This document shows positions 1 through 51,866 of a stretch of DNA of 51,866 nt, in pieces. The notes below the pieces were generated by a model. The model had not been told where the DNA came from, ran no database searches, and was given only the letters and a program-made list of their open reading frames with translations. The position numbers and the translations under genes are program-made. Each line of letters begins with the position of its first letter. Positions within the stretch are counted from its first letter, which is position 1. The stretch is from Proteromonas lacertae (Eukaryota), in assembly GCA_002245135.1 (NCBI GenBank), contig NGBS01001163.1, positions 310,001 to 361,866 of the forward strand. Reading direction: 5' to 3'.

Positions 1-1125
1 TTTTCTTCTTCTTCTTTAATCTTCTTTTAGATCTTCTTCTACCACCATATTCTTCATCATCATCATCTTCATCTTCACTATCTTCATCTTCTTCTTCCTC
101 CTCATCTTCTTCTTCATATTTATCATCTATATATATATCTTCATCAACCTTTTTTTTAGTTATTTCTTTTGCTTTATTACTCACAGGAGGAGGTAATTCT
201 TCTTTAACTATAATCTTTTCTTCTTTCATTATAATTTCTTTTACATCTTTCACATTCACCTCTTTTTCTGTTTCTGTTTCTTTTTTCTCTTCTTCCACTT
301 CTTCCACTTCTTTATTCACTTCTTTATTCTTCTTTCCTCTTTTCAATGTATTTCTTTTACCACTGTTCCTTTTGTTATTGTTATTCTTTTTATTCTTTGT
401 ATTTCTTATTGGAGTTGATTCCGCTGTGCTTAATTCTGTTGTTGTTTCATCATTATCACCATTTGGTGTCTCTAATACTGCCGGTGTTGTTGTATCTGTA
501 GCAAATTGACTATCTGTATCTCCATTATCTATTAGATTCTTATTTAATGGATTGTTCTTCAATCCTTTTACCATTTCTAATGCGTATTTCTCTGTTTGTG
601 CTACCATGAATTTCAGATGTTTATCCATTGTCAGTTTTTGTCTATTGAATATTTTTCTATTCAATATATATTACAAAGAATTGATTTAATACCTAACAAA
701 TTTGTATTCTATAATTTGATCTATTTTCTTCCAGTATCCTTTGACTAGTTTAGATACATCATGCGCTTTTTTAATTCTATCTCTCACTAGTTCCTTATTA
801 TTTCGATCTCTTTCAGTCTTCTTTCTTTCGAAATGATGTTCCAAACTCTTCACTACTTTCTTTGCCCTATTCTGTTTAATTTTAAATTCTTCATCAAAAT
901 CATTTGCCATCCACTTCATTTCTGCTAATAAAAAATCCCAATGTGTCTATATTCAATCTAAAAGCAAAATTATACTTTAGGAGGCTCTTTGCTAGGCAAA
1001 ACCTGCTCCCTTATAATTTTCTCTTGAGAATCGGCTATTAATTTTTTCAGTATCTTCTTTTTTTCGATGAATGGCTCATTTGAAGGCGGATTAATACCAA
1101 ATGAAAACAAAATATCAGAAAACAT
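1..1125 (-). CDS. SWR1: SWR1/Domino/EP400-like chromatin remodeller, N-terminal HSA region (continues off the window)
   Basis: Spliced reading EPPK|THWDFLLAEMKWMANDF...YWKKIDQIIEYK...KHLKFMVAQTEKY is the HSA signature. GT-AG introns at 947-975 (29 nt) and 657-692 (36 nt). An acidic/Lys-rich tract follows. Confidence 0.8.
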
Positions 1126-1351
1126 TAATAAAAAACAAAAATTAAAAATCTGACTTGAAAAAGCTTGATCTATCCCGCCTTTTTATCTTTTTTTTTATAA
1201 AATAAACTAATGACATATATATGAAATTAAGATTATAAATGTGCATATTAATTACAATAAGAGCATAAACAGCAATACAAACAGAGAATAATGAAAAAAG
1301 TATATATTTGGAATTAAAAAACAACACAAAAATCAAATAAATAAAAACAGA

Positions 1352-2469
1352 TTATGAATCATAATACCATTTATATGGATCTTGAGACGAAACTGGAGCA
1401 ACAAGTTCATTTTCATTTGGTAATTCTGTTTTACTCCACGTAGGAAAGGGAGGTGGAATTTTAAATCTATTCTTATAACTATCTACAATTGTAACATATT
1501 CACCTTTATTTCCAGGTATACTTCCCTTCACATAAATCAAATTTCTAATTGGCTCTAATTTCATCACTTCCAATGCTTCAGATACAGCATGATGCCCACC
1601 CATTCTACCAGGCATTTTCTTACCAGGAAATACTCTCGAAGCATTTTCTCTTTGCCCAATGCTTCCACCATGTCTGTGTTTTAATGTTGTACCATGTGTT
1701 GCAGGCATTCCATGAAATCCATGTCGTTTCATCACTCCTTGAAATCCTTTACCTTTTGTTATTCCTCCAATATCTACCATTTGACCTGGTACAAAGTGAA
1801 GACAACTGATTGTTGTTCCTATTTATGTAGATCGTATTATACTTCTCCCAAGTAAATGTTTAGAAAGGGGAAACCTGAGATAGATCAGTAGTAGTTTAAT
1901 ATATAGAATAGAATATATAAGTAATATTTTTTGTTTTAAGAAATATCACTTTTTGTTCGAAATTTATAATATTCTAATAATTGTTTCTTTATGTATTTTT
2001 TATAGCAATAAGAATAGAATGTGTATATAGATATATACCTATTGGAAGTACTGCATCTTCAGTTATACGAAATTCAAATAGTTTTCTTTTCGGTTCAACT
2101 CCAGCTTTTTCAAAATGACCTAATTGTGGTCTAGGTACATTTTTGATTTTAACAGCTCCTGTACCTAGTTGTAGTGCATTATATCCATAATCTTCCTTTG
2201 TTTTTATTTGAATTACTTGACAGTTATCAATCTGAATATATAAATATATAAATATCATACTTGAATCACAGTACATGGTATTCTCTTGCCCCATCTATCC
2301 CATATTGGAAGCATTCCAATTTTTAATCCGATTGCACCTGTTCTTCTTGATTCAGTTGTCCAAACAGAAGAGGAGGTTGAAAAATTGCTTATATTGCTAT
2401 AACATAGTACATCTATTAATAATAATACTGAAAAATTGAAAGTGATTTTGTCAATCGCAAGAAATTCAT
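1352..2469 (-). CDS. MRPL3: Bacterial-type (mitochondrial/MRO) ribosomal protein L3
   Basis: GITKGKGFQGVMKRHGF, HRHGGSIG, VFPGKKMPGRMG, IYVKGSIPG and GYNALQLG motifs. Introns at 2397-2428, 2232-2260 and 1819-2038. Confidence 0.93.
1823..1976 (-). ncRNA. Candidate intronic H/ACA snoRNA
   Basis: Lies in the 220-nt L3 intron, where other introns are ~30 nt. Order on the minus strand: hairpin (aagtgatattt/aaatattactt), ANANNA box, hairpin closed by gatc/gatc, ACA box 15 nt below the upper stem. Confidence 0.4.
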
Positions 2470-2845
2470 AAATATTATAAAATTAAGCTTGAATAGAGTT
2501 TGATATTATTTATTCAAATTACTAAACAAATAAAGTATTAATAACTATTAGTACATTTATTTTATCATTATTATCAGTTTGTAAATTAGATTTTGTAATA
2601 TTGTAAATGATTATAATAGACAATGTGATAGATATGAAGGTGATGGAGATATAGTATATGCTTTTAATGTATTTGCATCAATATGATGTATAAATAATAC
2701 TATAACAATCTCAAATAATACCATACAAATGAAACATGAACTATATACTATTTCTATTATATCTCAACCACACAAACAAAGAAATAAAGAATATTATTTT
2801 AAAAATTACATATATATAGTGGTTTTATGTAATATGAGGTAGATT

Positions 2846-3682
2846 TTATGTTTTATATACTATATACTGTAGTTTTCGCTTCAATAAACAATAGCTACAT
2901 GTTCTCTGTAATCGATTATTTCGAATATTAACAAATCTGTAACAATTCTTTCTCTTTTTACACCTTGAACAAACCATTGTGTTTGGTGAATATCTTGTAA
3001 TTTCTTTTTCCCAATCACTTAATTGATACACTTCAATCTCTTTTGAACAGTTAAGACAAACATATTTGCTGTTCTTTCGTAATGCAAAACAATTGTATAA
3101 ATCAACTATCTTTTGACACTTACAACATTTCACTTTCTTCTCACAATTCTTGTGAGCTATCGCTAATATGTCTTGGAATGCACTGGATGATATATTCGCA
3201 AATTCATCTTTACCTCCATTTACTATTATATCATTAGATCCCATCATTATATTTTGACCTTCGAAATTTCCTTGTTGTTCTTTCACCATTGGTAGTAATG
3301 GTAAATTCTGTTGGGGATTCAGTGTTGGAGTAGGAATCATTTGATTATATCCACCACCATTACTCAAAGCAGTTAGATATTGGAATAATAAAGTCGTATT
3401 CAGTTGGTTATAGTCAGGGATATTCGTTATACCACATACACTGAGTGGACTTACATTTCCTTCAGCATTTGTAGGCGTTATTGGCTGAAATGGAGCTATT
3501 AAAATTAGAATAAAATATCAATTATATATAAGTTATAATCGTTATTAATATATACTTGTATTGTGAATTATTAAGGAATCGGAAGAAAGAGGATGAGTAA
3601 CTGCTGTAAAGCTACTATGGAATATTTCTGGCTTTGGCTTTATAATCATGTTGGGAGTACATAGACCAGATAAACTGTTCAT
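2846..3682 (-). CDS. Hypothetical spliced host protein with C-terminal CxxC zinc-binding pairs
   Basis: ORF 2846-3367 has CCKC, CLNC, CSRC and CSYC. Upstream coding-like exons extend to an ATG at 3682. Exon boundaries are approximate. Confidence 0.6.
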
Positions 3683-4588
3683 AACAAAAATAATAATGAA
3701 TAGCTGTGAAAATGTTCCGTTATTTTGTTTTTGATAATCAAAGCATTTTTTAAATGGATGAGTTTGAGATTTGAAAAACTTGTCGATTAGTTTTAATATA
3801 GTCTATACCTTACTAACACATCTACAACTGAAATAATTATTTTACATAGGTCTAATCCATTTGTTTCATTACATTTAAAATTAAGGTTCATTTTATTTGT
3901 ACATTATATTACTATAATTATGAAATAATAACATTATTGTAATGAGCAAAAAATATATTATCTACTTTGTGAATATGATTGTCTGATAACTCTTCATTGT
4001 ACAATTAGATGATTTACTCTCAATGAGCATTATAACATAGATTTAGCTTTGTATTACTAGAATATAATCTAATGGATGATTTATATCGATTTTAATTTTG
4101 TGATGCAAAATGACCATAAAGAAGGTAATTTTGTGAAGGATTACTATTCTTGATAGATTATTGCAGCGCTTACATATCCGAGGCTGTTGTTTTTATGTGT
4201 ATTAATGTTATGATAGAAAAAACACAATTGTGATTCATAAACATATTGACTATATCTCTATTTTCATGAACTGTATGATTTTTATTCTGATGCTACATAT
4301 TGATATAACTACTGCTTTTCGACTCAAGTCTTTCTATTCTGCTATAATTAACTTTTACATTCATTTATACCACTAAAATGATCACCTCTAAAAATATAAC
4401 GCAAAATAAGATGAAGTAACTTTATTTCTCAAAAGAATAACTAAAAACACATATTTATGTCCTTTGTGATAAATTCCAATATTGATTTAATAAATGAATG
4501 AATGCAAAAAATAGGCCATCTATTTTGCTCATTCATAACTCTTTCTTAATCTAATTACAATAATTATAGCCGTTTTAACAATTCAAAA

Positions 4589-5698
4589 ATGTCATTTTTC
4601 TCATACCAGCATGACTTATATCATGAAGTAAACTTTGAAATGATAAGAGATCGTGAGTTATATATGATTTATTTTGTTTGTTCACATCAACCTATGTTCC
4701 TTATAAAGAATCTTCTATACACTGTAGATGGTATGTGTGATACAGAAATACAATCAAAGTTCGCAAATATTGTATGTGGATATAATAATTATAATAATAG
4801 TTTTCTATTTTTATAAATAAACAGAATTATTTATTTGATACACCATATCTTAAACAATTTTTTCAAGTTTACATGGAAAGCATTGAAAGTCAAAATATAG
4901 TACAATAAATGAATATCATATTTAGGAAGTAACAGATGAAATAGCAGAATTATTTTATCAAATACTTAGAAAATCTAAAGAAGTAGACCTATATATTATA
5001 GAAATATATCCAATAATAGAATACAATGTTCCAATAGTATTAACTACTACTACAGAGTGTAATCATGTTGGATTAAAGATTTGGGAATCATCTCATATTC
5101 TAAATGAATATATTCTACAACACTCATCTTTATTTGAAAATAAAGTAGTTTTAGAATTAGGGTCAGGTGTAGGTATTAGTGGAATAGCATTAGCGTTGTA
5201 TGTAAAATGTAAACAAGTTTTATTAAGTGATTATGATGATGAGATTATCAATAACATGATTAATAATGCATTATTGAGTAATTAATTTATATTATATTTG
5301 TATATAGATAAAGATAATTTAAAAAGTCCAATTAAAGCTATTAAATTAGATTGGTTTAATTATACAACAGAACAAATAGAATTGTTAGGAAAAATTGATG
5401 TAGTAATTGGAGCAGATATTGTATTTATTTTTCTTATATATTCTAATAGACTTATGATGTTGATTTAATAGTAGGATTAGTTCCTTTATTAGCTGAACTT
5501 GCTAAGAAGATAGATAATATTGTTTTGGTTGCAACAATTAGAAATGAAGATACATTTCAATATTTACTAGATTTGTGTATAAAGTATAATTTAGAGGTTG
5601 ATCAAGAATTATTTGATGTTGCTAAACTAGAATATTTCCCTTATATATGCATTTTAGATTCATTGAAGTTTAAAATACTCAATTTTGCACTTAATTAG
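4589..5698 (+). CDS. Methyltransf_16-family protein-lysine methyltransferase (FAM86/EEF2KMT-like)
   Basis: Spliced translation VGLKIWESS...KVVLELGSGVGISG...LLSDYD...KLDW...DVVIGADI|TYD...ATIRNEDTF. Introns at 5278-5307 and 5421-5449. The 5' exons are less certain. Confidence 0.85.
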
Positions 5699-6086
5699 AA
5701 ATTAGATTTTTAAAAATGTGTTATTTTTGTTTTTTGTAATAAAAATATATTTCACAGCTGAGAATGCAATATTAAATGAAATGAATATATTATTGTTGAT
5801 AATCAAAGAAAAGAAATAATTGAACATTATTTTTATTTTTAGAATGATTATTTTATTACTAGCTAATTATAGTTTAAAATTGCTGATAGCATAAAACAAT
5901 TGTAAATAACTAATACATAAAACTAGTTAATTTAGGTAATAATTGAATATAATAATGAGTATTAGACAATAAAAAATACATCAATCGATTTCTCTATTTA
6001 TGCTGGGCTCATATATGCCCTTAGTTTGACTTTCTGATCATAATCGAAATCTAATTTTCTTAAAAAAATTCAAAAAACAATGATAG

Positions 6087-6138
6087 ATAGGATGGTCACC
6101 ATACTGTGTGATATGACAACATATGGTGACCATCCTAT
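6087..6138. repeat. Perfect 17-bp inverted repeat (hairpin) at the host/element boundary
   Basis: ataggatggtcaccata (6087-6103) pairs with tatggtgaccatcctat (6122-6138); 18-nt loop. Confidence 0.9.
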
Positions 6139-6314
6139 GTAATAAAAAACAAAACAAAAAAAATGGAGTTCAAGTCAAATCTCGAAACGCATCTATTTTT
6201 CTATTATTGAAATTTCTTATAAGACTTGTTATAATGCTAATTAATTATGCAAATTATGAAAACAACACTCCCACACAAACACAATCAATCATTTGAACCA
6301 ATTAGGACCAGAGA

Positions 6315-7049
6315 TTAATACTCATTTTGGTACTCTGGCTCCTCATCATCATCATCTACTATAAATTGTGAGAAGTTATCATCATCATCTTCCTCTGTAG
6401 CACTATCTTCTTGTTTTTGGTTTTTGGTTGAAATGTTTTTTTGATTTATTTTCTTTCTTTTAAATCTTGGAGTTTTAGATGTACTGCACTTTCTTTTTGT
6501 CGATACCACCTTTAACAACTTGTTGTTGTCATCATCATCATCATCATCCAGATTATCAAACAACGATGCTACAGAGACTTTACTACTTACCATACTTTCA
6601 GCAGTACTTCTGTAAACTATATCTCCTTTCGAATTCTTGTTTTCTTCTTTTTCGCATTTTGCTAAATCGTTGTCACCGAAATGTATGATATACATACAAG
6701 TCAGTTCTATCATATCCTCCATTGCATGGTCAAGCATACGATCATACTATTGATTCAAAATAGAAATTTATATTAATTGGATATACGATGCTTTTGTCCA
6801 GATCCTCTTTATACATGATATTACATAGCAGGACAGACATCAACACTCTGGACATTTTTAACCTTTCATGACGATCATCAATCTTTTCAATTTCTGTGAA
6901 TCTTTTGTACCATGTACTGAAACGCCTTATACTGAAGTTACCATTCCAGCTATAGACATATAATAATATAATATACCTAAAATTTTATATATGCTCGGAT
7001 TTGGATTATTAATGAAGCTGTTTTTGTATAGTATCTTCCAGTTGCTCAT
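6315..7049 (-). CDS. Spliced element gene of unknown function with acidic and basic (NLS-like) C-terminus; 5' end uncertain
   Basis: KEDLDKSI|intron 6747-6786|YDRMLDHAMEDMIELTC reads into ORF 6315-6737. A paralogous fragment at 14362-14514 conserves both the protein and the intron position. Confidence 0.65.
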
Positions 7050-7227
7050 AATAAGTGAATTGAAAGGGAAATAACGTTGAACAATGAACAAATGTTATAT
7101 GTATATATGAAACGGATATATATATATTTTTAAATGTTGCTATAAAGACATATAACTCTATTAATTTAGATAATAATCATAATGAAATGAATTTCATTAT
7201 TACTTTTGTTTTTTGTTTTTGGACCAT

Positions 7228-8514
7228 ATGTTTAGCACTAATAGTTACGATCCACATTTATACAGCTCATATAGCAACCAGAACCCATATCCTGTCAAAC
7301 CGTTACCTACAAATGGTAACTTATCACTTGCAACATATATTAACCATGGAGCACCGAATATTACACATCCAACAAGAGAGGCTTCGTATGAAGACCAAAT
7401 GTCAAACCAAATTGCCCAATATCGATCACGCTTAGATGAACTATATAAAAAATATTATTACCTTAATGAAAATGAATTTATCAAAATGACACAACATTTG
7501 TCTAGTATAAATGATATAGCTCCACCACCAGATGTAGTACGTGAATACTTAAGGAGACAACCTGGAAAACAAATTGTCGATTTCAAATATAAAAAAAATA
7601 ATCCATTCGCAACTATCAAAAAGCCTGGGTACTTCCAAATGGATATAGTGTTTTTCTTACCTGATATGGAACATTTGTATTTTATCGAAATGAATTCAAG
7701 AAAAGTATGGGCAATATTTATGCCTAATAAATATGGTGATATTACATTGGATGCATTTCAGAAGTGGTATTATGAAACAGATGCCTATGGAAACAAAACA
7801 CATAAAAATGTGGTAAGTATCCTATCAGATGCTGATGCTAGTTTTTCAAATATCAAGAAGTTATGTGATGCTGAAGGAATATCATATTTTCAAAAAGATG
7901 GTTCAGAGCATAAAATAGAGTCATTATTGGATAGATCAGTGAGTGTGATAAAAAGATTGTTGTACAAACACTTGGTGGATCTGGGATATGATGCACCTAC
8001 ATATATGGCAGATATTGATCACAATGATAAGCATATTATACCAGATATGAATTATAAATTAAAACTCGATAGTATAATACAGGAAGTGATAGATGACTAT
8101 AACAACAAGCCATTACCAGGAATTAAAGGATATACCCCAAATGAGGTATTCCATAGTTCAGAATTACAAAAACAAATATTACAAAAATCAATTAACTACA
8201 ACTTAAAGAATTATGAAAAATTGGACCATACTGGTCAAAATTTCGAAGTAGGTGATTTGGTGAGATTCAAAGAGAGAAGACGTAAAATGGATAAGAACAT
8301 ATACTGGTCAGACAATGTATATAAGATAATCAAGAAAAATCGATATTCATACAATTTAGGTGATATCAATGGGAATGACATTCAAGGTTTTTCATTAATT
8401 CGATTCAAACACTATGAGTTGCAGTTAGTGAGAAAAGATGATGCACCAACCACATGGTTTAGAAAAATACTGGAGAGACCCAAGAGAAAGAAGGGAGACA
8501 AATCAATATTGTAA
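7228..8514 (+). CDS. Polinton-type retroviral-like (rve) integrase
   Basis: YFQMDIVF, SRKVWA, ILSDAD, LLDRSVSVIK, YNN-P-PGIKGYTPNEV and FEVGDLVR motifs. First ATG is at 7228. Confidence 0.88.
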   Translation: MFSTNSYDPHLYSSYSNQNPYPVKPLPTNGNLSLATYINHGAPNITHPTREASYEDQMSNQIAQYRSRLDELYKKYYYLNENEFIKMTQHLSSINDIAPPPDVVREYLRRQPGKQIVDFKYKKNNPFATIKKPGYFQMDIVFFLPDMEHLYFIEMNSRKVWAIFMPNKYGDITLDAFQKWYYETDAYGNKTHKNVVSILSDADASFSNIKKLCDAEGISYFQKDGSEHKIESLLDRSVSVIKRLLYKHLVDLGYDAPTYMADIDHNDKHIIPDMNYKLKLDSIIQEVIDDYNNKPLPGIKGYTPNEVFHSSELQKQILQKSINYNLKNYEKLDHTGQNFEVGDLVRFKERRRKMDKNIYWSDNVYKIIKKNRYSYNLGDINGNDIQGFSLIRFKHYELQLVRKDDAPTTWFRKILERPKRKKGDKSIL

Positions 8515-8779
8515 CGAATAAATTTCTATTATGCTATATATTGTATATGTTGTTTTATTATTATTGGGCATTGGATAGACTAGCTACGATGAGGGCTGCG
8601 TTTCTAATTTATAATTATTTATTTATTTATTTATTAAATTAATTTCACAAGGAATTTATGGAAGTTTAATAATTTCTACTTGGATGTGTGTTGTTTAATA
8701 TTGCGCCATTGAAATTCGGCTTGAATCATCCTGGCACGGTATATCTAAATGCCCTTTTTTTATTTAATTGGGATCTGAT

Positions 8780-8863
8780 AGACTGTGCAAGGAAAAAAGA
8801 GTCATGCAGCTGGCATTAGTGGTTCGATTCCTAGCACAGACTATTAGTAATCCCATTTTTTTT
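8780..8863 (+). ncRNA. tRNA-like / Pol III B-box small-RNA candidate
   Basis: GGTTCGATTCC at 8821-8831 lies inside an imperfect inverted repeat (agactgtgcaaggaa / ttcctagcacagact) and is followed by a T run. It is too short for a canonical tRNA. A related copy lies at ~42010-42148 (-). Confidence 0.35.
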
Positions 8864-8926
8864 AATTTCTTTATTTTAAAAATATTTTATTATACATATA
8901 CATATAGTATATTCTATTTTTTATAT

Positions 8927-9334
8927 ATGCTTACACTACCACCACAGATTGAATATAAATTACCAGAACTTGAATCCAAGGTAACAAAGAAATATCATTT
9001 AAGTGGTCCAGACATATACTTAGATTTGTATAGCCTACAATTCCTTATATTTTTTTATCATCGAAAACCTATATACTAATGGTATTTTGAGTTAACACAC
9101 AAAATGATTAACATGATCATGAGTCAACGTTTGATATTAGTGTTTGTAGGTCCTTGTGACTTAGGAGATAGAGATAGACCCAAAGTTACATACACACCAA
9201 CAATGAAAAAAGTAATCATTAGAATGCCACAAAGATGTTTTAATGGCAAGATGCCAATATTTTTCAAATGTAGTCATATGGATTTAGAGATGATAGAATA
9301 TATTGAAACTCATACAATATTTCACCACACATAA
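8927..9334 (+). pseudogene. Small element gene of unknown function with one in-frame TAA
   Basis: ATG 8927 reads KPIY*WYFELTHKMIN in one frame into ORF 9104-9334; the stop is at 9077-9079. Confidence 0.55.
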
Positions 9335-9378
9335 AATAATTAAAAAAATAATTAAGTAATAATTATATATATTATATA

Positions 9379-10460
9379 TTATATTAATCCAAATTGTTTT
9401 TTCATTAACCTAATTTTTGTTTCACCCACTATTGTATTATAGTCAGTAGCCTTTTTAAAACTACACTGATCTCTTAAAATATTTTTCAAAAAATTAATAG
9501 CAAAAAAACCACAGTTGGCAGTATTTGAATTTTGATTCTGTACTCCATTGATTTTAAGTTCATACCTTTCATTATGATACTTCTTTAATTTTTTCAAATT
9601 TTTTTAAATTCTTCTAAGTGTTGAGGATCTTCACCAAATGAATCATAGTACAGGAATTGCTTTTTGATATTGTCAACTACTAAGGCCACCCAATGACCTA
9701 TAGAATCAGGGCTAGCTTGTGTGGTGAGTGTATTGATTATGATTCCCCATTGATTCTTCTTTTTGGGTATAGGAAGTACAAGCTCGTCCCAGCAGAACAT
9801 TCCCATGAACTTTCCATGGAAATAATTGAACTCATTTTTCACAATTAACTCTATATCAAAGTTCGATAAGGCATCTGAAGTGATACTGTTATACAAAACT
9901 TTCCTACGTGAAATTAATTTCTTTACTTTTTTATTATTTCCATTACCTATTCCAAAGTAACTCATAGCTTCACTGAGTTGTTTTGCTTGATCTAAATTAC
10001 TCACTGCTCTACCAAAATTAGTGAGTGAACTTGGAATTGTTTGTTGTGAACGTTTCACGTAGTTATCCATTATGATTGCATTCTTGTGTTGATATGGTGT
10101 TGGTTTTAACCAGTTTAATAAACCACCTGCATCTAGCAAACCAAAACAAGCAGTCAATGCACTGAATACTGTTCCTATACCTGCAACAGTTTGTAATGTA
10201 CCTGTTGGATCAGCTGCAACAGCAGTTTTTGCCATTGATGGCATAGCTTTTGATAATTCACTGATACCTTTAACTGCTGCTGCAGCAGTTGTTGCATCAC
10301 CTCCATTTGCAGCTGCAGCTACAGTTGCTGCTGTTTTTAATGTATCACCTACATTTTTTGCATCTATATTTCCAATATTAGAAAATTTGTAGAAGAATGG
10401 AACTAATTGAAACAAGTATCGAACATATGGATGAGTATTGAACATAAATTGAAGTACCAC
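9379..10460 (-). pseudogene. Adenain/Ulp1-like (clan CE) maturation cysteine protease with Ala-rich N-terminal extension; one frameshift
   Basis: GHWVAL (His) and YYDSFG (Asp), then after a frameshift in the T run near 9600, QNQNSNTANCGFF (Gln/Cys). Confidence 0.88.
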
Positions 10461-10489
10461 ATTACATACAAGAACCCTGATGTTGCTCC

Positions 10490-10746
10490 ATTTACATTAA
10501 TTTCAGTGACATATTGACTTGATATAATTACTTTTCACTTGTAATGACGGTTTGACTTAAGTAATTTTAAAACGGATTTATTTCTTAATTCAAATGATAT
10601 ATCATCGAATATAAATATATTCTCTGGGTAATCATAATTATCTTTGTCTATATCTTTGATATTATCTAATACTGCATCCAATATATTGACTCTATCTTCA
10701 TTCACTACTGAATCATAGCAATTATACTCAATTTGAATTGTAATAT
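10490..10746 (-). pseudogene. A32-like genome-packaging ATPase fragment (Walker B to Arg-finger region); absent from the ORF track
   Basis: Manual translation: YPENIFIFDDISFELRNKSVLKLLKSNRHYK*KVIISSQY, giving the hhhhDD Walker B and the RH...Q motif. In-frame TGA at 10535-10537. Confidence 0.8.
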
Positions 10747-10817
10747 AAGTTACAACTGGCGCCAGCTGTAACTTGAATTGTGATGTATCTTACAACTTAG
10801 GCCAGTTGTAAGATACA
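10747..10817. repeat. Two adjacent palindromes built from TTACAACT/AGTTGTAA
   Basis: 10747-10774 is a 28-bp palindrome with 1 mismatch. 10784-10817 has a perfect 14-bp stem and a 6-nt loop. Confidence 0.9.
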
Positions 10818-10855
10818 AGTTTAACCAAAAAAACATAATATAAAGTGAAATAAAT

Positions 10856-11092
10856 TTAAATAGTCATTTTCCTTTGTTTAGTGATTTCAATAAGAGACTG
10901 AATATCCTTAAGTGTCTTATCATGTTCTAACCCTTTATTCATCATGGCATCTATATTATTTCTAAGTTCTTCTATGTCTGTATTGTTTGGAATACAATTG
11001 TGTGCCTTTAAGTATTTGAAAAGAGCCAAAGCTATCATATACAATACAAATACGAGAACTGAAAGCAAAACAGTTGTTAGATCAAAGTCCAT
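10856..11092 (-). CDS. Small protein with N-terminal transmembrane helix and coiled-coil-like tail
   Basis: 78-aa ATG ORF with the hydrophobic segment LTTVLLSVLVFVLYMIALALF. Confidence 0.6.
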   Translation of the reverse strand: MDFDLTTVLLSVLVFVLYMIALALFKYLKAHNCIPNNTDIEELRNNIDAMMNKGLEHDKTLKDIQSLIEITKQRKMTI

Positions 11093-11159
11093 GTGTGTTT
11101 ATGAGAATCTTATATAAGAAAACAAAATTAATCAAAGTAATGTATTTATTATCAATAAA

Positions 11160-11759
11160 CTAACTTACAAGACATTGGTTATTATTAATATATTCATCCT
11201 TAATGGATCTTGGCGATATTGGAGATAAGTCATAATCTGTGAGATTGACATTGTCATTGTCATTTTCAAGCTTGACTTGTATTTCTTCTATTTCTTTATT
11301 ACTATCATTAGGAGGAGGAGGAGGTAATATATTAGCTTCATGATTCATCATAATAACACTTTCTAATAATTGATGAGTTTTTTCAAAAGATGGGTTTCTT
11401 TTCTCCTTAATCTTGTTAACACACTCAAGGAACATATTAGGTGTAATGCACACAGTCTCATCTACATCAGAAATACCTAATCTTTGAATTAATTTCTCTT
11501 TACTCTCATCCCACCAACATCCATTTTTGAATCTATATTCCAAGTCTAATCTATACTGTTCATCGACGTATTTGAGTATATATCTGATCTCACTATAAGT
11601 TAATTCCTTTTTATCACCACATATCAAATTCCATAATTTAGATTTGGTTGGCGCCCTCATTTTGCCATCCCTTCTAAAGCAATTAATGAGTATTTGTTTA
11701 TCAGAGTTCCAAAAGTTATATGGCACAGTACGATATTTGTGCTCCTGATCGTTATTCAT
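11160..11759 (-). CDS. Element hypothetical protein
   Basis: 199-aa ATG ORF with globular composition; no recognised motif. Confidence 0.65.
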   Translation of the reverse strand: MNNDQEHKYRTVPYNFWNSDKQILINCFRRDGKMRAPTKSKLWNLICGDKKELTYSEIRYILKYVDEQYRLDLEYRFKNGCWWDESKEKLIQRLGISDVDETVCITPNMFLECVNKIKEKRNPSFEKTHQLLESVIMMNHEANILPPPPPNDSNKEIEEIQVKLENDNDNVNLTDYDLSPISPRSIKDEYINNNQCLVS

Positions 11760-11844
11760 TTTTAAAAAATAAAAGTGTAATTAATACTAATAATGACAAT
11801 ATTGACATTATTAATGAATTTATTTTCAAAATAGATTTTATCTT

Positions 11845-12745
11845 ATGTTAGTTTCGAATCATCGTGTATACTACTTAAATTCTGATATGATTGTATTATC
11901 TGATTCCATGGGTGGAGGAAACAAGTATAAGAAGACATTAAAATTGCAATCATTCGATGATGATTATACTCATGTCAGCTTATTACATGCTGTTATACCC
12001 AATTCATTCCCAACTATACAGGAAGAAACAAATGATGAGTTTTCATTAGTATTCACATTGGGATGGAGACATGATGTTCAAGTAGATGCACCAAAGTATC
12101 CAAACATCGTAAAACATCTCAAAATACCTGAAGGATTTTATGATGAAACTCAGATATTAAGTATGATTAATAATTTAGTCAAAAATATGACATATGATGT
12201 TTTTGGAATAAAAGATGATGCATTTAATGAAGATGGTTCACATGCGTCTATTATAGAAGGAAAAGGAGATTTATTTCGTATAGACAATTTCGATGATAAT
12301 TAAACATATCATATTGAGGTAGCTAATGATATGAATATAATATACTATCAAAAAGACCCAGTATATTGGATAGAAAAATTAGAGATCATCACCAAAGATC
12401 TTAGTTACTCAAGAACCAGAGAATCAACAAGAAATTATGGTTAAGCCATTCCCATTTACTCAATTGCCATTTCGTCCATCTTTGATATGGGTTAATTCTA
12501 TATCCATTAGATTAGACATAGTCAATATTATGCAGGATTCAAATGTATTAGAAAATATACTCGTTTCAAATCCAGAGTTACCATTTATTACATATCAGAA
12601 TAATGACATATTGAATACATCGAAGAGATTCAATAATACCTATAGCAATGGTATGATCACTATTCAGATTACTCAACAAAATGGCTATGAGCTTAATCTT
12701 GATAATATTGAGTTTAATTTAGATATTGTTGTATTTAAAGTCTAA
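11845..12745 (+). pseudogene. Minor capsid protein (penton, single jelly-roll), disrupted
   Basis: YYLNS, VSLLHAVIPNSF and IPEGFYD motifs with C-terminal ITIQITQQNGYELNLDNIEFNL. Directly upstream of the MCP. In-frame TAA at 12301 and a frameshift near 12430. Confidence 0.72.
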
Positions 12746-12777
12746 TTTTTATATTTCTTTATTCTTTTGTTTTTCTA

Positions 12778-14202
12778 ATGGCTTTATCTATTCCAAAAGA
12801 ACAGAAACATGGTGTAGATGTCCCTGTGATGCTACCCTTCTATAATTATGTGAGATTGACTCCGATGGGATCAACATCAGAATATACTCTAAGTGATAAC
12901 ACGAATACAGAAGAGATTAGATGGGAGATAAGTGGAGATAATATTATCAATTTAGCTAAGTCGTATATCCAATTCGATATAGATGTAGAAACAGAACCAT
13001 TAGCAAAAGGTTCAGAAGTAGGTGCTGTTAGAGCAGATTTAAGTAAGAAACTTATAAATAAAGATGATGATTTATATCCAAGTACAATTGGAGGAATTAA
13101 AGAAGGGTTTGGCTTGGCCTCTTTTAGAATTTGTAACCAGACTGGAACAGATCTAGTCAAGCTTGATGATTCGTATGAACCATATCGTGTATTTATGGAT
13201 GAATTAGTTAGAAAGAGATGCGATATATTCTATCAAGACAATTACTATGATGGAATACAATTAGATTGGAGTAACGATGAACACAGTTATCTTATTCAAG
13301 ATGTTAATAAATGGAAAATGGATAAAGAAACGGAAGATGAATTTACTAATACTGTAGATATTTATAATGAAAGTGATGACAAAGTAACTAGTGCTATTCT
13401 GTATAAGAACAAAAAGACATTACATTTTAAATTACAGCTAGGTAAATTTTACAATACATTTGCTGCATTAAAGAGCGAGGTATTCTTTGGAGAGAGAATG
13501 TATATATGCATTCGATTCCAAACTAAAGCAAATTATGGAAATTTGAAATCATATACACCAACCGAATATTGTATTGATGAAAATGGTTATGAAGATTTAA
13601 ATAATGTTATAGCATGGGATAGGAATGGTGGTATTAAAAATATGACATTTAAGAATTTTAAATTTTATGCTTATATCAACAAGGATACTCAATGCAACAA
13701 TAATACCAAACAATACTGTTTATCAAAACCTATTCAATTCAATGATTTCAGATGCCATCAAATTAAAGTACCATCAGGTGGATCTGGCATATTCAATTAT
13801 TCATTCACATTGAATAGTTCCAATGGGCCATTTGTTCGTTACATTATCTATAGACCATGGATGATCAATGACTTTGTCTATCAGCCAGATTATACATTGA
13901 TGCAATATTATGATAGCTATATGACAATCAAAGAATATTTCCAAGACTCATGGTTTGATATATTCAGAAAAGATAAGAATTTCAATGACAAGTTCTTTGA
14001 GATATTGAATTTTGGTTCTAAGGATTTGGACAACATTAAGAACCAGGCAGGTAGACCTTTGGCTACTGATTTGAAAATAACCTTTGAATTTTCAACACCT
14101 GGTAAGAATGACTTTACTAATAATGATATCACTCATCGTTTCTATATCATCACTGGACGTATGGTTACTATTAATGGAAGTGGTATTGTAAGTGTAGCTT
14201 AA
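12778..14202 (+). CDS. Double jelly-roll major capsid protein (Polinton-like)
   Basis: Intact 474-aa beta-rich ORF. N-terminal IRWEISGDNIINLAKSYIQFDI pattern is typical of DJR MCPs, and the context includes penton, protease and ATPase. Confidence 0.75.
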   Translation: MALSIPKEQKHGVDVPVMLPFYNYVRLTPMGSTSEYTLSDNTNTEEIRWEISGDNIINLAKSYIQFDIDVETEPLAKGSEVGAVRADLSKKLINKDDDLYPSTIGGIKEGFGLASFRICNQTGTDLVKLDDSYEPYRVFMDELVRKRCDIFYQDNYYDGIQLDWSNDEHSYLIQDVNKWKMDKETEDEFTNTVDIYNESDDKVTSAILYKNKKTLHFKLQLGKFYNTFAALKSEVFFGERMYICIRFQTKANYGNLKSYTPTEYCIDENGYEDLNNVIAWDRNGGIKNMTFKNFKFYAYINKDTQCNNNTKQYCLSKPIQFNDFRCHQIKVPSGGSGIFNYSFTLNSSNGPFVRYIIYRPWMINDFVYQPDYTLMQYYDSYMTIKEYFQDSWFDIFRKDKNFNDKFFEILNFGSKDLDNIKNQAGRPLATDLKITFEFSTPGKNDFTNNDITHRFYIITGRMVTINGSGIVSVA

Positions 14203-14271
14203 AAAAATAAAAATAATCATAATATCGATAACGACTATATTTCTTATAATTATGTTTTTGTTATTTTTGTT

Positions 14272-14361
14272 ATGAGTAAAGTTAATTTAGAAAAAATAAA
14301 CAACATAGTCATAAATCCTGTTGAGACAGTAGTCAAAGGATGTGGAAAACGTTCCAAAGAT
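14272..14361 (+). pseudogene. Truncated gene start, possibly the N-terminus of the packaging ATPase
   Basis: MSKVNLEKINNIVINPVETVVKGCGKRSKD is cut at 14362 by the inverted duplicate. The assignment rests on recalled resemblance only. Confidence 0.35.
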
Positions 14362-14514
14362 AATGTCCAGAGCGTTGATGTCTGTCCTGCTATGTAATAT
14401 CATGTATAAAGAGGATCTGGACAAAAGCATCGTATATCCAATTTATATATATATTATTTATAGTATGACAGAATGTTAGATCACGCTATGGAGGACATGG
14501 TGGAACTGACTTGT
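14362..14514 (+). repeat. Inverted partial copy of the spliced gene at 6696-6856
   Basis: 14362-14443 is the reverse complement of 6775-6856 (81/82). The intron is at 14432-14463, and the next exon has 16/17 identical amino acids. Confidence 0.92.
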
Positions 14515-14518
14515 GTTG

Positions 14519-14796
14519 TAAACGTAACCTCTGGCCCTTCAATATTACTAATCAACACTTTGTTTTCCAAAATAGTTACGTTGGCCTAATATCATATAGT
14601 TGTGTTTTGGTTCCTGTACTGGAAACACTTTTTATTATTATATTATTTTAAAAGCTTATAACAATAGTAGACATCGGGATAAAGGTTTCAAATAGAAAAG
14701 GAATACCTAATTATTGCATTTACCTGCTTAAAATTTATTTTGAAAAAACAGGCTTGAATGAGGCTTGAATAGATATTTTATTATTTCGTTTTTAAG
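14519..14796 (+). repeat. 278-bp direct repeat, left copy
   Basis: Ungapped match to 44199-44476 with 13 mismatches by manual count (~95%). Contains an internal AACGTAAC/GTTACGTT inverted repeat and a ttcc-N6-ggaa hairpin. Confidence 0.97.
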
Positions 14797-16485
14797 CTGC
14801 TCAAATTTTGAACAGGCTGTTTCTAATAGCGCCATGAATCTCATTTTGAAATTTGTCTGACTATTATTAATTATTTTAGCTTTTCTGAATTGTGTGTGGT
14901 ATTTAGAAATCATCAATGTTAATCATTAGAATAATTATAAGAATTTTGTATATAAATTTATTGTACATAATAACTGTACATTGGACCTCCAGTTTTTATT
15001 CTAATTATTTTGTTATTTCAAGAGAAAAATGAAAAAATATAAATTTAGTCAAGCATTTGGCTTGATTTGAATTTGAAATTTATATATTTTGAGCATTTGT
15101 TATATATAGTAACATATTTTTTATTTTAATAAAATAGATTTCAACTCTATCATAATTTTCAATTATATATATATCAAAAGTCCATATTCTTCGTATAATT
15201 ATATAAATTTTTAATTGGTTTAGATTTAAAGAATTATGAAAAGATTATAGATAGAATAGCATACGACTAAATTTATTATGGAATGGATTGATTCAAAAAT
15301 ATGGAAGAATGCGTGTTAAGCCAGATAGTAAGGAATATAAATCAAAAATGGTTAAGAAAGAGTCTTACTATATCACTTGAAGAAATAAAGAACATAGTTG
15401 CATTGAAAAATGAGAATATAATCTAAATTTAAGTGATATATTTAAATATGAAATGGATTATACTCAAAGATATATTGAATGTAGTAATAATGGAATACAG
15501 GATGTGAAATGTAATGGTTGTAATAGGATTTATAGGAATATCTTCTTCAGAAATTGATTCTTTTTATTAATTGATAATTTACACAAATATTTAACATTTA
15601 TACTTTAATTTGTGTATTTAATATGTATATGTTACTTAATATTAAATTAGCCTATATCAATGAATTTTAGGATTAAATATGCCAATTGTTGAACAAGATT
15701 CATTTACTTTCAACATTCAAAGATTGATAAAGATATAGATGAAATAGTTATCTTGTCGAAGAACTTGAATGTATTTAGAACTGAGTTAGGCAAATGACGT
15801 CCTTTTCGACTTTTGTCCCTTTCACACGCTCAAAATACCCAGTGTTTTCCTGTAGTTGTCCCTTTTGTCCATTTTGCTTTTTTATTATCTTTTTAGTTTT
15901 TCTGTAATAAATAGCAAAAATAATCAATCACTAAGCAATATATATCAATATAACACATTATACTCCTGCCCTACTGAAAAATTAACAAATAAATATCCTA
16001 TTTGTCAATTTAACTATTTTTTTAATATATTGTTGTTGCATTTAATTGTTTTCACTCATTTTTTATCCCATTATATATCTAAATAACAATATTAATATTT
16101 ACTTCTAGTGATGATATATTACATTTATGTTAACTCATATAAATGATATATAACAATATTTTGCTATAATGAAATATCTAATATAATTATAACTCCATAT
16201 ATTCTATTACAAAACATTTTCTGGCTTGTTTTAATCAAGCTTTTTCATTTTAATTTCATTAAAATCGAGAGTTAGAGATTAGGTTTGAAGTTTTTAAGAC
16301 TTAGAAACTTTGAAAGAAGTAGTAGAAATAGAAAATAAAATAAAATAAAATAAAATAAAGCAATGTAAATCATTACTGGCAAGAGCAACTCAACTCAATG
16401 GCCATCACAATTATTATGAAAAGAATAAATCACACCAACAAAAATAATAGAAGATGGAATAAATGATGAAGTAATAGAAGGAGAA

Positions 16486-16503
16486 AGGGTTAGGGTTAGG
16501 GTT
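16486..16503 (+). repeat. Short interstitial telomere-like tract (AGGGTT)x3
   Basis: agggttagggttagggtt. Confidence 0.7.
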
Positions 16504-16620
16504 TTTCTGATGATCATCGTAAATAACATTTAACAATTGCTGTAGTTGTTTATCCAACTATCACAAAGAATATAAATTCCAATAAGAATATCTTAATTAA
16601 AAAAAGTTATAATATTATCA

Positions 16621-17652
16621 TTAGTATGATGTTTTCTGTCTTTTTTCCATTACTATTTTTCTCTTCTTCACTTCATTATTAATGTAGTTTAGTACAACAT
16701 CCTTATCAATTATTATGTATCCTTTATTGATTTTACTTATTAATAAATAGATAATTGATAATATTGTTACAGCTGATTCTTGTTTTATATTCGTATAATC
16801 CTTATTAATGAAACTGTTAAAGTCATATTCAGATATAGTGTGATAAAGATTTTGGGTAAGTGGTATTTTAATTTGTTGATATATTTCTTCAACAGTGTCA
16901 TCTATATCATTTAACATACCAGCTTTGTATATATTACTAATTATTTTCTGTAATATTTCAATATCTGTTTTATCCAACTCAGTATCATTAATAGGAATAT
17001 TAATATTATCAGTATCTACATCATCACTAGGAATAGTATTATTTATAATTTTTATACTTTCATAGAATTTGTATCTACCAGAATTTTCATCTCGTAACAT
17101 TTGACGTAGTTTATTTACTTCACAATCTATCTGTTTTATAACACGAGTTGAAATATTATAATTATTTATTATAAAATTAATAATTTCTTTAGATGTGTTT
17201 CTTGTCTGCATAACCATACAATGCACTTCATTCAAAATATCATCCGTCATAACACTAATTATCTTTTTACTTACCATATTCAGCTGATGGGAATGTGGAT
17301 TAAATTTGACATGAACTTGATAATCAGTATATTTTGCTTTGATATAAAATTGACACATTCCTTTACTACAAGTAAATTTTAATGCCTTTTCCTTGCTAAC
17401 ATTTTTGACATGAGTAACTACTACTTCAAAGTCATATTGAGTAGCATAAACATAGACTAAAAAGTATAAATCACCAATTGACTTAAATTTCTTCTGAAAT
17501 ATTGATTCATTAATACTATAAAAAGAATCGAAAGGAGGGTATTTTTGACATTGTTTATATAACTCCTTTTTTCTTCGATCGACTATTGTATGTCTACCAT
17601 CATTAGTAGGAACTGATACAAAATCATTGGCATCAATAGTTATTATGTTCAT
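16621..17652 (-). CDS. MULE/FAR1-like (WRKY-GCM1 zinc finger) DNA-binding protein, probably transposase-derived and lacking the DDE core
   Basis: YATQYDFEVV...KFTCSKGMCQFYIKA...NPHSHQL fits the C-x4-C...H-x-H pattern. Confidence 0.6.
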   Translation of the reverse strand: MNIITIDANDFVSVPTNDGRHTIVDRRKKELYKQCQKYPPFDSFYSINESIFQKKFKSIGDLYFLVYVYATQYDFEVVVTHVKNVSKEKALKFTCSKGMCQFYIKAKYTDYQVHVKFNPHSHQLNMVSKKIISVMTDDILNEVHCMVMQTRNTSKEIINFIINNYNISTRVIKQIDCEVNKLRQMLRDENSGRYKFYESIKIINNTIPSDDVDTDNINIPINDTELDKTDIEILQKIISNIYKAGMLNDIDDTVEEIYQQIKIPLTQNLYHTISEYDFNSFINKDYTNIKQESAVTILSIIYLLISKINKGYIIIDKDVVLNYINNEVKKRKIVMEKRQKTSY

Positions 17653-18336
17653 GTATAATTTATTTTCAAGTATGATATAGAAAATAGATTATAAATTATA
17701 ATGCCACAAAATATGAAACGATTATATATTTTTAAGCATAAAAAAGTACTAGTTCATACTTGAAATACTAGATTACACTTTCAATAATTTTGTCAATAAT
17801 TTCTATTATATTGTTATTATTAATTCTATATTATTGAGTGATGTGATATAATGTATGTTGATATAGTGATATATGAGTTGCAGAAAGGACATCCTTCTGG
17901 AGCCATATCCTCCTTTCTGTCCTTTCTTCTCTCGTCTAGCCTGTACTTAAATCGAATATGTCCTTTTTCAAGAAGGACAATATAACCTGTAGGTCCTTTT
18001 CTGTCCCTTTATTCAATATTAGTTTTTATTAAATACTACATATATTATATATCCTATTGTTTATAAGACATATAAACCTGTTTAAGAACAAATATACCTA
18101 TGTTCATTTCTATTAATCAAAGTATTATGTAAATTTTATGCATTAAATCTATCTAAATAACATACTTATAAATGTTTTGTTCATTTACATAAATAGTGTC
18201 ACTTCATAATAGAAATATCAAACAAATTGACATAATCTGAATATAATGTAAATTAATAAACTACTTATAACTAATTTGAATATATACAGTAAAATAAACT
18301 GACTAAATTTAGCTAAATTTTAATATTCATTAATTC

Positions 18337-19414
18337 CAGTGTTGTATTTTTCGGTCAAAAAATATAGGTTTACCTATAGGTCAAAACCTATATCTTTAGC
18401 TTGACCTTTACCTTCCTTATACTAACTATTAGTTGACCTCCTATTGAACATGAGTTAAGAAGCATATAATCTAACCATAACTATTTTGATCTATTTCTCA
18501 ATGATGACTCACAATAACATATTATTAACATAATATTAAATTAATTATAGAATAAAAAAAATAAAAGAAAAAACATCAAGCTTGATGGTTTGACTAAGTA
18601 AATCTTTATTTTTTAAGATTTAGATCATTTAGAAGTATAATTACTCAATATTTATAAGACTTTATAATATATGAAACTATAGGGATATCACATTACCCCC
18701 TATCGCATCAAAAGAGTTGTGCATTTATTCAATTGTTGTATGTTAGAGAAGTAACATTTTAACTACTTCAAAATGTTTTGGAGAACGTGATTAAAATAAA
18801 ATATTCAGATTATTGCATATGGTAAAAGCCAAAGTCAATTCAGATTCTGTCAACAAAGATCTATATAAATTAGTAACCTTCAATGCAGTACCACAATATT
18901 AGACTCACCAGAATTTAGAAGGTTTTGATTCAAACTAGGATATATTATACCTCTAAGAGAGTTTTATAATGCTTATTAATTTTCAGAAACTGAGAAAGTA
19001 AGAGACTTATTGAAGACAAATCATTAATATCCAGAAATATAGATTTATTATTATAATTACATTAATATTTGTTATTTAGAGATAGTAATCAATATAAATT
19101 AATCATCAAAATAACAAGTTGTTTATAAATATGTTAAATATCACTATTGAGTAGTTTGTAGATGAATTTTAATATATTAGTATAGATATTTATACAATTT
19201 CAACCAATCTTATTCTAACTATGGTAATTAAAGTAAAACAAGAAGCAGAAATTATATTTTATATAGTATGATAGTTTGTATAAAACAAATGTTACTCAGT
19301 ATGTAATTAAAATAGATTTTAACAAAATAATGCTCGAGGTTTGACCGACCAATGGTCAAAGCTAGATTATAGGTTTTACCTAAAACCTATAGGTTACCTA
19401 TTTATACAACCCTG
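18337..19414. mobile_element. Non-autonomous hAT-type DNA transposon (1078 bp)
   Basis: TIRs CAGTGTTGTAT / ATACAACCCTG (10/11). Perfect 8-bp TSD ATTAATTC at 18329-18336 and 19415-19422. Subterminal TAGGT/ACCTA repeats at both ends. Confidence 0.9.
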
Positions 19415-19825
19415 ATTAATTCACAGTATTTCAAAGAAACAGTAATTAATTTTTAGATTTATACATACGAATTTATAGATTTAGATGAAAAACATGTGCA
19501 TATAAAACAAGTGTTTATATCAAAATATTGATTTTCGAACAAATAAGGGGGTAAGAAAATTCAGATTTTTAGTTACATTTTTTTATTTAAATCAACAACA
19601 GAAATGAGTTGTAAGCTAATATTTTATATTATTTATGTACTTAATAAAATAATGTGACAAAATTTGTTACATAGACTATTTTATATTCATTTAGTTCGTT
19701 TTAAAAGTGTTTGGTAATATATTTGGAAAAATTGAGAATAAGGACAAAATATAATTTCAGATAAAGTGTATTTAAGTTGTTCTTTTCTGATATAAGTTGT
19801 AATATCTATAATTTGTATTTATTAA

Positions 19826-20584
19826 TTAATGAGTTATCCACATTGATACTACGCCATTATCATATTTGAAATCAAACCTATTCCATTTTTTAGGTATGTG
19901 ATTAATCGCATGTTTATATCTATTTCTTTCTGAGTTATCCAAAAGCAATATTCCTCCTTTTTTCTTTATTAATTCTATTGCTGTTATTATGCAACCAGCT
20001 CTAGCTCTTCCATCTCTACTTATTATATCATATTTTCTATTGTTTATTAATCTATTAGTAACATATGTTTTATAACATAACTTATTAAAACTAATATAAA
20101 TTGAATTATTATGACATACATCTATATTATCTTCTTTAATATAATGTATTTCAATTTTGTTATTTATTGAAAGCTTTTTCGTAATGTTTTTGACAGAATC
20201 TGACCATACCTTTGAATGTTCAACTGATATTAAATGCTTTATTCTATATGCTAACCATATTGTACTTGACCCAGAACTCCATTCTAATCCAATTGAATTG
20301 GAAGACAATATATGATCTAATATATAAATACATTCTCTAGATATCCATGGCTCACAATTGTTATCAATAGATATATATTTTTTCCTAAATGTACCTAATT
20401 TATCATCATCTTTACATAAATCGGTTGGTATTCTTTTATCTCTCATCATTTGTATATGTGTACTCTTTAATTTATTTACTCTTCGATCTATATTTTCATA
20501 ATCAATGTATATATATTATAAATATATTCGAGAGAATAGAATACAAACAATTATACATACACAAACAACAATAATATTAGTCAT
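19826..20584 (-). pseudogene. Class I SAM-dependent methyltransferase (glycan O-methyltransferase-like) with signal anchor; one in-frame TAA
   Basis: LEWSSGSSTIW, SVEH, DIISRDGRAR and GGILLLDNSER motifs. ATG 20584 and a hydrophobic anchor are in frame, with a stop at 20516-20518. Confidence 0.8.
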
Positions 20585-21744
20585 TTAAATTTATCATTTC
20601 CACAACATCTCCTTCTTTGTGGCAGAGTTGTTAATGGCATGTAGTTCAATAACCAGGTGATTAGCAGCTTTACTAAGTTGTCTTAATGAAGTGATGACCT
20701 TATCGATGAACTGAGATGTGAGGATGAAGTAGTTGTTATTATCCTACTGGATCTTGAGTTGATAATGAAACGTTAGTAAATACTCCTTCTCCATCTTATT
20801 GAAGTTGTTCGTATCGATGGATCTTGATTTAGTGATGTACCTTAGAATACTCCTTCTGAGTCTTCCTCCATTATCATCTTGACAAGATTTTTACGCAGTT
20901 GGGAGATTTGCACCATTGGAAGATAAAAGGGTTTTATTAAAAACTAATTCGATAGTAGAGGGATAAAATAAAGGATATGCTGCCTATGGGAAAGCTGTAA
21001 AAGCGCATAAGGAAAATGCTCACAAATATCAAGACTTTAGAGGCTTTTGCAGACAAATAACCAGAGCTAAATGCAAAGCTAAATAACCGTAGTGTTAGTA
21101 ACGGATGGATGGTTTCATACAAAAATTATACACTTTGGCAGTAACTGAAGTCTCAAATGAGAAATCAGAGACTATCTCAGTGTTGTGCGCCTTTTGTCAT
21201 AGTTGGCCATTTGTCTCCCAGACACTGTTAAAACAAACTAAATGTATATTCTTACTTGTCTTGATGAAAAATTGTTACTTTTATATTTATTGTGTTATAT
21301 GGCCTACCTCTGCATTATACTATTTTGTTAATATAAATAGTTTGAATATTTGCGCCGTTTGTCTTCTAGCAATTTTTGAAGCAAACTTAATGCATATTTA
21401 GCTAATACAGACTGAAATACATTAGCTGAAATGATTAGAATGTAATAATTATTAAATCTTTTTATATAAAAAAAGAAATGTAAAAAATAGGCTTGAATGA
21501 GGCTTGATTCTATATTTTCTTTTTCTATTTTTATATGAACAAAAAAATATACTGCAGAGGTAGGTCACATAACAAAGTAAGTATAAAGTAACAATTTTTC
21601 ATCAAGACAAGTAAGAATATACATTTAGTTTGTTTTAAAAGTGTCTGCTAAACAAACACCCTACTCTAACAAACGGCGCAGAACAAAACCAATTTATCTC
21701 CCAATCTTTACAACACTATAGTAAATAACATTTACAAAGTCAAT

Positions 21745-22522
21745 ATGAAGATTAATATGATTATAGCTACAGTTGTTTTCATTTTTTATTATTATAAAGA
21801 AATAGTTAATATGAAAAGATCAATAATACTAATAGCTGTAATTTCATGTAATAGATATATATATTTGAATAAGACATTATCTGCTTTTATGAAACATGTT
21901 TATAACTACGAAAAACATCTAACATACAATTTATTATTTATAGATCAAGGAACAATCGAAAGATATGATGTAGTTGATAGATATAAAATAAAAAATGCTG
22001 TATTTATGAATCCAGTAGGTTATCCTGCTTCATTTAATTATATTTTTTCTTATATAAATACAAAATATACATTATTCTTAGAAGAGGACTGGGAAGTAGT
22101 TGAAAAAATTTGAGAAAAGAATAATTCATCCTTCATTCATTAAAGAATCAATAAATATACTTGATAAAGTAGATAATGTGTATGGACTACTTTTAAGAAA
22201 TACAAGGGATATATCTGTGGGTTATTCCATAGTAGTTCATTCCAGTATGGGAATACATACTCTTTTTGTATTAAATCCACCTAAAAATAGAAACACATTC
22301 ACAAATGGTGCTAGTATTTATAGATCATCTGATTTGAAAGAGTTAAACTACTATATCAATGAATGTAATGCTTCTCAATTTTTTAGATACAATAATTACA
22401 AACTAGGTTTCACTTATAAAGGCTTATTATGTGGAAGAAATAGTACAAATTGTCAGTATGTTATGAAACATATTGGTTATAAAAGTACAAATAGTGGAAT
22501 TTGTAGAATTAGGTTATATTAA
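21745..22522 (+). pseudogene. GT-A fold (GT2-like) glycosyltransferase, frameshifted near 22110
   Basis: Signal anchor, then VISCNRYIYLNKTL, FIDQG, LFLEEDW and C-terminal HIG; split across two overlapping ORFs. Confidence 0.7.
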
Positions 22523-22633
22523 ATAATAATCTATTTTAGTTCTAAATTTCACTCTATAATATTCTTCTTTTTAGTTGTAATATAGGATTAAAATTATATT
22601 TTATGTTTATCAATTAATCAGTAAGTTTTAACT

Positions 22634-24385
22634 ATGAAATATAGAAGTGATATTCAAGGATTAAGGGGAATTGCAGTCATTTTAGTTTTGTTGTATCATG
22701 TTTATCCTACTATTTTTACTGGTGGTTTTATAGGTGTTGATATATTTTTTGTCTTATCAGGATATTTGATATGTATTTCAATTGAAAATAGAATAAAAAC
22801 CCAAAAAGGTAAATATTTTTCCTCATTTTATGCTGGAAGAATAAGAAGATTATTACCTTCATCGTTTGCAACTATATGCATTGTAACTCTATATGTTTAT
22901 TGGAATGATTGGGCATTCTTTTCTGTATATAAAATTGATGCTATTTCTTGTTTATTAGTCTATGCTAACTATCATTATTATTATAATAAAATAGATTACT
23001 TTTATTCTGGTTTAAAAGAGAGTCCACTTCTAAACTATTGGTCATTATCTATGGAAGAACAATTTTATTTAATAGCTCCTTTTTTTATATGGAATTTAAA
23101 TGATAATATAGTTGTATCTTACATATTAACTTCATTCATTTCATTTATTTTATGTATATACTATGGTTATGAAAATAGAATAAAGTGTTACTATTTTCTT
23201 TCCAGTCGTTGCTGGGAATTTTTATCTGGCTCTTTGATAAGACATTTTCAAACTAATATAACATTACAATCTGACATATCGATTGTAATAATAATAATAA
23301 TATCATTTTTATATAATAAAGAAATTATATATCCTACTTATAATGCTGTAATGCCTGTTATATTAACTATAATAAATCTAATTTCTTCGTATGCTAAATC
23401 CATATCTAATTGTTATATATTAAATTTGGTAGGCAATATGTCATATTCTATCTATCTAATACATTTTCCTTTAAAGGTATATTCGCATTCTTTATTACAT
23501 TACTTTATTAAAATGATAATATATGTTGTTATTTCATATAATTGTATTGAATTGCAGTTTTATAAAGGAATGTTTGTTGTATCTGATTGGTTGACTTATA
23601 TTATTTCTTTATTCACTTTATTAATTATGTTAAAATTGATAAAGTATTTAAATATTAATACTCAGATCAAATTAAAGAATATGAGACACTATTCTAGCTC
23701 AGAGTTGTTTAAAGATTTTAATAATATATTAAAGGATCATTGCCCTTTATTTAAATACAATAGAATATATAAATCATCAATTTTATTTATCGGAGATTCA
23801 CATATAGCTCAATATATCATTTCATTTTTATCTAGCGAAATGAAACATATATATCATATAGTACATTTAAATATACATAGATCTAGCTATAATGATATTT
23901 ATAAAAGCAAAATATTGCAAATAATTAATAAATATTACTTTAACTTATGTATTATGGGAAGTTTTATCGATAATAATAAATTAATTCATCAAATAACGAA
24001 TATAGCAGTGTTGATATTAAAAGTGTGTAAGATTGTGTTATTATGTAATGATAATCCAAATAATTCTATAGATCCAAATTCTTGTTTTAATAATAATAAA
24101 ACAGATTGTTATGGTATTATAAATTCTACATGTTTTATTCCTCAACAATTTTTGAAGCCTAATAGTTCTAGAATTGTGGTAGTAAAACTATGGGATGATA
24201 AAATAGTTTATAAATGTAAATGTAATTACTACTATAATCATAAACCAATATTTGCAGATCTACATCATTTAAGTGTTGAATATTTGAAACAATTATCAAA
24301 AAGAATACAAACAATCATATCTAAATATATTACTTCTGATATTGATTATATATATAACAAAACATGTAAAATATACATTCTCTAA
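22634..24385 (+). CDS. Acyltransferase-3 plus SGNH fusion (OafA/OatA-like O-acetyltransferase)
   Basis: RSDIQGLRGIAV..YH, GGFIGVDIFFVLSGYLI, RIRRLLP, WSLSMEEQFY and SYSIYLIHFP; the SGNH part has GDSH and DLHH. Confidence 0.93.
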   Translation: MKYRSDIQGLRGIAVILVLLYHVYPTIFTGGFIGVDIFFVLSGYLICISIENRIKTQKGKYFSSFYAGRIRRLLPSSFATICIVTLYVYWNDWAFFSVYKIDAISCLLVYANYHYYYNKIDYFYSGLKESPLLNYWSLSMEEQFYLIAPFFIWNLNDNIVVSYILTSFISFILCIYYGYENRIKCYYFLSSRCWEFLSGSLIRHFQTNITLQSDISIVIIIIISFLYNKEIIYPTYNAVMPVILTIINLISSYAKSISNCYILNLVGNMSYSIYLIHFPLKVYSHSLLHYFIKMIIYVVISYNCIELQFYKGMFVVSDWLTYIISLFTLLIMLKLIKYLNINTQIKLKNMRHYSSSELFKDFNNILKDHCPLFKYNRIYKSSILFIGDSHIAQYIISFLSSEMKHIYHIVHLNIHRSSYNDIYKSKILQIINKYYFNLCIMGSFIDNNKLIHQITNIAVLILKVCKIVLLCNDNPNNSIDPNSCFNNNKTDCYGIINSTCFIPQQFLKPNSSRIVVVKLWDDKIVYKCKCNYYYNHKPIFADLHHLSVEYLKQLSKRIQTIISKYITSDIDYIYNKTCKIYIL

Positions 24386-24445
24386 CTAATTATTTATTAT
24401 TTAATATGAAATGTTTTTAAACATATAGTTGTATTTAGTTTAATA

Positions 24446-25474
24446 ATGATTATTATTTACGTTTTAAACATAATATTATTCTTTCAGATTACTTGTTTTC
24501 TAGTTTATATAAATAGTAACATAGTCTATTCTTTAAAATATTTCAATTTTAATAATGCTACAAACATAAATGATTTTCGTAAGTGTTTAATTTTATCATT
24601 TGCTCTTCATTACAATTTTAGTAGTATGAAGAACTTTATATTATCCTTAAATAGGTCAAATTATAATGGAGATGTAATTCTTTTTACTTATAAAATATCA
24701 AGATATTTGGATGAATTGCTAAATAAATATAACATTCATTCAATACAACTTAACCTAACATATCCATTTTATCCATTTAATAATATTGAATATCCTATAT
24801 CAAAAATTAATATTTATAATAATTTGTACTTTTATAAAGGCAAATCGTTTGTAACATACAGATATTATTTATATAAATTATTTATTAAGTATTATGGTAA
24901 TAAATATAATTATATTCTCCTCACTGATATTAGAGATGTAATTTTTCAATTAAATCCATTTAAGTGGAATATTAAGCAAGGAATTTATCTAGTTGAAGAA
25001 CATCCAAGAAGAAAAATAAAATCTGACAAATCGAATTTGATATTTTTAAAACATTATAAACCAAATATATATCTTTATAATAGTACAATTATAAATGGTG
25101 GAGTATTATATGGTAGTTATCCAGAAATATATAATTTTCTGATTAATTTTTTATCATATATATGTCTATATAATTGTAATGGAAATGATCAAGGAGGAAT
25201 TAATTCTTACATTCGAAGTACTATGACTTTTCATTATCCTATTTTCCTTCTAAATTCAACTCACACTCCTGTAAAAACTTTAGCATTATGGCTATTTGAT
25301 TCACAAGCATGTTGCATTCCTTTTCATAATATTATATTTAATAAAGATATGAGTATTCCTCACATAATTCATCAGTATGACAGAGTAATAAAGGCAAGTA
25401 ATTCTAACATACATTATAAAGCATTATTTAAATCATACATATTATATTACTCAGAATATAATTTCAGCATGTAA
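24446..25474 (+). CDS. Putative GT-A glycosyltransferase (DxRDVxFQxxPF / HQYDR family)
   Basis: Signal anchor; LTDIRDVIFQLNPF, INGGV, NDQG and IIHQYDR. Paralog at 26352-27335. Confidence 0.72.
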   Translation: MIIIYVLNIILFFQITCFLVYINSNIVYSLKYFNFNNATNINDFRKCLILSFALHYNFSSMKNFILSLNRSNYNGDVILFTYKISRYLDELLNKYNIHSIQLNLTYPFYPFNNIEYPISKINIYNNLYFYKGKSFVTYRYYLYKLFIKYYGNKYNYILLTDIRDVIFQLNPFKWNIKQGIYLVEEHPRRKIKSDKSNLIFLKHYKPNIYLYNSTIINGGVLYGSYPEIYNFLINFLSYICLYNCNGNDQGGINSYIRSTMTFHYPIFLLNSTHTPVKTLALWLFDSQACCIPFHNIIFNKDMSIPHIIHQYDRVIKASNSNIHYKALFKSYILYYSEYNFSM

Positions 25475-25504
25475 TTTATTTTCCTTGACAATGTAGTAAA
25501 TACT

Positions 25505-26416
25505 TTAAAATTTTAAAGGATGATAGAATTTATTAAATCTATTTTTGCATTGCATTAGATTTATCCAATTCATTTCTGTCAATGATTTTCCAGCAGATAA
25601 TGGAGATCCAAGATACTTATTTGGAATAATTTCATAGGATAAGTTATAATAGAATATTAATTCAATAGTACTTGATTCTGTCTGAGAATGATAATTATGT
25701 TGTAAATCAAATATAATTTTGGATAAATACAATTTAGACCACCTTTGAATAAACTCCCTATTTACATATCCGTAATTATCATGAAATGTGTTTTTCCTTC
25801 GTTTTAAATAATTCTTTGTTGCACAATTATACCATACCCATTTAGGTGTAATTTTTCCCACACCTATAGTAATTAGATCCTTCATGTTCTTTTTGTATTT
25901 CTGTATAAATTCATATAAATTACCTATATATCCTACATCTTGTTCAATAATCCATATGTAATTAAACACTGTTTTTAGTTTTTTATGAAATGCAACTATT
26001 GATTCAGAATGAGAAATCCATGATAGTAATTTTGAAGATTTAAAAGTGCTACAATTTCCTTTCAAATATAAAATATGTGGATAAATAGATAATATTTCTT
26101 TGAATGACACAACAATATTTACTATATTAAATTTAGATAAGAATGACATATTTAATCTATTCATTGATAATAAAAAAAATGAATAATGATTTGGAAACAT
26201 TTTTCTCCATTCCTTATATCTTAACATCTGTTTAGTTGTGGGTGAAAAAATTCTAATAATTATACAATACTTATTACAGTTATATTTAGTTTGAAAATAA
26301 TTACATATCATAAATAAAAATGATAGAGTATATATTATAAAGAACACATATTTAAATTTTATAATCATTATATTTAAGTAAATAATTTGATAGTTTATCA
26401 TACCCAATTCTATCAT
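25505..26416 (-). CDS. DUF3405-like putative glycosyltransferase
   Basis: Signal anchor; WIIEQDVGYIG and terminal FYHPLKF. The true start is probably at MIIKFKY. Confidence 0.6.
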   Translation of the reverse strand: MIELGMINYQIIYLNIMIIKFKYVFFIIYTLSFLFMICNYFQTKYNCNKYCIIIRIFSPTTKQMLRYKEWRKMFPNHYSFFLLSMNRLNMSFLSKFNIVNIVVSFKEILSIYPHILYLKGNCSTFKSSKLLSWISHSESIVAFHKKLKTVFNYIWIIEQDVGYIGNLYEFIQKYKKNMKDLITIGVGKITPKWVWYNCATKNYLKRRKNTFHDNYGYVNREFIQRWSKLYLSKIIFDLQHNYHSQTESSTIELIFYYNLSYEIIPNKYLGSPLSAGKSLTEMNWINLMQCKNRFNKFYHPLKF

Positions 26417-27335
26417 ATTGATGAATAATTGACGGAATTGATTTATCTTTATTTATAAAGCAATTATTTTTAGGTGGATAGAATAATTCTATATTTCTTT
26501 TATCTACATATTCAACATGAAAATGTAATGCTAAACCATATCCATTTCTAAAAATATAGATTGGAATAGAATGAAAATAGTTATTATAAAAAAAGTAATT
26601 AAGTGTTCCTTGACTTGCAGTAATTGAATTATTTAAAAGTTTAATGTATAATTTATAAAAATTATATATTTCATATTTAGTACCAAATGTAATTCCTGAA
26701 TTGATTATAGGATTATTAGATATTTTTTTCCAATTTTTATACACGCTGATCCATTCTACCATTTTCTTTTGTTGTTTTATAGGATAATTTATAGCTTCTT
26801 CAAATAAATATACTCCTCTTTTTACATTAAAATCAAATGGGTTTGACTGAAAAATTACATCTCTGATATCAATTATTGCATAATAGTCATAACAATCTAT
26901 ATATTTATCCATCCATATTTTAATAATAAAGTGTCTATAAACTGTAAATTTAAAGCTATGATAGCTTATCATATTTGCTTTGATATCTGATATGTTAAAT
27001 ACGTAGTTACTATTACTTAACAGAAATGGATAAACATGTGTAATAAAAAGAAATGTAACATTAAGCTGTTTCATTACATTAGAATTAATTAATGTTGAAT
27101 TCTTTTCTACTAAAAGAATTATTGATCCTTTATATTTTGTTTTTATTAATGATGTCATAAAGTACTTTATTTTATTCCATCCATAATGATATGCTAAACT
27201 GAATATTACACACTTGCAGTTAATATTCTGTTTGACTCTTTCATATGAATATGAATTACAATTATATATTATCCCTTTTAAAATGATACAATAAATTAAG
27301 AGTATATAAAATATAATATATACTTTTTTATTCAT
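26352..27335 (-). CDS. Putative GT-A glycosyltransferase (DxRDVxFQxxPF / HQYDR family)
   Basis: Signal anchor; IIDIRDVIFQSNPF, INSGITFG, SQGTLN and IIHQYDR. Confidence 0.72.
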   Translation of the reverse strand: MNKKVYIIFYILLIYCIILKGIIYNCNSYSYERVKQNINCKCVIFSLAYHYGWNKIKYFMTSLIKTKYKGSIILLVEKNSTLINSNVMKQLNVTFLFITHVYPFLLSNSNYVFNISDIKANMISYHSFKFTVYRHFIIKIWMDKYIDCYDYYAIIDIRDVIFQSNPFDFNVKRGVYLFEEAINYPIKQQKKMVEWISVYKNWKKISNNPIINSGITFGTKYEIYNFYKLYIKLLNNSITASQGTLNYFFYNNYFHSIPIYIFRNGYGLALHFHVEYVDKRNIELFYPPKNNCFINKDKSIPSIIHQYDRIGYDKLSNYLLKYNDYKI

Positions 27336-27372
27336 TTAATACAACGATGCTGTTATTATGTTAAAGTCTTAT

Positions 27373-28710
27373 TCAATCACATAACTTATGAGACATGCTT
27401 ACTTCACAACCTAAATCATTTTTGTAATCTGAAGTAGCATTTAATACCACATCAACTATATAATATAAATTATAGCAAAAAGGAAAGTATATTAGTTTTT
27501 CTGCCCATATACCAATTCCATTATCTTTAGCCCAATCTCTTTCAACTAAAAATTTATTCATGAGAAATGGATTCTTTGTTGATAATAATTTAAATATTCT
27601 TCCTTCAATATTTAAATTACTAGTATGTTGTGGTTTATACTTAATCCAATTTCTTTGGATATCAATTGCTTTATTTATAAGGCTTTTAACTTCCTCAATA
27701 TTTATTCCATGTATTCTTTTATATGATGGATAATAGAGAGAAATAAAATGCATGGATCCTTCTTCAATATATTGTTCCATAAAAGATGGGCAACCTCTAT
27801 ATAAACCTCCTATATTAATTATGACTCCAGGATCTGATATAAATGGAAAATATAATAATCCTGTTCCAGGTCCAGATATATAAATGCTTGTGCAGCTTAA
27901 TACTTGTAATTGTTGTATGAAATCTTTATATTTTCTCCAATCAACATATACTATCTTTAATCGTTTATTATAAAATCTGATTATTGTGAAAAACATCTCT
28001 TTGTCTATTTTAGAAAACCTTTTATTATCAACTATTATTGCATATTTATTTTTGCATTCAGTAATATTATATACATAATACATTCTTTTTCTCATCCACC
28101 ATGTTGCTTTATATTCTTTACCTCCAGGTATTGAATAGTCTTTATTTGTACATCTTTGACATTGATGAGCCAATCCTACCACTAAAGTATTTATTAAATA
28201 CGATTTATTATACATATCAGTTTCATAAAGTAATTTATTCATAGAAAATTTTTCAAACACATTTGTTTGCCAATTATCTTTCCATTTATAATCGAACTTT
28301 GTTAATACTATATTAAAAGGATCCATTCTATAATTTAATTTTAGTAATGATAAATAAATCGAATATAAATCATCCCACAATAAGTGACCTATATTATTAG
28401 AATTAAATAACCCCATATATGTAGTAATACCTTTAATATTACAATTATACTTTATTGTACTTCTGATTAGTAAAGGCTTAAAACATATATTACTGCTTCT
28501 ACTTCTAATTGCTACACATTTTACTTTGTTTTCATTTACATTTAATAAAATCCATTTACCTTTTATATAATATATGTTCTTGTATATACATGTCCTATTA
28601 TAGTTTGATCCATAACATTTGACTGTGGAATTTATTTCTTGATTAATATTTATAATAACACAAAATGTTAATAAAATAATCAAAATGAAATAACACCTAG
28701 AAACAGTCAT
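27373..28710 (-). CDS. GT61-family glycosyltransferase
   Basis: Signal anchor; RTCIYKNIYY, NIGHLLWDDL and FIQQLQVLSCTSIYISGPGTGL. Confidence 0.75.
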   Translation of the reverse strand: MTVSRCYFILIILLTFCVIININQEINSTVKCYGSNYNRTCIYKNIYYIKGKWILLNVNENKVKCVAIRSRSSNICFKPLLIRSTIKYNCNIKGITTYMGLFNSNNIGHLLWDDLYSIYLSLLKLNYRMDPFNIVLTKFDYKWKDNWQTNVFEKFSMNKLLYETDMYNKSYLINTLVVGLAHQCQRCTNKDYSIPGGKEYKATWWMRKRMYYVYNITECKNKYAIIVDNKRFSKIDKEMFFTIIRFYNKRLKIVYVDWRKYKDFIQQLQVLSCTSIYISGPGTGLLYFPFISDPGVIINIGGLYRGCPSFMEQYIEEGSMHFISLYYPSYKRIHGINIEEVKSLINKAIDIQRNWIKYKPQHTSNLNIEGRIFKLLSTKNPFLMNKFLVERDWAKDNGIGIWAEKLIYFPFCYNLYYIVDVVLNATSDYKNDLGCEVSMSHKLCD

Positions 28711-28750
28711 AATCTTTTATGTTATAACAAAGAATATTAGATAATATAAA

Positions 28751-29701
28751 TTATGTAATATTGAAATGTAAAAATGCTATCTCTGATATTCTTAAAGCAT
28801 GAATCATGAACACATTATTTGCATCAAATATAAATTTTGGAATATTTAAATATACCTTATAGTTATAAGTAATGTAAGAATCAATAAATGTTAAACTAGC
28901 ATTTCTTGCTAATCTTCCCAAAAAAATATCTTCAGGAAAGCCATTACTTAATTTACTAAATTCTTTATCTATATTTTGCAATAGTTTATTTATTGATTTT
29001 GATAAAAAACTGTATGACATTCCGCTAGGATATCTTTTGTTTTTATCATTATAAAACCAAATATAACCTAAAATAAAACCATTGCTTAATTCTTCCAAAC
29101 TTTTTACTATTGACTTAAGTATATGAACATTTACAAAAGTGTCAGTATCTTGCTTGATAATTACATCATACAAGTGCTTATATTTTTCAACCCATTTAAG
29201 AAAATTGTATGTAAGAAAATGTAATTTCAGATAGGTTGTATAAAAGTTAAACAAAACTATATCCTTATACTTTCTCATTTCATCAAATAACATGCGGTTA
29301 AATATTTCATTGCAATCTAACCCTACAAAAAATAGTAATTGAATATTCTTATATATTTTATATATTTTTCTATACACATATCGATGATAGAAGAGAGATA
29401 TATGGGAATGTATTGCTATCAAAAATTTTGATTTTCTTTTTCTAAAGTTGCTATATACTATTATTTTATGTTGCTTCTTTTTACAGACTAAATATTTAGA
29501 ATATATTGTTTCTGAAGTATAATTTCTGCTGTTCTTTATTGGTTTATTAGCCTTATACGTCTTATTTATATAAAACAATTCTCTATTTAATTTTCTCTCA
29601 AATAGTAATTCACAATTAAATTCATTAATATTAATAGTAATAGATTTTATAAAATAAATAAAAATCAATAAAATAGAAATAGAATATAGAAATATATTCA
29701 C
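28751..29701 (-). CDS. GT31 beta-1,3-galactosyltransferase-like (GTG start)
   Basis: EMRKYKDIV, IIKQDTDTFVN, YPSGMSY and PEDIFLG motifs. Confidence 0.85.
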   Translation of the reverse strand: MNIFLYSISILLIFIYFIKSITININEFNCELLFERKLNRELFYINKTYKANKPIKNSRNYTSETIYSKYLVCKKKQHKIIVYSNFRKRKSKFLIAIHSHISLFYHRYVYRKIYKIYKNIQLLFFVGLDCNEIFNRMLFDEMRKYKDIVLFNFYTTYLKLHFLTYNFLKWVEKYKHLYDVIIKQDTDTFVNVHILKSIVKSLEELSNGFILGYIWFYNDKNKRYPSGMSYSFLSKSINKLLQNIDKEFSKLSNGFPEDIFLGRLARNASLTFIDSYITYNYKVYLNIPKFIFDANNVFMIHALRISEIAFLHFNIT

Positions 29702-29717
29702 TTTTATATAGTAAAAA

Positions 29718-30648
29718 ATGAGTATAATAAAATTAACAACAGTAAGAATTGGAATAATACTAATTGTATTTATTATTACTATAACAAATATAATACATAG
29801 AATAATTATTTATAAAGAAAACAATCAGATTAATTATATACGAATATCATAACCCTCCATATCCTCTTGAAAAATTAAGAATACCAGATCCAAGTATATT
29901 TAAATGTATATTGTCACCAACAAACATATATAATAATACTTTTTTCTTTATTTTTGTACCTACAGGGCCATATGATTTTAAATATAGAAATGCAATACGA
30001 AATACTTGGGGAAGAAATACAGATGAAGTATGTATATATTTTTTTATGGGAATTAACACAAATACAAATATTAATTATTTAGTTAATGAACTGCTATTAT
30101 ACAACGACATTATACAATTTGATTTTATCAACAGTTTCTTAAATCTATCATTATTAACATTACTTGCAATATCGTGGATTATAAATAATAATTTAAAATT
30201 TCATTACTATATTAAGATTGATAGAGATGTAGTTCCGAATATATATAATATTAAAATAATTCTATTAAATAAATATTACAACTTATCAGGTGTTTTTGGT
30301 TATAAAAAGCATAGATTTAAGATCAATAGAAACAATAATCAATCATCTTTTATACCTAAATTTTCTTTTTCAAAATTATACGGACCAGAATATGTCGTTG
30401 GAAGATTTACTATTATTGATTACTTGACATTAAGCAAAATTCAAAAAACTGCTAATAATTACAAGCCTATAGTATATAGAGAAGATGTTCATATAGGGAT
30501 TTTATGTGATTTAATTAATATTAGTGTAATTAATATAGACAGAATAACAGAAAATAGAATATTAAATTGTAAAGAATTTAAAAACTCATATAGTTCTCAT
30601 TCATATAAACCAAGTGATATATATAAACTATTTAATAGCTGCTTTTGA
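29718..30648 (+). pseudogene. GT31 beta-1,3-galactosyltransferase-like; frameshift near 29820
   Basis: RNAIRNTWG, YNDIIQFDFINSFLNL, IKIDRDV and EDVHIG. The ATG and TM anchor at 29718 are in another frame. Confidence 0.85.
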
Positions 30649-30654
30649 TTTATA

Positions 30655-31566
30655 ATGATAAATCATTATCTATATGTTGAATTGTTTCTAATTCTATTAT
30701 TTATAATATATATATTATTGTATAATAATCAAAATAAGTATAGAAATATTATTAGCACATGTGATTTATATATTTTACATAACTCTTCACAATACTGCAC
30801 TTTATCAAATAGTGGATTTCAGTGATGTGTATATTAGAAAATATTTCTTTACTTCACTTATCAAAGTATATGACTCGAAATCGGATAAAGAATCAATTAT
30901 TATTGATGTTGGTTCTAAACAAAGGAGATGTAACTAAGTTATTACATGATATGTTTACTCAAAATTTAGTAGTATCAATCGAACCTTTAAGTCTAAATTA
31001 TAATTATCAACAAGAAATATTTAAAAACATTGCAAATATTGTGACTTACAATTATGGAATTTCAAATAAAAAATATGAATCGAAGATATATACAGGAAAA
31101 AAAATAGGTTATATGTATGTTAAAGGAGAAAAAAATGATGAAAAATAGATTTCACAAAATGTAAAGTTTATTACTTTAGATTATTTCTTAATGAATAAAT
31201 GTATAATTATTAATATAACATTAATAGTAAGAATGAATGCTAATATATTCTTTTTAAAAATAGATGTAGAAGGATATGAAGATGAAGTTCTTGAAGGAAG
31301 TCTATTGACTCTAAAAAATAGAAGAGTAAAATATATTTTCTTTGAATATCATGATAAATGGTGTAAAACTAAATTTAATTTTTATAAATAAGTACTTGGA
31401 AAACAATGGATTCAACTTATATTTAATAGGAAAAAATAAATCTGCAAGAATTACAGATGATTGTTATGAAGTATTAGAAAAAGTCTTTCCTTTGCATATT
31501 TTTGGATGTAATACTTATTATGAACATTCCGATATACTAAATAGAGCATATAATAGTCAATTTTAG
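30655..31566 (+). pseudogene. FkbM-family (Methyltransf_21) methyltransferase with multiple frameshifts
   Basis: Signal anchor; IIDVGS-KG, SIEP, FLKIDVEGYEDEVLEG and IFFEYH spread across several frames. Confidence 0.82.
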
Positions 31567-32605
31567 TTAATCATTTTTTCTATATTTATTTGTTTGGTAT
31601 TGCTTATCATTAATATACATATGGTAAGATATTAAGTCATATGATTTAATTCTATGTATAACTGTCACATTTTTGAAAATGACACACTTATTTGGTAGAA
31701 TTGCATAACTAGATATACCTTTTATTCTTATATGTAATTTATACAATAACCATGATATATACTGATCATCAATTCTTATTAGATTGGGATATTTTAATGA
31801 TTCTTTGTATAATATTGTAGGTAAATCTGCACTAAAAACTGTAATAAACCCAGAATAAACATCTATCCCATTCTTAGGAAACAAGGAGTTATAATAATCT
31901 GCAACTTTTTTTGTAGAGCTATACTTATAAGATGCATCGCTATTAACTCTTTTCCATCTGATTATTTCTGCGCCCCAAAATTGTTTTTTTAATTTTTCAT
32001 TATATTTTAGCATGTTATGAAGTTGAAATAGATTAACATATGTATCAACATCTATTTTTGCAAAATATTTTGAATATGGACATAAATCATTCAAATATTT
32101 CATTGTATATATGCTAAATAATGATTCATTTGAAAATGATTCATATATATTAATCTGTAGCATATCACCATATTTATTATTTTCCTCAATGAAGAATTTA
32201 TTACATGCTATGCTTACCAATTCCTATTATATAACGAATTGTTATATACTGATTATTTACTCCCCACGTTTTTCTTACTGCTAATCTTTCAACAGACTGC
32301 CTACATTCAGATATAATGTATATATAGAGAATGGTTGTTTTAGGACAAATATTATAACGCAAAAATACATAATTATATGGAAATGGTTCTGGAGAATCTT
32401 TACTAGAATAATTCATTTTTATAGACAAAGTATTCTTTGCAACTATGCATTTTTCTTTGCATCTACTATATTTAAAACAACTATATATTGTTTTAATTAA
32501 TTGAAGAGTTTGTTTAGACTTATCATTTTGAAAATAATATAAATAAAAGACAATAATATTTAATAAGAAAAAGATATAATAATAATAATATTTGATATAT
32601 GATAT
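31567..32605 (-). pseudogene. GT31 beta-1,3-galactosyltransferase-like; frameshift near 32210 and no in-frame ATG at the anchor
   Basis: RLAVRKTWG, EENNKYGDML, AKIDVDTYVN and IDDQYI motifs. Confidence 0.85.
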
Positions 32606-32778
32606 AAAAATTAGTACAATTAAAATATCAACAAAATCTTAGTGAATTATTACAATTTATATTACAAAATGAGAAATAATTTACTGATGTAAATAATAGT
32701 AAAATAATATTACAAAACTTAATAAAAGTATTCAAATTTTCAAATGTTATTATCATTTTATAATATAATTTAATTGTA

Positions 32779-34417
32779 ATAAAATTTAGAAATGATATCC
32801 AAGAGGTTAGAGGAATTGCAGTTCTTTTTGTCTTTGTATATCATTTATTCCCAACAGCAGCTCCGGGTGGGTATATAGGAGTTGATATATTTTTTGTAAT
32901 ATCAGGATTCATAATTACTAGAACATTAATAAGTTCACAAAATAGAAGATATAAAATAATTTACTTTTACGCTAAAAGAATTAAAAGGTTAATTCCTTCA
33001 AGTTATATATGCCTTGTCTTCTACTATATTTACCATCCTACAATTAAAAAGCAGTCATTACATGAGACACAACATTATTATGATATAATATCAGCCATTC
33101 TATGTTACTCAAATATAAGATTTGATAAAGTTACTAAGAGCTATTTTCAAAGCCAATATAATTCAATAATTTTAAATTACTGGTCCTTATCTTTAGAAGA
33201 GCAATTTTATGCAATATACCCCATACTATTCTATTACTCTTATTTTCATTCTTTAATAATATCAATACTATTTCTATTAAGTTATGTAAATTGTATATTA
33301 AAGACATATAAAAATGATTGTTCTGCATATTATATGATATATAATAGATGTTGGGAATTATTATTAGGATGTATAACTGTCAAATTAACCTACATAATCC
33401 ACATAAACTCAATAATCATTTTATGTTGCATTATATTATCTTCGTATGTTATTGGAATTTATAACTTCTTAAAATTTCCTGGCTTTATTGCATTGCTACC
33501 TGATGTACTTACTTCCCTTATTATTCAAAATAGTTCTGTACTATTTAATAGTAATACATTAATTATGTTGGGAAATATTTCATATATTATTTACTTGTTT
33601 CATTATCCAATAATACAGAATAATCATAACTTTATCTTTATTATCATAAAGATTCTATTAGTTTCTGAAGTTATATATTTTTATTTAGAAGTTCCAATAA
33701 AGCATTCTAAACAAATCATATTTATTTGTATAATTAGCAGTGTTTTATCACTTGTGCTAATATTTAGTGTTTATATCTCAATCACGAAAAATATAAAATA
33801 TAATGATTTAATTATGTATAATGAGAATTACTATTGTAGTTTAAAATGTTATTGTTCAAATCAATTAATAGAATTTACAAAGTATTCAGTTCTGTTATTA
33901 GGTGATTCACATCTTTTTCAATACTTATCAATGATTAATACATTATTAAATAGATATAATATAGATAAAATTTTGATATTGCAATCGTTGATTATCAATA
34001 TTGAAAAGAATTATTTACAAATTACAAAATTATTCTTAAGTCTAAAACATATATTGTTGTGTATAATGTCTTATTATGTTGACTATAAGTTTCTATATAT
34101 CAATAAATATAAATTCGAAATAGCATTCGTATACATGATTAAACAAATTACTAGAATGGTGAATGGATTAGTGATAATGCAAGATAATCCACATAGAATA
34201 TGTGTATATAATACTACATGTAGACAATATTTACTACCTATAATATATCACAAAAAGATTACTTACATAACTATTTTTAACTTGTATTATAAAGGTTTAA
34301 ATACATGTATTGAAAATATATATTCTACAATTATTTTTCGGATATGCACCACTTAAATGAACAGTATATATGCAAATCAAGAATGATATACAAAATGCTT
34401 GAATTTGTAATTCATTA
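32779..34417 (+). pseudogene. Second AT3-SGNH O-acetyltransferase; ATA at the start position and a C-terminal frameshift
   Basis: One open frame from ATA 32779: (I)KFRNDIQEVRGIAV, GGYIGVDIFFVISG, WSLSLEEQFY, continuing into ORF 33334-34356 (GDSH). The DMHH motif is in a shifted frame near 34340. Confidence 0.88.
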
Positions 34418-34419
34418 AT

Positions 34420-34911
34420 TAATTTATCCTCTTCTTTTTTACCTAAACCAACTGTATATAGAGTAATATTATTTAACCATTGAGCATTATATATTAGAGA
34501 TTTTGTAAATATATGTAAATTATTAGGAATTGGTTCTATGGATATTGTTCTTATTCCATTATCCAACATACCAAATGAGCATATTCCTATGTTTGCTCCA
34601 GCGTCCATATAGTAGTCATCCTTATTTAACCCAAGTAATAGATACCACAATTTTCTTATTTTAGGACAATCATCCCAATCTCCATTTTGTTTTATTGAAT
34701 TTGAAATAACATCATTTTCATTTCTTACATAAATATAAAATTGTGATTTATTCCTACTAATTTTGACCAGTGATAATTTTTTATTACATTCAGGATATTT
34801 GATGTGTTTGCGGTCCCATACATACTGTTTAGTATTATGATAAGATATATAATTAGTATAATATATAGTAATGATAAATAAAATTAATATGATGATAAAC
34901 ACTTTGTTCAT
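34420..34911 (-). pseudogene. FkbM-family methyltransferase, 3'-truncated
   Basis: Signal anchor; DVISNSIKQNGDW, MDAGANIG, SIEPIPNN and VGLG. It lacks KIDVEG, and the ORF tail is antisense of the acyltransferase end. Confidence 0.8.
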
Positions 34912-36211
34912 ACTAAATCCTTTGATCCTTATATAGTATATAAATATAACCCTGATATCTCATCACAAGTTAATGGTGATTAGTCATGGCTATAACAATT
35001 TACTACAAAGTGCATTATCAATACACTTCCGAATAGATATAATGGTTCAAATATTATTAGGTGGAACAACATGGAGGAATAGATATTCTGACTTAATGGA
35101 GAGGTGGTCAGACAAATAAGATATGAGTGAGTTAATACCCTTAGTAAGGATGAGTTTAAGATTAAGGTAAATTCATAGACTTTATATAATAGCAAGTTTA
35201 TTTTACTATAATAGTAATACCTAAAATATGCTTGATGTAACTCGTCCAATTTGTTTTATTCTATTTTGTCGTTTTTTAATTGGGTTTATCAACTATTTTC
35301 GAAGAAAAAATATGTAATTTACATAATAAAAGGTATACAAAAAATAATAGATAAATATTTGATTAATAAAATTAAAAAAAGTGTCAAACAAGCCTTCAAA
35401 TCATTTACTATTATATTTGAATTTTTAAAACAGTATTCTAAAAAAAATTTGATACACTTAGTATTTTTATCGATGTTATGTTCATAACACTAGTTGTTGA
35501 GTTATTAATAGTTGTTCACAACAAAAGAGAACTCAATTTGTTGCATCCTAAAAAATATGACAATTTATATTTTTTAATCTTTCTTTTCTTCTGTTATAGT
35601 CATTCAATTTACTTATAAATGTTATAAGATTATTAAATTCAATAATATCTACAAATAATGATAAATATATTCTTCATGGATGGTATTATATTTTTATGAT
35701 TTTCATATATCCTTTACAAAGCAATAGAATATATAGAAAATGAGATAATTGTATGAAATTTATCCATAATACTAGTTATATTGCGTTTATCCTTCTTACA
35801 TAAGAAAGTTTTAGAAAAATAGTATAAATTTATATGTATTAGTTGTTATATTTTTACTACTATACACACATATTTATATATCCTAAATATTACACAAAAA
35901 TAAGTCTAATACATATTATAGTTATTATATTAAAAAATAAAAGTTGATGCAACAAAAAAAGAGGTGTATGAATTTGCTTTTTTCTATTTTTTACGACAAG
36001 CAGTCAATATTGTTAGTCAGTTATTATATATATTATACAGCAAGTATTATACTATATATAGTTGTTATTATAATTAAAAGAATATGTAAAACAAAGAAAA
36101 TATAAATGATTTAAAAATAGTACTCGACGCAACATATTTTGGATTCTACTATTATAGTATATGAATTTATTTTTACATTAGTTAGTTTAATAACATAAAA
36201 GTATAGAGAAT

Positions 36212-36928
36212 ATGAAATACATTTTTATTTTTGTTATTCTTATATTCAATATATTAAATTACTATAATGCTATCAATATAGTTGTTGTTATAAGTTCTTG
36301 TACAAAAAATAATAGAACTAATTTAAATATATCTTTAATACCTTATAAGGTTATAATCCTAAGGTGTAACAAGACTACAAATGCAATTGATTCAAGAGAA
36401 GCTGGTTTGATGTTGGATTTTATAATAGAATCTTACACTGATAAACGAAGATTTAAATACATATTCGTTCATGACCATATTAAATCGTGGCACAATAAAA
36501 TAAATATATATGATAGGTTAAAATATTTAAAGAAAATTAATTATTTAGAAAAAGTCACTTTTAGTGGAATATTTTGCTTATATATAGCATTCGGAAGAAG
36601 TAAAAAGCTTCAAAAAATATTTAATCGCACTTATGAAATAGATAAATATATGAGAAATAATAGATTTACATATCTGACATTATATCAATTATATAAAAAT
36701 AAGTATTTCTTTCCCTGTTGTGCTACATTTGTTGTTGATACTACAAGAATAAAAAAACGACCTAAAATATTTTACATAAATTTAAGGAAAGGAATAAAAC
36801 ATTATGTTAATAATATAGGAAATAATGATTTATCAGCAGTTTATATGGAATATTTGTGGAGTATTATTTTTGGAATCAATAACATTCCTAGACCTCCAGA
36901 TTGTAAAACATCTGATTTATATTTTTAA
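36212..36928 (+). CDS. DUF3431-like protein (putative glycosyltransferase)
   Basis: REAG.MLDFII, IFVHDH..SWH, PCCATFVV...I..RP..FY and MEYLWSIIFG motifs. Confidence 0.78.
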   Translation: MKYIFIFVILIFNILNYYNAINIVVVISSCTKNNRTNLNISLIPYKVIILRCNKTTNAIDSREAGLMLDFIIESYTDKRRFKYIFVHDHIKSWHNKINIYDRLKYLKKINYLEKVTFSGIFCLYIAFGRSKKLQKIFNRTYEIDKYMRNNRFTYLTLYQLYKNKYFFPCCATFVVDTTRIKKRPKIFYINLRKGIKHYVNNIGNNDLSAVYMEYLWSIIFGINNIPRPPDCKTSDLYF

Positions 36929-36976
36929 TACTCAAAAGATTACATTTGTGATTAAATAATGATTAATGAAAGAGAA

Positions 36977-38000
36977 TTATATGTAATATGCATTTAATAA
37001 AATTTCAATAGGATACAATCCATGAATGAATAATTTATTTTTTAAAGCAGATAGATTATGCTTTGGTTTATAAGTAATTTCTGATATTTTAGATATATCT
37101 AAATATTGTAAATTACAATACTTCATAATAAATCCAACCAAAACATCCTCAATCCAAATTATATTATTTGTAGTAGTTATAAATGTATTTATGCAGTTTA
37201 CTGCAGATGATCTAAAGAGAAATCCTGGTCCAGAGGGGTAAGAAGGTACTTTCATATATAATAGTGATTTGTTTTCGCAGTTTACTGACCATCTGCTTTT
37301 AATGAAGCATTTCAATTTTGGATGCTTATTAATTGCCCCTATAACTGTTACGTTTTTATTACATTTGTTAATTAAGTCAAATACCATACTAATATTAAAG
37401 TATGTATCATCATCAAGCTTCATAAACCATTCATATTTGCAATGATTATATGTATATAAAGCAAGACATAATTAGTGAACAATTGTAATATGAATTATGT
37501 ACATTAAATGTAATAATGTCATTATATTTCTCAACTTCTTTTCTAAGTTTTCTATTAGTCCTTTCATTATATGAAAATCCAGTTATAAAAATATATTTAA
37601 TTTTCTTTATTCCAATAACTAATCTTCTCATAATCATTCTTTCATATAAAAATTCAGGTCTTGTGAGTATTCCTATTAATAATAATTCATTTGAACATTC
37701 AATTTTGTTATAAGAATAACAATAAAACAACATGTTCGATCCTATATAAGATTTGTGTGGTGTAACAGCTATTGTAGGTTTTTTATAATTAATTCTTTTC
37801 CTTCCGCAAGATAAATCTTCAAAATACTTTACACATTTTAAATATATGATAATATCTTTATCTATAGTAATATTTGTTTTTGTAAAATCATCAATATATG
37901 ATTTAATATCATTATTTATATAGTATAAATAATTAATAACAAATATAGTTATTCCAAATATTAATAAATTAATATTTTTAGCATGATATATATTTTGCAT
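36977..38000 (-). pseudogene. GT31 beta-1,3-galactosyltransferase-like; frameshift near 37450
   Basis: EVEKYNDII, WFMKLDDDTYFN, PSYPSGPGF and IEDVLVG motifs. Confidence 0.88.
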
Positions 38001-38029
38001 AAATTGATGTATTTGATTAGTTATAACTA

Positions 38030-38896
38030 ATGATAGTTAAAACTGTTAATATTTGTTTTTTAATCATAATAACTATATATATAACTTTGAATGTTAATTA
38101 TACATCATTTGATTGTCCTATGCTTTATAAAGTGTTTGTAACTGGATCATCATCTAACCATTTTCATTTATTAATACTGATGATATATAGATTATATATT
38201 GTTGAAAATAATATATGCTTAGTTATATGGAATTTAGGTCTATCAGCTAAACAGAAAAAAGAGTTATTAGCAGCTGAAAAATATGTTATACGAACAGGAA
38301 AATCTATAAAAATATTCAATTACTTATTTAATTATAGTAACTATCCTCCTCATTTTAACATAAATAAAAACAGTGGATATTACGCTTGGAAGCCTATTAT
38401 TATATACACAACCTATAAGATATTTAAAAAAAATATTCTATGGTTAGATGCAGGATGTTTTGTAAAAAATAAATTGGACTATGAATATAATGAGATTGTA
38501 AGAAATGAAGTTTGGTCAATTAGTTCAGGAACTACTATAAAGAGATATACTCATATTAATTTATTAAATTTATTAGATGTTAAAATAAATTTGTATAATA
38601 AAACCATGTGTGCAGGTGGAGTTATTGGATTGTATTATCCATCAACAACTGTTGATTATATAATGAACATGTGGTCATCATGTGCTTATATAAGGAAATG
38701 CATATCACCAAATGGTGCAAATCTTAAAAACCACAGAAATGATCAGAGTGTTATTTCTATACTACTATATCAAAATAATTTCAGCTGTGATAAAGTAAAA
38801 GGCATGAATTTTGATACTCATTTTGATTCTCATTATAAACAATACAACAACAAAAGATACCATGAATACATATCTATTATAGAAAAACTATCATAA
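38030..38896 (+). CDS. DUF1647-like putative glycosyltransferase
   Basis: FVTGSSSNHF, NLGLS, FNYSNYP, YAWKPII, WLDAG, CA...CISPNG and HRNDQS motifs. Confidence 0.8.
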   Translation: MIVKTVNICFLIIITIYITLNVNYTSFDCPMLYKVFVTGSSSNHFHLLILMIYRLYIVENNICLVIWNLGLSAKQKKELLAAEKYVIRTGKSIKIFNYLFNYSNYPPHFNINKNSGYYAWKPIIIYTTYKIFKKNILWLDAGCFVKNKLDYEYNEIVRNEVWSISSGTTIKRYTHINLLNLLDVKINLYNKTMCAGGVIGLYYPSTTVDYIMNMWSSCAYIRKCISPNGANLKNHRNDQSVISILLYQNNFSCDKVKGMNFDTHFDSHYKQYNNKRYHEYISIIEKLS

Positions 38897-38927
38897 TTAT
38901 ATGTTTTTAAAATCTAATAAATTTAAA

Positions 38928-39949
38928 TTACAGTTTAATATTTCTATTGACATAGTTACAGATTTTACAATAGCTGAATGAGTATTTATAATTGAATCTA
39001 TTAAACCATTCTTGTGATATATTTCTATGCCAAATCAGATGAGGTTCAAGCAATGTAGGTTGTACAATCAATTTATTAATATAATTAGTCAAATTTTTTA
39101 ATGTTTCAAATTTGTTAAAATTAATAATAGCTAGAGGATGTGGAAGAAATTTATCAATTGTCTTTGGTCCGAAATATATCGGAATACAACCTGCCAACAA
39201 ACAATCAGTTAGTTTCTCAGTTACATAATCATTATTTATATCAGGAGCTTCGAATTTACTACCTTTTTTCCATGTTATAACAGAATTTTCTATAGCTATA
39301 CAGAATTTATATTGTTTTAGAAGTTGTATTTTATTTTTCTAGAAATTGATTTAGGCCACTTTTTGTTATTTAAGTCATTACCATAAGAATCTATAGATAA
39401 GTATTTCATAAGTTTTTGAACAACATATTGTCTATTGTAATAGTGAACTTTTTGGATATACACTATATCTTTTCGTTTTAAAAAATCATTTAAACTTCTA
39501 AAATTTTCTTTTGATCTTCTAATAAAATCTATAAAGTCAAAGGTTGAATATATTGGATAGGATAAATGCCACTTATTGTTAAATAATCTGTAATCCACTG
39601 CTAAATGATAATACTTATTAATGCCATTTCCTATATCTTTCATAAAATTTACTTGGCTTAATTTTTCTGTTGTCATAACAATGTTATATGAATTATTATT
39701 CTTTATAGGAAATATTCTATTGCCATTGTATATTATAGCATCATATATTTTGTTTGTATAATTTATAAAATTGCATGTGTATGTAGCAGACAGTGATTTG
39801 CAAATTATTGATTTTTCAGGAAGTTTATAGTAGTTCTTAAATGAATTTCCAATTAAAATATTAATATAATTAGAAATTCTATTATTATAAAATCTTTGGA
39901 TCATCATAATCATTATGATAAAAAGGAATATAGTGTTTATCATTATCAT
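38928..39949 (-). pseudogene. GT10 alpha-1,3/4-fucosyltransferase; frameshift near 39330
   Basis: IDSYG, then in a shifted frame YKFCIAIENS...DYVTEKL...AGCIPIYFG, the GT10 alpha-1,3 motif. Confidence 0.92.
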
Positions 39950-40078
39950 TTAAAATTATTGATATATTATATAATGTTTAATTAGTTAATAATTGAATGC
40001 TTTATAAATATTATATATAAAAATATAAAATAGAGAGATATTGAGTAAAGAATAAAGTAAATAGAATCTATTTGATTT

Positions 40079-40921
40079 TTACATGTTTTTATTACAATGA
40101 GAGTATATATAACTCATATTTCTATTACTTATTCCATGTACTGCTAAATATATCATGAAATCTTTACAATTGTTAAATCTATTCTTCCTTTTATAATAAC
40201 GATTTATTCTTTTTATTTTAATTCTATAGTCTTTTAAATATAATCCAAGTTGAATATCTTCTCGATAGATTAAATATCTACTAGATAAATTCATAGTGCT
40301 TATAAAACTATTCCATCTTTTAAATTTAGGAAATATGTAGAAACTCCCAGCAACAAATTCTGGCAATGTAATATATGTATAAATTGTATTTGGTATATAA
40401 TTGGAATGATTTCTATTTCTGTTTGTTATCATTTCTGGATAATAATAACCATATATTATTAGTTTAAATTCTGTATATAAGTTAATAAAAAGAATAATTA
40501 ATTGGAGATTTGGATATACATCGCTATCTACTTTAATAATAAAATCAAAATAATTACTTATTGTTTTTGTCCAATTGTATATTAACATTGTTGAAATGGT
40601 TAAATTAAAATAGCTATCTATAAATGAAAATTCAATTATATCACCTTCTTTATGGTTATAATGAATGGAGCTCAATCCTGTATAAAATATTACTCTGATG
40701 TTTAATCTATTGTTGTATATTCCCCATGTATTTCTTATTATCATTCTTTTAATTAGATTACTACTACATATAGGAACAAGTATTAAAACTTTGTAAAAAT
40801 TTTTAACTTCAATATTTTCAATTATACTAAAATATGATGGTTGCAATACAATAAATTGTTGACTGATATTTTTAGAATAACCTTGACAATGCATATCATT
40901 AAATAAAATATAACATATCAT
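40079..40921 (-). CDS. GT31 beta-1,3-galactosyltransferase-like
   Basis: RMIIRNTWG, GDIIEFSFIDSYFNLT, IKVDSDVY, PEFVAGSFY and EDIQLG motifs. Confidence 0.88.
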   Translation of the reverse strand: MICYILFNDMHCQGYSKNISQQFIVLQPSYFSIIENIEVKNFYKVLILVPICSSNLIKRMIIRNTWGIYNNRLNIRVIFYTGLSSIHYNHKEGDIIEFSFIDSYFNLTISTMLIYNWTKTISNYFDFIIKVDSDVYPNLQLIILFINLYTEFKLIIYGYYYPEMITNRNRNHSNYIPNTIYTYITLPEFVAGSFYIFPKFKRWNSFISTMNLSSRYLIYREDIQLGLYLKDYRIKIKRINRYYKRKNRFNNCKDFMIYLAVHGISNRNMSYIYSHCNKNM

Positions 40922-40997
40922 ATATAGAAATATGCATAAATCAATACAATGATAATAATAATATTTAAGTATTTTAAAGAGATATTATTATTAATAA

Positions 40998-41804
40998 TTA
41001 TATTATACAATTAAAATCTTTTATATAAAAACCTAATGGTTTTTTAAAAATAGCTACTTTATATCCTTTAACAACTATTCTGGAAATAAAATCTAAATCT
41101 TCAGTTGAATGAAGTGACTCATTAAATTTTATGAATTTCATTATGCTTCTTTTTAATGAAGGCCAACCATTTGTTATAAAGAATCTATTAGATACATCAC
41201 ATTTATATATTCTATTATCAAATGAAAATGTATTTCTGCATCTCTCTTTAATTTCATTATATTGATTTGTCACAGCATATTTGCTGTACAATCCTGATAA
41301 ATTGTACCTATCTAATTGATTATAATATCTAGTTGATGGATGGAACATTATATCTATATTTCTGTTTTCATAAAATAGTTTGAGTATAATGTAAATTCTA
41401 TATACTGACATAGTATCATCAACATCAAAAAATGATATGATTGAACAATGAGAATTAACAAACCCAACATTCCTGTTTGAAGCTGCATTGTGTTTATTTT
41501 TTCTATATACAATAATTAATTCATTTGTACATTTTTTTAATTTTTCTGATTTATATAATATTTTGTCAAAAGTTCTGAATGAAATGCCTGAGATCACAAG
41601 AACTATTTCATGAGGTTTTACTACTGACCTACATACACTTCTTACTAGATTATAATAGCATCTGTTGTAATCTTCATATGTTGAAGGAATTATCAAAGAC
41701 AAACAAAAAGGATAATCAGTTGTAATTTGTTTAATATATACTTTATTAAATAAATAATTAATTAATAATAAAAATAAAATATAAAATGTATTTTTAATAA
41801 TTAT
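40998..41804 (-). CDS. GT2-family glycosyltransferase (no ATG at the anchor; ATA at 41804)
   Basis: SLIIPS, EIVLV, AASNRNVG, ISFFDVDD and EDLDF. The frame stays open upstream through a TM segment. Confidence 0.82.
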   Translation of the reverse strand: MIIKNTFYILFLLLINYLFNKVYIKQITTDYPFCLSLIIPSTYEDYNRCYYNLVRSVCRSVVKPHEIVLVISGISFRTFDKILYKSEKLKKCTNELIIVYRKNKHNAASNRNVGFVNSHCSIISFFDVDDTMSVYRIYIILKLFYENRNIDIMFHPSTRYYNQLDRYNLSGLYSKYAVTNQYNEIKERCRNTFSFDNRIYKCDVSNRFFITNGWPSLKRSIMKFIKFNESLHSTEDLDFISRIVVKGYKVAIFKKPLGFYIKDFNCII

Positions 41805-42009
41805 AATAATGTAGCTTCTATAAAACTAATAATAATGTCAAAAAATTATTGAATAGTATCAAACAACACTAAATTTATATCACTATGCTTAATTTATTTT
41901 CATATCTCTTGATTTTAATTCTTGGTATTAAACTCATATAATCCATAATATAGCAATATATAACTAATGCTTTTAAGATATTTTATTAACTAAGTCACGA
42001 AGAAAATAA

Positions 42010-42148
42010 AAAAGGAATAATAATAGCTGGTAATAGGAATCTAACCACTAATGATAGTATTTCAATAGTTGGATAATAATTCAATTAGTAATTTTACTTC
42101 GTCAAATGCAACTCAGCATAGAATAACAATTCAGTCAGCGCTATTACT
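42010..42148 (-). ncRNA. Second Pol III B-box-like small-RNA candidate
   Basis: cattagtggttagattccta matches 8814-8833 at 19/20. Terminal stem taatagc(g)ctg / cagctatta, followed by a T run. Confidence 0.3.
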
Positions 42149-42224
42149 TAATGATTAATATTAGAAGTAATGTTACATATACTTAATGACAATTGGATCA
42201 TCATTTTATATTTAAATAATATAT

Positions 42225-43301
42225 ATGGTGATTTTAGTTCTGCAAATATTTGTTATTCTTTTGTTATATATGATTGTAAACATAAGTAATAATTATTTAT
42301 TAATAATAATACCATCAGATGTATACTATTTACATATGATAAGAAACTTTTACATATCTAACATACAAAAATATAATTTATCTAATAAATTTAGAGTAGT
42401 TGCATATACTTATGAGATGTTTTTAAAATGTAAAGAATATGGAGTTCCTGTTGAAAAGATGGATAAACAAATAGAAGAAGATAATAATTCTTACAAAATT
42501 TCTTCATTTAATTTCATTAGAAAAACTAGATTAAAACATCCAATAATTCTTAAATACTTAAAACGCTATAAGTTCATATTATTTTTAGATGCAGATGTAT
42601 TCTTTTTTGTTAATCCATTAAGATTATTAGAATTATTTAACAATCAAACCGATATAATGATGCCATGCGATGATTCAGGTTGTTCTGTACTTAATTATGG
42701 TTTTCTTTTAATTAAAAGATCGAAAAAAACAATAAAATATATAAAGCAATTGATATTAATAGAAAAGAGATGCAAATCATATCAATGGAAAGATGGAGAA
42801 CAAGGTATAGCCAATAGATATATGAAAAAAATATCATATTTAAGATTTCAAAAAATCAAAATTAACATATTTATGGATGGATTTAATTTCTTCAATTTAT
42901 ATTCGTTTGATATTAAAAATATATCATCTAATTTAATTGGATTTCATAATGATTTTACTATAGGTATTGACTCAAAAATGTATAGACTTAAGGAATTAGG
43001 GCTATATTTTTTAAATGATGAACTTATGAAGAGGGAAAGAATGTATTTATACTATAATGGAACTACAAGCCTAAACATTGTTCATACTATGAAAATATTA
43101 TCAAATCTCATATATATATGTAAAATAGCAAATAGAATACTTGCATTACCAAAATTTGAATGTAATAAATCAAGAAAATGTACATTTGTGGAGTTATTCA
43201 ATATTGAATTTTTTAACAAATGCAAAATTGAATATATAGAAAATATATCTTTTATTACTATTCTGTCAAATATTCTTATAGAATTCTTAATCTATTCATA
43301 A
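42225..43301 (+). CDS. GT77 / nucleotide-diphospho-sugar transferase family
   Basis: Signal anchor; ILFLDADVFFFVNP, LNYGF, EQG..N and FHND..G...K..RLKE.GL motifs. Confidence 0.85.
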   Translation: MVILVLQIFVILLLYMIVNISNNYLLIIIPSDVYYLHMIRNFYISNIQKYNLSNKFRVVAYTYEMFLKCKEYGVPVEKMDKQIEEDNNSYKISSFNFIRKTRLKHPIILKYLKRYKFILFLDADVFFFVNPLRLLELFNNQTDIMMPCDDSGCSVLNYGFLLIKRSKKTIKYIKQLILIEKRCKSYQWKDGEQGIANRYMKKISYLRFQKIKINIFMDGFNFFNLYSFDIKNISSNLIGFHNDFTIGIDSKMYRLKELGLYFLNDELMKRERMYLYYNGTTSLNIVHTMKILSNLIYICKIANRILALPKFECNKSRKCTFVELFNIEFFNKCKIEYIENISFITILSNILIEFLIYS

Positions 43302-44198
43302 TTTAATAAATAAAATAATAAAGAGTGAACCAAGCAATTCCTTGTACATTCATAGTAACAAAAATAATATTTTAATAATTAAGACAAAAGTTATAATATT
43401 GGATAATTTAATAATGAATAACAATTTAATTATCAACAAATGCTTGATAAAAGATAATTTTTGGCAATTAAAATCATCTCGTTGTAAATATTAACATTTA
43501 AAACAATATAACATTATGCAACATTAGCAACAGACCTATAAATATAATGAAATGAATATTGTTTTTAATGATCAAGAATTTATCTTGTTACTAAAAGTAA
43601 GTTTGTAAAGACTCTAAAAAGTCATAACAAATAGTAATACTTTTTAACTAAGTTTTATTATTTTTGTTATTGAAACTTTATTAAAGTAATAGCTGAAGGA
43701 TTATGTGTTTCTCAGATGAGAATATATATGGTGTTATGAAGATAAATGCAGATATAGAATTTACACCTTCACAAATTGGTGTTATGAATATACTTATTCC
43801 TCGCTTATCGATTAGCAATATATTCTATTTCTTTTATATTATTATTATTACTTTCTGTGTAAATTAAAAAAATATGTAAAAATCAAATCACTGGAATTTA
43901 ATGGAATAATTATGGACATAAAAAGGATTTTTAAATACTACTGGATTCATTTGTTGATATCTAACATTATGGAATTTAATGAAAGTACCAAGAGGTGGAA
44001 ATTGATTAATAATTCCTTTTTGTGGTTAAAAATTCTCTTTTTGATTTTGATTTATCATATAAGCTGTTGATAAAATACAGAAACAATATGAAAATGCGGT
44101 GTAGTAATTATGGCATTTTGTACCTTAGTTATTGTTGTGCGCCGTTGAGCTAAATGCGCCGTTTAGCGTTAAGAAGACTTTTTTCAATTCTAATATCA

Positions 44199-44476
44199 TA
44201 AACGTAACCTCTGGCCCTTCAATATTACTAATCAACGCTTTGTTTTCCAAAATAGTTACGTTGGCCTAATATCGTATAGTCGTGTTTAGGTTCCTGTACG
44301 GGAAACACTTTTTATTTTTATACTATTTTAAAAGCTTATAACAATAGTAGACATCGGGATAAAGGTTTTAAATAGAAAAGGAATACCTAATTATTGCATT
44401 TACCTGCTTAAAATTTAATTTGAAAAAAGAGGATTGAATGAGGCTTGAATAGATTTTTTATTTTTTCGTTTTTAAG
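44199..44476 (+). repeat. 278-bp direct repeat, right copy
   Basis: Matches 14519-14796 at a constant offset of 29,680 bp. Confidence 0.97.
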
Positions 44477-44535
44477 TGTCTTAACATCTAAATATGTGTG
44501 ATTTAATTGATTAAAAATATAATATAAATGGATGA

Positions 44536-44866
44536 AATCCTCTTTTATAGAGGATCCTCTTCTAAAAGAGGATTTTTATATCCTCTCTGAAAGAGGAAAG
44601 AGGATTTTTATATCCTCTTTGAAAGAGGAAATTTAATTTTTATAAAATCCTCTTATTGAAAAAGATGACAAATGAAAAATCCTCCCTGCTAAACATAATA
44701 TTATTGAAAAAATTTGAAACCTCTACTGATCAATTATTAAAAAATTTTCGTCCAATATGATACCATCATACTAGAGGATTATAATATATTATGTGTCTAT
44801 CTGACCAGCCCCCCTGTGGGGGGCCGATGGGGGGCGGGGAGAGGACTAGACTATAGTATAGACTAG
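44536..44866. repeat. ATCCTCT/AGAGGAT iteron-hairpin array plus GC-rich hairpin and G tracts (candidate terminal/origin region of element 2)
   Basis: Alternating-orientation TCCTCT/AGAGGA units with a 32-bp-period duplication (44565-44631). gcccccc-tgt-ggggggc hairpin and G runs at 44808-44843. Confidence 0.8.
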
Positions 44867-44921
44867 AATAGATTGAAACAAAAATAAGAATATAGAATCA
44901 GTATATAATATTAGAGGAAAT

Positions 44922-47900
44922 CTAATTATTGTATCCATAAGGAACTGTTTCATAATCATCCTCAAAGTATCTTTTATCATCAAAATATGTAAGTCCTATC
45001 TTTTCTTCATAAGCAGTATAGATATGATGATTTCTACTTCTAATATGATTAATACCAAACTTCTGTTTAGAAACATATCCATCAACCATTTCAGTATAAT
45101 CATCTCCTGTCATCTTACTTGCTATAGCTGTTATTAATCCTTTACATCTGTTGGAGGATTTGAGTGTACCATCATTAACACATTCCTTTTCATAATAGTA
45201 ACATTTGGATTTCAATCCTCTAAACTTAGTAATGACATAGAATTTCTTACCATCCTGTTCCTCAAACTTGAGTTTATTTAATGTTCCTGGTTTACATGAT
45301 AATGAATCCCATTTGTAGTAATTACTGAAAGGAGGCATATTCAGATTACTTCCGTCTATATATTTTTGAAGATGATTGAAATTCCAATAAATATCCTTAG
45401 TCTTTACAGAAAAGAGGAGACTGTCAGTATCTGTCATTAAGAGTCTAACATCTTCTGGTGAATTGTAATGTAATACTCCATCATACCAATACTGTTGCAT
45501 TAATAATTTAGAAAGAGCAAGGATTGTCATACCTATCTGAATAGGTTTATTAATTTTGAACATCTTTTTATGATAATGTACTAATCTCAAATCTCCGTGA
45601 ATAGTATCTATCTTATCAAACCAAGGATCTCTAATAGCTTTTCTTGCTTGATTTTCTGACACTACTAATTTGATACTTCTCCTCTTATCAACTCTTTCTA
45701 AAGTTTTTCCATAAAGTGAATTAAGTAATTTCTTCATAATATTAGCAGTAGATGTTTGATGCATTTCCTTCGCATGAACTCTCATATCCTTTAATTGATC
45801 AATATGTTTAGATATATGTTTACTTTCCAAGAATGTTAGGACTTTATATACTTTTGTTACTCTATATCCATGATCAACTGCAAATTTGAGATTCTGATAA
45901 TGGATGACATAATGTTCCTTAGGCAATAAATCAGTAACTAACTTTTCAGAGGAAACATATTTATGAACATCAGGATTTTTCTGATCATCCTCTTTTTGAG
46001 AGTATAATACTTCTAATTTTTCTTTTTGTATATCTGATAATTCATCATAGCTAATCTTCCTTCTTGAAGGTAGAATAGGATATTCTCTTAAATACTCCTT
46101 ATAATAGGAAATAGGTTCAATATCCACTTCTAACATATATCCTGTAGTTTCAAAGGAATCATTCTTATCATAGAATTTAGTAGAATCTAATATCTCATGA
46201 AGTTTAGGACAACCAGGATCTTCATAACAATAAAGATGATAATTCCTTATAGGAAGTTTACATAAATACATTACTGAAGGATATAAGGAATTCATATCCT
46301 GATAAACAATAAACTTTGAAGGTTTCTTTGGATCATAATCCTTCATATAGAAATTATTAGCATCTTCTTTCCTCTTTCCTATATAGGATAATCCTCCATA
46401 TAATCCATTAAGGATGAAATCATATATTTCAGGTTCATGAATTAACTCTATTTTAACTGAACTTTCTTTCAAGAACAAATCCAAGGATAAACTAGGAATT
46501 GATACATACCAACAAGGATCAATATGAAAGTGATTAAAGATGTTTTGTCTAAAATCCTCAAATACTGAACATAGGATATAAACATCAATACTTAAATAGA
46601 AATTACAATATTCTCCTATAGAAGCTTTTCCTTCAAACAAAATGTTATTCACTTCCATTGCAAACTTATATTCATCTTCTGTTATTGTTGAATTGGATAA
46701 ACTTGAATAGAAATCCTGAATCTTCAAATCCTTAAATTGATTATCATATTTTTCCAAACAATCTACATATTCATAAGGAAAGAAGTTTTTCTGAAGAAGA
46801 TACTTATCAATAATTTCCTCATCTAATTCAGGAAAGTTATCATAAATGACTTTAAACTTTTCCTTTTTACAATTTAACTCTAAAGCTGTTATCTTTAAAT
46901 CCTCTGTTAAACTAGATAATTTTTCAGAAAGGAATTGGTATGAATCAATGAACATTAATCTATCAAAGAATATAGCTTTATAGTTTTCATCAGTAGAAGG
47001 AAGGATATCCAAATTTAAACCAGTCTGTTTAGCAATTTCTGCAAGTTCTCTAATGATGAAATGCTGGTCATATCTCATAGCGTTATGACCAATTATAGGA
47101 ATCTTGTATCCTTTTACTTTAATTGATAAGTTCTCTTTGGAATGAATTGAAGCAATGTACTTTCCTGTGAAATGATTATGATGGAGGACTTTTGGATCAA
47201 AAGGAGTAAAAGGTTTATTACAAAAATCACAAACTGTTTTACTCATATGAATAGCTAAATCTTCCTCATTTTGATCCCAATCTTTAGGATATAAGTTTAT
47301 TATATTATATAAGTGTTTTACATCTTTATATACTGTCATGATATCCTCCATAAATTCTTTTTCTAAATTTTCATCTTCGGATATCTTCACATTCATAATA
47401 GTTGTAGATTTAATTTGAGGAATTTTACTTTCAATATATAAACAATATGATTTTAACTTATGTTCATTTTTGAAGGATCTTAATGTTTTTGTCTTTTCCT
47501 GAGAATTATCAATAGGGACAATGTATGCTTCTGTATCGTAATAAATAACAACAGGAATCATATCCTCTCTGTTAGAATGTTCAAATTTCATAAAAGCTTC
47601 CTCACTATCCTTATCAGGAAATATCCTTATTACATTATCAGGATTTTGACAGTTTACTGTTTTGTGATTTGCAAATGATTTTGCATTATAAGTATAAAAG
47701 GGACAATAAGGACAAACCAAAGGACTTGTTTTATTCTTAAATATTACACCAAAAACTAAGCTGAATACTTGATTTAAGGATTTAATTGCACAATAATGTC
47801 CTGTAATTACTTCATCTGTAGTATCATTATTATTAGGAAGGAATAATAAATTAATAACAGGATTACCAACATTCTTATCAATTATACTATATCTTAATGG

Positions 47901-48884
47901 AAGGATTTTAGGTTTGTCCTTTTCCTCTTCATCAATTGCAAATACATTTATATTTAAATCATAAGTTTGCTCTACTTTATCTATATCAGGATTATTAACA
48001 GGAGCTACTGGTATTGTAATAAAATCGCTACTAGGTTGTATTTGAGGTAAATGTTGCTTTTTTAAACATGAATTAATTGCTCTCCAAAAACAATCCATAT
48101 TATCATTATCCTTATTTTCACAAGGATCTAAACAATACTTATTATTAAATATATCAGGAATATGATAATTTCCTCCTGCTTCTGCCATAATTTGGTATTG
48201 ATTAATATGAGTTTCCATTAAATCCATATATTGGAATATTAAACCAGATTCTGGAGGAGAAAAGTCATCCTCATTAATAGAATGAAATAAGGAACGCATC
48301 TTTGCTGCTACTGATGCAGGACTATCATACTCATTTATTAAAATATTTCTCGTATTATGAAATAAGGATACTTCCTCACCTGATTCATCTTCCGAAGAAG
48401 TATAAACATACCAAAATACAAAGTATACTTTAATATTTTTCATTTCATGTGCTATTTCACTTATTCTTAAAGCAACATCTGTGTTATCAACAATGAAATT
48501 ATAATAATCTTCAGGAGTAAGAAGATGAATATCCTTTAAATTAGTAACGTACTTCCTTGTTACTCCTTCGGAGGATTGTCCTTCTAATTCATACCTTTTT
48601 ATTCTATCCTCCAAATTTCCTCTTGGAGGATGAATTCTATTATCATCCATATCATCATCTCCTCCACCAAAATACATTCCATAATCAGGATTTATAATAT
48701 GTACTCGAGGATTATTATTTAAATTCCTCATATAGGAGGATTCACTTATTTTCCTTCTTTTACTAGTTGCATTAATGAAATATTGGGAAGTACTATCCTC
48801 ATTTTCTAACATCTTTTCTAATAAATGAGTTTTTGCATTTAAAGCATATTTCTTCTGCTTATCAGTATTCTTCCTTTTATTCAT
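44922..48884 (-). CDS. Protein-primed family B DNA polymerase (Polinton type), intact
   Basis: Exonuclease motifs YYDTEA, GHNAMRYD, FIDSYQFL, KNFFPYEY, YLSIDV. Polymerase motifs DMNSLYP, KKLLNSLYGK, MTDTDS. First ATG is at 48884. Confidence 0.96.
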   Translation of the reverse strand: MNKRKNTDKQKKYALNAKTHLLEKMLENEDSTSQYFINATSKRRKISESSYMRNLNNNPRVHIINPDYGMYFGGGDDDMDDNRIHPPRGNLEDRIKRYELEGQSSEGVTRKYVTNLKDIHLLTPEDYYNFIVDNTDVALRISEIAHEMKNIKVYFVFWYVYTSSEDESGEEVSLFHNTRNILINEYDSPASVAAKMRSLFHSINEDDFSPPESGLIFQYMDLMETHINQYQIMAEAGGNYHIPDIFNNKYCLDPCENKDNDNMDCFWRAINSCLKKQHLPQIQPSSDFITIPVAPVNNPDIDKVEQTYDLNINVFAIDEEEKDKPKILPLRYSIIDKNVGNPVINLLFLPNNNDTTDEVITGHYCAIKSLNQVFSLVFGVIFKNKTSPLVCPYCPFYTYNAKSFANHKTVNCQNPDNVIRIFPDKDSEEAFMKFEHSNREDMIPVVIYYDTEAYIVPIDNSQEKTKTLRSFKNEHKLKSYCLYIESKIPQIKSTTIMNVKISEDENLEKEFMEDIMTVYKDVKHLYNIINLYPKDWDQNEEDLAIHMSKTVCDFCNKPFTPFDPKVLHHNHFTGKYIASIHSKENLSIKVKGYKIPIIGHNAMRYDQHFIIRELAEIAKQTGLNLDILPSTDENYKAIFFDRLMFIDSYQFLSEKLSSLTEDLKITALELNCKKEKFKVIYDNFPELDEEIIDKYLLQKNFFPYEYVDCLEKYDNQFKDLKIQDFYSSLSNSTITEDEYKFAMEVNNILFEGKASIGEYCNFYLSIDVYILCSVFEDFRQNIFNHFHIDPCWYVSIPSLSLDLFLKESSVKIELIHEPEIYDFILNGLYGGLSYIGKRKEDANNFYMKDYDPKKPSKFIVYQDMNSLYPSVMYLCKLPIRNYHLYCYEDPGCPKLHEILDSTKFYDKNDSFETTGYMLEVDIEPISYYKEYLREYPILPSRRKISYDELSDIQKEKLEVLYSQKEDDQKNPDVHKYVSSEKLVTDLLPKEHYVIHYQNLKFAVDHGYRVTKVYKVLTFLESKHISKHIDQLKDMRVHAKEMHQTSTANIMKKLLNSLYGKTLERVDKRRSIKLVVSENQARKAIRDPWFDKIDTIHGDLRLVHYHKKMFKINKPIQIGMTILALSKLLMQQYWYDGVLHYNSPEDVRLLMTDTDSLLFSVKTKDIYWNFNHLQKYIDGSNLNMPPFSNYYKWDSLSCKPGTLNKLKFEEQDGKKFYVITKFRGLKSKCYYYEKECVNDGTLKSSNRCKGLITAIASKMTGDDYTEMVDGYVSKQKFGINHIRSRNHHIYTAYEEKIGLTYFDDKRYFEDDYETVPYGYNN

Positions 48885-49094
48885 GATTTTATACTTATGA
48901 AAATTCAAAACTAAAAAGAAAACAAAAAATGAATATACTTTAAAATAATTGGTCAATTAATATAATTGGTCAAATACAAACGTATACTTAATTTGATTGG
49001 ATAATTAAAAATCTACTTAAAAATCGTTACTTTTTTTATTTGCAATTTTCTTGCTATTTTTATCTATTTATTAAAAACTTAACTTCTAAAAATC

Positions 49095-50018
49095 ATGAGT
49101 TCTGGTAAAAATACTTTACTTCTAAAAGTATGTAGAAGAGGAGGCTGAGGAGGATAACTCTACTATAACTAGTGATGAAGATGATTTAGAAAATTGTGAA
49201 ACTGAACCAGTATCACAAAGTGAATATGAAAAGCCTTATATTAAGGATTATGAGAGATGGTGTAAGGAAAACAATGTTGATGAAATGGAAAGTAATCCTG
49301 AACCAAAGTATGGAAGCTGAATTAGTGAGGAAAATCATGGGTGATAAACAAATGTTAGAAATGGGAAATATTCCTAAATTAGAATCTGCAAGAGGATTAG
49401 TGAGTGATTACCTTCCTCCTCATTTAAATAGATGGTTAACTTTCATTGGACATGTATCTGAGATGAAATTAGAAAAAACCTAAAGAGGATCAGGAAGGAT
49501 ATTATTCTGTGAAGTTTACTAATGTTCAAGTAGCTAGGTTTGCAGGAAAGGATTGTGATGCTAGTGAATGGATAAAGTTAAAATCCTCTTGGTTATATGA
49601 TATAGCTGATTATTTGAAAACCTCTAAACATTTGGAGCATAGTATTGAAGTTGTCCTCAATTTATACAGGATCCTCATTTGGAAGAATGATGATAGACAT
49701 AATCTTGTAGGAAATGATAAAACAGTATATGAGGATTGGACTGTTATGGAGGATTAAGGATGTTGTTGTTCCTGTAGTAGCATTAAATATACCATCAAGA
49801 ATAATACATGCTTTGTTAATTTATTCATTGATGGAGATATTATGATTGTAAGTGAGGATTATGTTAAAGAAAAGTTAAGGATAAGGTTGAGGAAAAAGAG
49901 GAAAAGAAGTTTAGTACTCCTAAAAGAAAAGAGAGAAATGTCCTTAGTCCTCCAGTAGTGAAGAGAAGTAACATAGGAGGATTAACCTTAAAGAAGGATC
50001 ATAAGCATAAAAAGTAAT
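49095..50018 (+). pseudogene. Fragmented element gene of unknown function, divergent from pPolB
   Basis: Purine-rich coding-like sequence from ATG 49095, broken into short ORFs (49196-49483, 49509-49757). Confidence 0.45.
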
Positions 50019-50069
50019 TAAAAAGATAATTATCATTAATTCCTTACTATATTCTTATTTTTGTTTTCT

Positions 50070-51352
50070 ATGGATATTCAAAAAAGACTTTACCAGAGCT
50101 ATATTCACAATACAACTATTTATCTGCTAAAGATTTCATCAATATTTGCCACTCACTATGGTTATAGCGAAGATGAAGCTAAGACTTTTGCATATTCTTC
50201 TCCACAGATATCAGTTAGCATCAAAAGAGTTCGTCCTAAAAAATTAAGGTATACTACTATTAAAGTACCAGTACTTTTATGATTGATTTTGCATTCTTTC
50301 AAGGAAATGATGGTCCTCCATCCTTATTTATTATTAATGTTGTATCGAGGAAAGTATGGGTTTATACTTTAGCAAGTAGAAGTGGTTTAGCTTTTGCAGA
50401 AGCTTTTACAAAGTTTGTGTATTTCAGAATAGGGGTAAAAGGAATTTTAGAAGGAGAGGAGGAATATATGATTTTCATTGCTTCTATCATTTTGTGATAG
50501 AGAAGGAGTATTTATAAGTAATGAATTTCAAAATTTCTGTAAAAAGTATAAAATAAAATTACACTTTAAGGATACAGATGAGCATAATATCATGGGTATT
50601 TTAGATAGAGCAGTTAGAACAATAAAGGATCTTATTTATTATAGAGGAAGTACATATGATCAAAAGAATTTAATAAAAACACAAGCTGATTTAAATAATT
50701 TATCCAAATGATTGTAAAGGATTACAACAATACTCCTCATTCAGGAATTAAAGGATATACACCAAATGAAGTATATGATGATATGAGTCTACAATTGAAA
50801 TTCCTCCATGAATCGAGGAATTATAATAGAAATCTTAAAGCCAAAAAAGGATCTCCGTTTAATGTTGGAGATAAAGTAAGAGTTAAAGAAAGAGCAAAAT
50901 CAAAATTAGATAAGTCTCATAGGTATAGTGATCAAGTATATACGATAAAGAGGAAAAATCCTTTTTCATATGATATTGATGTATATGATGATGAAGGAAG
51001 AATAACTACCAAAAGATTTAAGGAGTATGAATTACTTAATGTATCAGATACACATCCATCCTTTGCTAAACAGAATGAACAGTATTACAGAACAATAGGA
51101 AAGGAAATGCAACAGTATACAAGAGATCCTGATTATGTTCCTCCTGGTGTAGTTGTTAATGATGAACCTCAATTACAACCTGTTGCTGAAACAGTTCCTG
51201 TTAATCCTGCAGAACAAGCAGTGCAAGATTATAAGGATAATAATGCTGCACTTGATTTTGTTAATAAAGTTAGAAGGACAAGATCAGGAAGGATAAGTAG
51301 ACCTAATCCTCTATACTCACGAAGTATATATGGAGCAGGACATATATGGTAA
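50070..51352 (+). pseudogene. Second Polinton-type rve integrase, three frameshifts
   Basis: IDFAFF, SRKVWV, CDREGVF, ILDRAVRTIK, YNNTPHSGIKGYTPNEV and FNVGDKVRV across four ORFs; collinear with 7228-8514. Confidence 0.88.
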
Positions 51353-51418
51353 ATTTTTTTATGCTTTTTGTTTTCCCAATAAATAAAACTCATAATAAGA
51401 AATGTTACTTAAAAATTT

Positions 51419-51866
51419 TCACCCATATAAGGTTTTCCTATTTTTAAAATTTGAGATTGTCTTGGGATATAAAAAGGTTGCAATATGGCATACCTTAAAA
51501 CTAAAATCTTTATGATTTACAACGCCGTTATATTGAGGTTTTTCAGAGAAGTAAATACCAGTAACATTTTTAGTATCTTTTCTATAACTGTTAAAGTAAA
51601 TACTAAATCGTTTTTTAATATACTGAAAATAAGAATCAAATCTACTTTTATATAAATCATTAGGTATTTGCCATGACATTTGTGGAGAGTTATACATGTA
51701 AAAATCAATACTATCAATCTGTAGATTGAAATGATACAGATTGATCTGCTAATATTGTCATCATAATAATTATTATAAAAATCTAATTGTATAGGAAACA
51801 TCTCCTACCATATTATTACCTTTAATAATTACCATATCTATAGTAATAAACTGAGTACCAAGTTTC
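51419..51866 (-). CDS. 3' part of an unidentified element gene (probably frameshifted)
   Basis: Coding-like ORF 51419-51697 converging on the integrase; no motif recognised. Confidence 0.4.

What the first reader, a model, noticed from the sequence alone, without database searches (positions are those of the whole stretch)
19826..43301. An O-antigen-cluster-like eukaryotic glycan biosynthesis island of about 20 intronless genes
Seen: every recognisable gene across ~23.5 kb builds or decorates glycans: 5 GT31, GT10 fucosyltransferase, GT61, GT77, 2 GT2-like, DUF1647, DUF3431, DUF3405-like, 2 DxRD/HQYDR proteins, 2 AT3-SGNH acetyltransferases and 3 methyltransferases. Nearly all GTs and MTases start with a hydrophobic type II signal anchor. 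I found no introns in them, whereas the host genes at 1-5.7 kb are spliced. Known: eukaryotic Golgi GTs are normally dispersed, while multi-family clusters with acetyl/methyl decorators are typical of bacterial O-antigen/capsule loci and giant-virus glycosylation clusters. Inference: this is a cassette specifying a fucosylated, O-acetylated, O-methylated surface-coat glycan (a protist 'serotype' locus, possibly for host mimicry or virus-receptor switching). No nucleotide-sugar synthesis or transport genes were seen, so it would depend on host Golgi supply.
Basis: partly seen in the sequence, partly recalled or inferred. Interest (0 to 1): 0.92.

Follow-up and report, generated by a model that had tools for sequence, protein, structure and literature searches.

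The report
Virus-dense Golgi sugar-coat gene cluster
A single-celled eukaryote, likely a gut flagellate related to Blastocystis, carries 20 sugar-building and sugar-decorating genes packed almost without gaps or introns between two virus-like mobile elements; they likely build a surface sugar coat, but 11 of the 20 are broken in this sequence and variation between strains is untested.

Summary
The cluster is real. Twenty glycan genes lie at 19826-43301; 12 pass Pfam's curated cut-offs, and the rest rest on weaker profile, structure or homolog evidence. Sixteen of 19 intergenic gaps are 150 nt or less. All 18 non-AT3 proteins begin with a hydrophobic segment. Eight intact genes (8.6 kb) have no intron where host density predicts about 27. 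Paralogs are old (23-31% identical), so this is not a recent tandem array. First, 11 of 20 genes carry 16 lesions, including the only fucosyltransferase, all three methyltransferases and four of five GT31s. Some may be sequencing errors: GT10 keeps 76 of 76 invariant residues. Second, the cluster sits in mobile DNA, between two Polinton-like elements and two 278-nt direct repeats. Close relatives (58-71%) are intact, AT-rich, unnamed proteins; prokaryotic or viral ones found are 29% identical or less over the domain and lack anchors. The family mix matches published counts for Proteromonas, not Blastocystis. Best reading: a native Golgi glycan cassette, probably one of several, in a fast-evolving compartment. 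Serotype switching, mimicry and mobility are untested. No reads or genome were available.

The parts
19826..20584 (-). Class I methyltransferase-like gene with N-terminal anchor; in-frame stop near 20517, or a 57-nt intron at about 20488-20544; lies outside the dense core
   Evidence: PDB 3cvo E=0.002; no Pfam hit
21745..22522 (+). GT2-like a; frameshift near 22105 in an A run
   Evidence: PF00535 E=0.014, below cut-off
22634..24385 (+). AT3-SGNH O-acyltransferase a, intact, 583 aa, with GDS and DxxH motifs
   Evidence: PF01757 E=3e-20; PF19040 E=0.0014
24446..25474 (+). DxRD/HQYDR GT-A protein a, intact; own ortholog P0142
   Evidence: 31% to copy b; tree support 0.999
25505..26368 (-). Anchored protein, weakly DUF3405-like, intact; its start overlaps the stop of the next gene
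   Evidence: PF11885 E=0.008, below cut-off
26352..27335 (-). DxRD/HQYDR GT-A protein b, intact; ortholog P0133 at 67%
   Evidence: model pLDDT 93.7; GT-A matches Z 14-16
27373..28710 (-). GT61-like, intact, 445 aa
   Evidence: 7 homologs at 35-65%, one with PF04577; EOGT E=0.004
28751..29707 (-). GT31 a; no ATG ahead of the anchor
   Evidence: PF01762 E=1.6e-12
29718..30648 (+). GT31 b; frameshift near 29832
   Evidence: PF01762 E=1.6e-20
30722..31566 (+). FkbM-like methyltransferase a; no ATG, two frameshifts (near 30920 and 31380) and an in-frame stop (near 31147)
   Evidence: PF05050 E=1.4e-8; TIGR01444 on two pieces
31567..32629 (-). GT31 c; no ATG ahead of the anchor; frameshift near 32221
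   Evidence: PF01762 E=1e-15
32779..34414 (+). AT3-SGNH b; ATA where paralog a has ATG; frameshift near 34315, ahead of the DxxH motif
   Evidence: PF01757 E=4e-16; DNA repeat D4
34297..34911 (-). FkbM-like methyltransferase b; homology ends near 34425 and the C-terminal half is missing
   Evidence: TIGR01444 model positions 2-62 of 143, E=6e-5
36212..36928 (+). DUF3431 protein, intact
   Evidence: PF11913 E=3.6e-18
36977..38000 (-). GT31 d; frameshift near 37460
   Evidence: PF01762 on both pieces
38030..38896 (+). DUF1647-like protein, intact; ATG 29 nt from the ATG of GT31 d
   Evidence: PF07801 E=5e-4, below cut-off
38928..39949 (-). GT10 fucosyltransferase-like; single frameshift near 39335 in an A run, otherwise fully conserved
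   Evidence: PF00852 E=4.7e-18
40079..40984 (-). GT31 e; open frame, start and anchor uncertain (first ATG 40921)
   Evidence: PF01762 E=1.8e-19
40998..41810 (-). GT2-like b; no ATG ahead of the anchor
   Evidence: PF00535 E=1.5e-5
42225..43301 (+). GT77 nucleotide-diphospho-sugar transferase, open frame
   Evidence: PF03407 E=1.2e-13
14519..14796 (+). Direct repeat a (left bracket); abuts the right inverted repeat of the left element
   Evidence: 95% to repeat b over 278 nt
44133..44476 (+). Direct repeat b (right bracket); shares terminal and internal motifs with the MITE-like element
21181..21685 (.). 505-nt element with long terminal inverted repeats (MITE-like), between the first gene and the core
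   Evidence: inverted arms I1 and I3
6696..14514 (.). Left Polinton-like element (context): inverted repeats, integrase-like ORF 7228-8514, protease 9594-10445; no polymerase; capsid and ATPase labels are recalled, not verified
   Evidence: capsid fold prediction failed
44922..51352 (.). Right Polinton-like element (context): intact protein-primed PolB 44922-48884 and an integrase in three pieces at 50264-51352
   Evidence: PF03175 E=3e-21; weak rve hits

Best explanation
Twenty glycosyl-, acetyl- and methyltransferase-type genes are packed at virus-like density between mobile elements, and they likely form a native cassette of a Proteromonas-like gut protist whose predicted Golgi enzymes would build and decorate a cell-surface glycan from host-supplied donors. 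Shown: the gene content, density, lack of introns in the intact genes, N-terminal hydrophobic segments, old paralogs, flanking elements and lesions. Inferred from family knowledge: GT31s lay beta-1,3 links; GT61, GT77, GT2 and the unassigned GT-A enzymes extend or branch the chain; GT10 adds fucose; AT3-SGNH carries acetyl groups across the membrane; luminal SAM enzymes O-methylate sugars. Inferred from published family counts: the genome holds several such cassettes. This copy is likely partly decayed (about 0.75 that some lesions are real), although many single-base shifts may be consensus errors (about 0.5).
For: Family calls. 88.5% coding over 21745-43301 and 16 of 19 gaps of 150 nt or less. 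Island GC3 is 0.14-0.20, inside the host range of 0.06-0.27. Closest relatives are AT-rich and mostly anchored: 18 of 19 GT10 hits at 58-71% on contigs up to 12.8 kb, and 17 of the top 20 HQYDR hits anchored against 0 of 10 distant ones. Each HQYDR copy has its own ortholog. Published InterPro counts: GT10 25, FkbM 70, AT3 6, DUF3431 7, DUF1647 3, GT31 59 and viral PolB 172 in P. lacertae; the first five are 0 in all 8 Blastocystis. That species also has 8 nucleotide-sugar transporters and 2 fucokinases. Host-zone GC is 26.8%; P. lacertae is listed at 27.0%. For real decay: a half-gene truncation, a paralog-aligned lost ATG, 4 lesions in one gene, and a lesion-free 6-kb block (P=0.02).
Against: No donor, acceptor, product or transcript was measured. 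Clustering in relatives could not be seen because no context for the close homologs was retrievable. Host identity is indirect; the top named hits of mitochondrial L3 are oomycetes and plants at about 52%. The link to spliced host genes crosses repeats where misjoins occur. For errors rather than decay: GT10 has 0 changes at 76 invariant sites, all five GT31s keep DxD and xED/xDD motifs, overdispersion of lesions is weak (P=0.09), and zero lesions in host CDS has P=0.10. The overlaps and 10-29 nt head-to-head spacing are not explained by a host origin.
Confidence: 0.55

Rival explanations
1. The 29.4-kb segment between the two direct repeats is itself a mobile glycan cassette, an integrated circle or composite transposon, exchanged between strains with or beside Polinton-like viruses and switching the coat type.
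For: 278-nt direct repeats, 95% identical, bracket the segment and each abuts a Polinton-like element. Genes are intronless and compact. GT10 relatives form a star-like radiation at a median 58% identity, with the window copy in no supported subclade.
Against: The repeats share motifs with a MITE-like element inside the segment, so they may be independent copies of a common repeat. No intact transposase or recombinase lies inside; the 16621-17688 ORF has no significant family hit. No empty site could be examined.
Confidence: 0.17
2. The island is a relic of the glycosylation region of a large DNA virus that integrated into the host genome.
For: AT-rich, intronless, overlapping genes. Giant viruses have glycogene clusters of up to 33 genes with methyl- and acetyltransferases (PMC10117803, passages). 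L085 is a viral cluster holding a GT10. Polinton-like neighbours often accompany giant viruses (recalled).
Against: No giant-virus core gene or nucleotide-sugar enzyme among the ORFs scanned. Viral relatives are 22-30% identical over the domain, and 6 of 6 examined lack an N-terminal anchor (KD 1.22 or less), whereas 18 of 18 island proteins have one.
Confidence: 0.13
3. The island is DNA of another organism, or of another locus, joined to this contig at a repeat by misassembly.
For: Both edges are repeats or Polinton-like elements. Island GC is 22.2% against 26.8% in the host zone. The island is richer in lesions than the host genes. No reads were available.
Against: GC3 matches the host. The families are eukaryote-type with Golgi anchors. 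No relative was confirmed in prokaryote genomes for GT10 or AT3-a. Even if misjoined, the cluster itself would remain a real eukaryotic-type cluster.
Confidence: 0.08
4. An ordinary local expansion of Golgi glycosyltransferases by tandem duplication or retrocopying, with no joint function.
For: Five GT31s and three gene pairs; a transposon-rich zone tolerates insertions; many copies are broken.
Against: At least ten unrelated families; paralogs only 23-31% identical; no unrelated gene is interspersed over 21.5 kb; in Blastocystis ST1 the 23 tagged GT31/61/77/2/8 genes are at least 22 locus tags apart.
Confidence: 0.07

Closest known systems
Bacterial O-antigen / capsule loci (features recalled)
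   Same: Many GT families clustered with OafA-type AT3-SGNH acetyltransferases and FkbM-type methyltransferases; tight packing and overlaps; low GC
   Different: Eukaryote-type Golgi families with type II anchors; both strands used; no nucleotide-sugar synthesis, Wzx/Wzy/Wzz or ABC export genes; strain variation not shown
Giant-virus glycogene clusters (Megavirinae; PMC10117803, passages)
   Same: Intronless mixed-strand clusters of 6-33 genes with GTs, sugar methyltransferases and acetyltransferases; clade-specific content
   Different: Those carry nucleotide-sugar pathways and the viral relatives examined here are soluble; this one has anchored enzymes, no sugar pathway and lies in a spliced nuclear context
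Fungal galactosaminogalactan cluster (PMC4817252, PMC8224951; search listing only)
   Same: A eukaryotic nuclear gene cluster for a surface polysaccharide, with a decorating enzyme
   Different: Five genes around one synthase, against 20 genes from at least ten families of Golgi-type transferases
Blastocystis GT31/GT49/GT61/GT77 expansions (PMC5608401 supplement; mimicry idea seen via review PMC7477959)
   Same: Related lineage; expanded GT31, GT61 and GT77; a surface coat that contains fucose
   Different: Locus tags are scattered in ST1; GT10, FkbM, AT3, DUF3431 and DUF1647 are absent from all 8 annotated Blastocystis

Membership tests
Bacterial O-antigen/capsule locus | Several GT families clustered with acetyl/methyl decorators | tested here: met
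Bacterial O-antigen/capsule locus | Nucleotide-sugar synthesis and Wzx/Wzy or ABC export genes in the locus | tested here: not met
   none among island ORFs in Pfam or NCBIfam
Bacterial O-antigen/capsule locus | Co-oriented operon | tested here: not met
   10 genes on + and 10 on -, with divergent and convergent pairs
Bacterial O-antigen/capsule locus | Content swapped between strains at a conserved site | not testable with these tools
   no genome or reads
Giant-virus glycogene cluster | Viral core genes in the surrounding DNA | tested here: not met
   only Polinton-type genes flank it
Giant-virus glycogene cluster | Soluble GTs with their own nucleotide-sugar pathway | tested here: not met
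   18 of 18 island proteins anchored; 6 of 6 viral relatives not
GT31 (PF01762) | Pfam score above cut-off; DxD and xED/xDD motifs | tested here: met
   5 of 5 genes; 4 of 5 disrupted
GT10 (PF00852) | C-terminal fucosyltransferase domain above cut-off | tested here: met
   65.9 bits against 23.9; gene frameshifted
GT10 (PF00852) | GDP-fucose transfer activity | not testable with these tools
   needs an assay
GT61 (PF04577) | Pfam domain above cut-off | tested here: inconclusive
   no hit on the window protein; homolog P0003 annotated; EOGT E=0.004
AT3-SGNH O-acetyltransferase | AT3 membrane domain fused to SGNH with GDS and DxxH | tested here: met
   copy a: AT3 above cut-off, SGNH E=0.0014 below cut-off, motifs visible; in copy b the DxxH motif is out of frame
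GT-A fold (HQYDR proteins) | GT-A fold with DxD-like motif and C-terminal His | tested here: met
   Z 14-16 to GT6, GT8 and GT24-type chains; D156, D159, H305 invariant in 96 sequences; no CAZy family assigned
DUF3405 / DUF1647 | Pfam score above cut-off | tested here: inconclusive
   15 against 25 bits and 20 against 25.7 bits
Composite transposon or integrated circle | Direct repeats at both ends | tested here: met
   278 nt, 95%
Composite transposon or integrated circle | Own mobility enzyme, target duplication or empty site | tested here: inconclusive
   no family hit for 16621-17688; empty site not testable
Polinton-like element (flanks) | pPolB, integrase, protease, inverted repeats | tested here: met
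   split over two elements: pPolB right; protease and repeats left; integrases only weakly scored
Polinton-like element (flanks) | Double jelly-roll capsid protein | tested here: inconclusive
   single-sequence model pLDDT 30; no useful PDB or viral-contig hit

The most novel reading that the evidence does not exclude
Opalinatan gut protists carry a set of exchangeable serotype cassettes: 20-30 kb intronless blocks of Golgi transferases that are gained, swapped and retired through repeats and Polinton-like elements. This would be a eukaryotic counterpart of O-antigen loci, and this copy would be one in the course of being switched off.
Probability: 0.2. Interest if true: 0.88.

Novelty: new variant of a known kind. 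Interest (0 to 1): 0.64.

Why it matters
Eukaryotic Golgi glycans are normally specified by dispersed, spliced genes, so glycan structure cannot be read from a locus. A 20-gene block of anchored transferases would let one link a locus to a coat structure in a gut protist and assign donors to unassigned GT-A families (HQYDR, DUF3431, DUF1647). It would also make testable whether protist coats vary by cassette exchange. It suggests that the large GT10, FkbM and GT31 counts published for Proteromonas reflect clusters that the Blastocystis lineage lacks. If the block proves fixed and merely decayed, it is still an unusual genome architecture, but of narrower interest.

Tried and rejected
No whole genome is held. 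None of 10 window proteins is in the protein collection by exact match. Context of close homologs: the metagenome scan gave a phage with a 28% GT61 relative and one spurious hit; viral scans gave only distant relatives or none; prokaryote-genome scans confirmed none for GT10 or AT3-a (motif-limited). Hidden introns as the cause of the breaks: 6 of 10 breaks have no host-like candidate, and GT10 homologs run straight through the break; only the 19826 gene has a plausible one. Alternative genetic code or polyadenylation-made stops: host genes translate cleanly with standard stops and TGTTTGTT occurs only 7 times. Phase variation at homopolymers: rejected, since the runs are 3-7 nt and runs of 5 or more occur 5-10 times per kb throughout. 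Blastocystis as host was my first reading and was lowered. The capsid fold prediction was unusable. No Rfam or tRNA hit. The HQYDR profile found no PDB sequence relative. Six look-ups in earlier findings returned nothing that bears on this.
Full report
Layout. The window has four zones. Bases 1-5.7 kb hold spliced host genes: an HSA-domain protein, mitochondrial L3 and a lysine methyltransferase. They have 9 GT-AG introns in about 2.9 kb of CDS (26-53 nt, one of 220 nt) and translate without stops. Bases 6.0-14.5 kb are a Polinton-like element with inverted repeats at 6696-6856 and 14362-14514, an integrase-like ORF and a protease, but no polymerase. Bases 14.5-44.5 kb are bracketed by 278-nt direct repeats at 95% identity and hold a repeat-rich zone followed by the glycan genes. 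From 44.5 kb comes a second element with an intact protein-primed PolB (PF03175, E=3e-21) and an integrase in three pieces. The labels capsid, ATPase and MULE-like for other ORFs are recalled and were not confirmed.

The observation. I built 20 gene models. Twelve pass Pfam cut-offs; eight rest on weaker evidence, listed in the observation check. HQYD_b, modelled on a 96-sequence alignment, is a confident GT-A fold. Its best matches are tied among GT6, GT8, GT24 and LH3-type enzymes (Z 14-16, rmsd 3.3-3.9, 206-246 aligned), so no family can be assigned. The core 21745-43301 is 88.5% coding, 16 of 19 gaps are 150 nt or less, two pairs overlap, and two head-to-head pairs have starts 10 and 29 nt apart. 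All 18 non-AT3 models have an N-terminal hydrophobic window. Eight intact genes (8,628 nt) contain no frame-breaking intron where host density predicts 27. None of 27 host intron-by-phase cases would have been invisible, and the chance of zero is 5e-5 even at the lower bound of density. Paralogs are old: GT31s 23-30%, HQYDR pair 31%, AT3 pair 31%.

Eleven of 20 genes carry 16 lesions: 8 frameshifts, 2 in-frame stops, 5 missing ATGs and 1 truncation. They hit the only GT10, all three methyltransferases, four of five GT31s, both GT2-likes and AT3-b. Host-like introns cannot rescue 6 of 10 breaks tested; the other four have one to three candidates each, of which only the 57-nt one in the 19826 gene looks plausible. 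For GT10, four of four homologs aligned run straight through the break. Evidence for real decay: half of FkbM-b is gone, AT3-b has ATA where its paralog has ATG, FkbM-a has four lesions, and five consecutive genes over 6 kb are clean (P=0.02). Evidence for consensus error or very recent damage: most shifts lie in short A/T runs or TA repeats, GT10 has 0 changes at 76 invariant sites where homologs have 0-4, and all GT31s keep their catalytic motifs. Overdispersion is weak (P=0.09), clean host CDS has P=0.10, and the flanking elements are also frameshifted. Bellas et al. report that many stops in such regions are assembly artefacts (PMC10120064, passages). Without reads I cannot separate the two.

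Relatives. Close homologs are Logan-only and unnamed. GT61 has 7 hits at 35-65%. The HQYDR search gave 426 hits, with a 67% ortholog of copy b and a separate ortholog of copy a. GT10 has 19 hits, 18 of them at 58-71%, on contigs up to 12,823 nt. They are uninterrupted ORFs with the same AT-driven composition. The anchored HQYDR relatives are separated from soluble ones by a branch with support 1.0 (47 of the hits treed). Viral relatives are 22-30% identical over the domain, and the 6 examined lack anchors; L085 is a viral glycogene cluster with sugar-pathway enzymes. Motif scans of prokaryote genomes confirmed no relative of GT10 or AT3-a. The Atlas places HQYDR look-alikes in parabasalids, amoebozoans and phages. 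Gene neighbourhoods of the close homologs could not be fetched.

Host. Short introns and stramenopile-leaning L3 hits first suggested Blastocystis. Published InterPro counts point elsewhere (PMC10690189 supplementary file 7, rows seen). GT10, FkbM, AT3, DUF3431, DUF1647 and AT3-fused SGNH are 0 in all 8 Blastocystis but 25, 70, 6, 7, 3 and 1 in Proteromonas lacertae. That species also has 59 GT31, 172 viral-type PolB domains, 8 nucleotide-sugar transporters, 2 fucokinases and no GDP-fucose synthase. Its listed GC is 27.0% (PMC12129017, passages) against 26.8% in the host zone. A Proteromonas-like opalinatan is therefore likely; this is a taxon-level inference. The counts would fit roughly three to seven cassettes of this make-up, and fucose would have to come from salvage. 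In Blastocystis ST1, 23 tagged GT31/61/77/2/8 genes are at least 22 tags apart (PMC5608401 supplement 28, read whole), assuming that tags follow gene order.

Mechanism. Shown: content, density, anchors, lack of introns, age of paralogs, flanks and lesions. Inferred from family knowledge: type II Golgi enzymes extend a glycan on surface proteins or lipids using host nucleotide sugars; AT3-SGNH acetylates and SAM enzymes methylate it. Inferred: linkage keeps a matched enzyme set together in a repeat-rich compartment where copies are gained and lost. As sequenced, this copy could at most add GT61, GT77, HQYDR, DUF3431, DUF1647, one GT31 and one acetylation step. The direct repeats allow a mobile-cassette reading, but they share motifs with a MITE-like element at 21181-21685 and may be independent repeat copies.

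Comparison and novelty. It works like an O-antigen or giant-virus glycogene cluster but is a member of neither: it lacks sugar pathways, export genes, operon polarity and viral core genes. Eukaryotic polysaccharide clusters are known, such as the five-gene fungal GAG cluster (listing only). Nine literature searches listed no description of a multi-family Golgi transferase cluster in a protist; most subscription papers are not covered, and Eme et al. 2017 was not held (seen only through review PMC7477959, passages). Other papers seen: PMC10690189 (abstract, passages, section 10), PMC5608401 (passages, section 21, supplement 1 part 1 of 4), and passages of PMC3129679, PMC10117803, PMC13620141 and 10.1101/2024.03.23.586382.

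Verdict. A real and unusual architecture, rated a new variant of a known kind.

Noticed in passing
window 6084-6141 and 6315-6984: A palindrome and two ORFs lie left of the matched inverted repeat; the right-hand copy of the 6315-6746 ORF is cut off exactly where direct repeat a begins (14515-14519), suggesting a deletion that fused the two elements.
   Followed up: partly
window 44535-44629 and 44800-44850: Tandem 32-nt palindromic repeats and a very GC-rich patch just beyond the 3' end of the PolB gene, possibly an element terminus or origin.
   Followed up: no
window 9379-10789 and 50264-51352: Protease, putative ATPase and second integrase of the Polinton-like elements are broken, whereas the 3.96-kb PolB, the first integrase and the 12778 ORF are intact.
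   Followed up: partly
window 16621-17688: Intronless 343-aa ORF with a C..C..HxH pattern recalled from MULE/FAR1 DNA-binding domains; no significant family hit.
   Followed up: partly
window 29707, 30722, 32779, 41804: Four genes have ATA at the expected start; non-AUG initiation is an alternative to start loss. Only 32779 is fixed by a paralog.
   Followed up: partly
window 34912-36211 and 43291-44070: A 1.3-kb gap without recognisable ORFs, and short anchor-like frames after GT77, may be remnants of further genes.
   Followed up: partly
window 1282-1351, 5699-5768, 14203-14272, 44852-44921: Two of three host genes checked, and three element genes, have a T-rich TTTTGT or TGTTGT tract within 70 nt after the stop, like the Blastocystis downstream element; island genes show it inconsistently.
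   Followed up: no
L003 8530-11245: A phage-like contig carries three adjacent glycosyltransferase-like genes, one a 28% relative of the island's GT61.
   Followed up: no
L085 887-12860: AT-rich viral contig with a tight co-oriented glycogene cluster: epimerase, UDP-glucose dehydrogenase, GT2, GT10, Stealth and GT25.
   Followed up: partly
window 16493-16504: Two TTAGGG-type units (gggttagggttagggt) in the repeat zone, possibly an interstitial telomeric remnant.
   Followed up: no
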